A stretch of DNA of 43,666 nt from a virus (IMGVR_UViG_3300033485_000036:1-43666); one strand, 5' to 3'; shown: positions 1 to 43,666, counted from the stretch's first letter. Notes: generated by a model not told the origin, from the sequence alone. Numbers and translations: made by a program.

Positions 1-127
1 CGACCACACCGACAGACTGAATGGCGCCGGCGAGAACTGCGCGGTACTTGATGGGGCGATAGACGCGGTTGGACTTGTCGGCAGGTACCGCTGCGCTCAC
101 CTTCGGGAGCCACACTGACCAACCGGA
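1..127. repeat. Terminal direct repeat copy 1 (circular assembly overlap)
   Basis: 1-127 is identical to 43540-43666; the sheath ORF reads through the junction in frame. Confidence 0.95.
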
Positions 128-1318
128 GGCGAACACTCCTTGCGACTCCGCGTTTTGCAGGCACGATCGCATGACACCAGCAAGCACGGCCGCGCCCTCA
201 TCGGTGTAGGGGAGCTTGTCATTGTTGGCGATGGCGTCAACGAGCGCTCCCTGGGTTGTCGCCTCGAACCAGTCCATGTCGCGCGTCACGTCGGCCCACT
301 GCCCGCCAAGCATCCGTCCCTCGCGAAGCAGTGAGAGAGAACCGTAGCTCGTGTACGACAGCGCCCGCTTGGCGGTGATGTACCCGAGCTCGGTCGAGCT
401 CAGTGTGTCAGTGGTGATGCCAGTCATCCGCTTACCGCTCAGCACCACTGCGCCAGGGTCGCGTGCGAAGAACATGCCGAGGATTGCCCCGCCGATGCAT
501 TCGTGGCCAGCACGGGCATGAAAGGGGACGGCCACATAGTCGGTGCTCGTGGCGCCAATCACGCTCGCCACGTCGGAACCTCCCGCCGCCTTGATGGCTG
601 AGTCTTGCGATCCAAAGAAAGCCATCTTCTTGTTGGCCGTGCACCACGCCGCCGCCGCAGTGATGGTGGCCGCTCCCTGGTCATCAGCGAGTGTCACTCC
701 GTACCACTCTGGATTCTCGGCGAGGATCGCAGCGAGGTCCGTGGCAATGCCCGGATCGGAGTGGGTCTGTGCGAGCGAAACGAGCGAGAGGCTCGCTGCG
801 ACCGGTGCGATCGCAAAGTAGGCGCCAGGCACATCAGCGACAACCGACACGTCAATCGTGTTATCGGTGGCCGTCAAGGCCGCGCCAGCCGCAAGGGCGT
901 TGATGGCTACCGTAAGTCCGGCGCAGATCTCGGCGACAGTTGCGCTCGCATCACTGGTGTAGCTCGCCACATAGTCTACACCATCGGCACCGCGAACGTC
1001 GAACGAGTAGAGGCGAGAGTTGGCGGCACCTGGGGTGATGACGACGCGATTGGTGCCAGGAAGCGCCCTACGGCCCACCCCTACCTTACTGACCGTCGGA
1101 TCCTGGGCAAACACCGCGCTCACGGCCCGATAGACCGGAGACGTCACGGCGAATCCGTCGGCCTCCACAGCAGACAACTCGGTGTAGGAGCGGTACCGCT
1201 CGACCCATGCAGGGGCGGTGAAGTACGCCGCGACCATGGGAATCCCGAAGCTCTCGACCTGGACCGATGGGCCAGAAACGGAGGTGTGGATGTCAACAAT
1301 CAAGTCCAACGATGCCAT
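1..1318 (-). CDS. Contractile tail sheath protein, DUF3383-like (5' part; continues across the origin to the stop at 43523; about 444 aa)
   Basis: Not in the ORF track. ATG at 1318 after AGGAG; reads MASLDLIVDIHTSVSGPSVQVESFGIPMV...AVFAQDP...GQWADVTRDMDWFE...KLPYTDEG...AVLAGAIQSVGVVGTVSE; directly upstream of the tube gene. Confidence 0.88.
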   Translation of the reverse strand, partial: MASLDLIVDIHTSVSGPSVQVESFGIPMVAAYFTAPAWVERYRSYTELSAVEADGFAVTSPVYRAVSAVFAQDPTVSKVGVGRRALPGTNRVVITPGAANSRLYSFDVRGADGVDYVASYTSDASATVAEICAGLTVAINALAAGAALTATDNTIDVSVVADVPGAYFAIAPVAASLSLVSLAQTHSDPGIATDLAAILAENPEWYGVTLADDQGAATITAAAAWCTANKKMAFFGSQDSAIKAAGGSDVASVIGATSTDYVAVPFHARAGHECIGGAILGMFFARDPGAVVLSGKRMTGITTDTLSSTELGYITAKRALSYTSYGSLSLLREGRMLGGQWADVTRDMDWFEATTQGALVDAIANNDKLPYTDEGAAVLAGVMRSCLQNAESQGVFASGWSVWLPKVSAAVPADKSNRVYRPIKYRAVLAGAIQSVGVV

Positions 1319-1322
1319 TGGG

Positions 1323-1868
1323 TCAATCTCCTGTTAGGCCGATAGGGCCAAAGGGCATGGGTGGGAGCCCCGTCACGGTACCCTCGCCATAGACGGTTTC
1401 GATGTAGGTTGTAGCTCGAGCTCGAGTCATCCAAAACCACGCTACGAGATTGATGGCTGCTCGATCCTGGTGTCCGGTTTCGAACAGTGTTGGAACGTGA
1501 GAAATAGATGACTCGGAGACGGAAATACCGAGCGCATCCGCCGCGGCCACAACGTCAGACTGACGCAACTCGCAGTCGGTCTGCGCCGCAAGGCCGAATG
1601 CTCCGGCCCCGTAAAACTGGACGCGAACATCTGCGCGGTACAGGCTCGACTCGGACACCTCGATCTCTGTGCCCGGGGCAGGGACTGCTGCATCTCGCAC
1701 GAGCCTTACTCCGCCATGGCGACGCAGCGTCGGGCGCTCGACCCTGGCATACACGCCCGACTGTGGCGCGGGCCCAGGGAGGTGCGAGAAGCATACGGAC
1801 GACCCCGCCAAGCCCGAAGCGGTCATCACCAGTGAGTGAAGCGCATCCTCGAACTCAGTGATCGTCAT
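1323..1868 (-). CDS. Neck/tail terminator protein
   Basis: Start MTITEFEDAL overlaps the upstream stop; lies just before the sheath; VRVQFYG motif. Confidence 0.65.
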   Translation of the reverse strand: MTITEFEDALHSLVMTASGLAGSSVCFSHLPGPAPQSGVYARVERPTLRRHGGVRLVRDAAVPAPGTEIEVSESSLYRADVRVQFYGAGAFGLAAQTDCELRQSDVVAAADALGISVSESSISHVPTLFETGHQDRAAINLVAWFWMTRARATTYIETVYGEGTVTGLPPMPFGPIGLTGD

Positions 1869-2191
1869 GGCACCACCAAGGCAGTAGACACCGAGAAGCA
1901 CCCGCTCGGCCGATAAGAGCCGGTCGACTCCACCCGGTAATTGCGCCCTCCGATCGAAAACCTATCACCAGGCTCAAGCTCGATGGCCGAATACACGTCC
2001 ACGGCACCATACGTCACGACTCCCTGCGACTCCTCGGAGCGACGGCGCTTGGCTGGCACCACCATTGCCTGTACCGACAGCACGGTTGATGTCGACGTGG
2101 GCCTACCGTCATCACCCCAGATCGCGACCTCGCGAGCCACAGAGAGAGTGGTGTCAGCCATCCCGAGAACAACGCCAGAAAGGTCGATCAC
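1865..2191 (-). CDS. Head-closure/head-tail adaptor protein
   Basis: GTG start coupled to the upstream TGA; 'LEPGDRFSIGGRNYRVES' is typical of head-closure proteins; synteny. Confidence 0.65.
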   Translation of the reverse strand: MIDLSGVVLGMADTTLSVAREVAIWGDDGRPTSTSTVLSVQAMVVPAKRRRSEESQGVVTYGAVDVYSAIELEPGDRFSIGGRNYRVESTGSYRPSGCFSVSTALVVP

Positions 2192-2646
2192 TTGCTGTCC
2201 TCCCCATCGGCAACAACCCTGTGACGCAGTGATCCAAGAAGAGATCCGGTGTCGATAAGGGGCTTGGACGAACCCTTGCGCGCAATCGTCTCTGGTGTGT
2301 TTTCTGGAGACGCCTTTCCAGCCGACACCCACGCCCGGACATCGGCCACACCGACAAGCCCGAGCTGCCCCATGAGTTGGTCCGGGTTGGCACCCTTCGC
2401 CACCCGCTCGCTGATGGCCCCGAGAGACCTGGTGTACTTTTCGGCGTTCTCTGTGAGCGGGCGCGACAACAGGCCGCGCGCCGGGATGGTGGATGTTCCG
2501 TACTCGGCCCACGTAGCCACGGCCGCTTGCTCGGCATCACCAATGACTCCGACCTCGACGCGCTGGCGGGCCAGACGTTCAAGTGCCTTCTGGATTTCGG
2601 TGAACCGGTTGACCGACTTGATGCTGCCCACGAGCCCCATGGTCAC
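2188..2646 (-). CDS. Virion morphogenesis/neck protein (HK97 gp10/Mu G-like)
   Basis: EYGTSTIPAR, PENTPETIARKGSSKPLIDTGSL motifs. Confidence 0.8.
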   Translation of the reverse strand: MTMGLVGSIKSVNRFTEIQKALERLARQRVEVGVIGDAEQAAVATWAEYGTSTIPARGLLSRPLTENAEKYTRSLGAISERVAKGANPDQLMGQLGLVGVADVRAWVSAGKASPENTPETIARKGSSKPLIDTGSLLGSLRHRVVADGEDSK

Positions 2647-3026
2647 TCCGCCATTAGGAGTGAGGCGGCGCAGAGTCGTGCGGCCGCAAGCAACGCCTGG
2701 TAGCGCAATCCGTAGGCAGTGCGCTCGTACCCACTCGCCACGGCCGCCGCAGCGGCCGCTGCCGAGTAGGTGATTGATACTGGGCCGACGGTGACCGACT
2801 GCGCCCCTGGAACCACCGGGGCAACCCCACCCCCGCCCCCACCGGAACTCGGAAGGGTCGCGATGAAGTGCGCCGCCAACCAGATCTGTGCTCGGTCGGA
2901 GTCGGCCCCGAATAGCGTTGTGTTGACGAGGGTGACCGTGACCTCAAGCCACAATTCCACCGTGGCATCTGCGGTCGACGCCATCTCTGGAACGTAGTGG
3001 CGAAACTGTGCGAGGGTAGCGGCCAT
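2643..3026 (-). CDS. Head-tail adaptor, DUF4054-like
   Basis: QFRHYVPE, WLAAH, SVTVGPVSITY and TAYGLRY motifs; follows the capsid gene. Confidence 0.8.
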   Translation of the reverse strand: MAATLAQFRHYVPEMASTADATVELWLEVTVTLVNTTLFGADSDRAQIWLAAHFIATLPSSGGGGGGVAPVVPGAQSVTVGPVSITYSAAAAAAAVASGYERTAYGLRYQALLAAARLCAASLLMAE

Positions 3027-3128
3027 GGTTGGTCTCGGGACCCGACCGGAGTCGGGCCTCCAAACCAACCCCCGTGCACCGCACGGGAGTGGGAGGCCTG
3101 GCGAGGGAGAGGCGCCAGGACTCGAGGA
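3027..3128 (-). promoter_or_regulatory. Structured intergenic RNA downstream of the capsid gene
   Basis: Hairpins CCTGGCG/CGCCAGG and CCCGTGC/GCACGGG, plus a long stem GGTTGGT...ACCAACC abutting the next ATG. Confidence 0.5.
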
Positions 3129-4163
3129 CTAGATGACGCCGGTCGCGACACAGACCGCCGCGGGGCGACGGATCACGGTCCCACCAACTCGGCACTTGGC
3201 CTGGAACTTCGTGGCGAGCTCCTGGACGTCCATGTTGATGATGCTCGGGCCCATCGAGACGAGACGGCCGAGGTTGAACGGAGCACTCTCGAAGGCGACG
3301 ATGCGCTGTGAGAGCTTGCCGCCGGTGGTGGTCACGGCAACGGGAGTGTTGTTCATGAAGTAGGTGCCGACCACTCGCACGCCAGGACGAGCCTGATTGA
3401 AGGCCTGAAGAATGGTCTGATCCGTGCCTCCGCCAGAGGTGCGCTTCATTCCTTGAATCAGGAGTCGGCGGTCCTCTCCGATGACCAGGGTGTCGGCCTT
3501 GTGCTTGCCGTCGGAGCCAGTGCTAATGGCATCGACGACCGCACAGAGGTCACGAAGGATCTGCTCACCCGTCTTGTCCGCCCATGCCGCGCTGGAACCG
3601 GTTCCGTCGGCGAGAATGGTGTAGGTTGCCTGACCCACGGCAGATGCATTGAGGATGCCCTTGGAGACGCCGTCTCCGATCATGGCCATCTGGTCCATGC
3701 GATCCTGCAAGTTCGCACTCACCGACTGCGCACCGAACGTCTCGAGAGGAACACCAAGACGCGAGGCCTGGCGAACTTCCTGATCCGTCAACTTGAACGA
3801 GTCGCGATACTGCACGATCGGAGCACTTCCAGGGTACCCAGTGAGGTCGCTCGGGGTGATGACAACACCATCGGCCGTCTGGGTCGCACCATTGCTGGCG
3901 CCGTACACCGTGTAGCTATAGCTGTCGGCTCCAGAATCCACCGACACGAGGGGGAGGATGGCGGGAGCCTCAGCGGTCAAGCGCTTGTAGCTGATGAACG
4001 CCGCCTCGACCTGGTCCAACTGGGCCGCGGTGAAGAGGTTGACGTTCGCGTCATTGAGGATGACGCCCTCGCGCGCGAGCTCGGCCGCAACGCGCTGGGC
4101 GCGCTGCGAGACGCTGTCGGTGGTGACCTTGTTGCTGTCGAGATACTTCTTGATGGACGACAT
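3129..4163 (-). CDS. Major capsid protein (DUF2184/encapsulin-like HK97 fold)
   Basis: 344 aa; GDG..KGILN, WADKTGEQILRDL and GGTVIRRPAAV motifs; follows the DUF2213 gene. Confidence 0.85.
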   Translation of the reverse strand: MSSIKKYLDSNKVTTDSVSQRAQRVAAELAREGVILNDANVNLFTAAQLDQVEAAFISYKRLTAEAPAILPLVSVDSGADSYSYTVYGASNGATQTADGVVITPSDLTGYPGSAPIVQYRDSFKLTDQEVRQASRLGVPLETFGAQSVSANLQDRMDQMAMIGDGVSKGILNASAVGQATYTILADGTGSSAAWADKTGEQILRDLCAVVDAISTGSDGKHKADTLVIGEDRRLLIQGMKRTSGGGTDQTILQAFNQARPGVRVVGTYFMNNTPVAVTTTGGKLSQRIVAFESAPFNLGRLVSMGPSIINMDVQELATKFQAKCRVGGTVIRRPAAVCVATGVI

Positions 4164-4172
4164 GATTGCTCC

Positions 4173-5270
4173 TTAGAACCCCAGCCGAGCAACTCGCTCT
4201 GCGCGCGCTGCCTCGACGGGGCTGGGGTTGGACTGCGTGACGACAGTGGTTACCGCCTCGACAGGCGCGGAATGGGTTGGCAGGGCCACAATGAGGTCAG
4301 CAACCTGCGAGGGCGAGAAGGAGTCGAGCTTGAGCCCGGGGGCACGGGTGGCCAGTACGGCACGGCGAATCGCGTCGGTTGACAGCGAGTCGGTCTTGAT
4401 GCCGTGTGTGGAGGCGAGCTCCACAACCGCGGCGCGCTCAAGAACCAGCGCGTCAAGGGCCTTGGGTGAAGTGGCGTCAACCAGCTGAGCCGCAATACGC
4501 TCACGATCCGCGGTGAGCTTGGCGACCTCGGCGCGGAGCGAGTCGATGATGGCTACGTTGGCATCGACGACAACTGCGACCTCCTGCTTCACTTCCGGCT
4601 TCGCGTCAACAACCACCTCTGGCTTCACCTTGGCGACAGGCGCAACCTCGGGCTTGATTTCGGGCTTCGATTCCATCGCAACTCCATGTGAAGGTGAGGT
4701 CGAATCCAAGAGCAACCGCGCGCCAGGGCCAGCGCGCGCAGAGTCGCAGAGGGCGACATGGTTGGCTCTGATCTGAGAAATGGTGGCGTTCACCCTGTGT
4801 GCTCTACCCTCGGGGTCCGTCCACGTAATCGGTGGGTCATGGGGAGTACGAACCGCCATGTATCCAGCGGACAACTGCACCTTCCCCGACCCGATCGCCG
4901 CGATCGCCTCCGCGTCTTGGATCAGCAGATTCGCCGCAACCCAACCCGGATCCTCGGCAGACGCATGGGCTCTAGACACCGCACCGCGCGCCAGGGCGCG
5001 AAACGACTCCGAGGTCACAACACCATCGGCCGGATGCTCAAGCGTAACAGGAGTCGCCTCGAATGACGCGAGGGACTCAGGCGCGAACACCTCGGACTCA
5101 GGACGCAGCTCGACCGACAGGCTTCCGTCCCCGAGAACGTACGTCTGTACGCCAGACCGAGCAATGCGAGCGCGACACCGCAATGCACCGGTCGAGTCAC
5201 GATGCACCTCGATCGCATTCGGCGAATCGAGGCGCGTCACAAGACGCGGAGTAAGCGGAGGAATTGCCAT
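4173..5270 (-). CDS. Prohead protease/scaffold, DUF2213
   Basis: IARSGVQTY, RPESEVF, PVTLEHP, LSAGY, NHVALC, ARAGPGARL motifs; coiled-coil scaffold C-terminus. Confidence 0.9.
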   Translation of the reverse strand: MAIPPLTPRLVTRLDSPNAIEVHRDSTGALRCRARIARSGVQTYVLGDGSLSVELRPESEVFAPESLASFEATPVTLEHPADGVVTSESFRALARGAVSRAHASAEDPGWVAANLLIQDAEAIAAIGSGKVQLSAGYMAVRTPHDPPITWTDPEGRAHRVNATISQIRANHVALCDSARAGPGARLLLDSTSPSHGVAMESKPEIKPEVAPVAKVKPEVVVDAKPEVKQEVAVVVDANVAIIDSLRAEVAKLTADRERIAAQLVDATSPKALDALVLERAAVVELASTHGIKTDSLSTDAIRRAVLATRAPGLKLDSFSPSQVADLIVALPTHSAPVEAVTTVVTQSNPSPVEAARAERVARLGF

Positions 5271-5319
5271 GGTCGGATTATGCGCCGACCATCACCGGTG
5301 TAACCGGCTCCTCCTTGTC

Positions 5320-5553
5320 CTATCCGCGCTTACTTTCCTTCGAGCACAAATAATACGCATTGATGTTGGTCGACGTCAGGAGTGGGTTCACCTCTTCCAT
5401 CTCATGACGACCCCTGCACACAACGTGGGTCCCATCATCATAAATCAGAGTCCAGTGAGGATAAGTAAATTCAACCTCAACCAGAATGGTCCTGGGCCAT
5501 GGGCGAGAAGAGCGCGGCATTCCGTCGTACAGTGGGCGCGAGAAGATCACCAT
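5320..5553 (-). CDS. Hypothetical protein
   Basis: GGAGG SD 7 nt before the ATG (MVIFSRPLYD...). Confidence 0.55.
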   Translation of the reverse strand: MVIFSRPLYDGMPRSSRPWPRTILVEVEFTYPHWTLIYDDGTHVVCRGRHEMEEVNPLLTSTNINAYYLCSKESKRG

Positions 5554-5644
5554 TTTGTTTCCTCCACACCAAGTATATTGAGGTCCACCACGCATCGCCA
5601 CCAATCCTCACCGGCGTCATGACGGACGCAAATCCGTTCCCCCA

Positions 5645-5709
5645 GATCAACGACTTACGAATCCTACTCGCAGCGACCTTGACTAAACTCAATCGATAAA
5701 CACTTGATA
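5645..5709. promoter_or_regulatory. Two opposed IHF-like sites
   Basis: GATCAACGACTTA (5645-5657, +, 1 mismatch) and TATCAAGTGTTTA (5697-5709, -, exact WATCAANNNNTTR). Confidence 0.5.
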
Positions 5710-5949
5710 TTGTTCTTGTTTTACCATTCGGGTAGGTACGGTGTCGGGTGCCCAGGGTACCATCTTCTTCTCTCTACGTACCCACCTCAGATCGTCGGTC
5801 GGTCGGTCGGTCGGTCGGTAGCCCAGCCAGTCTACACGACAGGGGCGGCCCAGAGCCGACCCGCTGAACAACGAACGAACGACATCAACGAACGCCAGCC
5901 AGCACTTAGTGGTGTGGTGAAGGTTGGAGTGGATGAGCACGACAGAGCT

Positions 5950-6113
5950 GAGATGATTCGTAGGGTGAGTGAGTCAACGGAGCTTTGGGTGTACAAACGA
6001 CGACACGGAGATGATTCGTAGGGTGGTCAGTGGTTGGTCGGGCCAATGGCCCTCCCTCCCACGGCGACGGTTGGAGCGACCGCGACGGAGCCACGGAGAT
6101 GATTTGGAGGGTG
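5950..6113 (+). repeat. Iteron-like 18-bp direct repeats
   Basis: GAGATGATTCGTAGGGTG at 5950 and 6008; variant GAGATGATTTGGAGGGTG at 6096. Confidence 0.7.
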
Positions 6114-6258
6114 ACAAAAAAAGACGCTGGGCGTCTAAGGCCAAAGCAGATGGCCCGACTCAGAATCATGTGAACCTATCCATGATGCTAGTTACGGAAT
6201 AACCCATCTCATTGGTCCAGAATGACACAGGGTAATTCGCTGTCGAGGTGTCGCAACT

Positions 6259-6344
6259 GACGACCCAGATAGCGCGACTCGAGCTTCTTCGCCCCCATGC
6301 CCAGATAGCACCCCGAGCGAGATCGTCGTTCCTAGGGCAAATGC
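6259..6344 (+). repeat. Block-conserved upstream element (second copy at 28786-28869, -)
   Basis: GACGACCCA-N24-CCCCCATGCC-N18-AGATCGTCGTTCCTAGGGCAAATGC. Confidence 0.8.
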
Positions 6345-6378
6345 GGCGGTCTGCCTGTGGCCCTGGGGGAAAAGAGGC

Positions 6379-6395
6379 CTGGCACACTTCCAGCA
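6379..6395 (+). promoter_or_regulatory. sigma54-type promoter
   Basis: CT-GG-CACACTTCCA-GC-A; ATG 6408 is 14 nt after the C. Confidence 0.75.
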
Positions 6396-6407
6396 ATACC
6401 TCGAGTC

Positions 6408-6536
6408 ATGAGGAAGATACTCCACAAGAAGGCAACTCGAGGTACGACGAAGGCGGCAAACGCAATCCGTCTCGCCCTCACGCTTCGCCGCACCGTCGGC
6501 CGCCCCCCGCTACCTCCCCCATCACCCAAAGCCTGA
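6408..6536 (+). CDS. Small basic protein (42 aa), probably leaderless
   Basis: MRKILHKKATRG...PPLPPPSPKA; directly after the -24/-12 element. Confidence 0.5.
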   Translation: MRKILHKKATRGTTKAANAIRLALTLRRTVGRPPLPPPSPKA

Positions 6537-6551
6537 CCAAAGGAAACTCAC

Positions 6552-6638
6552 ATGCTCGCACTTGGCGCAGTAGTTGTTGGACTCTCTGTACTCGCTGGTT
6601 TCTGTACCATCGTAGGCCTGGTTTTCGATTGGAGCTGA
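6552..6638 (+). CDS. Small membrane peptide (28 aa)
   Basis: AAGGA SD; MLALGAVVVGLSVLAGFCTIVGLVFDWS. Confidence 0.55.
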   Translation: MLALGAVVVGLSVLAGFCTIVGLVFDWS

Positions 6639-6639
6639 C

Positions 6640-6882
6640 ATGAAGACCCACACGGTCCAGGTCGATCATCTCTTCAACGGCGAAATCTCGTACACCTCAC
6701 AGCACAAAGTCTCGAGCATGGTAGGTCTCATTCGTATCCTCCGTGGCTTCTTGGTGGGAGACAGGCACGGTATTCGAATCTCCGTGTCCTGGGCATGCGC
6801 GGCCGACCTCGGACTTCGCGAGGCTGGCGGTTCAATCTGGGCCAGCGCCTACGAAATCGCAATCGGCAGCATCAAGGGGTAG
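6640..6882 (+). CDS. Hypothetical protein
   Basis: GGAG SD; tight packing. Confidence 0.65.
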   Translation: MKTHTVQVDHLFNGEISYTSQHKVSSMVGLIRILRGFLVGDRHGIRISVSWACAADLGLREAGGSIWASAYEIAIGSIKG

Positions 6883-6886
6883 CACA

Positions 6887-7117
6887 ATGTCCTTCACCTT
6901 CTCAGTGACCATCACTCCTCCTCAGTGCTCCACCTTGAAGTCGGAACTCGTGGCGCTCCTCGAAAGCCCAACCACCTTCACCGTGCAGGCGGAATCAGCC
7001 GATGAGGCCTGCGACCTCGCATCGCTCTCCATCCCATGGAAGCTCGACCCGCCATATTGGGACATCGAGGCCACGTGGGTTCCCGGCTCTGTACCGTGGT
7101 ACGCCAGAGGGACTTGA
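6887..7117 (+). CDS. Hypothetical protein
   Basis: AAGGGG SD; MSFTFSVTIT... Confidence 0.6.
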   Translation: MSFTFSVTITPPQCSTLKSELVALLESPTTFTVQAESADEACDLASLSIPWKLDPPYWDIEATWVPGSVPWYARGT

Positions 7118-7142
7118 CATCGCAGTCGATGTTCGATACATT
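7114..7142 (+). promoter_or_regulatory. sigma70-type promoter with a palindromic operator
   Basis: TTGACA-N17-TACATT; ACATCG-N4-CGATGT at 7117-7132. Confidence 0.75.
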
Positions 7143-7162
7143 TACTTCAGGGAGAAAACAAA

Positions 7163-7495
7163 ATGGCAAAGTACGAGGCAACAATCCACACGGAGAATCC
7201 ATTCATCATCGAAGTTGAGGCTGGGTCGGCTGCAGAGGCGGTCGAGTTCATTGACTCGGTGCACACCGGGCCGGCCGCAGTCACGATAGTCGAGCTCAAA
7301 GGCGAGGTGGTGGCCATGCTTCCGGAGTACAAGAACACCTTCCGTGAATGGACACTCGTCTCCACCCCGAGCCCAGCGTCCTACGCCGATGTCGTCAAGA
7401 TGCTCTGGACGATCGCCGACGGCGTGGGTCAGCGAGATTCGCTCGACACATTCTCTCAATTGATGCGCGTCATCAAAACTCTGGAGTCGCGATGA
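7163..7495 (+). CDS. Hypothetical early protein
   Basis: AGGGAG SD after the sigma70 promoter. Confidence 0.75.
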   Translation: MAKYEATIHTENPFIIEVEAGSAAEAVEFIDSVHTGPAAVTIVELKGEVVAMLPEYKNTFREWTLVSTPSPASYADVVKMLWTIADGVGQRDSLDTFSQLMRVIKTLESR

Positions 7496-7683
7496 ATGAG
7501 CGACCATGGCTGCTCGAGAAGCTCGATGAGCTTCGCAATGATGGGGAGCTGACGAATTATGCTCTTCACTACCACACCAGGACGTTCGCGGCCGAGCAGG
7601 AATTGGACCCCAACAAGGTGCTACATGCCGCACTGCGGTACCTGGCCCTGGGCGCGTTCGAGGTACAAAATGCTCGCAAGTGA
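7492..7683 (+). CDS. Hypothetical protein
   Basis: ATGA overlap; MNERPWLLEK... Confidence 0.65.
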   Translation: MNERPWLLEKLDELRNDGELTNYALHYHTRTFAAEQELDPNKVLHAALRYLALGAFEVQNARK

Positions 7684-7888
7684 TATGATGTATTCATGCC
7701 TGGTGTGTGGTCGCATCACCCCGCTCAGGGTTGAGCTCGATGGATGCCCACCGGCTCCAGCCTGTTGCGACGCGTGTGCACTCATCATCCTGGCGCCATG
7801 CGAGGACGAGATTCCATCACCCCCATGCCAGGACACCACCCGGGTAGAGATCGTCGTTCCTGTGGCAACCATGGAGGTCACGCAATGA
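7670..7888 (+). CDS. Small Cys-rich (Zn-binding) protein
   Basis: GAGGT SD; CLVC...CCDAC. Confidence 0.55.
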   Translation: MLASDMMYSCLVCGRITPLRVELDGCPPAPACCDACALIILAPCEDEIPSPPCQDTTRVEIVVPVATMEVTQ

Positions 7889-8385
7889 GCGCCAGCGTTG
7901 GGCAGCATAGAATGGTTGCGGCACGGAGGATTGGAGTCCTGGCCACATTGCTGCGACTGCAGCGTCGACAGGAGTTCGTTCGCTGGTATGACATCAGTGC
8001 AGCCTACGGCGGGATACCGGACAGCAGTTCTCGAGAAGTCATGATGAGGCGAGATCTCGCCGCGCTCAGTGGACTCAAGTTGGTTACTGGGTCAATTGGA
8101 TGTTGGTGGGTTGACACGGACCGCATCCATGACTTCGCGACGCACCGACAGTTCGCCCTCGATGACTACGGTCGAGAGCTCTGGGCGATGCTGGCGGCGC
8201 TTCACGGGGTGCTCGAGTTCGCTTCGCCCGATCGTATCGAGGCGATGCAGCTATCCGGATATCCGGAGTCCGGGCCGCTCGATCTGCTCGACCTCAAGGC
8301 CGCGCCTGACTGTGTGGTGGTGTATGAGGACCTGGGACTTCTCGATGGGTTCGAGGCTCCACCGGCGGCACGCGTCGTGCATTGA
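7885..8385 (+). CDS. Winged-HTH protein (N-terminus resembles PafB/PafC/HTH_11 regulators)
   Basis: GGAGG SD; 'WYDISAAY...SREVMMRRDLAALSGL...G.WWV'. Confidence 0.5.
   Translation: MSASVGQHRMVAARRIGVLATLLRLQRRQEFVRWYDISAAYGGIPDSSSREVMMRRDLAALSGLKLVTGSIGCWWVDTDRIHDFATHRQFALDDYGRELWAMLAALHGVLEFASPDRIEAMQLSGYPESGPLDLLDLKAAPDCVVVYEDLGLLDGFEAPPAARVVH
8365..8381 (+). promoter_or_regulatory. sigma54-type promoter
   Basis: GC-GG-CACGCGTCGT-GC-A; ATG 8394 at 14 nt. Confidence 0.8.
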
Positions 8386-8393
8386 GATTCGTC

Positions 8394-8600
8394 ATGGCCA
8401 AAATCTACAGCCCGACTGGTGTCGTAATAGGTTACACGGATGACGACGCGAAGCGCGAGGTACTTCAGCCGCGCTTCGAGTTGAGGTGGTGCGCCACTGA
8501 TGGCGTGGTGTCGGAGCATAGGACCCTGTCCGGGGCCGAGCGAGCTCGGGACAAGATGTTGGGCGACGGTAAGATGGTGTGGGTTTCGTGGGTGTATTGA
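8394..8600 (+). CDS. Hypothetical protein (leaderless candidate)
   Basis: MAKIYSPTG...; no SD; follows the -24/-12 element. Confidence 0.65.
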   Translation: MAKIYSPTGVVIGYTDDDAKREVLQPRFELRWCATDGVVSEHRTLSGAERARDKMLGDGKMVWVSWVY

Positions 8601-8620
8601 CCGACCGGGCGGTTCCCCGG
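8601..8620 (+). repeat. Start-associated hairpin repeat, copy 1
   Basis: CCGACCGGGCGGTTCCCCGG followed by the AAGGGAGA SD. Confidence 0.9.
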
Positions 8621-8641
8621 ATACAGCAAGGGAGAAATGAA

Positions 8642-8863
8642 TTGCAGATTTCAAAAATCAAGACTACCGAGGAGATGTGTTACAATCCCGAGGATCGTGG
8701 TGGGCGCGACGTGTGTGTCACAGAACGCATCGTGTACGAAGTGAAGTTCTGCAGCCGCGGTTTCGATGTCGCCAGTGGCACTCAGGAGATGGTGCAGTTT
8801 CAAATGACGGAGACAGTCGCAGAGGAACTGCTCAAGCACTTGAAGGGGTGGTTGGAGCGGTAG
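8642..8863 (+). CDS. Hypothetical protein
   Basis: TTG start after AAGGGAGA; LQISKIKTTEEM... Confidence 0.6.
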   Translation: MQISKIKTTEEMCYNPEDRGGRDVCVTERIVYEVKFCSRGFDVASGTQEMVQFQMTETVAEELLKHLKGWLER

Positions 8864-8888
8864 TCTTGGAGTAGAAAGACACAGAGTA

Positions 8889-8908
8889 CCGACCGGGCGG
8901 TTCCCCGG
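8889..8908 (+). repeat. Start-associated hairpin repeat, copy 2
   Basis: CCGACCGGGCGGTTCCCCGG. Confidence 0.9.
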
Positions 8909-8932
8909 ATGCAATGTAAGGGAGAGTAGGAA

Positions 8933-9409
8933 ATGGGACGACCCAAGGGAAGCAAGAACAAGAGTCAGAAGAACCCTTTCGATGCGCTGTCGCAGGACTG
9001 GCGCGACGCGATGGATGCGCTCGGGAACGACGAGAAGGCGCTTCGAGACCAGATCGCCAAGGTGTCGCTCGACAACGCGGCACTCCGAGAGGCTCAGAAG
9101 GAGGACCAGGACCTGGCCGAGAAGAAGGCAAAGGTCGCAAGTGCGATGGAGTCATACACCCCCCACTACAAAGCACACAAGCTCATGGTGGCCTACCTTC
9201 GCAATCGACTCGGCGACATCGGCAAGGACACTGGGGACTCTGGGTTCGAGGAGTCGGGTGACGCAAGTGTCGGCGTTGAGCTCTCGATCGTCCGGCCCGA
9301 GCCGGCGACGGAGGACCCGGCGACGGAGGACCTCGAAGACCTCATTCGTCAGTCCCTCGAGAACGTCAAGGCCAAGATCGGCGAGCCAGCTTGGGCGCCA
9401 GTGAAGTAG
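8933..9409 (+). CDS. Putative DNA-binding protein (AT-hook-like N-terminus, coiled coil, acidic tail)
   Basis: MGRPKGSKNK; helical core; acidic PATED x2 repeat (9302-9331). Confidence 0.6.
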   Translation: MGRPKGSKNKSQKNPFDALSQDWRDAMDALGNDEKALRDQIAKVSLDNAALREAQKEDQDLAEKKAKVASAMESYTPHYKAHKLMVAYLRNRLGDIGKDTGDSGFEESGDASVGVELSIVRPEPATEDPATEDLEDLIRQSLENVKAKIGEPAWAPVK

Positions 9410-9482
9410 CGTAGGGTTGTAGCCAGCCGGACTCGTTCCGGCTCAGCACGGTGTCGCCACGAGCCAGGCAATTCGGGGCAAC

Positions 9483-9677
9483 CTACTTCTTGATGGTCAA
9501 CTTGGCGGCCATAACCTCAAGCGACTTCGGAAGCATGTCGTGCGTAGACTCAGCGAGCTCAGTATAGCCCGGGTCGCCAGGGCGAGAAACGACCCATGCG
9601 TCTCCGATGAAATTCTTGCCATAGATCGGCTTCCAGTAAACAATCATTCCGTATTTGTACCAATATGAGCGATTCAT
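9483..9677 (-). CDS. Small protein downstream of the MuF toxin; candidate immunity protein
   Basis: 64 aa, GGAG SD, AT-richer, abuts the MuF stop. Confidence 0.55.
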   Translation of the reverse strand: MNRSYWYKYGMIVYWKPIYGKNFIGDAWVVSRPGDPGYTELAESTHDMLPKSLEVMAAKLTIKK

Positions 9678-11138
9678 TTATTCTCCGAACTTAATATTGG
9701 GGTCGATTGACTTGAGTGTGGAAATCATCTCGTTGACAATTCCATCACCCCATACCGATGCGGCGTGCGCCTTACCTTTGGCGATGGCATGGGCGTAGAC
9801 TTCCGCGAACGCCTCACGAGGCCCAGTGGTTGGATCTAGGAAGTAATCGTGGGCCCATTTGGTTGTTCCTGGGTCGGGTCGCTTCGTCCATTCCTGCCAC
9901 ATCTTTCGCCACGAATCTGTACCAGACAGCAGTTTCGGGCCAGCCTTGAAATCCAAAACGTGACCATATTCGTGAGCCAAGATGGATTCGGTGCCCAACC
10001 CCCCTCCGCTCGCTATAACCAGGTGCTTCTCGCCGATGACCATCCCGGTGACTACCCGGTTCATGCCTTCGATTTGGCCAGCCTCTTCGTAGAAATTCTT
10101 GAGTTTCTTGCTGTATCGAATAGCTTCTGGAACCGACTTGGATACCAGGTCGATGTTGAGCGTCGCCCCCTTGTCAACCAATGTCTTGGCAAGCAAAGGC
10201 GATGCTTCGGTAACTAGCTGTAGGTCTCGGGTGATGGTTTCGGCTTGAGGGGTTTCCGTCCTTGTGAACCTGAGCGCCTCACCCCAGACCTCACTTGTCG
10301 TCTCCGCGGGCTCAATTGTCTCTGGCTCTACAGCTAGCTCTGATTCCGGCTCCACCATTGGCTCCAGCTGTGGCTCTGGTTGGGTTTCTGTCTTCTTGCC
10401 GAGATCGAGCACGGGCTCGCAGTAGCAGCGGCATTGGATTTCAGACCCGGGCCAGATGTGCTCGCCACGGAAAAGGATGCCAGTGGCCAGGTCGTACTCT
10501 TGGCCTTCGAGCTCGGCATGCTCGTCGCGCACGCGCTCGTCACCCATCGTGCGCCAGATGCCGCGGGTGACACCGAGTTGTTCCATGGTGTCCTTCGACA
10601 CCTCGGCATTGAGCTTGCCGGTCTGGTCCCGGGCGATGCGTTCAGCGTTTGACTTGCTGACGCCGGCGCGCTCTTGGAGCCTCTTTGCGATGGTCTCCCA
10701 TCGCGTTCCAGCCTCGAAGCCCTTGGCCACCATCTCGCGCACGTCTTCGAGGTAGCGATCCTCTACCGTGCGAATGAGGTCGACGTTTTCTGCCACCCAC
10801 TTGTCGACACGCCCATTTCCGGCCACGTCCTTCGCGTCGATGCCGGTGAGACGCTCCACATTGCGCTCTGCCAACTTGACGGTTGCCGTGCCTACCGGCC
10901 GAACTGCTCCAGCCAGACGCTGTGCTGGCCACGCCTCTGCCATCTGGCGCTCGACCCCACTAGTCACGTCGGTGGTGATGCCCTCCGCGTCCGAGATGAC
11001 GTTCGCGATGCGCAGTGCGCGCTCGACCGCGGACTCCGTCTTGTGATGGAGGTCCGCCAGGAAGGGCCCGACGCGGCGCATGTACATCTCGGCCTGGCGG
11101 TCGGGATGGATGGGTCGCGTGATGGGGCGACGCCTCAC
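9678..11138 (-). CDS. Minor head protein (MuF/SPP1 gp7) fused to a C-terminal zincin metallopeptidase domain
   Basis: MuF motifs RAERIARDQ-like (NAERIARDQTGKLN), WRTMGDERVRDEH, PGSEIQCRC; Pro/Glu linker; HEYGH...EAFAE. Confidence 0.88.
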   Translation of the reverse strand: MRRRPITRPIHPDRQAEMYMRRVGPFLADLHHKTESAVERALRIANVISDAEGITTDVTSGVERQMAEAWPAQRLAGAVRPVGTATVKLAERNVERLTGIDAKDVAGNGRVDKWVAENVDLIRTVEDRYLEDVREMVAKGFEAGTRWETIAKRLQERAGVSKSNAERIARDQTGKLNAEVSKDTMEQLGVTRGIWRTMGDERVRDEHAELEGQEYDLATGILFRGEHIWPGSEIQCRCYCEPVLDLGKKTETQPEPQLEPMVEPESELAVEPETIEPAETTSEVWGEALRFTRTETPQAETITRDLQLVTEASPLLAKTLVDKGATLNIDLVSKSVPEAIRYSKKLKNFYEEAGQIEGMNRVVTGMVIGEKHLVIASGGGLGTESILAHEYGHVLDFKAGPKLLSGTDSWRKMWQEWTKRPDPGTTKWAHDYFLDPTTGPREAFAEVYAHAIAKGKAHAASVWGDGIVNEMISTLKSIDPNIKFGE

Positions 11139-12487
11139 TTGGGCTCCACCTCGCCCTTATTCCCGTCGGGCTCAGGGGCAAGCGACCGGTCCGGCTCGCC
11201 GTAGGCCGACTCGGATTGTTCGGCGAGGTCAGGAAATACTGCGGCTCGGACTTCATCCGGGGCGATGGCTCCCGCTTTGACCATGAGGTCGTAGGCCTGT
11301 GCGGTCGTCAGGAGTGTCTGGGCCTGCTCTTGGGACGTCGGGGCCCACAGGGGGTTGAATTCGATCTTCCAGTTAGACGGCTCCTTCGCCCCCCACTTGG
11401 CGCGAAGTACTCCCTCGAGGGCCGGTCTCACATACTCCGTCTGGATCGTACCAGCAAAGGCGTACCATGCTCTGGTTGAGTCGGCTCCGGTCGCACCGAG
11501 TCCTGTCGGTTGCTGCCCCATCAGGACGGGCACAGGGATACGAGAGGCCATCGACAGCCGTTGGGCTGCGCGGTCGAGTAGCTCGGGGAGGCCTGTGACC
11601 GGGGTCGGGTGTCGCTCGTACCGTTCGGCTGGAGTGGTGCCATCCCCGGCATCGAGAGGAATGGGGCGATGGAGCGATCGGCTGGCGTCGATGAGCTTGT
11701 AGCGCGCCGCAATGGCTGTTGCGCCAGCCGAATCCGTGGACGTCAGGGCTCGGAGGAGGCCAGAGAGCGTAATGCTGCCCTGTGCCCAGTCAGGTAGGAG
11801 TCCCAGGGCCTCCGAATACGCGATCTCGAAGTCCTTGATGATTGGAACAAGCGTCTCGAGGATCGGCTGAGACCATCCCATTCGCTCGATGATGCCGCTT
11901 CGCGATAGGCCGCGCGGCGCGATACGGACGATACGGGAGTGGTGAATCCTCTGTATGGATGACATCACCATACCAAGGGGTTGTAGGTCGTAGTAGGCAG
12001 GGAGGCCGAACGACTTGGATTCGAGTGATGTGACGTACTCCGAGGTTGCGCGCAGCTCGGTGGCGTCAAACACAATGAGGCCCTTGAGTTTGCTTCCAGT
12101 GCCCCATGGCTTACTTAGGTCTGCGTCGCTCGACATCAACAGGATTCCAGCACCACCGAGGGCCCTTCCCTTCCGGATTGAGTCGAGTAGCACCGAGTCG
12201 ATGTCAAGATCTTCGAGCTCAGCCTTCACCTTCTCGGTGATGTCTTCAGTCCCAGAGGTAACCGACCACCCGGGCCGCAGTGCCTCCGACACGGGGGCAT
12301 CAACGATGAGCTGCGCCACATCGGACGAAGCCCAAAATGCAAGGGCCTCGCTCGGCTGGAGTTTGGACCCAGACAGGCCATACTGTAAGCGCTTGTCGTA
12401 TTTACCTCCTCCTCCATTTGGCGAGACGAAGGCGTCTTGGATGATTTTCGCCGAGTGGTCCACTGTATCCATCAAGACGATAGACAC
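11135..12487 (-). CDS. Portal protein, DUF1073-like (alternative start 12472)
   Basis: RALGGAGI, FGLPAYY, IHHSRIV, RIPVPVLMGQQPTGLGATG, IEFNPLW motifs. Confidence 0.88.
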   Translation of the reverse strand: MSIVLMDTVDHSAKIIQDAFVSPNGGGGKYDKRLQYGLSGSKLQPSEALAFWASSDVAQLIVDAPVSEALRPGWSVTSGTEDITEKVKAELEDLDIDSVLLDSIRKGRALGGAGILLMSSDADLSKPWGTGSKLKGLIVFDATELRATSEYVTSLESKSFGLPAYYDLQPLGMVMSSIQRIHHSRIVRIAPRGLSRSGIIERMGWSQPILETLVPIIKDFEIAYSEALGLLPDWAQGSITLSGLLRALTSTDSAGATAIAARYKLIDASRSLHRPIPLDAGDGTTPAERYERHPTPVTGLPELLDRAAQRLSMASRIPVPVLMGQQPTGLGATGADSTRAWYAFAGTIQTEYVRPALEGVLRAKWGAKEPSNWKIEFNPLWAPTSQEQAQTLLTTAQAYDLMVKAGAIAPDEVRAAVFPDLAEQSESAYGEPDRSLAPEPDGNKGEVEPK

Positions 12488-12506
12488 ACCGAGGGCCGTT
12501 GGTCAC

Positions 12507-12546
12507 TGGGTCGTCGATATTAACCCACCAACAATGAATGACCCAT
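12507..12546. repeat. 40-bp exact repeat containing the enhancer-like tandem site (copy 1; copy 2 at 28861-28900)
   Basis: TGGGTCGTCGATATTAACCCACCAACAATGAATGACCCAT; both copies lie in divergent intergenic regions. Confidence 0.9.
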
Positions 12547-12577
12547 GTGATTCTACCGTGTGTTGCGGTAGTGGGGG

Positions 12578-12594
12578 CTGGCACATGGGATGCA
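12578..12594 (+). promoter_or_regulatory. sigma54-type promoter
   Basis: CT-GG-CACATGGGAT-GC-A; ATG 12607 at 14 nt; hairpin CTACCG/CGGTAG upstream. Confidence 0.85.
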
Positions 12595-12606
12595 TGATGA
12601 TGCTGC

Positions 12607-12999
12607 ATGCAAAGACAAGAGTGGTTGGATTCGCTCAAGAGTGGTGATGAGGTCGCAATGAAGTCGCGGTATTTGCCGGGATTCGGCGGGGAGAGGGGCT
12701 GGCAGATCCGACTCATCTCCAAGATCTCGCCCGGACGAACAAAGTTCACACTGTCCGACAATGACCGCGTGAAACCCGAAATGCTCCACCAAGTCACCGA
12801 CGAGGTACGCGCAAGCATTGATTTTCACACTGCCGCAATCGCGCTGTGCCATGAAGCCAACGTGCTTCGGGATGAATTGACGACAATCGCAAACTACTCC
12901 AAGCTCCTTAGGACACAGGACGCGATCGACCTGAAGGCCGAGCTCGTTGGGGTTTTGAATCACATCAGGCTTGGCATACTGTCTGCAAAGTCATTCTGA
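12607..12999 (+). CDS. Hypothetical protein (SH3-like N-terminus)
   Basis: WLDSLKSGDEVA...; follows the promoter. Confidence 0.7.
   Translation: MQRQEWLDSLKSGDEVAMKSRYLPGFGGERGWQIRLISKISPGRTKFTLSDNDRVKPEMLHQVTDEVRASIDFHTAAIALCHEANVLRDELTTIANYSKLLRTQDAIDLKAELVGVLNHIRLGILSAKSF
12971..12987 (+). promoter_or_regulatory. sigma54-type promoter
   Basis: TT-GG-CATACTGTCT-GC-A; ATG 13001 at 15 nt. Confidence 0.75.
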
Positions 13000-13000
13000 C

Positions 13001-13216
13001 ATGAAGAGGATCGCACAGCAAGTAGATGTCGATGGAATCCGGAAGGCTGTTGAGGTAAGCGCCGGGGACTCCTCGCGAATCAGTGATGCCACGATTCGAG
13101 CCATCCATGCCGATGCGGCCCGATTCGCCGCAAGGGCTGGGTACTCGAGGGCCCTCTGTGTCGAGATTGCGAATGACGTGACAGTTCGCGACTTGACCAT
13201 TATCGTTGGGATGTGA
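13001..13216 (+). CDS. Hypothetical protein
   Basis: MKRIAQQVDV... Confidence 0.65.
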   Translation: MKRIAQQVDVDGIRKAVEVSAGDSSRISDATIRAIHADAARFAARAGYSRALCVEIANDVTVRDLTIIVGM

Positions 13217-13236
13217 CCGACCGGGTGGTTCCCCGG
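13217..13236 (+). repeat. Start-associated hairpin repeat, copy 3
   Basis: CCGACCGGGTGGTTCCCCGG (loop variant). Confidence 0.88.
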
Positions 13237-13251
13237 TGAAGGGAGAGATGT

Positions 13252-13326
13252 ATGTTTCCGTATGTGATCGTAATGATTCCGGTGTTCGCATCGTTCTTGT
13301 TTCAGGTGTGCTCGGAGGGTAAGTGA
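13252..13326 (+). CDS. Small hydrophobic peptide (24 aa)
   Basis: AAGGGAGAG SD; MFPYVIVMIPVFASFLFQVCSEGK; ends at the next start. Confidence 0.45.
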   Translation: MFPYVIVMIPVFASFLFQVCSEGK

Positions 13327-13737
13327 ATGGCTGATATCGGGAACCTAGTTGTGTCGAGGACGTTTGGTCTTAATGATTGGGTTGAAGAGTCACACGGGAG
13401 GGCGGCCGAAAAGGGTTGGTGGGACGATTGCGCATACCGTGGCGAGAATGATGACTTCGAAATCCTGAACGAATGCGTCTACGACAAGATCCCAGAGAAG
13501 CTGGCGCTCATCCACTCAGAGGTCAGTGAGGCCCTCGAGGATTTCCGCAACGGCACAATGGTGACTGACTACGAGGAGAACGGGAAGCCAGTTGGCTTCA
13601 ATACCGAGCTCGCCGACATCTTGATTCGCGTGTTCGACCTTGCAGGGGCGTTGGGTATCGACCTCGAGAAGGAAGTGCGCATCAAGTCGGACTTCAATGA
13701 GACCCGCCAGCGTCGCCACGGCGGGAAGCGCTGCTGA
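13327..13737 (+). CDS. MazG-like NTP pyrophosphohydrolase
   Basis: EKLALIHSEVSEALE...ELADILIRVFDL...K..FN..R...HGGK. Confidence 0.88.
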   Translation: MADIGNLVVSRTFGLNDWVEESHGRAAEKGWWDDCAYRGENDDFEILNECVYDKIPEKLALIHSEVSEALEDFRNGTMVTDYEENGKPVGFNTELADILIRVFDLAGALGIDLEKEVRIKSDFNETRQRRHGGKRC

Positions 13738-13812
13738 GTTGAACCGGGGGTCGCGTAGGCGCCGAGTGGGATTCGAGACCCACGCCACCATTGCCGCACA
13801 AGGGAGAAACAC

Positions 13813-14373
13813 ATGATCGAGAAGCAGCTTCGTAGGAGAGACGTGCTCACGAAGGATGACATGTATGAGCGTTGGCAAGCCATGGAGTTCGGAAACCGGC
13901 CGCGCTCATGGGAAAGCTTCGAAGAGTGGAATGCAGATTGGACCTACATGGGTCCGGTGGCCATTCGATACTGTGAGCCCGACAGCAAGCGCAAGGCCTA
14001 TGGTGTTCGTGTTGGCAAGGTCCTTGATACACTGCGTGAACTCGGTGGTGAAATCTCGAAGTACCGCTTCTCTGAGCAATCGAATCTCGATGATGTGGTG
14101 ATTCAAGGTGAGTTGACCGACATCTATGGCGGGGTGTTGTTGTCGTACACCCACGCCAATAAGCCGATGTCGAAGGTGCGGGACACACTCATCGACGTGC
14201 GAGGCTCGGCCGCGATGGCCACGCTCGACCGCTGGCTTGACCCGTGTGACGCGGAGGATCTTCGCTACCTGCTCGCCTCCTACCCGAGGCACGTCATCGA
14301 GTTCGGTTCCTACCGACGGCCGTTCGGGGTGTGTCATCGACGCATGTGTGTGTGGGAAGTGCGCAAGTACTGA
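13813..14373 (+). CDS. Uncharacterised protein, possibly ATP-grasp-like (paralogue of 25623-26204)
   Basis: GNR..W, VAIR, QGEL, SYPRHVIEF, VWEVRKY. Confidence 0.7.
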   Translation: MIEKQLRRRDVLTKDDMYERWQAMEFGNRPRSWESFEEWNADWTYMGPVAIRYCEPDSKRKAYGVRVGKVLDTLRELGGEISKYRFSEQSNLDDVVIQGELTDIYGGVLLSYTHANKPMSKVRDTLIDVRGSAAMATLDRWLDPCDAEDLRYLLASYPRHVIEFGSYRRPFGVCHRRMCVWEVRKY

Positions 14374-14389
14374 CGGAACGATGAGTGCA
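14373..14389 (+). promoter_or_regulatory. sigma54-type promoter
   Basis: AC-GG-AACGATGAGT-GC-A; ATG 14403 at 15 nt. Confidence 0.6.
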
Positions 14390-14402
14390 TGGAGCTGTGG
14401 CC

Positions 14403-14684
14403 ATGAGGAAGAAGAGCCGGAAGAGCAGTCACCACAGCAAGCGAGGCAGCTCGAAGGCCAGGGCAAGGCGTCGCTCATACCTACTACACGTCTACCAATC
14501 TGACGTCGGGGTTGGTACGTGTAGATGTTACAGGTGTGGCGCAGTGTTGACGGAAAACACAATTACAGTAGATCGAATACTCCCGGGATGTCTCGGTGGG
14601 TCCCATGTGCGCGCAAACATTCGCCCGGCGTGCGGTAGGTGTAACTCGGAAACGGGCGGAATGCTGTCAGGGAGAAACCGATGA
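14403..14684 (+). CDS. HNH endonuclease
   Basis: CYRCG...TVDRILPGCLGGS....NIRPACGRCNS. Confidence 0.85.
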   Translation: MRKKSRKSSHHSKRGSSKARARRRSYLLHVYQSDVGVGTCRCYRCGAVLTENTITVDRILPGCLGGSHVRANIRPACGRCNSETGGMLSGRNR

Positions 14685-14959
14685 TTGAAGTCCACGCGGA
14701 GACTCGAGTTGTCAAGTTCCCCACCCTCGCCCGAGCGATTCACTACCTCGAGGACGCAAAGCGCCAGGTACGCAAAGCAAATGACGTGCTCGGGAATGTA
14801 TATCTCGTCGACACGAAGGCCACGGAGTCGTACACCGCGAAGCACCCGAATCGCCTCAAGGGTCCGGTGTTCGTTCGCCGGCCAGGAACCTACGTGCCGA
14901 TGGGTTTCGAAAAGGCATGGGGAAATGTGGTCAGTGTTCTTGGCTTCATTGATGCATAG
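14681..14959 (+). CDS. Hypothetical protein
   Basis: AGGGAG SD; ATGA overlap. Confidence 0.7.
   Translation: MIEVHAETRVVKFPTLARAIHYLEDAKRQVRKANDVLGNVYLVDTKATESYTAKHPNRLKGPVFVRRPGTYVPMGFEKAWGNVVSVLGFIDA
14940..14956 (+). promoter_or_regulatory. sigma54-type promoter
   Basis: TT-GG-CTTCATTGAT-GC-A; ATG 14969 at 14 nt. Confidence 0.75.
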
Positions 14960-14968
14960 GCCCAAGCC

Positions 14969-15520
14969 ATGACCTGGAACATTCGACGCAGTGCGCTTCC
15001 GAACGACCGCAGATTCACGCTCCCCAGCACGATCCAAGCCGTGAAGAATCTCGTAAAAATCGAGGAGTTCAGTCTTGATGTCGCGGCTGAGCCACTCTCG
15101 CACCACGCGGAGAAGTGGATTGGTCCGCTCGGTGAGCCCGGGCAGGGAGGGTGCGTTGGACTCGATGGGATGGTGGCAGCGTGGAGCGGACACGTCTTCT
15201 GTAACCCGCCATGGAGCCAGAAGGATGAATGGGTGGCCAAGGCATGGAGTGAGTGGTCCTCAGGGCTCCCGAACACCATCACCATGCTGCTTCCGGCGAC
15301 GACAGATCAGGCGTGGTGGCATACGTTCGTTGAGCCGCATCGAATCAGCGGCGCCCTCGGTGTGCGGTTCATGGAGACACGCACCAAGTACGGCAAGCCC
15401 GAGGATCCGACCGGCAAGGATCAGGGGAGTCCGCAGTTTGGATCGGTTATCCTCCATTGGTCGTGCGTTACTCCGCGAGACGCTCATGCCGGATTGAGCA
15501 TGAACCATGCGGCCTGGTGA
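14969..15520 (+). CDS. Phage N6-adenine DNA methyltransferase (Dam/PF05869-like)
   Basis: FSLDVAA, DG...W.G.VFCNPPWS, MLLPATTDQAWW. Confidence 0.88.
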   Translation: MTWNIRRSALPNDRRFTLPSTIQAVKNLVKIEEFSLDVAAEPLSHHAEKWIGPLGEPGQGGCVGLDGMVAAWSGHVFCNPPWSQKDEWVAKAWSEWSSGLPNTITMLLPATTDQAWWHTFVEPHRISGALGVRFMETRTKYGKPEDPTGKDQGSPQFGSVILHWSCVTPRDAHAGLSMNHAAW

Positions 15521-15764
15521 CAGGGTCGTCCACACGACCGGAGAGTTCGGCATTGTCGTTGGCATCGGCCGCACCATCAACGGCTTCGCCGGACTCGTCA
15601 CGGTGGATTGGGAGCTCGGGGGAGAGGTGTGGGGGCGGTCGGATGCGCCGCAGTGGTCCCTGACGGTATGCCCACCCAAGGCCGAGATGGGTCGTCAATG
15701 CGCACCCGTCGACACCAAAAGACCCGTCGCAGCCAAACCGAAGCAGCTGGATATGTTCGGATGA
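15507..15764 (+). CDS. Small SH3-like protein with a C-terminal clamp-binding-like motif
   Basis: MRPGDRVVH..GEFGIVV; ends KQLDMFG. Confidence 0.6.
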   Translation: MRPGDRVVHTTGEFGIVVGIGRTINGFAGLVTVDWELGGEVWGRSDAPQWSLTVCPPKAEMGRQCAPVDTKRPVAAKPKQLDMFG

Positions 15765-15768
15765 GTCG

Positions 15769-15785
15769 GTGGATCGATTCCTGTA
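15769..15785 (+). promoter_or_regulatory. Variant sigma54-type promoter (-12 GT)
   Basis: GT-GG-ATCGATTCCT-GT-A; ATG 15798 at 14 nt; a TACAAT -10 is also present. Confidence 0.45.
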
Positions 15786-15797
15786 GTACAATCAGGC

Positions 15798-16034
15798 ATG
15801 AACACAAAACAACCAGTGCAAGATGTCAGGATTACGCACACGCTACACGACGGCGACAAGAGCCTCAGGGTGCGCATGTATGACGGGCGCATCCTGGATT
15901 CCGGGGGCTGCGAGATTGGCGCTTATGGCTTGACATGGTGGCACGGAGAGCCCATGCTCTCTGAGATTCGGTTGCACGACCGCCAATACACCAGCCCGCG
16001 GACCGTATGGGTGGAGTGTGTAGGGGCCGCATAG
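15798..16034 (+). CDS. Hypothetical protein
   Basis: ORF fills the gap between a promoter and the repeat. Confidence 0.65.
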   Translation: MNTKQPVQDVRITHTLHDGDKSLRVRMYDGRILDSGGCEIGAYGLTWWHGEPMLSEIRLHDRQYTSPRTVWVECVGAA

Positions 16035-16036
16035 TA

Positions 16037-16056
16037 CCGACCGGGCGGTTCCCCGG
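16037..16056 (+). repeat. Start-associated hairpin repeat, copy 4
   Basis: CCGACCGGGCGGTTCCCCGG-ATGCAGTGTAAGGGAGAG, nearly identical to copy 2 including its flank. Confidence 0.9.
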
Positions 16057-16077
16057 ATGCAGTGTAAGGGAGAGAAG

Positions 16078-16359
16078 ATGGAAAAAGGAAAAATCAGTCA
16101 CAGGCCACTGGAGATCGAGGGGGCACTCTATACCGAGATCACCAGGACGTACAAAAACTACACAATCCGACAGACGCTGGCGGAGGGAAACCCGCGCGAA
16201 CCATGGACGCTGACCAGTGCGCTCAGTGATGGCGAAAGCGTGTTGTTCGCCTACTCGGGCATGTACGAAACACAGGAGTCCGCCATTGACGTGGCTGATG
16301 AGCACCTGAAGCAGGCCAATCGAATCATCGTTGGGAACTTCTCAAAGAAGGGTGGGTGA
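16078..16359 (+). CDS. Hypothetical protein
   Basis: Strong SD; MEKGKISHRP... Confidence 0.7.
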   Translation: MEKGKISHRPLEIEGALYTEITRTYKNYTIRQTLAEGNPREPWTLTSALSDGESVLFAYSGMYETQESAIDVADEHLKQANRIIVGNFSKKGG

Positions 16360-16362
16360 TAC

Positions 16363-16656
16363 ATGGAACTCGACAAGGCGGAGCTCGAAGTACTGGTTGC
16401 GCGTGTGGCACAGGACGAAGTCTCGAAGGTGCTTGGTCGGATTGTGGCGGAGTTGACCGTCAATGCTGAGGCCATTTCCGAGATCGAGTATGCGCTTGAG
16501 GCCTTGGGTCTCGACCCGGACGAAGAGGACGATGGGGCCAAGGAGCCGGATTCCCTGGACGAGTTCATTGCCGGGCGTACAGCCTCCAACCCCGAGTTTA
16601 CCAAGATGGTGGCCATCGCAAGCGCAGCCCTGGCCGAGGAGGCGAAATGCAGTTGA
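16363..16656 (+). CDS. Acidic hypothetical protein
   Basis: D/E-rich, 97 aa. Confidence 0.7.
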   Translation: MELDKAELEVLVARVAQDEVSKVLGRIVAELTVNAEAISEIEYALEALGLDPDEEDDGAKEPDSLDEFIAGRTASNPEFTKMVAIASAALAEEAKCS

Positions 16657-16952
16657 CCGACGCAGTGAATGGGCTGTTCGAATGTCTCGGCGGTGTCCTC
16701 CTTTGGATGGGTGTCCGCCGGCTGTGGATCGACCGAGAAGTCAAGGGCGTCTACTGGCCCGCGACGATGTTTTTCGGTCTGTGGGGTTGGTGGAACCTGT
16801 TCTACTACCCCAACCTCGGGCAGTGGCTCTCGTTCCTTGGGGGACTCGTCGTTGTGTCGGCCAATACGACATGGGTGGTGCTGTTCTTGGTGTTCCGGGC
16901 GAAGAAGGCTGCACATGACCCACTTAAGGAATACATGAGTCAGGGCCGATGA
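16647..16952 (+). CDS. Three-TM membrane protein (PQ-loop/SemiSWEET-like)
   Basis: Three hydrophobic segments; RLWIDREVKGVYW; WNLFYY; ANTTWV. Confidence 0.65.
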   Translation: MQLTDAVNGLFECLGGVLLWMGVRRLWIDREVKGVYWPATMFFGLWGWWNLFYYPNLGQWLSFLGGLVVVSANTTWVVLFLVFRAKKAAHDPLKEYMSQGR

Positions 16953-17031
16953 CTCACCAACAATGAATGACTCACCTGGCCCTCGGTAACCACTCGGTTG
17001 CCGGGGGCTTCTTCTTGGCATGCCGCAAGCA
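16950..17031 (+). promoter_or_regulatory. Enhancer-like tandem site + terminator-like hairpin + sigma54 promoter cassette (copy A)
   Basis: TGACTCAC-N10-TGACTCAC; GCCCTCGGTAACC-ACTC-GGTTGCCGGGGGC-TT; TT-GG-CATGCCGCAA-GC-A; ATG 17044 at 14 nt. Confidence 0.85.
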
Positions 17032-17043
17032 ACACGTGGATGC

Positions 17044-17250
17044 ATGGAAACCAAATTCATCAACGGAGATGTTGTGATGGTGTCGAGGTTCGGTCAGTCC
17101 GTCAGTGGTGTCGTGACGGGGCGATTCGACTATCCGGTGACATCGGGGTACCCGGGCGGAACACGTGACTACAGCGTCGCGCTTGTCACGGGTGAGCTGG
17201 TGTGGGCACATGAGAGTCGCATCATGTTTGTAAGAAGTGCCTTTCTTTAG
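17044..17250 (+). CDS. Small SH3-like protein (paralogue of 17964-18158)
   Basis: F..GD.V.V.R.G.SV.G.VTG.FD.PVTSGY.GG. Confidence 0.75.
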   Translation: METKFINGDVVMVSRFGQSVSGVVTGRFDYPVTSGYPGGTRDYSVALVTGELVWAHESRIMFVRSAFL

Positions 17251-17332
17251 AGACCCACTGACGACGAATGACTCACTCGGCCCTCGGTAACCACTCTGTT
17301 CCAGGGGGCTTTAAGTTGGCAAGGGGGATGCA
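17251..17332 (+). promoter_or_regulatory. Same cassette (copy B)
   Basis: AGACCCAC-N10-TGACTCAC; hairpin; TT-GG-CAAGGGGGAT-GC-A; ATG 17345 at 14 nt. Confidence 0.85.
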
Positions 17333-17344
17333 GAACCAACGACC

Positions 17345-17608
17345 ATGATTACCACAAACCCGAAGCAAAATGCAGTGCGATATGCCACCTCGATGATGCT
17401 GAGCATTGAGGATGACGAGCAGACTGGTAGCGTGAGGCACACCGACAGCACCTTCGAGACTTGCCAGCGGTGCGGCGGCAGTGGCTGCAAGACGCACGAA
17501 GTCGCCCCATGGGTGCGCCCGGTGGCCAAGCTCGATGGAGGCTACGTCGAGGCTGAGGTGACCGTGACGTGCGACGCGTGCGGCGGGAGCGGGTTGGTGC
17601 GGTCGTGA
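17345..17608 (+). CDS. DnaJ-type zinc-finger protein
   Basis: CQRCGGSG and CDACGGSG. Confidence 0.75.
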   Translation: MITTNPKQNAVRYATSMMLSIEDDEQTGSVRHTDSTFETCQRCGGSGCKTHEVAPWVRPVAKLDGGYVEAEVTVTCDACGGSGLVRS

Positions 17609-17919
17609 CTCCGGAGCAGGTTGAAGTGTGCTGCGATGCCATGAGGGAATCCGGGGTGCCGGATGAGCTTGTATCGGAGATCGTCGAGGCACTGTGGCTA
17701 CAAGGTCGGCCAGTGAGACTCTGTGTGTCTAGGACGATTCCCAGGGAATTCGATGTATCGACGGTGGACTTGGTTGGGAGGCATATGTTTCGCGAACTGG
17801 CCAAGGGGATTCTCGATAGGGGCCTGGCCAAGCGGTCAGTCGTGGTGGTGAATGGAGATACAGTCCTTGGGCTTAGGATTGATGTGGTTCCACCTTGTCC
17901 ACGGTATCCGCACGGATAG
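17605..17919 (+). CDS. Hypothetical protein
   Basis: GTGA overlap start. Confidence 0.6.
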   Translation: MTPEQVEVCCDAMRESGVPDELVSEIVEALWLQGRPVRLCVSRTIPREFDVSTVDLVGRHMFRELAKGILDRGLAKRSVVVVNGDTVLGLRIDVVPPCPRYPHG

Positions 17920-17936
17920 TTGGCTCGCTTCATGCA
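17920..17936 (+). promoter_or_regulatory. sigma54-type promoter (leadered transcript)
   Basis: TT-GG-CTCGCTTCAT-GC-A after hairpin TATCCG/CGGATA; SD AAGGGAGA before ATG 17964. Confidence 0.7.
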
Positions 17937-17963
17937 TGACAGAAACACAGCAAGGGAGAAAAC

Positions 17964-18158
17964 ATGGATAAACGATTCAAGGTGGGTGATGCAGTTCGCG
18001 TTTGGCGACTCGGAGACTCGGTGGACGGGATCGTCACCGGTCACTTCGACTTCCCGGTGACGAGCGGTTATCTCGGCGGGAGAACCGAATACAGAGTCTC
18101 AACAAAGGAGTATGGGCTGGTGTGGGTTGTTGAAGGAAGAATCATGAGGGCAGAATGA
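17964..18158 (+). CDS. Small SH3-like protein (paralogue of 17044-17250)
   Basis: MDKRFKVGDAVRV...FDFPVTSGYLGG. Confidence 0.75.
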   Translation: MDKRFKVGDAVRVWRLGDSVDGIVTGHFDFPVTSGYLGGRTEYRVSTKEYGLVWVVEGRIMRAE

Positions 18159-18832
18159 AAACATACAACCCAAAGTCTGTTGAGGTGTGGTGTGGCGGAG
18201 TCCGAGTGGACGACAAGCAGTCCTTCGAATGGAAGGCCACAGAAGTGAAGTCCGATCCGTACATTCAGACGTACTCACACAAGAAGCTACACCTCTTCAA
18301 CCCCAAGCCCGAGGAGATTGAGCTCGAGGACATCCCCCATGCCCTGGGCCTCAAGACGCGCTACACCGGGCACTGCAAGTTTCACTACAGTGTCGCACAA
18401 CACTGTGTGCTTGGAGCCAACCTGCTCGAGGATTCGCACGGACCATGGTCGGCGCTCGCCTTCCTGCTACATGAGCTCGGGGAGGTGTACCTGCCGGACA
18501 TCGCCTCACCCCTCAAGCCCCACATCAAGATCGAGGTTGAACCCGGTGTGCTCATGGGGTGGAAGGAACTCGAGAGGCGGCACGAGGTCGCCATTCTCGA
18601 GGCTCTCGGATTGGACCTCTGGCTCGCACGTCTCCATCACCCCATCATTAAGGAAATGGACAACTCGATGCTGGCCGCCGAAGCCAACGCCATCATGTCC
18701 CCACTCATCCCGGGATGGGGGGGCGATGCGATGCGGAATCCCGCGAAGACCGCGATCGTGATGTGGGAGCCGGAGGCCGCCGCAGACGTGTGGCTCATTA
18801 CGTACAAGTACCTACGCAACATCATCGGCTAG
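18155..18832 (+). CDS. HD-superfamily phosphohydrolase (YfbR/5'-deoxynucleotidase-like)
   Basis: EDIPHAL, RYTGH, YSVAQH, LLHELGEVYLPDI.SPLK, D..ML..E. Confidence 0.85.
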   Translation: MKTYNPKSVEVWCGGVRVDDKQSFEWKATEVKSDPYIQTYSHKKLHLFNPKPEEIELEDIPHALGLKTRYTGHCKFHYSVAQHCVLGANLLEDSHGPWSALAFLLHELGEVYLPDIASPLKPHIKIEVEPGVLMGWKELERRHEVAILEALGLDLWLARLHHPIIKEMDNSMLAAEANAIMSPLIPGWGGDAMRNPAKTAIVMWEPEAAADVWLITYKYLRNIIG

Positions 18833-18854
18833 CCGAAGTGCGCGAGCGATCTGC

Positions 18855-18883
18855 TTGACGGGAATAAATCACCACGTTACACA
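18855..18883 (+). promoter_or_regulatory. sigma70-type promoter
   Basis: TTGACG-N17-TACACA; shares CGTTACAC-N3-AAATCA with the 20343 promoter. Confidence 0.6.
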
Positions 18884-18905
18884 TTAAATCAGAAAGGAAG
18901 CAAAA

Positions 18906-19220
18906 ATGAAGGTCACAAAGCTGACGAGTCAGGTCCTCGGTACCACCAACACCACAACAACCTACTGCATCAACTCGGAGGGTGAGGTATTCACGATCAG
19001 TGAGGCGGAGTTCATTGAGTTGCGCAATCTTGTTCGCGAACCGAATACCAGCTTTCCGCAATACGTCATCACCGAGATCAGGGCTGGGCGCAAGATTGAC
19101 GCCATCAAGGCGCTTCGCGAGCTCCGCGGTTTGGGTCTCAAGGAGGCCAAGGACGCTGTCGAGAAGTGGGCCGACGACAATGGCGTGAGGTGGCCCACCA
19201 TGCCTCCATCGAGCTACTGA
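18906..19220 (+). CDS. Ribosomal L7/L12 C-terminal-domain protein
   Basis: GRKIDAIKALRELRGLGLKEAKDAVE. Confidence 0.88.
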   Translation: MKVTKLTSQVLGTTNTTTTYCINSEGEVFTISEAEFIELRNLVREPNTSFPQYVITEIRAGRKIDAIKALRELRGLGLKEAKDAVEKWADDNGVRWPTMPPSSY

Positions 19221-19402
19221 TGAAGAAACCCAAGTTCAAGTCCGGCGATGTCATCGTGAATGCGTCTGTCGTCAGTGGTGACAAGTACACCTACATCAAT
19301 GAGGATGGGCGAGGAATCATCTTCGGGGTTCGGGTGGGCTGCAAGAAGGAGCAGGTCTTGCAGCTCGGTGAGCGGGAGGCGTACGAACTTCATACCCCCT
19401 GA
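19220..19402 (+). CDS. Small hypothetical protein
   Basis: TGATG overlap; MKKPKFKSGDVI. Confidence 0.6.
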   Translation: MKKPKFKSGDVIVNASVVSGDKYTYINEDGRGIIFGVRVGCKKEQVLQLGEREAYELHTP

Positions 19403-19473
19403 CGACGAATGACTCACTCGGCCCTCGGTAACCACTCGGTTGCCGGGGGCTTTAAGTTGGCAAGGGGGATGCA
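19392..19473 (+). promoter_or_regulatory. Same cassette (copy C)
   Basis: About 85 bp nearly identical to copy B; TT-GG-CAAGGGGGAT-GC-A; ATG 19486 at 14 nt. Confidence 0.85.
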
Positions 19474-19485
19474 GAACCAGCCACC

Positions 19486-19563
19486 ATGGAAGCCATCTTC
19501 GCTCTCGCCATCGTCATCATCCTTCCGGGTATCGGCCTCATTCGCCTCGCATTCAACATCTGA
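19486..19563 (+). CDS. Small membrane peptide (25 aa)
   Basis: MEAIFALAIVIILPGIGLIRLAFNI at the invariant promoter spacing. Confidence 0.6.
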   Translation: MEAIFALAIVIILPGIGLIRLAFNI

Positions 19564-19575
19564 CGAAAGGTAATC

Positions 19576-20022
19576 ATGCACACAGTGTACGTAATGTCTG
19601 GTATCCCGGGTAGCTGTAAGTCCTCGTACGTCAAGAGGCACATGCCGATGGCGGCCATCGCTTCTGCCGACTCGTACTTCGAGCGCTCTGGCGCATACCG
19701 CTTCGACGCGAGCAAGCTCAGCCTGGCGCACCACCTCTGTTGGCAGAGGTTCGTTCAGCTGGTGTCTCGCGGGTATGGCGAGGTGGTGGTCGACAACACC
19801 AATCTGACATGGGCGGACTGCTCTCGCTACGTCAACAAAGCCCTGGCCTGTGGCTACGAGGTGTTCTTCGTCAGGATGGAGGTCGACACCAAGACGGCAG
19901 CAGAGCGCAACACACACGGGGTCAAGCCCGAATGTATTGAGCGCATGGCCATGAAGAAATTGGAGATCCCACCCGAAGTACTAGGGCATCGGAAATTCCA
20001 CTACGTTAGAGTTGACACATGA
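19576..20022 (+). CDS. P-loop kinase (AAA_33/polynucleotide kinase-like)
   Basis: GIPGSCKS Walker A; SADSYF; VVVDNTN; RNTHGV. Confidence 0.88.
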   Translation: MHTVYVMSGIPGSCKSSYVKRHMPMAAIASADSYFERSGAYRFDASKLSLAHHLCWQRFVQLVSRGYGEVVVDNTNLTWADCSRYVNKALACGYEVFFVRMEVDTKTAAERNTHGVKPECIERMAMKKLEIPPEVLGHRKFHYVRVDT

Positions 20023-20192
20023 GCGGCCGCATCGCCGATGTTCGACACCTCCACACCCAACGTCACGGTCTGGCATGGAGGTATGTTGATGTCGTGAAGT
20101 TCTCCCTGTTGGCGTTGTGGTATGGCGCCTCAATGATCGCGGCTGGCCTTGCGTGCGCACTGCGCGCCCTGCTTTGGTGGCGGCATGTCTGA
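20019..20192 (+). CDS. Small membrane protein (57 aa)
   Basis: ATGA overlap; C-terminal TM FSLLALWYGASMIAAGLACALRALLWW. Confidence 0.5.
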   Translation: MSGRIADVRHLHTQRHGLAWRYVDVVKFSLLALWYGASMIAAGLACALRALLWWRHV

Positions 20193-20346
20193 CCATCCAC
20201 CCTTGAAGCTCTGGGACTCGGTGCAGCGCGGAGGTGACGGGCCCATTGGCCTGGTAGTGGTGGCCGACTCCGAACTCGTCATCATCGCCTGGCCGCAGAC
20301 GGACTGTGGGTGGACGTACTACGAGACGATTCGACTGACGACTTGA
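20185..20346 (+). CDS. Hypothetical protein
   Basis: MSDHPPLKLWD... Confidence 0.5.
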   Translation: MSDHPPLKLWDSVQRGGDGPIGLVVVADSELVIIAWPQTDCGWTYYETIRLTT

Positions 20347-20371
20347 CAGCACCAACCATCCTCGTTACACT
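20343..20371 (+). promoter_or_regulatory. sigma70-type promoter (leaderless)
   Basis: TTGACA-N17-TACACT-N7-ATG. Confidence 0.8.
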
Positions 20372-20378
20372 TCAAATC

Positions 20379-20468
20379 ATGGCTCGCTGGCTCGACATGT
20401 TTCAGTGTATCACCCTCGCCACGGGGATCGTGGCCGCAGTGGCATGCATCATCTGGTGTGTATCGTGA
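20379..20468 (+). CDS. Small membrane peptide (29 aa)
   Basis: MARWLDMFQCITLATGIVAAVACIIWCVS. Confidence 0.6.
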   Translation: MARWLDMFQCITLATGIVAAVACIIWCVS

Positions 20469-20662
20469 CTACAATCACACTCACATTTCTTACGACGGGG
20501 TCTCGCGCTGGGCAAGCTGTTCAGGAGTTGTGGGCGGAGGATTTGAACACCGCCAAGATGGGCGCTGGTCCGGCCGACAAGCATCGTATCGCGCTGGAGA
20601 TTGAGAGGCGCAAGAACACCCCCGGACTTCGCAGGGGCTACGCTATTCGAAAGGGGAAGTAA
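20465..20662 (+). CDS. Hypothetical protein
   Basis: GTGA overlap. Confidence 0.5.
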   Translation: MTTITLTFLTTGSRAGQAVQELWAEDLNTAKMGAGPADKHRIALEIERRKNTPGLRRGYAIRKGK

Positions 20663-20663
20663 A

Positions 20664-20870
20664 ATGAGCGGAAAAAACACGGAAATCCCAGTCACCTACA
20701 GTATCGTCATCAAGCGAACGAATGGCGGCGTTCTCGAACTGTGCCTGAACGAGGAGGAAATGAGCGCCCTATACAATGCGGTAACCAGCGCTCCGGTGGG
20801 TACGTGCCAATGCTGGCACTGTCGAGCTGCGCATGCGCCTGGCGCACAGCCGTCAACAAAGGGGAAGTAA
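20664..20870 (+). CDS. Hypothetical protein (C-terminal CxCxxC)
   Basis: Flanked by a 26-bp direct repeat. Confidence 0.65.
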   Translation: MSGKNTEIPVTYSIVIKRTNGGVLELCLNEEEMSALYNAVTSAPVGTCQCWHCRAAHAPGAQPSTKGK

Positions 20871-20871
20871 A

Positions 20872-21189
20872 ATGAGCGGAAAATGGCAGAAGGAAGTCCC
20901 GGCAGTCAGCGGTCAGTACCACACGGCCAACTACCTCGGGGAGTACGCCGGGATCAGGACGGTGGCCTACGACAAGCACGGAAACCTCGTGTATGCCGAT
21001 GGTGTTCCCGGTGGGATGTGGGGTGGATACTGGCACACGACTCCGATTGTAGCACCGAAGTTCGACGTCGACCTCTCGCCACTGGGATTCAAGCACCACG
21101 TCGGGGTCGACCCGTTCACCGGGCTCCCGAATGGACAGGAATGGTGGAGCGTCAGGACCCCGGATGAGCTGCTTTTGGCGTTCAAGTAG
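20872..21189 (+). CDS. Hypothetical protein
   Basis: AAGGGG SD; MSGKWQKEVP... Confidence 0.7.
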   Translation: MSGKWQKEVPAVSGQYHTANYLGEYAGIRTVAYDKHGNLVYADGVPGGMWGGYWHTTPIVAPKFDVDLSPLGFKHHVGVDPFTGLPNGQEWWSVRTPDELLLAFK

Positions 21190-21190
21190 A

Positions 21191-22606
21191 TCACATCAAC
21201 CCAGCAAGTAGCGTGTCGACCGACGATTGCTGAACTTCGCCAGTGGCCGGTGCTTCCGAGAGAAGGCGGGAGCACGCGAGCGACAGCGTGTCCACGCACT
21301 CGTCGTGTAGGGCCCTGGGGAAGGAGATGACTTCCTTCCGGAAGGCCTCGCACCACGTACCACCCTCAGGAAACAACACGGCTCCAGACTCGAGGTACGG
21401 CGTGATGGCGCGCAGCCTCGTCTCCTTCGGGCCGTGCGGCGGAACACCCACAATGTACGGAATGCGCAGTCGAAGCGTCTGGACGATAGAGCGGCCGCTC
21501 GCCGCTGCCTCGACGTAGATGCTGGTCGGATTGTACAGCCTTATTGCAGCCTCGACGTGCTCAATTTGCTTCGGAAAATCCCACACGCCAGTCTGGTAGT
21601 TAAGCAGGCGTAGCGTGGCGCCCTTCTTCGATACGACGAGGAGTCCGCTCGGGTCGTTGTCGGAGTTCTCGCCGTGCGAGCTGTCGACAATGACGAACGT
21701 CTGACTGCCCGCGGGGAGCTCGCCAGTCCACGTGTGCGCCAACCACTCAGGTTTCACGATGCCACCTGATTGTGGGATGGGGTCCTGCATGTACTGGGCG
21801 GAGAATCCAGCGCTGCCGAGGGTCGCCTTCTTCTGAGCCAGGGTGCGCTTGGAGAGGCGCTTGGGCGCGAGGAGCTCGTCCCCCTTGCGCGGATCCGTCC
21901 ACACGGGCGTCGACGTTCCTGGGCCAACGGCGGGCATCACCAGGGCGGTTGCGCCTCTGGCCATGAGGATGGCGGGGAGGTCGGCCTCGTGCAGGCGCTG
22001 GGCGATGCAGACTTCGAGCTTGTGGTTCTCGTTCTTCCAGCGCGACATCAGCACTTCTTCGTGCCACTCGTTGCGCGCAAGGATTGCAGGCGTGTTGTTC
22101 GAGTCCTTCGCATCCACGAGGTCATCAACGATGATGACGTCTGCGTGCGATCCGGTGATGCTACCGCCGGCGGAGACGCCGATTCGTTCCCCCAGGGCCG
22201 TCGTGCGCATCGACAGCTTGGAGGCAGTATCCTTGGACAGCTGCACGTACGGCCAGCGAAGGCGGAACCAGTCGCTCTTGATGAGGAGGCGGAACTTGGC
22301 GCTGAAGCGGTTGACTAGTGCGGCAGTGTGCGACACCGCGATGATGGTGGCCGACGGATCGCGCGCCCACAGCCAGGCAGGCCAGATGACGTTCGAGAGG
22401 AGCGACTTCGAGGAGCCCGGCGGGACGTTGATGACGAGTGTGTCGATGGGCAGCGAGCCGTCTGTCACTGCTTGAAGGTGAGTGGTGATGGCTGCCTGTG
22501 GCAACTCGTACACCATGGGCTGCGGACACACAACCGGCCACGCCGCACACGCGAAGCGGTCGAAGTCCTCGAGGAACTCAGTTGCCTCTGTGGCCAGGAT
22601 GCTCAC
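21191..22606 (-). CDS. terL: Terminase large subunit
   Basis: INVPPGSSKS (Walker A), IIVDD (Walker B), FSAQYMQDP, YVEAAASG, FP..LHDECVD; GTG start after GAAGGGGAG. Confidence 0.92.
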   Translation of the reverse strand: MSILATEATEFLEDFDRFACAAWPVVCPQPMVYELPQAAITTHLQAVTDGSLPIDTLVINVPPGSSKSLLSNVIWPAWLWARDPSATIIAVSHTAALVNRFSAKFRLLIKSDWFRLRWPYVQLSKDTASKLSMRTTALGERIGVSAGGSITGSHADVIIVDDLVDAKDSNNTPAILARNEWHEEVLMSRWKNENHKLEVCIAQRLHEADLPAILMARGATALVMPAVGPGTSTPVWTDPRKGDELLAPKRLSKRTLAQKKATLGSAGFSAQYMQDPIPQSGGIVKPEWLAHTWTGELPAGSQTFVIVDSSHGENSDNDPSGLLVVSKKGATLRLLNYQTGVWDFPKQIEHVEAAIRLYNPTSIYVEAAASGRSIVQTLRLRIPYIVGVPPHGPKETRLRAITPYLESGAVLFPEGGTWCEAFRKEVISFPRALHDECVDTLSLACSRLLSEAPATGEVQQSSVDTLLAGLM

Positions 22607-22941
22607 AACTCCCCTTCGAGGTACGCCAAGATGACGTCTCCATGGCAGGGCCCGGGGTGACAGAAGCAGCCCAGCCGCTTGCCTCGCAGGGACTCCAGCT
22701 TGGCCTCGAACTCCTCGTCCGTCATTGCGCGATACTTCAAGTACATCGAGTAGCACGGCAGCGTAGCTCCGGCCGACATGTGTGTCTCACCACACACTGG
22801 ACACACCTCGCCGATCACCACGGGGTTGCCGAAGTAGCCGGTGTAGCCCTTACCCTTGCGCCCAATGTAGACGTCGAAGGGCTCGAACTTGAGGTTGACG
22901 ACGGAAGTCACAGGGAGAGCTCGGCCAGCCTTAGCTGACAT
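22603..22941 (-). CDS. DUF4326-domain protein
   Basis: FDVYIGR...FGNP...LRGKRLGCFCHPGPCHGDVI; start uncertain (22941 or 22911). Confidence 0.8.
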   Translation of the reverse strand: MSAKAGRALPVTSVVNLKFEPFDVYIGRKGKGYTGYFGNPVVIGEVCPVCGETHMSAGATLPCYSMYLKYRAMTDEEFEAKLESLRGKRLGCFCHPGPCHGDVILAYLEGEL

Positions 22942-23062
22942 GGAGGATGTGCAACTACCGGGTGCGTACCAGCATACAGTCGCGCATCCCTGTCTACAGG
23001 CCAACAGTCGACGCCCGGGAGACCCGAGTAGCATCCGTCTGCCTGAACGTAAAGGGCCGCAA

Positions 23063-23425
23063 TCATTTCTGCAATTTCTCGGGAATCGAGGTGGTGTCGG
23101 CCGACGCGTTCTCGCGGTAGCGCGACATGAGGGCCAGCTTGGGCGACGGCGCAGACGGGATGTCGAAGACCTCGTCCTCCTTCGTCCCCTCGGGTGCTGG
23201 CAGCTTGATGAGCGTGTCCAAAATGACCTTCAACAGTGCGACCTGTCGGCCGAACGTCTGCTGAGTCGTGCCGTCGGCCGTGTCAGTGCGCGCAGCCGCG
23301 ATGCACTGCGACATCAACGCAGGTCCGTCACGGCGAGCGATGGTGATGAAGGGATGTAGCGCCTCGTACGCCCCCATCACCCTGTTGGCGTGCCGTTTAA
23401 TCGTGGTGTCAGTCGCAACGCTCAT
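23063..23425 (-). CDS. Putative terminase small subunit
   Basis: Position upstream of terL; 120 aa, helical; no diagnostic motif. Confidence 0.45.
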   Translation of the reverse strand: MSVATDTTIKRHANRVMGAYEALHPFITIARRDGPALMSQCIAAARTDTADGTTQQTFGRQVALLKVILDTLIKLPAPEGTKEDEVFDIPSAPSPKLALMSRYRENASADTTSIPEKLQK

Positions 23426-23564
23426 GACCGATGCGAGTCATAGACCGCTAGAAATGTAACGCAAAAACCTACGATCGATTGTTCCGATATTCACCCAGTA
23501 TCAACCACACGATCGTTAGCGCCATGCACAGCCACACCCATTCTGGAGTAGTCACGATGTCTCC

Positions 23565-23759
23565 CTATAGTGGGTCCTTCGACATGAAGCCATTGAGGTA
23601 GGCCTCTGCTTCACACTCCGACATGCCGAAGACGAGAAACTTCAGCACAAGATCGACCACATCCTTCCTGAGTTTGCGTCTGGAGACCTCAGCCCGGTCG
23701 GCAACTCCGAGGTCGTACATGTACTCAATTCCCTCACGAACATCCGCCTTGTCACACAT
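23565..23759 (-). CDS. Hypothetical protein
   Basis: Coupled to the upstream gene. Confidence 0.55.
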   Translation of the reverse strand: MCDKADVREGIEYMYDLGVADRAEVSRRKLRKDVVDLVLKFLVFGMSECEAEAYLNGFMSKDPL

Positions 23760-24036
23760 CGGTGATCCCCATGTCCGAGAACCATGTCTCGGGTTTTCTG
23801 TCGTTCGCTGCCGCGATCATAAGGATCGCATCCATCTGACTTCTGGTCACATTCAGGTCGAGTGTGGGCTCTGGCTCAGCCTTCCAGTAGTGGACCCAGC
23901 CGGATGAATATGGCTTCGGCTCGCCAGCATTGGCGGCAGCCCATGTGTGGTCGTATGCTTCACACGAAACCAACTCCCCATTCCTCTTGACCCAACCGGT
24001 GAACTCGATAAGGTTTACGTCCGTTGTCTTGGGCAT
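23752..24036 (-). CDS. Hypothetical protein (leaderless candidate)
   Basis: MPKTTDVNLIEFTGWV... Confidence 0.65.
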   Translation of the reverse strand: MPKTTDVNLIEFTGWVKRNGELVSCEAYDHTWAAANAGEPKPYSSGWVHYWKAEPEPTLDLNVTRSQMDAILMIAAANDRKPETWFSDMGITDV

Positions 24037-24048
24037 GCCGATACACAA

Positions 24049-24131
24049 TGCAATCCGCACTCCAACTACAAACCCCCGACAACCTTGATGGTCATCGGGG
24101 GATTCCTGGGTCATTCTTTGACGGTGGGTGC
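24049..24131 (-). promoter_or_regulatory. Enhancer-like site + hairpin + sigma54 promoter on the minus strand
   Basis: GCACCCAC-N10-TGACCCAG; hairpin CCCCCGA/TCGGGGG; TT-GG-AGTGCGGATT-GC-A; ATG 24036 at 14 nt. Confidence 0.85.
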
Positions 24132-24139
24132 CGAATGCG

Positions 24140-24673
24140 CTACGTCTTGAAGGCCTTAAGCTTCTTGGCCGCGCGCTGACGCCATCTCCACGCTGTCATT
24201 CGCGACACGCCGTAGTACCCGGCAATCTCAGTGTCGGTCCTCGAATCAGACCACATCTCCACCAGATCTGGTGGGAATTCCCACAGTCGATCCGAAGCCC
24301 CAATTGCGTCGTGAGTAGGCTGTGTGGTGGATACCGACCCAACATCCTCAGGATTCCATTGTTTCTGATGAAGTCCGAGGTCGGCCGGGTCCCACATCTG
24401 TTCGACGTGCACAAGCTCGACCGCCGACTTCGTGGCGATGATCTTGCCACGGGATGCGAGAGCCCGCCGCACCGACAGGATGGCTGCCGAGCACGCAAGT
24501 GGCCAGTCCTTGCCCTTCCGAATGTACTCAAGGTAGGTGAGCGCCACGAGCTGGAGCTCATCGTCCGAGAGAACCCCGGGGAACTGCGCCATTGCTGAGC
24601 GCTGACAGAGGTCGATTCCGACTTCATCCGGGATCGGCTTCGAAGTGTCGAGGTCGTATGTTTGCTGTCTCAT
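24140..24673 (-). CDS. Sigma-region-4-like HTH transcription factor (candidate late regulator)
   Basis: C-terminal TDTEIAGYYGVSRMTAWRWRQRAAKKLK. Confidence 0.65.
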   Translation of the reverse strand: MRQQTYDLDTSKPIPDEVGIDLCQRSAMAQFPGVLSDDELQLVALTYLEYIRKGKDWPLACSAAILSVRRALASRGKIIATKSAVELVHVEQMWDPADLGLHQKQWNPEDVGSVSTTQPTHDAIGASDRLWEFPPDLVEMWSDSRTDTEIAGYYGVSRMTAWRWRQRAAKKLKAFKT

Positions 24674-25623
24674 GGTGTTACCCACACAGGCGCAGAGAGG
24701 GAGAGACCGTGCTTCGGGTGGATGACGAAGAAGGCCTGGCGCGGAGGCTCGGGCGAAGCAGCCAGGAACTCGGCGAACGTCGAGTAGCCAATCAGGGACC
24801 CATTGACGATGAAGTCGCCTCCATTGATGAGGGTGTGGAAGTGGGCGAGCAACGTCAGGTCGGCCTTGATGGCCTTGTCCCAACCCATGATCTTCTTTCG
24901 GACTGGGATTGTGACACCACCCACACCGCCCTGGTACCCGATCTCGTACCCATGACACAGTCTCATGGTGAAATCGCCAATCCGGCGATAGGTTCGAGCC
25001 CCCGCCGCTGGCGTAAGGTCGACCCTGGGGTTTCCAGCGAATTTGGCCACGAGCCCGCGATACACGATGGTTTCGAGGGAGGTCCCGACTGGACGACAGC
25101 GCATCTTGTCTGTCAACCTGCCGTGGTTTCCACACACCAGGTCCCCGACGATCTTGAACTTGGAGTTCCGCAGCCAGTAGTTGATGCCGCTGGCCAGCAA
25201 ATCACCAACGAAAATCGCCGCTTCGACCGGGGTCATCGAATTATTCTCAACGAGGTCGTCATGGATCCACCCACTGATGAGGTCGCCAAGGACCGCCCAG
25301 TAGAGCACGTCGATCTTCGAGTCTCGCGCCGCGCCCTTGGCCAGGGAGAGGGAGTTGACAAAGAAGGCCTCCATGCGCTGTTGCGCGACCATTGGGTTGA
25401 AGGCATTGAGCCCGTTCACGTGCTCGGGTTTCACTACCTCATCGACGTGCAGGTCGCTGGTGATGACGCACGCAACGGCCGAATTACGCACTCCCTTGGG
25501 GGCCCGAATACTGTGGATCCTGGGCGCGCGAACCGCATTGATGGCGTCGACCTCTCGCGACAGGCGGGAATGCTCGCGCTTCAAATACCGGATCTCGGCT
25601 GGAGTCATTTTCTGTGTTGTCAT
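24670..25623 (-). CDS. Calcineurin-like metallophosphoesterase
   Basis: SDLH, LGD, GNHG, HG, HFH, VNGS motifs. Confidence 0.88.
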   Translation of the reverse strand: MTTQKMTPAEIRYLKREHSRLSREVDAINAVRAPRIHSIRAPKGVRNSAVACVITSDLHVDEVVKPEHVNGLNAFNPMVAQQRMEAFFVNSLSLAKGAARDSKIDVLYWAVLGDLISGWIHDDLVENNSMTPVEAAIFVGDLLASGINYWLRNSKFKIVGDLVCGNHGRLTDKMRCRPVGTSLETIVYRGLVAKFAGNPRVDLTPAAGARTYRRIGDFTMRLCHGYEIGYQGGVGGVTIPVRKKIMGWDKAIKADLTLLAHFHTLINGGDFIVNGSLIGYSTFAEFLAASPEPPRQAFFVIHPKHGLSLSAPVWVTP

Positions 25624-26204
25624 TAGTAGTTTCTCACTTCCCAGATTACGACATTTCGGTTAGGTGTGTTACCAAGGCAGCGCGTGTAGACAGCGAGTTC
25701 GATGACGTGTCCCGGGTACGACTCGAACAGGCACTCAATCTCATCGAACGAGCCCTGAGTGCAGATGGAGCGAATATACTCCTTAACTCCGACACCGACG
25801 GCATGGCGGCCGTGCCGAGACAGTGCGGCGCGCATGGGTTCCTTGCTGAATGAGTGGTAGAAGTACCACCCACCAACACCTTCAACCAACTCCCCCTGGA
25901 CGATGAGCTTGCACGGCGAGTTTGGGTCATACTGCTCTGGTGTGCCCTCACACACGATCTGTTCCTCAAGTGAAATACCAGAGGACCTCAACACATCAAC
26001 AATGTCCCAAGGGTCGACAGGCATCTTGAAGTCACCACCGGGAACAAGACTCCGAATGCCGACAAACGGCAAGCAATTGATGTAATCCCAGGTACGGAAA
26101 TCAGATGACAAGTACTCATCTCCAGTCCACGCCCCCATTCGGTTTCCGAGTTGACCCGACAGCCATAGATCGTAGAACTGCCTCTTTGTGTTTATTTGCA
26201 TCAT
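25623..26204 (-). CDS. Uncharacterised protein, possibly ATP-grasp-like (paralogue of 13813-14373)
   Basis: GNR..W, VGIR, QGEL, SYPGHVIEL, IWEVRNY. Confidence 0.7.
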   Translation of the reverse strand: MMQINTKRQFYDLWLSGQLGNRMGAWTGDEYLSSDFRTWDYINCLPFVGIRSLVPGGDFKMPVDPWDIVDVLRSSGISLEEQIVCEGTPEQYDPNSPCKLIVQGELVEGVGGWYFYHSFSKEPMRAALSRHGRHAVGVGVKEYIRSICTQGSFDEIECLFESYPGHVIELAVYTRCLGNTPNRNVVIWEVRNY

Positions 26205-26210
26205 CTCTCC

Positions 26211-27359
26211 CTACTTCTTGATGTGCTCTTCATACTCCGTTGTGAACTTCTCTCCTACCGCGCCAGCCTTCTCGAGTGCCTCCAATACACCGCGAACCTT
26301 CGCTGCCTTCTTGCCCTTCTCGAACCCAGAAACCTCAACCCCGCGCTCGATACCTGCCTTTGATGTCTTCTTAGCGACCGCGGCGATCGCGCCCTCCGCC
26401 CCAAGCAACTCAACAAGCACGGGCCATGCAACATCTGCGTCGTACGTCTTTTGAGTCCCAACCACCGGGCCCCACACCCTGCCCCCACCAACGTCGATTG
26501 GGTACTGAGCGGCATAGGCCATGAGGGCACGCCCAACATCATTTACGGCCGTCTTTGCCGCCTGGTAGCGGACAAGCGCCTGAGTCGCCATCTCTGGAGT
26601 CAGCATCGACTTGATGGTCTTCGCCAACCCGGGATCCGCCAGCGCCTGGATCTGCGCAGTGTACGCCGGACAAGCCCAGCGCCCCTTGCAGCGGCCGCAG
26701 TGGCGCCCGGGGAGTGGGTTGAGCTTCCCCATCTCCCCGTATTCCTTTGATGCCTCGATGACGCGGTCGCACACCAGCGACAGCTCACCCTGAATCAGAG
26801 ATAGGTCGAAGCTGTCTAGCTCCCCACGGTCCCACCATGTTGCCGAACCGGTTGCATGCAGGATGCCCACCACGGCGGAGGAGCATCCGTGGGTGCGACA
26901 CACCATGAGAGCCAATGTCCGAAGCTGCCTTAGGTCGACGGCCTTTCCGGTGTCGGAATGACCAGTCTTCAGGTCGTCGATATGGGCGACATCGCCGTCG
27001 ATGCGCACATAGTCTGCGGTTCCGTACACCAGCATTCCGGTGCGCGGGTAGTTGCGATCTAGATGGTGCCCAACCCGAGCCGCAACCTGTGCGTATGGAT
27101 CCCAGGAATACGTGACCTCGGACTCGGAATACACAAGGGGCTCAAGGTGCTCGTCATCGATCGAGTCGAGCCAGGCCTTTGTTTCGGGGTCCGTCGGGGG
27201 GCCACCGAATCCAGTGACACGATTGTCGAGCGCCGCATGACGAAGAGTTCCCGCCTCCATCGCATCTGATGTCTCTAGCGCCGCCGGAATCACTTGAGAT
27301 GACGGACACCTTTCGGCGATGTCGACGGCACTTGCCGTCGGAAGAGTCGGTAGAGTCAC
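26211..27359 (-). CDS. PD-(D/E)XK Cas4-like exonuclease (DUF2800-like)
   Basis: RCP, GTLRH, GTAD...DDLKTG, QL..L, PG.HCGRCK..WACP. Confidence 0.85.
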   Translation of the reverse strand: MTLPTLPTASAVDIAERCPSSQVIPAALETSDAMEAGTLRHAALDNRVTGFGGPPTDPETKAWLDSIDDEHLEPLVYSESEVTYSWDPYAQVAARVGHHLDRNYPRTGMLVYGTADYVRIDGDVAHIDDLKTGHSDTGKAVDLRQLRTLALMVCRTHGCSSAVVGILHATGSATWWDRGELDSFDLSLIQGELSLVCDRVIEASKEYGEMGKLNPLPGRHCGRCKGRWACPAYTAQIQALADPGLAKTIKSMLTPEMATQALVRYQAAKTAVNDVGRALMAYAAQYPIDVGGGRVWGPVVGTQKTYDADVAWPVLVELLGAEGAIAAVAKKTSKAGIERGVEVSGFEKGKKAAKVRGVLEALEKAGAVGEKFTTEYEEHIKK

Positions 27360-28117
27360 GACTTGACCTCGAGCGCGCGGAGCTCGGTCTCGCGGGCCTT
27401 GAACGCCGCTCGCAACGAATCGAGCATGGGCTTGGTGGTCGCCGGGTCGGCGTGCCCAGCGAATGATGGACCGATCTGGAGCCCGAGCTGCTGAAGGGCC
27501 CTGATGTCGGTCGCGGCCTTGATTTTCTCTGCGTGTTCGGCGCACTTATCGGCCAGGGTGGGCCCGGCGGCCGGCGGAGGAGGTGGGGGACCATCATCCA
27601 CAGCAGCCTTCGCCTGTGCCTGTGGGGCCGGCGACTGGTTCGGCTTCGAGTACTGCGTGACCTGGGCCCTAGGGGTGGGAGAGGGCTGGCGACGCTCGAC
27701 CGTGTTGGTGCTGGCGGCCGCCGCAAGCCCGTCATCGTCGTCATCATCAGAGACGACGCCAAGCATCGCAGATAGGGCGTACCGACGGGCATAGGACAGG
27801 GCCGACCCGATGCCCTGTGGAGTCTGCTGGGCCACGGGCATCTCGATGAGGCTAGACACCCAACCGCCAGACGCGTGTTGTAGGCGAGTCTCCACAAACA
27901 CTTTGCGCTCCCCGATGCTCGGCAGCTGAATGACCGAGAGGCCATTCTCCGCCAGCGGCTTGCGCACGACATCCCAGATCGCAGACAGCGTGGCGTATTT
28001 GAATGAGTAGGTCCCTTTGACCTCGCGGTCCTTTCCGACACTACTGAGTGCGCCCTGACATTTCGCCAATGCCGCAGCAAGCTCGGGCGTGAAATTCGAC
28101 TGGATCTCTTCGGCCAT
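27356..28117 (-). CDS. erf: ERF-family single-strand annealing protein
   Basis: KYATL, LAENGL, HASG, QGIGSALSYARRYALSAMLG, DDDG. Confidence 0.92.
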   Translation of the reverse strand: MAEEIQSNFTPELAAALAKCQGALSSVGKDREVKGTYSFKYATLSAIWDVVRKPLAENGLSVIQLPSIGERKVFVETRLQHASGGWVSSLIEMPVAQQTPQGIGSALSYARRYALSAMLGVVSDDDDDDGLAAAASTNTVERRQPSPTPRAQVTQYSKPNQSPAPQAQAKAAVDDGPPPPPPAAGPTLADKCAEHAEKIKAATDIRALQQLGLQIGPSFAGHADPATTKPMLDSLRAAFKARETELRALEVKS

Positions 28118-28145
28118 GTGTTTTTCTCCCTACGTTGTACTACAT

Positions 28146-28469
28146 TTAAAATGGAAGCTCTTCGTACGCCAGTGACTCAAACGGCACCACCCCGCTCGGA
28201 AGCAGGTCTGATTCGACGAACGGCCGATCTCCGCGACACGTGAGTGTCTTGGTGACATCGAGACCTTCACCACTAAGCTCGAGATACCATCGACACCCAC
28301 ACTCGCCCTCAACCATCACAGATAGAATCGGGTCAACATGGACACCAAAGTCATCCTCAAGGAAGCGCTGATCCTTTGAGAACCTGACTGACGCCGCCGG
28401 TCCGAACTGCTCATCAATCACTCGGAGTGCCACATTTAGCCCCTCGAGTGCTTCCGCAAGATCACTCAT
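28146..28469 (-). CDS. Hypothetical protein (acidic, ends EELPF)
   Basis: ORF; coupled to its neighbours. Confidence 0.65.
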   Translation of the reverse strand: MSDLAEALEGLNVALRVIDEQFGPAASVRFSKDQRFLEDDFGVHVDPILSVMVEGECGCRWYLELSGEGLDVTKTLTCRGDRPFVESDLLPSGVVPFESLAYEELPF

Positions 28470-28743
28470 GACCGTTACCTTTCGTGTTTTGCGATTTCAG
28501 CTGCACGAATGGTGCCACTGTTCGCCCAAGGCAATCCACAACCCTCAATCCATCCTCGGATCTATGGAACCCGTGAATACCCTTGACCGACATCATACCA
28601 CCACACACGCCACACTCGACGTACGTGCGCATAGCGATGAACACCTCGTCCCAACACCCGTCGGGCGGAGGGATCGGCTCCTTCGGTTTGTATCCGGGTG
28701 GATATGGTGCTCCAGTGATGATTGGTTTCGACTTCTTGGCCAT
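28462..28743 (-). CDS. Zn-ribbon hypothetical protein (leaderless candidate)
   Basis: MAKKSKP...CGVCG. Confidence 0.65.
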   Translation of the reverse strand: MAKKSKPIITGAPYPPGYKPKEPIPPPDGCWDEVFIAMRTYVECGVCGGMMSVKGIHGFHRSEDGLRVVDCLGRTVAPFVQLKSQNTKGNGHE

Positions 28744-28755
28744 GGCAGAGCGTGT

Positions 28756-28772
28756 TGCAGGTTTCGTGCCCA
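28756..28772 (-). promoter_or_regulatory. sigma54-type promoter of the recombination operon
   Basis: TG-GG-CACGAAACCT-GC-A; ATG 28743 at 14 nt. Confidence 0.85.
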
Positions 28773-28785
28773 AAAAACGACCTCA

Positions 28786-28869
28786 GCATTTGCCCTAGGA
28801 GCGACGATCTCCACTAGCCCGGTACCTCGGCATGGGGGAGAACGAATTCAGGACACGTCATGGGTCGTC
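28786..28869 (-). repeat. Block-conserved upstream element, copy 2
   Basis: GACGACCCA-N22-CCCCCATGCC-N18-AGATCGTCGCTCCTAGGGCAAATGC. Confidence 0.8.
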
Positions 28870-28900
28870 GATATTAACCCACCAACAATGAATGACCCAT
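28861..28900. repeat. 40-bp exact repeat, copy 2
   Basis: Identical to 12507-12546. Confidence 0.9.
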
Positions 28901-28932
28901 CAAAACATCTCGGACTTCACTCGGAGAGACAA

Positions 28933-28949
28933 TGGGCATGGGACATGCA
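28933..28949 (+). promoter_or_regulatory. sigma54-type promoter of the helicase operon
   Basis: TG-GG-CATGGGACAT-GC-A; ATG 28964 at 16 nt. Confidence 0.7.
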
Positions 28950-28963
28950 TCACCAGGACACCA

Positions 28964-30292
28964 ATGAGTCAACCCAGTTCCATCGACATCGGGGCACTCC
29001 AGTCGATTACGGATCTGTCTCAGATACCAAGCGAGGCACAGGCCGCAATCAGGCTATCCGGACTCACCATTGAGGATATACCGGAGAAGGTACGACCTGT
29101 ATGGTCGATGGTGTTTGACATCATTCGAAGCGGGAATACGGTCGACTCGGCGGTTGTGGCCTCCATGCTTGAGCGCACCAACCGACAGGATCTGATTCCG
29201 TATTGCGTCGAAACCGTTGGATTTCCGATGTGTGCCTCTAGCGCCCTGGTAAGGTGCGTAGAGGTACGCAAAAACGCAGTGCGCGAAAGAGCCATTGATG
29301 CGGCCCGATCGGCCCTGCGACAGCTCGAGAGCGGAGTTGATCTACCAACGGCAGCAATTACCCTGGCCCAAGCAAACGACATCGCGGGATCGGCCACCAC
29401 AGGAAGTAGGGTGCGCAACTGTAGGGGGAGTGCAGTATCGCACATTGAACATCTCGAAGCGCGATGGGCCGACACAGCCCCGAAGCCGCTGATTACCGGG
29501 TGGCCAGACTTCGACGATGATATTGGGCTCATAAACAATCTAATCGTCATCGGGTCGCGCGCTGGTGTAGGTAAATCTGCGGTCGTTGCCGGTCTAGTCA
29601 GGCAGTGGTTGAGTTCTGGCGTGAAGGTGGGTATCCTGTCGTATGAAGACGATACTCGCAACCTGATTGCGCGCCTAGTGGCGCAGCGAAGCGGGTCGGA
29701 TCTCAGGACGGCCTCCGGAGATCGTCCGGGTACCGAGCACGAGCGACTCGAGATAGCCAGCGCGCTTGAGTGGTGGAATAACGTAGAGGGCCTACTGGAG
29801 TCGGACGACGAGCGCCCCCCTGGCACCATTGAAGATGCCGTTGCCAGCGTTCGTGAGATGGTCAAGCGCGGCTGCAAGGTGGTCATTCTCGACAACCTTA
29901 CATGCCTGAGGTTCGGCGGATCATCCGAGCGATTCGATCTCGAGGTGTCGCGAGCCCTACTTGACCTTCGAAGCGAGGCTCAGGCTGGAAATATTCCCGT
30001 AATCGTCGTGGGTCACATCAAGCGCGGGCAGACAGAGGCAGAGGAGAGCGAGAGGCCCCCGCGCATGAGCGACTTCAAGGATTCGTCGGGGTGGGAGAAT
30101 TTCGCACGTGTCATGCTTGGGTGCTGGAGAGATGAAAATAGATTGATGATGAGAATATTGAAGCAAACGAACGGCCCATCTGGCATAGATTTCGAGCTTG
30201 AGGTTGCAACTCGAGCGGCTGTTGTTGTAGGATGTACGAGAGCAGTAAAACCGACCGGGCGGACCCCCGGGACAGGGAGAGACGAAAGATGA
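28964..30292 (+). CDS. DnaB-like replicative helicase
   Basis: TGWPDFD, GSRAGVGKS, ILSYE, VILDNL, PRMSDFKDSSGWE, KQTNGP. Confidence 0.88.
   Translation: MSQPSSIDIGALQSITDLSQIPSEAQAAIRLSGLTIEDIPEKVRPVWSMVFDIIRSGNTVDSAVVASMLERTNRQDLIPYCVETVGFPMCASSALVRCVEVRKNAVRERAIDAARSALRQLESGVDLPTAAITLAQANDIAGSATTGSRVRNCRGSAVSHIEHLEARWADTAPKPLITGWPDFDDDIGLINNLIVIGSRAGVGKSAVVAGLVRQWLSSGVKVGILSYEDDTRNLIARLVAQRSGSDLRTASGDRPGTEHERLEIASALEWWNNVEGLLESDDERPPGTIEDAVASVREMVKRGCKVVILDNLTCLRFGGSSERFDLEVSRALLDLRSEAQAGNIPVIVVGHIKRGQTEAEESERPPRMSDFKDSSGWENFARVMLGCWRDENRLMMRILKQTNGPSGIDFELEVATRAAVVVGCTRAVKPTGRTPGTGRDER
30251..30270 (+). repeat. Start-associated hairpin repeat, copy 5 (variant, inside the helicase 3' end)
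   Basis: CCGACCGGGCGGACCCCCGG then AGGGAGAG. Confidence 0.75.
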
Positions 30293-30714
30293 GCAATCTC
30301 ACACTCGCAGCAGCATGGGACGCAGTCACCAAGGGCGCGGTCAAGTTCGCCACCGATCAGATCGACACCAAGGCCTTCCATAGCCTCGTCGTGACGTACG
30401 CCACGGCCAGGGCGGACGAGGCCCGAGTCGTTGCCCCCAAGTCAGCACCGGCATCCTCCGGAGGACCCACGATGCCATTCGGGCGCAGCAAGGGGCGACC
30501 GATCGCCACTGCTCCGGTCGATGACGTCGAGTGGATGCTCGGTGTCGTGACGCAGTCGATCGATGACCCAAGCAAAGCCCGCTTTCGCGATTCGAACATC
30601 AAGCTTGCGGCCGCGCTCGAAAACCGACTCAATGAGGGGAGAGCTGGCGACACACCCGAGAAGCCCGACAACACCAAGGCCTCGTCATCCGAACCGGAAG
30701 ACATCCCCTTCTAA
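30289..30714 (+). CDS. DUF3820-like (MPFG) protein with an SSB-type acidic tail
   Basis: MPFGRSKGRPI...VEWM; ends EPEDIPF. Confidence 0.7.
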   Translation: MSNLTLAAAWDAVTKGAVKFATDQIDTKAFHSLVVTYATARADEARVVAPKSAPASSGGPTMPFGRSKGRPIATAPVDDVEWMLGVVTQSIDDPSKARFRDSNIKLAAALENRLNEGRAGDTPEKPDNTKASSSEPEDIPF

Positions 30715-31004
30715 TGAGCCGCTACGCTCGAAAGGTTGATGGCAACCATGCAGAAATAGTGCGAGCTCTCGCCTTGGCCGATGCAATGGTGCAGTCCATT
30801 GCGTCGGTCGGCGCCGGATGCCCTGACCTACTTGTCGGTTACAAGGGCCGATGGGTGGTGATGGAAATCAAGGATGGCTCAAAGCCACCTGGCGCGCGAA
30901 GACTCGCTGAATGCCAGCGAATCTGGCACCTTACTGCAAAGAGACACGGACTTCCGGTGTTCGTCGTTACGAGTCCACAGGAAGCACTTGATGCACTGAA
31001 ATAG
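30714..31004 (+). CDS. VRR-NUC-type nuclease/resolvase
   Basis: KVDGNHAEIV, GCPDLLVG, MEIKDG, L...Q..W. Confidence 0.85.
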   Translation: MSRYARKVDGNHAEIVRALALADAMVQSIASVGAGCPDLLVGYKGRWVVMEIKDGSKPPGARRLAECQRIWHLTAKRHGLPVFVVTSPQEALDALK

Positions 31005-31012
31005 CTGGAATC

Positions 31013-31043
31013 TACTGGGCCCCCTTTCGGGGGCCTAGTTATT
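31013..31043. terminator. Bidirectional intrinsic terminator between convergent operons
   Basis: ACTGGGCCCC-TTTC-GGGGCCTAGT-TATT. Confidence 0.8.
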
Positions 31044-31490
31044 TCAGGCGTGCGAGTCGAGCCACGCCCACACAGCGGGAATTCCACCGGAAGCGTGCGC
31101 CTTCTGGAGATCGGAGAGCTTGACCGGCAACTGTACGTGCGGAACGTCAACAAACGACACCCACGCGCCGCCCCACTCCAACCCCAAGGCCTTGGCCTGT
31201 GCCCCCAGGGTAGCGTATGCCGCCAGGTGCCAGTCCGCCTTTCCGTCGACAATGCGCGCGAAGTCGACCGCTACGCCATAGTTGTGGTAGCTTTGTCCAC
31301 CCTTGGCCTTAGTGACGAAGGCCCCCTTGACACCCGTCCCGCGTCCGATCGCGTAGAGTGCATCCTGCTCCGCGAACGTGCGCACACCTGAGGTGATGCG
31401 GTACTCGCAGCCCAGCGCCTTGCAGCGCTCTTGGAGCCCGAGGGCCTTGGCGCGAAACGAGGGGTAGAGAAGGCTGAGGTCAACGGTCAT
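31044..31490 (-). CDS. Endolysin, M15 family (L-Ala-D-Glu peptidase-like)
   Basis: RTFAEQDALYA.GR, VTKAKGGQSYHNYGVAVD, LEWGG.W...DVPHVQ. Confidence 0.92.
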   Translation of the reverse strand: MTVDLSLLYPSFRAKALGLQERCKALGCEYRITSGVRTFAEQDALYAIGRGTGVKGAFVTKAKGGQSYHNYGVAVDFARIVDGKADWHLAAYATLGAQAKALGLEWGGAWVSFVDVPHVQLPVKLSDLQKAHASGGIPAVWAWLDSHA

Positions 31491-31491
31491 G

Positions 31492-32040
31492 TTAGAACTC
31501 CAAGGACAGCGAGAGGCCAGCGGCGCCGTACGTCGAGACCCAGACCCCTCCCGACAGGGGTCCGATGAGGCGCCCAGAGAACTCGGCCCCCAACACCAGC
31601 GGCCCAGCCAGGGGGATGAAGGGGGCGTTGATTGAGGCCCCCGCCGAGACACCAACACGCCAATTCGGCCGAACCGGGGTTGTTGTGGTGCTGGTTTCTG
31701 TGTGCGATGACACCGACCGATCGAAGGCCTTGGTGCCCTGAGTCAGGACCTCTGAGACCGCCACCGACTCCGAGCGTTCGACCGACGTCTCGTGGACTGC
31801 ACCCTCGGGCGACACGGTACGGTCACGGTACACCACGACCGTCTTTGCCTTAGCGGCCACCTCGCGGACCTCGACCTTGACGACCTCACGCACCACGTCG
31901 CGAAGCTCGACCTTAGTCTCCGTGCGAACCTCCACCCTTGGGGCACCAAGATAGCGCTGGGCGAGTCCGCCAGCGAGCGCGCCAGCCAACACGAGGCCAG
32001 CGCGCAGAGACCACTTCGAGACTTCGGGCGACGGTGTCAT
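31492..32040 (-). CDS. Lysis-associated membrane protein; candidate spanin
   Basis: N-terminal TM, V/E/K/T-rich stalk, C-terminal amphipathic beta strands ending LSLSLEF; immediately upstream of the endolysin. Confidence 0.55.
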   Translation of the reverse strand: MTPSPEVSKWSLRAGLVLAGALAGGLAQRYLGAPRVEVRTETKVELRDVVREVVKVEVREVAAKAKTVVVYRDRTVSPEGAVHETSVERSESVAVSEVLTQGTKAFDRSVSSHTETSTTTTPVRPNWRVGVSAGASINAPFIPLAGPLVLGAEFSGRLIGPLSGGVWVSTYGAAGLSLSLEF

Positions 32041-32318
32041 GGTGTTCCAGGATCAGGCGGAAGTGTTGTGAGGTAGGCTCGCGAAGTCTGTTGCGGCCCA
32101 AGAGCGTCATATGGGGATAGGCCGATGTAATATGGAGGCGTAGCTCCGGTTGATACCTGATACATACAATCAGACACCGGATCGAACTCAAACCACCCAT
32201 CACCAAGCGGTGTGCACTCAAGACTCGGCAATGGGCCAGCCAGCGTGTAACGGTCAACGACCGGTCTGGCTGTTGGGAGTGGTATTCCTTGGGTGTCATA
32301 CACTCGGAATTGAATCAT
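32037..32318 (-). CDS. Hypothetical protein
   Basis: ORF in the late operon. Confidence 0.6.
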   Translation of the reverse strand: MIQFRVYDTQGIPLPTARPVVDRYTLAGPLPSLECTPLGDGWFEFDPVSDCMYQVSTGATPPYYIGLSPYDALGPQQTSRAYLTTLPPDPGTP

Positions 32319-32319
32319 G

Positions 32320-32988
32320 TTACACCAGTTTCAGGTCAGAGAAAGTTCCAGAAACCGAAGGAAGACCCCATCCAGTGTCGTCACCTCCGGTCCACAAATG
32401 GACCCGCCATGGCACCGTATTACGCACCACCGATCCAGCCAATACCCATGCGCCAGCCTTCCAGATATAGGCGCTCGCCAGAGTACCAACCCGCGTGAAA
32501 CGAAATGAGCCGCTCACCTGATCCGCGGTTCCAAGGTCAATCCAACCCAACCCGGGATAACTCAAAGAAGAGCCAGCCGCATAGGCTCCCTCATCGGCTC
32601 CATGGCCATACCGCTGCAAGGCAATGGAGTTGGTTAGGGTTCCAGCGGGGTCGAATATTCTAGCCGAAAGCCATCTATTGCAGTTTGAGCCAGGCCAGGC
32701 CCCCGTGTCGTAACGCATGCGCAAATCGAAATCACCAGCAACACATACACCCCAGGTTTCATCAGAGGACACACGACTGCGAATCCACCCGCCAGTTGTT
32801 GTTGTGGTTCCTGACCTACTCAATGTGACACCACCGTTGTGGTCAGTGACATACACTGCGCTACCAGTCCCGGGCGTAGTCATGTCTTGCCAGAATTTCC
32901 CTACCCCAATTTCCATCGGAAGCTGCCCGTAACGCTCCAGACGACGGACATCATCTTGGATCATGTCCGCCATGATATTGGCGATCAT
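32320..32988 (-). CDS. Putative tail/receptor-binding beta-sandwich protein
   Basis: GDFDLRMRY, FRFTRVG...Y; Trp/Gly/Thr-rich; AT-richer. Confidence 0.55.
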   Translation of the reverse strand: MIANIMADMIQDDVRRLERYGQLPMEIGVGKFWQDMTTPGTGSAVYVTDHNGGVTLSRSGTTTTTGGWIRSRVSSDETWGVCVAGDFDLRMRYDTGAWPGSNCNRWLSARIFDPAGTLTNSIALQRYGHGADEGAYAAGSSLSYPGLGWIDLGTADQVSGSFRFTRVGTLASAYIWKAGAWVLAGSVVRNTVPWRVHLWTGGDDTGWGLPSVSGTFSDLKLV

Positions 32989-33803
32989 CAGACGTTACCC
33001 ACAAGCCTACAGGTGGCGTATGTCGTGTCATTTCCCACATAAAAGAAAAGCTTGTCTCGGGCCCCTGGGGTGGGTGTGATGTTCGGTATGAGCCCCCCCG
33101 AGAACTTCCAGAATGGAGAGAATAGTAACGACCACAGCGAGGTTCCGTTTGTGATCTCGATGCATCCCGCCATTCCCGCTAGGACATTGGTGGGCGTGTT
33201 GAGCGTGGCACTCTCCGTGAGGGTGGTGTACCAGTTGCGGTGCGATGCGAACGACAGGTTGAGCTGCCCACCACTCGACGCAAATGACTGGGGTGTGTCG
33301 ATCTGACTGGCGGTCGTGAGCAACGGGACATAGGCCCCACCGTTCGCCGAGATCTCCGCCACGTTGGCGTTGTTTCGGAGTCGCACCTCTCCGGCCGGAG
33401 CCACCGGAGCGGTAGGGGCGCTCTGCATCCCGATGAAGGCCTTGAACGTCTTGCCGCCTGCACCCATGACCTGATCCGAGGTGCTGACCTTTCCGGCCAC
33501 ACCGTCGGCCGCGTCAGCCACTGTCCCGCCGACCGGTGCGTAGGCCCCACCGTCGAACGACACCTCGAGTCCGGCCGCGCCAGCCTTCGCGCGCACGCCG
33601 CCAGCCGGCGCAACCTCGGGATTCGCACCGCCAGCAAGGCCGAGAAACTCCCCCGCCGTCAATGCGGTCGCCAGGGCGTTGATGCCGTTGACGGCCTCGT
33701 TCCATTCCTGGGCCATGACCTTCTTGCCCACGGGAACCGACGGCTGACTGTTGCGGTCGGTCTTGGTGTTGCTCGTCAGTGGGTTGCTGTAGGGAAAAGC
33801 CAT
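32988..33803 (-). CDS. Tail fibre protein
   Basis: Repeated 'APAG.VR...EVS..GGAY.P' units; C-terminal WKFSGG..P...TPGARD domain. Confidence 0.7.
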   Translation of the reverse strand: MAFPYSNPLTSNTKTDRNSQPSVPVGKKVMAQEWNEAVNGINALATALTAGEFLGLAGGANPEVAPAGGVRAKAGAAGLEVSFDGGAYAPVGGTVADAADGVAGKVSTSDQVMGAGGKTFKAFIGMQSAPTAPVAPAGEVRLRNNANVAEISANGGAYVPLLTTASQIDTPQSFASSGGQLNLSFASHRNWYTTLTESATLNTPTNVLAGMAGCIEITNGTSLWSLLFSPFWKFSGGLIPNITPTPGARDKLFFYVGNDTTYATCRLVGNV

Positions 33804-33812
33804 TGTGTGATC

Positions 33813-34433
33813 CTAGGCTGGGGTGGCCGCAAGAATGAACTGCGGTAGGTCTACGGTGTCCTTAGTGAACACACGAGACCCAAATGAGGCGGGAAGCACA
33901 CCATATCCGAGGTCGGAAACGTCATTGTAGGCCATGTGGCAGTGAGACCACCCGTCAGGCACACATCCAAATGGTGCGCCCATATACTCCGAATGCCAGC
34001 ATCGAGCCCCGATCGACACATCGAACGAGTAGGCAGCCCAGTAAAGCACGTGGGGAGCAAGTGCGATGACGAGTGGTGTAGTATGGAATCCCTGGGCCTG
34101 ATTATCGGCCCCGAACGACCACACCAACAGGGAGTCAGGCAGATACCCTGTTCCCGACACGTACCTACTTGAATAGATGCCGCAATTCCAGGTTCCGGCT
34201 CCACTCGTAGACGACCGATACATTCCGCCCGTAGTCACATTTACCGCCAGCGGCACAGAGAACGGAGTCAGCCACATGCGCCTCGTAGGGAGTCCACCGC
34301 CGTCATAGACGGCGCTGGGCCCAGAAGGAGCGGTGAGGCGCCCGGGGGCGAACCGCGTGAAATTCACGAGCCCGATGTCGGTAGCGGCCGCACCACCGAC
34401 TCCTCCGCCCATGCCGCCGAACGAGAAGCCCAT
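33813..34433 (-). CDS. Putative tail-associated protein
   Basis: Gly-rich N-terminus; CGIY...PDSLL...YW. Confidence 0.55.
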   Translation of the reverse strand: MGFSFGGMGGGVGGAAATDIGLVNFTRFAPGRLTAPSGPSAVYDGGGLPTRRMWLTPFSVPLAVNVTTGGMYRSSTSGAGTWNCGIYSSRYVSGTGYLPDSLLVWSFGADNQAQGFHTTPLVIALAPHVLYWAAYSFDVSIGARCWHSEYMGAPFGCVPDGWSHCHMAYNDVSDLGYGVLPASFGSRVFTKDTVDLPQFILAATPA

Positions 34434-34435
34434 GA

Positions 34436-34690
34436 CTAGGTGCTCCTCGAGGAAGCGAACACCGTGACGGTCGCGCCGACCCCGCGCACCCACACTGACG
34501 ACCGCACATGGTCCGAGTAGGCAATGGAGGCGGTCGCTGTGCCCGGGGTGAGCGAGATGACGTTGGTCCCGCCGTCGAACGAGATCTGGGCCGCGGCGCC
34601 ATCGACGACAAAGCCCTGTGAGTCACTCCAAAACCCGAAACCCTGTTCGACGAACGAGCCAGTACCACTGATGACGAACTGCTTATCCAC
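34436..34690 (-). CDS. Small virion/hypothetical protein
   Basis: GTG start after GAGGTG; ISFDGG motif shared with the tail fibre. Confidence 0.55.
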   Translation of the reverse strand: MDKQFVISGTGSFVEQGFGFWSDSQGFVVDGAAAQISFDGGTNVISLTPGTATASIAYSDHVRSSVWVRGVGATVTVFASSRST

Positions 34691-34841
34691 GTTGCACCTC
34701 GTGTTGTCCGGTCCGCTCGCGCATGCGCTCAAGCGCCTCGTCAAGTCTTCGACCGGTCTGTTCCAACTCCACCGCACACGCCTTCATCGCCCGAGCCATC
34801 TGGGCGCGCACCGCGCGCGCCGCTTCAAGTTCCTGCTTCAC
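34683..34841 (-). CDS. Small coiled-coil protein (52 aa)
   Basis: GTGA overlap; MKQELEAARAVRAQM...; absent from the ORF track. Confidence 0.5.
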   Translation of the reverse strand: MKQELEAARAVRAQMARAMKACAVELEQTGRRLDEALERMRERTGQHEVQRG

Positions 34842-35110
34842 TGGCCACCTCTGCACTTGGATGTTGCTCTCTCGAGTGAGTCGAGGGCCTTGGCGATGAG
34901 TGCCGCGCCATCGGCAAGCTTGGTCGACAGCGGGACTGTCTGCATGAGCAGGTCGCGCTGGGCAGCAGCGTCGGCCTTAATGGTCTCGACGAGCTCTTTG
35001 CGCGCGGCCTCAAGCTGGCGGTAGAGGTACCCAGCGACGATCGTGGCGATCGTCGTCAGGCCGTATCCGCCGCTGGCGGTCAATAGCGCCTTAAGCTCAT
35101 CAGGCGGCAT
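34838..35110 (-). CDS. Putative holin (single TM plus coiled coil)
   Basis: GGAGG SD; GGYGLTTIATIVAGYLYR. Confidence 0.5.
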   Translation of the reverse strand: MPPDELKALLTASGGYGLTTIATIVAGYLYRQLEAARKELVETIKADAAAQRDLLMQTVPLSTKLADGAALIAKALDSLERATSKCRGGQ

Positions 35111-35111
35111 C

Positions 35112-36140
35112 TCACTGCCTCCCGTAGACCACAAAGCGAAACACGCGCGCCCTGCCGTCTTGCCAGGAAATGGGCGTCTCATTATTCCGTGGGTGGATAC
35201 CGAATTCGATCACGCTATTTGATACCGCAGTCCCATGAAGCATGGTTGGCTCAAAATACCCACCAACCTGCAACCACCATCCATACTTAGCCCATTCAGT
35301 GGTCACGACGCTATCTGTGTTGGCCATCGGGCTGGCGAGCGTCACTTGGCATTGAGTGTTACCGGTGAACCCCACGGACGCGACATTCAGGCCGCCAGTG
35401 ACAATAGCAACCCCACCAACAGTAACAGTGATGGTTCCGTATGCCTTCACCACATTGTCGGGTGTGACTTTGTTTAGGATCGCTGCATCCTGGGCCGTAT
35501 TGGGCCCCGTCATACTGACGTTTCCAGATGTGTTGACTCCAGCACACCCAACAGCACCCGTGAACGACCCGGACGCACCCGACACCGTGCCAGTGGCCGA
35601 CACACCGCCGGCGGTGCACGCAATGCTCTTTGTGGCCGACAGATACCCATCAACGACCTCGTCGCCGATCACATCGAGCGCGCGTTGTAGCCCGCCGGCA
35701 TGAGTCACCACTAATGCCGGGGCTGTGCTGCCAGGATCACTGTTGGTGATGGTGGCGGCGGTACCGCTCGCCGCGATCGCCGAAAGCGAACGGGTCGCAA
35801 CCGAGTCCGCATCGATCGAAGTAGAATCGAGCGACCCGGTGGTCGATGGCCCAGTCACCACCAACGCCTGACCTCCTCCGGTGTTCGAGATCTCGACCGC
35901 CGACTCAGAGGCATGCGCACGGATGAAGGAGTGACGACCTGTCCACGCCCACGCATCGGCCGCCATTCCAATGGCACTGTTGATGTACTCAGCCCAACGA
36001 TACGTCCAGTAGTGCAGCCAGTTGAAGACCTGTGCCGATGGAGCCTGATCTGTGCCCCAACCAACCGACTGCTCACCGACCGGCGTGGTGATGTTGACGG
36101 CCGTCGTATCCCAAGTCGGCAGTGTAGTGGGCTTCGGCAC
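35112..36140 (-). CDS. Baseplate-attached tail fibre protein
   Basis: N-terminal GW...QAPSAQVFNWL...Y.W..Y motif; G/T/S-rich; VKAYG C-domain. Confidence 0.8.
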   Translation of the reverse strand: MPKPTTLPTWDTTAVNITTPVGEQSVGWGTDQAPSAQVFNWLHYWTYRWAEYINSAIGMAADAWAWTGRHSFIRAHASESAVEISNTGGGQALVVTGPSTTGSLDSTSIDADSVATRSLSAIAASGTAATITNSDPGSTAPALVVTHAGGLQRALDVIGDEVVDGYLSATKSIACTAGGVSATGTVSGASGSFTGAVGCAGVNTSGNVSMTGPNTAQDAAILNKVTPDNVVKAYGTITVTVGGVAIVTGGLNVASVGFTGNTQCQVTLASPMANTDSVVTTEWAKYGWWLQVGGYFEPTMLHGTAVSNSVIEFGIHPRNNETPISWQDGRARVFRFVVYGRQ

Positions 36141-36141
36141 G

Positions 36142-36987
36142 TCATGCCTCCATTGAATACAGCACGGAACCGTCACCAAAGGATGACGTTCCAAAACGAA
36201 AGACACTGTGGTGGGTGGTGCGTATCGCACCAATCAAGACCCTGACCCCGGCGGGTGCAGCCGATCGAAGTATCCTGGCCATGGCCTGGTAGGTCTGCTC
36301 GCTCATTCCGTCAGTGCCCTCGACGCGAACCTGTCCTGAGTGGCATGGGGGTGATGACCATGGTGAAGTTGCATCCGATGATTCGCCACCATCGTCCAGA
36401 TAGACCCCGGACGGAAACATATTGGAGGCCACCCCCAACAGATCCGAGATGCGACCCCAGCTCGAATTTGCGGCCGCACGAGCGAGCACGCGTCGTCTCG
36501 CAAGAACATCTGGGTCAGTGGTTGAGCGACGCTCCCCAACGATCCTAGCGCAACCAGCCAGCCACACATTGTCTGCCGGATAGAGGTCGGAATCCGACAC
36601 ATGAGCCCCGCCGGCCCCAACAGAGATCGGATCACCAAGGCGCATCGGGCCGGTGATGTCGGTGAGGGTCAACTCCCACTGCGGTGAGATGCTTCCGCCA
36701 CCGGGGTCCGTCTGGACGGCTGCGCCGACATGTCCAGTAGCCAGCGTCTCAAGATCTGATACCAGATCTCCTACGGCCGGAGTTACCGAACTGCGAAGTA
36801 GGATGTGGTCATGCGTGTAGGTCCTATCGAGGTCGCGCACCGCCTCCCCGAGAGCCAAGATCGCCGAGTCTGCCGCTTGTAGCTGGGCGGCAAACTGACC
36901 CATGACGCCGCCGGCCACTGGCGACAAGGCTGGGGAATCCACGAGGCGCGCGGGGAGGCGAGACTGCATCTTGGCGGAGTAATCCAT
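36142..36987 (-). CDS. Baseplate wedge protein (DUF2612-like)
   Basis: L...ARIVG.RR, ARAAANSS.G, PAGVRV. Confidence 0.65.
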   Translation of the reverse strand: MDYSAKMQSRLPARLVDSPALSPVAGGVMGQFAAQLQAADSAILALGEAVRDLDRTYTHDHILLRSSVTPAVGDLVSDLETLATGHVGAAVQTDPGGGSISPQWELTLTDITGPMRLGDPISVGAGGAHVSDSDLYPADNVWLAGCARIVGERRSTTDPDVLARRRVLARAAANSSWGRISDLLGVASNMFPSGVYLDDGGESSDATSPWSSPPCHSGQVRVEGTDGMSEQTYQAMARILRSAAPAGVRVLIGAIRTTHHSVFRFGTSSFGDGSVLYSMEA

Positions 36988-37617
36988 TTATTTTACCTTG
37001 ACGATCTGTGAGGTGTACCCAGCTGCGAGCGCGGCTTGAAGTGTAGTGGCGGCAGTCGCAATCGGACTCAGTGGACCGACACAGGCACACAGCGATGTAA
37101 CGAAGGCGTCGAATGCTGTCTTGAATGTGGTACCCAGCATGACGGCTTCGGTAGCGGAAACTCCGTGCCCAACCCCAAGGTGAACCACCGACGAGCCAAT
37201 TGCGACGCGCGGAGAGCCAGAGTCAGAGGCCCCAAAGACGGCCCTCGATGGGTCGACATTGGCTAGCGGGGCCGACCCCGGGCGTCCCCCTAGAAGCGCG
37301 AAACAGTCTGCGCGTGCGTGTGAGCGCGCATCGGCTGGGGTGGTTGCGCGCCCAGTCCACCATTCGTCAAGCGATGCGTCGACGAACACCAGGATCACCC
37401 GGTCACCCCTGGCCACCGGCAGTGTCATGGCGTATCCCCCTGACGACGGGAATACGATTGGCACCTGCGAGATGACGCCCTGATCGGCCCCGATGCTCGG
37501 GACCGCATCGATCGTCTGGTTGGCCGAATCGTATGACTCGACGGTGGCCGGTAGACACACGTGCAACTCAGAGGCCTGTCGCGCCAGACTGGCCGCCATC
37601 ATGTCGGCAAGCGTCAT
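36988..37617 (-). CDS. Baseplate spike (gp138 N-terminal-like)
   Basis: LHVCLPATVESYD, VPIVFPSSGG, LPVARGD, LDEW, RSH..AD. Confidence 0.82.
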   Translation of the reverse strand: MTLADMMAASLARQASELHVCLPATVESYDSANQTIDAVPSIGADQGVISQVPIVFPSSGGYAMTLPVARGDRVILVFVDASLDEWWTGRATTPADARSHARADCFALLGGRPGSAPLANVDPSRAVFGASDSGSPRVAIGSSVVHLGVGHGVSATEAVMLGTTFKTAFDAFVTSLCACVGPLSPIATAATTLQAALAAGYTSQIVKVK

Positions 37618-38462
37618 GGATACACCTCGATGCTCGAAAACCACTCAGAACCCTCAGAGTCGCCACTGTGCCCGACCGACTTGACACGATACTGCCCGGT
37701 CAACGTAACAGACTCCACCGACACCATGGAACCCGGGTAGATCCTGGGCTGCAATAAGGCCTTGATGGTATGACCCTTTGGTGATTTGTCGGGTGGAGAC
37801 CCAGGGGGCTTGCGGCCTGCAACAGTCGGATACCCGACAAGGCCAGAATTGGCCGTGAGTGACACCACCTGGCCAACCCCCACGGCGGACGCCTCCCGTA
37901 GCACCACGAGATCTCCAGACTGCACCGACACGGAGAGACCCCCAACCGCCAGGACGCGCGCGAGCTCGGACATGGCGCGACCGCGACAGGAGTAACCCCT
38001 GGGATAGGCGGGTGCGATGGCGGTCGAGATGACGGAGGCCGCGTTTCCAATCCCGACCCCACACGCCCCGGACACAGCCCTGCATGCAGCCATGGCCACC
38101 GTAGCCCAGGAAGTGGAGCCCTTGTAGGCCAGGGAGATGGAGCCGGACCCAGCCGCATCCGACGCCTTGATGGAGGTGATGACGTCACCCCCTGATGGGA
38201 TGGCCGGCTGCACCTCGTACACGGCCCCACGAAAGATGCTTCCCGACACGTCCACAAACCCAGCCGACAGGTCCAGGATGGCGCCACGCTTGATTTGCGC
38301 TCGCGTCGTCTCAGCCAGGTTGTAGATCTTGATATCGGCTAAATTGGCGTGGGTAGAGTCATCACGCTTGACGTCAAACGCAACCCTGGCACCGGACACC
38401 ACCATCACCGTGGCTCCTACGCGCAACTCCAGCGACACCACACGCCGATACAGGTCGATCAT
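37614..38462 (-). CDS. Baseplate hub protein
   Basis: ADIKIYNL, LSAGF, IFRG, SGLVGYP, LLQP.I.PG, HSGDS.G..W. Confidence 0.85.
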   Translation of the reverse strand: MIDLYRRVVSLELRVGATVMVVSGARVAFDVKRDDSTHANLADIKIYNLAETTRAQIKRGAILDLSAGFVDVSGSIFRGAVYEVQPAIPSGGDVITSIKASDAAGSGSISLAYKGSTSWATVAMAACRAVSGACGVGIGNAASVISTAIAPAYPRGYSCRGRAMSELARVLAVGGLSVSVQSGDLVVLREASAVGVGQVVSLTANSGLVGYPTVAGRKPPGSPPDKSPKGHTIKALLQPRIYPGSMVSVESVTLTGQYRVKSVGHSGDSEGSEWFSSIEVYP

Positions 38463-39664
38463 GTGTCGCTCACGTGGGTCACGGAAACCGAAATCCGCGA
38501 GGAGTCGAACGATGCCACCTCCCTCCGATCCAACACCACCTCGCGCCCCCCAGGAAGGGGAGTGGTATTAACAGAAACCGTAACGTCGTACATGTAGTCA
38601 GCAATTCCGAGGATGGCAGATTCGATACGACCCGCCACCACGTTATTGCCTGGACGGTAGCTGCTTTCGAGGGAGATGATTTTGGCTTTGACGGCAGCAA
38701 CAACCGCGGCACTCGATGGCTCTGTGCCATCGGTCCGAACGGCGACACTTACGTAGATGTCGAGATCGTAGGGTCTGGTGTAACGCACTGTCCTAAGTAC
38801 TCCACCCGAGTCACGAGCGGTAAGTTCGCGCGTGCCATGTGACCGAATGCCGGCGGGCTTGGCCGCCAGGATGGCGTCTGCAATTGCCTGCTGCTGCGCC
38901 AGGGAGTCATCGACATGTGATGCCACGACCTCGAATGAGTGGCCCGGGAGGCCATCTGAGTCGGTCGCGTCATCATCATTGTTGTAGACGTAGCAGTCGC
39001 CCACGCTGCCGGTGGGCTTGACGGCCAGCACCCTCGCACGAATTCCGTCGACCGATGCACCCCCAATGCCGCGCAGCGAGGTCTCACGCCGCGCGCGCCA
39101 CGCGACCTCGGCCTCAAGATCCGACCCCACGTAGACAGCGTCAAGAGGCTGTGACACCGACAACAGACCCGCCACCGGGGTGTCAATAGTGGTGAGGTAG
39201 CCAGCGTAAAACGGCAATGGACCCGTCTCTACGGCCTTGACTCGCGTGCTCACGCCACCACTCACCAGCGTCACCACTGACGTTGTTTCGGCCGCGTGTG
39301 TGCCAGGACCCGCCGAAAACACGGTCCCGATCGGGACGATGGTGCCAGGGGTGCCATCAAGCACCACATCAATGAGTGAGCTCTGGGGTTGGAGACGGTC
39401 ACACGCCGTGAACCTGGCGATAGCCGCGAAGCTCGCACCGGTCGCCCCGTCTGGGTACGCCTGGCAGTAGGCCAGGTAGGCCTGTTCCCAGACTCCAGCC
39501 ACGGCATCGGCCATGAGGCCAAGCTCAATCCCAAGTACGGAATCCGATGACGTATCGGTGTCTGGACCATATTGGAGCAGCGCGGCATCTTGCAATTCGG
39601 CGAGAATGACGGCCCTTGGCTTGGGGACGAAACCAGTTGCAGTCACACCGTATTCAGTCGTCAT
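38459..39664 (-). CDS. Baseplate J/gp47-family wedge protein
   Basis: YGVTATGF, GTPGT.VP.G, GSD.E, GLPGHSFEVV, KPAGI..HG. Confidence 0.9.
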   Translation of the reverse strand: MTTEYGVTATGFVPKPRAVILAELQDAALLQYGPDTDTSSDSVLGIELGLMADAVAGVWEQAYLAYCQAYPDGATGASFAAIARFTACDRLQPQSSLIDVVLDGTPGTIVPIGTVFSAGPGTHAAETTSVVTLVSGGVSTRVKAVETGPLPFYAGYLTTIDTPVAGLLSVSQPLDAVYVGSDLEAEVAWRARRETSLRGIGGASVDGIRARVLAVKPTGSVGDCYVYNNDDDATDSDGLPGHSFEVVASHVDDSLAQQQAIADAILAAKPAGIRSHGTRELTARDSGGVLRTVRYTRPYDLDIYVSVAVRTDGTEPSSAAVVAAVKAKIISLESSYRPGNNVVAGRIESAILGIADYMYDVTVSVNTTPLPGGREVVLDRREVASFDSSRISVSVTHVSDT

Positions 39665-39984
39665 ACCGTAACCCCGATCGAGCCGAGCTCACCACGAATC
39701 CTGAGCGACACCGACACATGGCGATCCGTATCCGAGATGTCGATCTGTGTGACCTCGAGAACCCCAGCAACATCCATGACCTCGGCACGGATTTGCGTGC
39801 GCAGACGGTCAACGCGAAGCGGCTTGGAGCCCAGCACATCGACTGGCAGCCCGGACCCAAGGTCCAGATACCACTCCCCTTGCAGGCGCGACAGCCGCAA
39901 GAACACGCGCTGACCCAAGGCCTCAAGACCCGTGACTACTCCACCGGTGCGCGCCAACGTGCGCCTGTCAATCGCCAAGTCCAT
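39661..39984 (-). CDS. Baseplate wedge/sheath initiator
   Basis: RL....GEWYLD..SGLP; GVLEV. Confidence 0.75.
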   Translation of the reverse strand: MDLAIDRRTLARTGGVVTGLEALGQRVFLRLSRLQGEWYLDLGSGLPVDVLGSKPLRVDRLRTQIRAEVMDVAGVLEVTQIDISDTDRHVSVSLRIRGELGSIGVTV

Positions 39985-40403
39985 CAGACCCCAAAGTAAA
40001 TCAGCTCACACCGACAGCCGTCGCCAAGATCCGATAGCCCCGGGGCAACATCTCCGTCACCAGACACAGCCACACACACAAGCACACCGCCATAACCAAG
40101 GTCGTGCCCAGAAAACAATGGACACCCAGTCAACAGGCGTTGGCCACTCACGAGGCGCTCACCCGACTCGGACTTGGCCGAAACCGTCCACCCGCCCACA
40201 ATCTCGAGGTAGGCGAACTCCAAAACCAGGCGCGCACCTCCGAGATCGACCGGGAGGTCATACCACCATGTCCCATCATGACGTGTAGGCAGGACCGTCA
40301 TGTCTCCGGTCCACAACTCCTCGACAACCTCAACCAGCGATGACGAACCAGATGGAGCCACCTCGTCACCAAAAACCCAAGCCAACTCCCCGAGCGTAGC
40401 CAT
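39984..40403 (-). CDS. Baseplate protein
   Basis: Synteny; LGDGCRCELIYF C-terminus. Confidence 0.6.
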   Translation of the reverse strand: MATLGELAWVFGDEVAPSGSSSLVEVVEELWTGDMTVLPTRHDGTWWYDLPVDLGGARLVLEFAYLEIVGGWTVSAKSESGERLVSGQRLLTGCPLFSGHDLGYGGVLVCVAVSGDGDVAPGLSDLGDGCRCELIYFGV

Positions 40404-40967
40404 TTACTCAGCCCCCATTCCGAGCCAACCACGGATCGCGTCGACCCCGCCGTCGCGAGCCTTGGCCGCAAGACTCTTCCGCTTCCTGCCGCTCTTCTCG
40501 GCCTCCTCCTTCTTAGCCTTGGCCTCGTCTGCGAGCTTCTTCGTGCGACCCAGCACCGGCTTTCCAGCGACGACCGACACCGTTGCCAGGCGCACCCTTG
40601 AGAATGTCAGGCTCAGCTTTTGGGTGGACGGGTCACCAGTGCGCGACCATGACAGGCTCTTGAGCACCATTGCGTCCCAGATTCCTCCGTCAGTCGTCAC
40701 CCGAAGCAGCTCGCCATTGGCTTGCAGCATCAAGAGTCGAGACTTGACAGCCTCAACCTGTCCGGGCATGGCGTCTCCATACAGGCCAATGTCCGATACC
40801 ATAGCATCAATACGTAGGACGATCGACTTTACCGAGCAGTCGAAGGCCACGAAGCCCGATTGCGTCGGGGCCGACGGCACATCAGCCTCATAGCTCGGGG
40901 CCTCAACCAACAAGGCCTCGAACGCTATGCCGACCCCATTTTCCCAGTCAATTGTTGTTACGTTCAT
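40404..40967 (-). CDS. Dit-like/tube-initiator baseplate protein
   Basis: Follows the tape measure; P.QSG...D; MVLKSLS; LTFSRVR. Confidence 0.65.
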   Translation of the reverse strand: MNVTTIDWENGVGIAFEALLVEAPSYEADVPSAPTQSGFVAFDCSVKSIVLRIDAMVSDIGLYGDAMPGQVEAVKSRLLMLQANGELLRVTTDGGIWDAMVLKSLSWSRTGDPSTQKLSLTFSRVRLATVSVVAGKPVLGRTKKLADEAKAKKEEAEKSGRKRKSLAAKARDGGVDAIRGWLGMGAE

Positions 40968-42460
40968 GGTGACCCCATCGAAACGAACTCATCTCGCACC
41001 TTATTATCCCACCATGCGTCCATGGCTTTAGCCACGTGTCCACCGACTTCAGACGTGTTGACGCCGGTGGGCAACTGCACATTGACGGTGCTGTTGATGG
41101 CGACCGAAGCGGCCGCTTTGCGTTGCTCTCCGGATCGGACCGCGAGGGCCAGATCGAGCGCCTCCTCAGAAGCCGTCTTGGGGGTTCCCGGGAACACACC
41201 GGGCTCGCTGCCCGGGGGCATGAAACCTCCACCACCGGCAATTCGACCGACCACATCAGCTATCGCAGTAGCCACGGTGAAGATGTGATCCAGGTAGGGC
41301 CCGAGCGTGTAGATCCAGGAATCGCGCGGGAGGTCCCCTGAGAGCGCCAGCACCACGTCTTTCAACCCCTTCAAGGCCTTGATTATTCCGGAGTCGCTCT
41401 CTTTGATGGGCTCCATGAACATGTCGCGAATGCGACCGATCATCGAGTCGCCGCCCTCCATGAAGGTGGAGATGTCGTCAGCAAGGATATAGAGCGCCGC
41501 GAACCCGGCGGCAAAACCGATCATCGACGGAAGCACCGACGCGAACGCCATGGCTACACTCGGGAGGACATAGAGCGCCAGCCCCTCAAGGGCGGTAATC
41601 AGGACGTTGATCCCGGTTTCGGGGTGCGCCTCAAGGAAGGATGCCACGCCCTTCGCGAGCTCGGCCAACGCCTTCAACACCCCGCCCATCACCCGCCCCA
41701 ATACCTCCATGGTGGCCTTGGCGCCCTTGGAGCGGGCGATCTCCCCCAGGGCGTCTTGGAGTGCTGTCAGTGCTCCGATGACCTCTGGCGAAGCAAAGGT
41801 GTTGCGCAAACCTTCAAACGACATGCGCATTTTCTTGGCCGACTCATCCCATGCACCGGAGGCCTTGATTGCCTCTTCCGAAAGTACGACCCCGGTGGCA
41901 ACAACCTGCTCGCGTAGTGCCGCCAGTGCGCTGCGCCCCATCCCCATCATTCCCACCATGTCACGCGACCCACGACCCATCAGCTTGAGGGTTGCCGCGA
42001 CTCGAGTGGCGCCAGCCGGTAGAGAACTGATGTGGTCAGCAACATCCCCAAGTACATCCATCAGCGGGCGCAAATTACCCTCAGCATCCGTTGACGAGAT
42101 ACCACCCATGGCCTCGACGGCTTCCGTCGACCCCTCCGCGGCGGCCGCCATCTGGCGAGACAAGAACCCAAGGGACGAAGTGAATGTCTCGGCCTTTACG
42201 TCGGCCAATTCCGCAGCACCACTCCATTCCTGGAATTCACGAGTCGATACACCAAAGGTTCCTGCCAGCGACTCAATTTCATCGCCGGTCTCAGCCGTCT
42301 TTCGGATTGCATCTACCGCGTATTCGAACGGCTTAACCAATTGCTCGGCAACCGTCTTCAGGCCGTCGAGCGCGGCCTTGGCATTGGCCCAGTCCCCAGT
42401 CTTCATTTTGACGCCAAGCGTCGCTACGAGATCCATGACATTCAGAGCTGCGCCGCTCAT
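40964..42460 (-). CDS. Tail tape measure protein
   Basis: 498 aa, Ala/Gly-rich helical with a hydrophobic segment; ADDI..F..GGDS.IG. Confidence 0.85.
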   Translation of the reverse strand: MSGAALNVMDLVATLGVKMKTGDWANAKAALDGLKTVAEQLVKPFEYAVDAIRKTAETGDEIESLAGTFGVSTREFQEWSGAAELADVKAETFTSSLGFLSRQMAAAAEGSTEAVEAMGGISSTDAEGNLRPLMDVLGDVADHISSLPAGATRVAATLKLMGRGSRDMVGMMGMGRSALAALREQVVATGVVLSEEAIKASGAWDESAKKMRMSFEGLRNTFASPEVIGALTALQDALGEIARSKGAKATMEVLGRVMGGVLKALAELAKGVASFLEAHPETGINVLITALEGLALYVLPSVAMAFASVLPSMIGFAAGFAALYILADDISTFMEGGDSMIGRIRDMFMEPIKESDSGIIKALKGLKDVVLALSGDLPRDSWIYTLGPYLDHIFTVATAIADVVGRIAGGGGFMPPGSEPGVFPGTPKTASEEALDLALAVRSGEQRKAAASVAINSTVNVQLPTGVNTSEVGGHVAKAMDAWWDNKVRDEFVSMGSP

Positions 42461-42591
42461 TTTGAAACTCGCTTCCTTGTGGCTTCCATGAGTCGATGGA
42501 TCTCTCCAAGCGCTACCACGTCTCCAACTGACAGGACCGTATCAGCCTCGACGTAACTACAGAGCGGAGGATCGCGCAGGATGAGCGGCAT
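42457..42591 (-). CDS. Tail assembly chaperone, second part
   Basis: TAATG overlap with the TAC; frame open about 200 nt further upstream. Confidence 0.55.
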   Translation of the reverse strand: MPLILRDPPLCSYVEADTVLSVGDVVALGEIHRLMEATRKRVSK

Positions 42592-43088
42592 TAATATGCC
42601 GAGGGCTTCGACTTCTGGGTCGACTCCGGTGCTTGGGGTGGAGACTTTGTCACCCGTACAGTCGGTACAGACGCCACAGGTGCAGCCGGGAGCAGACCCT
42701 TGAGCAGACTGACCAGCCCCGTCGGGTCGCTCAGAGCCCCCAGGGCCTTCGAAAAAGACTTGGGATAGTTCCCACGGAGAGCCACCCACAACAACTCGAG
42801 CACTGTCTCCGCGTCCGAGAGGTTCATAAACCTATCGAAGTCGAAATACTCCACCTTGCCGTCGACCTCACGCACTCCGACTCGAGCCAGCAGGGCCCGC
42901 TGAACGAACTCGAAATCCTCATCCGTGAGCCACGCGAGCTTTGGTGAGCCGATCGAAGCAAGGCCCTGCGACACGATGGACCCCAGCCTGTTGGCCAGCC
43001 GAAGGGCCTGTACCGCAGGGAGTTGCTTGACCTCAAGCACCACCGACCGGCCACAGAAGGTCGTTTCGTGTCGCAGGGTCGCGAGCAT
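42591..43088 (-). CDS. Tail assembly chaperone
   Basis: Between the tube and tape measure; ALRGNY..F motif. Confidence 0.7.
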   Translation of the reverse strand: MLATLRHETTFCGRSVVLEVKQLPAVQALRLANRLGSIVSQGLASIGSPKLAWLTDEDFEFVQRALLARVGVREVDGKVEYFDFDRFMNLSDAETVLELLWVALRGNYPKSFSKALGALSDPTGLVSLLKGLLPAAPVASVPTVRVTKSPPQAPESTQKSKPSAY

Positions 43089-43513
43089 TAGAAGAGGCTC
43101 CCGCCGAGCGCGGTGACTGCAGATGCGCCCTCAAGCTTCCAGGTGACGCTGCCTTCGGACTTTCCGAACTCACCCGGGGGTTGCGCAACAACCCAAGCGA
43201 TGGCCACAGAACACACCATGCGGCCTCCAAGATCCTCGATCTGCAGTGGGAACGGCATGGTTCCCGTCTCCGAGTCGGTGTCGAAGAGCGCCTGAAGGTG
43301 GGCGTTCGAGGGCGAGCTCGCCAGAAGCACAATCTCGATGTCAACCCGACGGTCGGCCGACTTCGAGCGCACAACGGCGCCGTCGGCCCCAACCGTGGTT
43401 TCGAACCTGGGGGACTTGGGGGAGATCTTCAGGAAGCCATCCTCCCCCATGCCAGTGAGGGGGACACCCTCTGCGGTGATTACGACGCGCTGCGCAGAAT
43501 ACGTCTTGAACAT
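43088..43513 (-). CDS. Tail tube protein (DUF3277-like)
   Basis: KTYS...V....GVP.TG..ED, VGADG, SSPSN..L, FGK......W. Confidence 0.85.
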   Translation of the reverse strand: MFKTYSAQRVVITAEGVPLTGMGEDGFLKISPKSPRFETTVGADGAVVRSKSADRRVDIEIVLLASSPSNAHLQALFDTDSETGTMPFPLQIEDLGGRMVCSVAIAWVVAQPPGEFGKSEGSVTWKLEGASAVTALGGSLF

Positions 43514-43522
43514 GGTGTCTCC

Positions 43523-43666
43523 TTACTCCGAAACGGTGCCGACCACACCGACAGACTGAATGGCGCCGGCGAGAACTGCGCGGTACTTGATGGGGCGATA
43601 GACGCGGTTGGACTTGTCGGCAGGTACCGCTGCGCTCACCTTCGGGAGCCACACTGACCAACCGGA
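43523..43666 (-). CDS. Tail sheath protein, 3' end (joins 1-1318)
   Basis: ...RPIKYRAVLAGAIQSVGVVGTVSE*; stop at 43523. Confidence 0.85.
   Translation of the reverse strand, partial: SGWSVWLPKVSAAVPADKSNRVYRPIKYRAVLAGAIQSVGVVGTVSE
43540..43666. repeat. Terminal direct repeat copy 2
   Basis: Identical to 1-127. Confidence 0.95.

Follow-up and report, generated by a model that had tools for sequence, protein, structure and literature searches.

Use of sigma-54 by a phage is already known, with the Pseudomonas phage YuA as the precedent; the original study of its sigma-54-dependent promoters reportedly dates from 2008. According to the account in PMC10914365, YuA has no RNA polymerase of its own and relies on the host's sigma-54 for part of its programme. 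As outlined in PMC7057263, all known sigma-54 promoters need an AAA+ activator (bEBP) bound at an upstream site, about 100-150 bp from the promoter.

The window studied here, the whole stretch of 43,666 nt, is a complete phage genome of 43.7 kb in which one compact control unit is present six times. Each junction shows the same succession: first a motif for a double-stranded DNA site, then a hairpin, followed by a GG-N10-GC promoter and, at a set distance, the start codon. Judged from the sequence, each of the six elements forms a compact operon junction. Three related lineages show the whole architecture again, as do two distant or unrelated phages. We give about an even chance to the reading that each element is a close-range enhancer for a sigma-54 activator supplied by the host.

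The motif was counted with the pattern ACYCACN10TGACYCA. With up to one mismatch, seven matches were observed in the window against 0.27 expected, and none of 100 shuffles reached seven. Six matches belong to the cassettes (12523+, 16952+, 17253+, 19394+ with 1 mismatch, 24129- and 28877+). The seventh, with 1 mismatch on the minus strand (7058-7080), stands without a promoter-matrix match close by among those listed and was taken as due to chance. The full site is tripartite, TGRGTC-N10-ACCCA-N11-TGACYCA: two direct TGACYCA-like half-sites are 18 bp apart and a third, inverted half-site often lies 16 bp further upstream. The inverted half-site, present in 8 of 14 copies, speaks for recognition as double-stranded DNA. 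Site 1 (12507-12545, +), where the portal gene and the 12607 operon diverge, consists of TGGGTC at 12507-12512 (inverted), ACCCAC at 12523-12528 and TGACCCA at 12539-12545. The tripartite site 6 (28861-28899, +) is identical to it and lies where the recombination and DnaB operons diverge; the exact repeat extends over 40 nt (12507-12546 and 28861-28900), both copies starting with TGGGTC. Also tripartite is site 2 (16936-16974, +; TGAGTCA, ACTCAC, TGACTCA), which overlaps the 3′ end of ORF 16647-16952. Only the two direct half-sites are found in site 3 (17253-17275, +). Site 4 (19394-19416, +) overlaps the end of ORF 19166-19402 and its first half-site, ACCCCC, carries the one mismatch; over 95 nt, its cassette shares 94% identity with the one at 17253. 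Site 5 (24107-24129, -), with two direct half-sites, is directly downstream of a gene for a sigma-like protein.

The extended sigma-54 consensus is TGGCAC-N5-TTGCW. A GG-N10-GC promoter follows the site in all six window cassettes, in 5 of 5 cassettes of the related phage G001, in both of G003 and in the single one of fragment G004, and also in L014-L016. In the window, agreement with the consensus is good at 12579 (TGGCAC..ATGCA), 17317 and 19458, and two -24 elements are poor, TGGAGT (24064) and GGGCAT (28934). The sigma-54-type promoter TGGCACATGGGATGCA (12579-12594, and to the ATG at 12607, +15, 12579-12609, +) heads an operon with MazG-like pyrophosphatase, HNH and Dam genes. TGGCATGCCGCAAGCA (17016-17046, +) leads to ATG 17044 (+15). 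TGGCAAGGGGGATGCA occurs twice, at 17317-17347 (+; ATG 17345, +15), where an 87-aa Cys-rich protein is the product of the first gene, and at 19458-19488 (+; ATG 19486, +15). On the minus strand, TGGAGTGCGGATTGCA (24034-24064; ATG 24036, +15) precedes an operon ending with the large terminase gene. Finally, GGGCATGGGACATGCA (28934-28966, +) is followed at +17 by ATG 28964, the start of the DnaB-like helicase gene. The 10-bp element spacing at -24/-12 is unlike that of sigma-70-family elements, which PMC7057263 places about 17 bp apart, at -35 and -10.

The position of the start codon was nearly invariant. The ATG stands at +15 after the G of GC in five of the six window cassettes (+17 in the sixth) and in four of the five G001 cassettes, consistent with a sigma-54 start about 12 nt past GC. 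The promoter occupies the Shine-Dalgarno position, with the ATG 15-17 nt past the G of GC in all six. Because the start codon comes 15 nt (once 17) after this G, the cassette mRNAs would be leaderless or nearly so. None of the RNA runs searched for the window sequence contains it. Over the whole window, the promoter matrix gave 66 matches versus 77 in shuffles, that is, no overall enrichment. Matches with an ATG at +14 to +18 numbered 15 of 66 in the window and 18 of 67 in G001, the mean of 30 shuffles being 4.8 of 76.8.

At least six more promoters of sigma-54 type are present in the window, bringing the candidates to at least 12 in all, and the conserved upstream site stands at seven promoters, a shared one included. 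The latter, GGGCACGAAACCTGCA (28741-28771, -; ATG 28743, +15), heads the Erf and exonuclease operon and has an orthologue at 8062+ in G001; lying 90 nt from site 6, it would share that site. Five promoter-like sites of the window lack a tandem site in the surrounding 160 nt; evidently, promoters of this kind do not all require it. This is the case of TGGCACACTTCCAGCA (6380-6410, +; ATG 6408, +15), which heads the small-gene region 6408-9409, the supposed early region, and has an orthologue at 27770- in G001; with this promoter at 6380, the earlier idea of sigma-70-driven early products is not established. Candidates of the same type are CGGCACGCGTCGTGCA (8366-8396, +; ATG 8394, +15), with no site close by, TGGCATACTGTCTGCA (12972-13003, +; ATG 13001, +16), CGGAACGATGAGTGCA (14374-14405, +; ATG 14403 of the HNH gene, +16) and TGGCTTCATTGATGCA (14941-14971, +; ATG 14969 of the Dam-like methylase gene, +15). 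The portal operon has a sigma-70-like promoter (12472-12506, -; GTGACC-N18-TATCGT, then 4 nt and ATG 12472), conserved in G001 and L014-L016, which would also give a leaderless mRNA. Its -35 element adjoins the inverted half-site of site 1.

In the six window cassettes, 34-43 nt separate the site's end from GG (33-42 nt to the T preceding GG). The earlier note had described the motif at six sites, with coordinates 2 nt lower, the 40-bp exact repeat with its inverted half-site in divergent intergenic regions, the 34-43 bp gap and the link to sigma-54-type promoters; pattern count, measured gaps and the GG-N10-GC in all six cassettes agree with this description. Among 15 sites from the window and other phages, L014 included, the gap is 31-34 or 40-44 nt and never 35-39. 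The two classes differ by about one helical turn, and this phasing fits a need for one helix face. The sites span about 58-113 nt upstream of the start. Well-known bEBP sites are inverted repeats; the direct repeats of the phage, 18 bp apart, differ from these. Ending 31-44 nt before the -24 element, they also fall short of the distance of about 100-150 bp expected of a bEBP enhancer.

We then consider the hairpins. Strong ones are found at 16978-17009 (+; 14 pairs, T-rich tail; sense -27.2 versus antisense -17.5 kcal/mol), 19420-19451 (+; -27.3 versus -17.5 kcal/mol) and 24073-24101 (-; tail TTTGTAGTT; -22.7 versus -18.9 kcal/mol), and a moderate one at 17279-17310 (+; -14.8 versus -10.4 kcal/mol). 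Site 1 is separated from its promoter by a weak hairpin with a 7-bp stem (12553-12571, +; -10.0 kcal/mol), and the one at 28908-28927 (+; -6.5 kcal/mol) is weak and imperfect. Thus, the earlier statement that a GC-rich hairpin follows each site holds for four cassettes, and only weakly for the two in divergent regions. In all seven strong hairpins of the window and G001, the sense RNA is more stable than the antisense RNA. Strong hairpins occur only at co-directional gene junctions; weak ones occur in three divergent regions, also at 21091 in G001 (-9.4). Four of the six window hairpins, at -14.8 to -27.3 kcal/mol and with T-rich tails, have the features of intrinsic terminators, and in a consensus scan the best two terminator-like matches in 12000-31500 were cassette hairpins. 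Because they are strong only between co-directional genes and always more stable as sense RNA, the hairpins are most likely intrinsic terminators of the upstream operon. That reading fits better than the former view of the hairpin as an enhancer component.

Conservation was followed in other phages. G001, the closest relative (portal 75% identical), keeps the architecture at five sites and, in degenerate form, at a sixth; L014-L016 (portal 68-71% identical) keep it too. Half-sites are constant across copies while spacers and hairpin sequences vary; five pairs of orthologous promoters keep GG and GC with different spacers, and four G001 promoters have an exact TGGCAC. Absence of the motif from homologous promoters of relatives had been named beforehand as a finding that would speak against its role, and the motif is conserved there. 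A pattern scan of IMG/VR recovered site and promoter in G003 and G004 as well. G003 is a complete genome of 47.9 kb whose proteins in common with the window are 24-42% identical, with one exception at 58%; one of its two cassettes heads a replication operon and the other a structural operon. The fragment G004 has no protein match to the window. HMMs of 49 window and G001 orthologue pairs were compared with G003, and 14 gave matches: 12 structural or packaging proteins, one endolysin and one HD phosphatase. The last structural match (30232-30711, E 0.0015) is likely spurious. No regulator common to the window, G001 and G003 was found among the 49 HMMs.

An activator encoded by the phage was also looked for. 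The Sigma54_activat domain was detected neither in the 94 window ORFs nor when the whole record was searched in six frames, confirming the earlier impression that the phage has no bEBP. PF00158 (bEBP AAA+) and PF04552 (sigma-54) gave no six-frame match in the window or in G001. In G003, the activator search returned a single match, a Walker-A at 11.9 bits, below the cut-off. No gene for an AAA+ activator with a GAFTGA loop was thus found in any of the three genomes. As the phage carries no activator gene, it probably relies on an activator protein of the host to switch on its genes for replication and packaging.

The host-supplied bEBP is favoured because all known sigma-54 promoters need a bEBP and because the same site is present in phages that have no detectable regulator in common with this one. 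According to this model, host RNA polymerase with sigma-54 would wait at each promoter as a silent closed complex. With the half-sites occupied, always on the same side of the helix, the host bEBP would open all cassette promoters together and thereby drive genes of nucleotide metabolism, replication and recombination as well as the terminase operon. The hairpin would terminate the upstream operon and guard the promoter against read-through, transcription would start at the AUG or within about 2 nt of it, giving leaderless mRNAs, and in the two divergent regions of the window the inverted half-site could let one bound complex face both directions.

Several observations count against a host bEBP: the short distance of the sites, the direct repeats, the two poor -24 elements, the lack of overall matrix enrichment, the five promoters without a site, an early phage protein with weak winged-helix leads, and a search for host sites that stayed at chance. 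In this search, 185,579 species genomes contained 94 stretches with the tripartite pattern, for a chance estimate of about 70, none followed by a convincing promoter. The site combined with TGGCA-N7-TGCA gave 12 stretches in bacterial genomes versus 17 expected by chance, without clustering by taxon except for three Maribacter matches resembling a conserved gene. With TGGCA-N8-GC, it was found in 1 of 251 Myxococcota, 0 of 301 Desulfobacterota and 0 of 301 Burkholderiales (1 of the 853 genomes sampled). The scan of host genomes for the motif at RpoN promoters, as proposed in the earlier note, thus yielded matches at chance level. The host may be absent from the genome collection, or its sites may be arranged otherwise.

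These chance-level results would suit a DNA-binding protein of the phage itself, either the 7885-8385 product or an unrecognised small protein, that binds the half-sites and either recruits a host bEBP ATPase having no site of its own here or activates the sigma-54 polymerase without AAA+. We consider this unlikely, though worth weighing. The geometry, with direct repeats 18 bp apart near the promoter, is odd for a bEBP, and the inverted half-site next to the portal -35 element stands where sigma-70 activators or repressors are typically placed. The 7885-8385 product, an early protein of 166 aa, has weak winged-helix leads (atlas score 0.84, TM 0.39-0.51, below the bar); the former winged-helix assignment retains these leads but finds no Pfam match at E up to 1, and a search for relatives returned only the protein itself. 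The only clear HTH protein (24143-24676, -, 177 aa) looks like a sigma-70-family factor rather than an enhancer binder. Moreover, the window and G001 have the same site as G003, yet no common non-structural protein, and G004 matches no window protein at all. No natural case of sigma-54 activation without an AAA+ bEBP is known. As PMC4641369 puts it, the bEBP requirement holds "without exception". That a phage protein reads the half-sites and activates the sigma-54 polymerase without an AAA+ bEBP of known type, or redirects a host ATPase to phage DNA, is highly doubtful; if true, the rule of a DNA-bound bEBP for sigma-54 would have its first exception in nature.

The half-sites could also be an operator or insulator, at which a bound protein blocks read-through, aids termination at the hairpin or represses promoters, the sigma-54 promoters being activated from elsewhere or by a bEBP in solution. 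The site is indeed always immediately 5′ of a terminator-like hairpin, five promoter-like sites do without it and one half-site adjoins the portal -35 element; however, it is kept in divergent regions, which have only a weak hairpin and lack a co-directional operon upstream, and the phasing of the gap by one helical turn points to contact with the promoter complex. We hold this reading to be improbable. There is very little chance that GG-N10-GC is read by a phage factor such as the sigma-70-family-like 24143-24676 protein instead of sigma-54: the phage does encode that protein, host rpoN is presumed and leaderless design is common in clades without sigma-54, but the elements, TGGCACATGGGATGCA for example, match TGGCAC-N5-TTGCA in spacing and sequence, the 10-bp spacing is foreign to the sigma-70 family, and G003 has the cassettes without a match to the HMM of the sigma-like protein.

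To the earlier observation, the analysis adds the tripartite site, the two gap classes, the ATG spacing, the hairpin as a terminator, further promoters and the recurrence in other phages. With a host-supplied bEBP as the preferred reading, the closest systems can be compared. In enteric bacteria, NtrC at glnAp2/glnAp1 is an upstream-bound activator that opens a sigma-54 promoter from sites overlapping a sigma-70 promoter; similarly, the inverted half-site of the phage adjoins the sigma-70-like -35 element of the portal promoter. The repeats bound by NtrC are inverted and lie near -110 and -140, whereas the phage half-sites are direct, 18 bp apart, end 31-44 nt before -24, and the sigma-70-like promoter is divergent. 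Like intrinsic (Rho-independent) terminators, the cassette hairpins stand at operon ends and combine a GC-rich stem with a T-rich tail, and G-U pairs stabilise their sense RNA. Unlike those terminators, the cassettes have short, interrupted tails (CTTCTTCTT, CTTTAAGTT, TTTGTAGTT) that run into the -24 element. PspF at pspA, in the phage-shock response, is a bEBP without sensory domain, active unless held by PspA (outlined in part in PMC7057263); it would serve only as an example of the class of host activators that a phage could use after envelope disturbance. Like YuA, the present phage would use host sigma-54 for part of its programme, as far as its sequence tells. No upstream activator site was seen in the description of YuA considered here (PMC10914365); by comparison, the present phage has at least 12 candidate promoters, a fixed start-codon position, a conserved upstream site at seven promoters, and a putative terminator placed between site and promoter.

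A pattern scan recovered the six sites of the earlier note, at 12523, 16952, 17253, 19394 and 28877 on the + strand and at 24129 on the - strand. Allowing at most one mismatch, the motif ACYCAC-N10-TGACYCA has seven matches in the window versus 0.27 expected, and seven was reached in none of 100 shuffles. The seventh match, at 7058-7080 (-), was set aside as having no promoter context in the promoter scan. The repeat copies of 40 nt (12507 and 28861) are indeed identical, and the cassettes at 17253 and 19394 share 94% identity across 95 nt. At every cassette the site is followed by a GG-N10-GC promoter, with 33-42 nt to the T preceding GG, which equals the 34-43 nt to GG originally reported. 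Fourteen sites were aligned, six from the window, five from the related phage contig G001 and three from the related contigs L014-L016, and in 8 of them an inverted half-site GRGTC stands at a constant offset. The site is tripartite, TGRGTC-N10-ACCCA-N11-TGACYCA. The presence of an inverted copy argues that double-stranded DNA is recognised, and against an RNA signal. The hexamer GACYCA occurs about 1.8-fold above mononucleotide shuffles over the window and G001, and is not raised in G003, the genome of a distant phage.

The distance between site and promoter falls into two classes. The gaps are 33, 41, 41, 41, 42 and 34 nt in the window, 42, 40, 40, 31 and 43 nt in G001 (34 nt for a degenerate sixth site), 40 nt in L014, 41 and 31 nt in G003, and 44 nt in the fragment G004. 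All gaps thus measure 31-34 or 40-44 nt and none 35-39 nt, in a set of sites that are not all independent, some being duplicates and some orthologues. The two classes are therefore about one helical turn apart.

The start codon is also held at a nearly fixed distance. In the window, the ATG begins +15 nt from the G of GC in five of the six cassettes and +17 nt in the remaining one; four of the five G001 cassettes likewise have +15, and the other has +16. The G004 cassette deviates, with its ATG at +24. The position of a Shine-Dalgarno sequence is taken up by the promoter. Sigma-54 transcription starts about 12 nt past the GC, and with such a start the cassette mRNAs would have leaders of 0-2 nt. 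A simple matrix on the sigma-54 consensus TGGCAC-N5-TTGCA, with GG and GC obligatory, gave 66 matches in the window versus a shuffle mean of 76.8, no more than by shuffling. An ATG at +14 to +18 accompanies 15 of these 66 matches, versus a mean of 4.8 in shuffles. Five window promoters have G001 orthologues, in which GG and GC persist and the spacers differ. A further sigma-54-type promoter at 28771 (-), with its ATG at 28743 (+15), is 90 nt away from the 28.9-kb site, which would thus serve both directions. Matrix scan and ATG spacing together gave additional candidates at 6380, 8366, 12972, 14374 and 14941 (+), whose ATGs are plausible gene starts; no binding site was found within 160 nt of these five. 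The small-gene 'early' region at 6408-9409, all on the + strand as judged by conservation, is itself headed by a sigma-54-type promoter and thus gives no support to the sigma-70-driven early products proposed in the earlier note.

A different promoter precedes the portal operon. At 12472-12506 (-), a sigma-70-like sequence GTGACC-N18-TATCGT has its ATG 4 nt past the -10 element, so that this mRNA would also be leaderless; G001 and L014-L016 conserve the sequence. A similar one, GTGACA-N17-TATCGT, occurs at 13178-13206 (+). The pattern GTGACY-N15-GTCTA matched the portal promoter only, and a looser form disclosed no promoter class. Another conserved intergenic element, ACCGACCGGGCGGTTCCCCGGAT, was observed at 8600, 8888, 13216, 16036 and 30250 (+) in the window and at 25267, 19708 and 6579 (-) in G001. 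It contains a 5-bp stem (CCGGG/CCCGG), stands always directly 5′ of the Shine-Dalgarno sequence AAGGGAGAG and a start codon, and may be a 5′-UTR RNA element or another promoter class.

The hairpin described after each site is strong at co-directional junctions only: -14.8 to -27.3 kcal/mol in the window and -15.0 to -22.9 kcal/mol for three in G001, where one further junction hairpin is weak (-9.4). The hairpins of the three divergent regions, which have no operon to end on the upstream side, are weak (-10.0, -6.5 and -3.5). All seven strong hairpins are stabler as sense than as antisense RNA, because G-U pairs are used, and the best two terminator-like matches within 12000-31500 are cassette hairpins. 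Taken together, context-dependent strength, sense-RNA stability and terminator-like matches lead us to read the hairpin as a probable intrinsic terminator of the upstream operon, which would also shield the promoter. It is less well read as part of the enhancer.

The whole virus record is 43,666 bp long and has a terminal repeat of 127 bp. Scans of 94 ORFs against Pfam and PHROG show it to be that of a small contractile-tailed phage. These scans placed on the - strand the sheath (5-1318), tube (43091-43513), capsid (3132-4163), portal (11138-12472), large terminase (21194-22756) and Erf with exonucleases (24.7-28.1 kb), and on the + strand the nucleotide-metabolism genes (12.6-20 kb) and a DnaB-like helicase (from 28964). 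A 104-aa ORF at 18906-19217 (+) matches the ribosomal protein L7/L12 C-terminal domain (PF00542, 1.4e-8). Rfam and tRNA scans gave no match. The stretch 5640-6400, without a conserved ORF, is rich in repeats: GGTC tandem units near 5796-5820, GAAC repeats, a 29-nt repeat at 5939, 5997 and 6085, and, at 6289, a 63-nt repeat with a second copy at 7817. Possible roles of the stretch are those of an origin, packaging site or control region.

No close relative was found among 50,697 isolate phage records by megablast of 12000-30000, and protein searches with large terminase, sheath and portal gave best identities of at most 34%, to phages of many hosts. Searching with the portal led to G001 (36 kb, portal 75% identical), to the short contigs L014-L016 (68-71%) and to L007 (57%), which has a different layout. 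Conservation of the motif in related phages, on which the earlier note had made its case depend, was observed: G001 has five full cassettes and, at the DnaB region, a degenerate one; L014-L016 also retain the cassette, in the divergent region at the portal gene. An IMG/VR scan with the tripartite pattern gave 21 stretches, comprising 12 copies of one unrelated conserved coding sequence, 4 promoterless singletons, G001 itself and 4 new cassettes: L019, in G004, and L023, L025 and L035, in the G003 lineage. Scanning IMG/VR for the site plus TGGCA-N7-TGCA gave 7 stretches, 6 of them in cassette contigs already found and 1 chance-like. A pattern match in L156, a 143-kb viral contig, lies within an apparent coding sequence and was taken as chance.

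G003 is a complete genome of 47.9 kb, to which 19 window ORFs, several of them overlapping frames, match at 24-42% identity, save one membrane protein at 58%. It has two cassettes, one in front of the replication operon (17922, -) and one in front of the structural operon (31202, +). Of 49 HMMs built from window and G001 orthologue pairs, 14 matched G003: 12 structural or packaging proteins, an endolysin and an HD phosphatase; the last structural match (30232-30711, E 0.0015) is likely spurious. The 58% identical protein, a Trp-rich membrane protein of 101 aa at 16647-16949 (+) in the window and 20837-21085 (-) in G003, is absent from G001; its gene may serve host interaction or exclusion and have been exchanged recently. 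Its membrane character and its absence from G001 ruled it out as the binder. G004, a 7.6-kb fragment, has no protein match to the window. At 2200-2480 (L042) it carries many tandem 9-nt units (in frame, HRV repeats), directly upstream of its copy of the binding site.

Which protein reads the site? Sigma-54 always needs an AAA+ activator (bEBP), according to the relevant passages of PMC7057263 and PMC4641369, and this requirement favours a bEBP of the host. Six-frame searches of the window and G001 gave no match to Sigma54_activat, in line with the absence of a phage bEBP proposed earlier, nor to Sigma54_DBD; the sole match in G003, to a Walker-A motif at 11.9 bits, is inside an 823-aa open frame, by coordinates a primase/helicase-like gene. 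A phage protein binding an identical site would be expected to be recognisable in all these phages and none was seen, which again favours the host. We therefore give a host bEBP about an even chance, in which case the cassette-bearing phages would share a host group. Against it, the distance of the site from the promoter is shorter than the 100-150 bp or so that PMC7057263 gives for bEBP sites, its half-sites are direct repeats, and its frequency in bacterial genomes does not exceed chance. Indeed, the tripartite site gave 94 matches there versus an estimated 70 or so by chance, with a convincing promoter at none, and site plus promoter gave 12 versus about 17 expected; in three clades sampled, 1/251, 0/301 and 0/301 genomes had matches. 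Prophage searches of bacterial genomes yielded one 28% match with the portal profile, in a Megasphaera MAG, and none with capsid and DnaB profiles. At the DNA level, the G004 terminase gene matches Myxococcus phage Mx8 at 66% over 330 bp. This lead was dropped, as Mx8 lacks the site and the best matches of the terminase protein are Vibrio, Cronobacter and Burkholderia phages.

A phage-encoded binder seems doubtful, as no recognisable one is shared between window plus G001 and G003. A scan of 28 small proteins at E up to 1 found an HTH in one, at 24143-24676/24700 (-). This 177-aa protein matches HTH_23 (2.2e-5) and Sigma70_r4 (0.024) in Pfam. In its AlphaFold model (mean pLDDT 63), a disordered linker joins an N-domain of three helices to a C-domain of four, and all 50 Foldseek matches listed are sigma-70-family factors, weakly matched (E at least 0.024, TM 0.2-0.28). 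The protein is therefore likelier to be a small sigma factor of the phage than the enhancer binder. Only four close relatives occur in a 5.8-billion-protein set. The winged-helix candidate of the earlier note, at 7885-8385, has no Pfam hit, and its leads to winged-helix regulators are all sub-threshold. It is improbable that the site is a non-activating operator, and even less probable that the GG-N10-GC promoters are not sigma-54 promoters.

Overall, in this uncultivated wetland and soil phage group, most non-structural operons appear to be run by sigma-54 promoters tied to one conserved site, and so does the structural operon of one relative. If a host activator reads the site, one host signalling protein would gate middle gene expression of the phage, a simple form of viral sensing of host state; if a phage protein does, a long-held rule of sigma-54 biology would be challenged. 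In either case the cassette is a compact natural part, with site, apparent terminator, silent-until-activated promoter and putative leaderless start in about 100 bp.

To our knowledge, use of sigma-54 by phages is rarely known. Among the matches listed in our literature search, none described the cassette features, including an activator site upstream of sigma-54 promoters in phages, and none paired TGACCCA or TGACTCA with sigma-54. Pseudomonas phage YuA uses host sigma-54, as stated in the pertinent part of PMC10914365, and the window phage would have this use in common with it. What appears new beyond this precedent is how many such promoters there are, the tripartite site that they share at close range, the putative terminator placed between this site and the promoter, a start that is fixed and probably leaderless, and the recurrence of the whole across distant or unrelated phage lineages.
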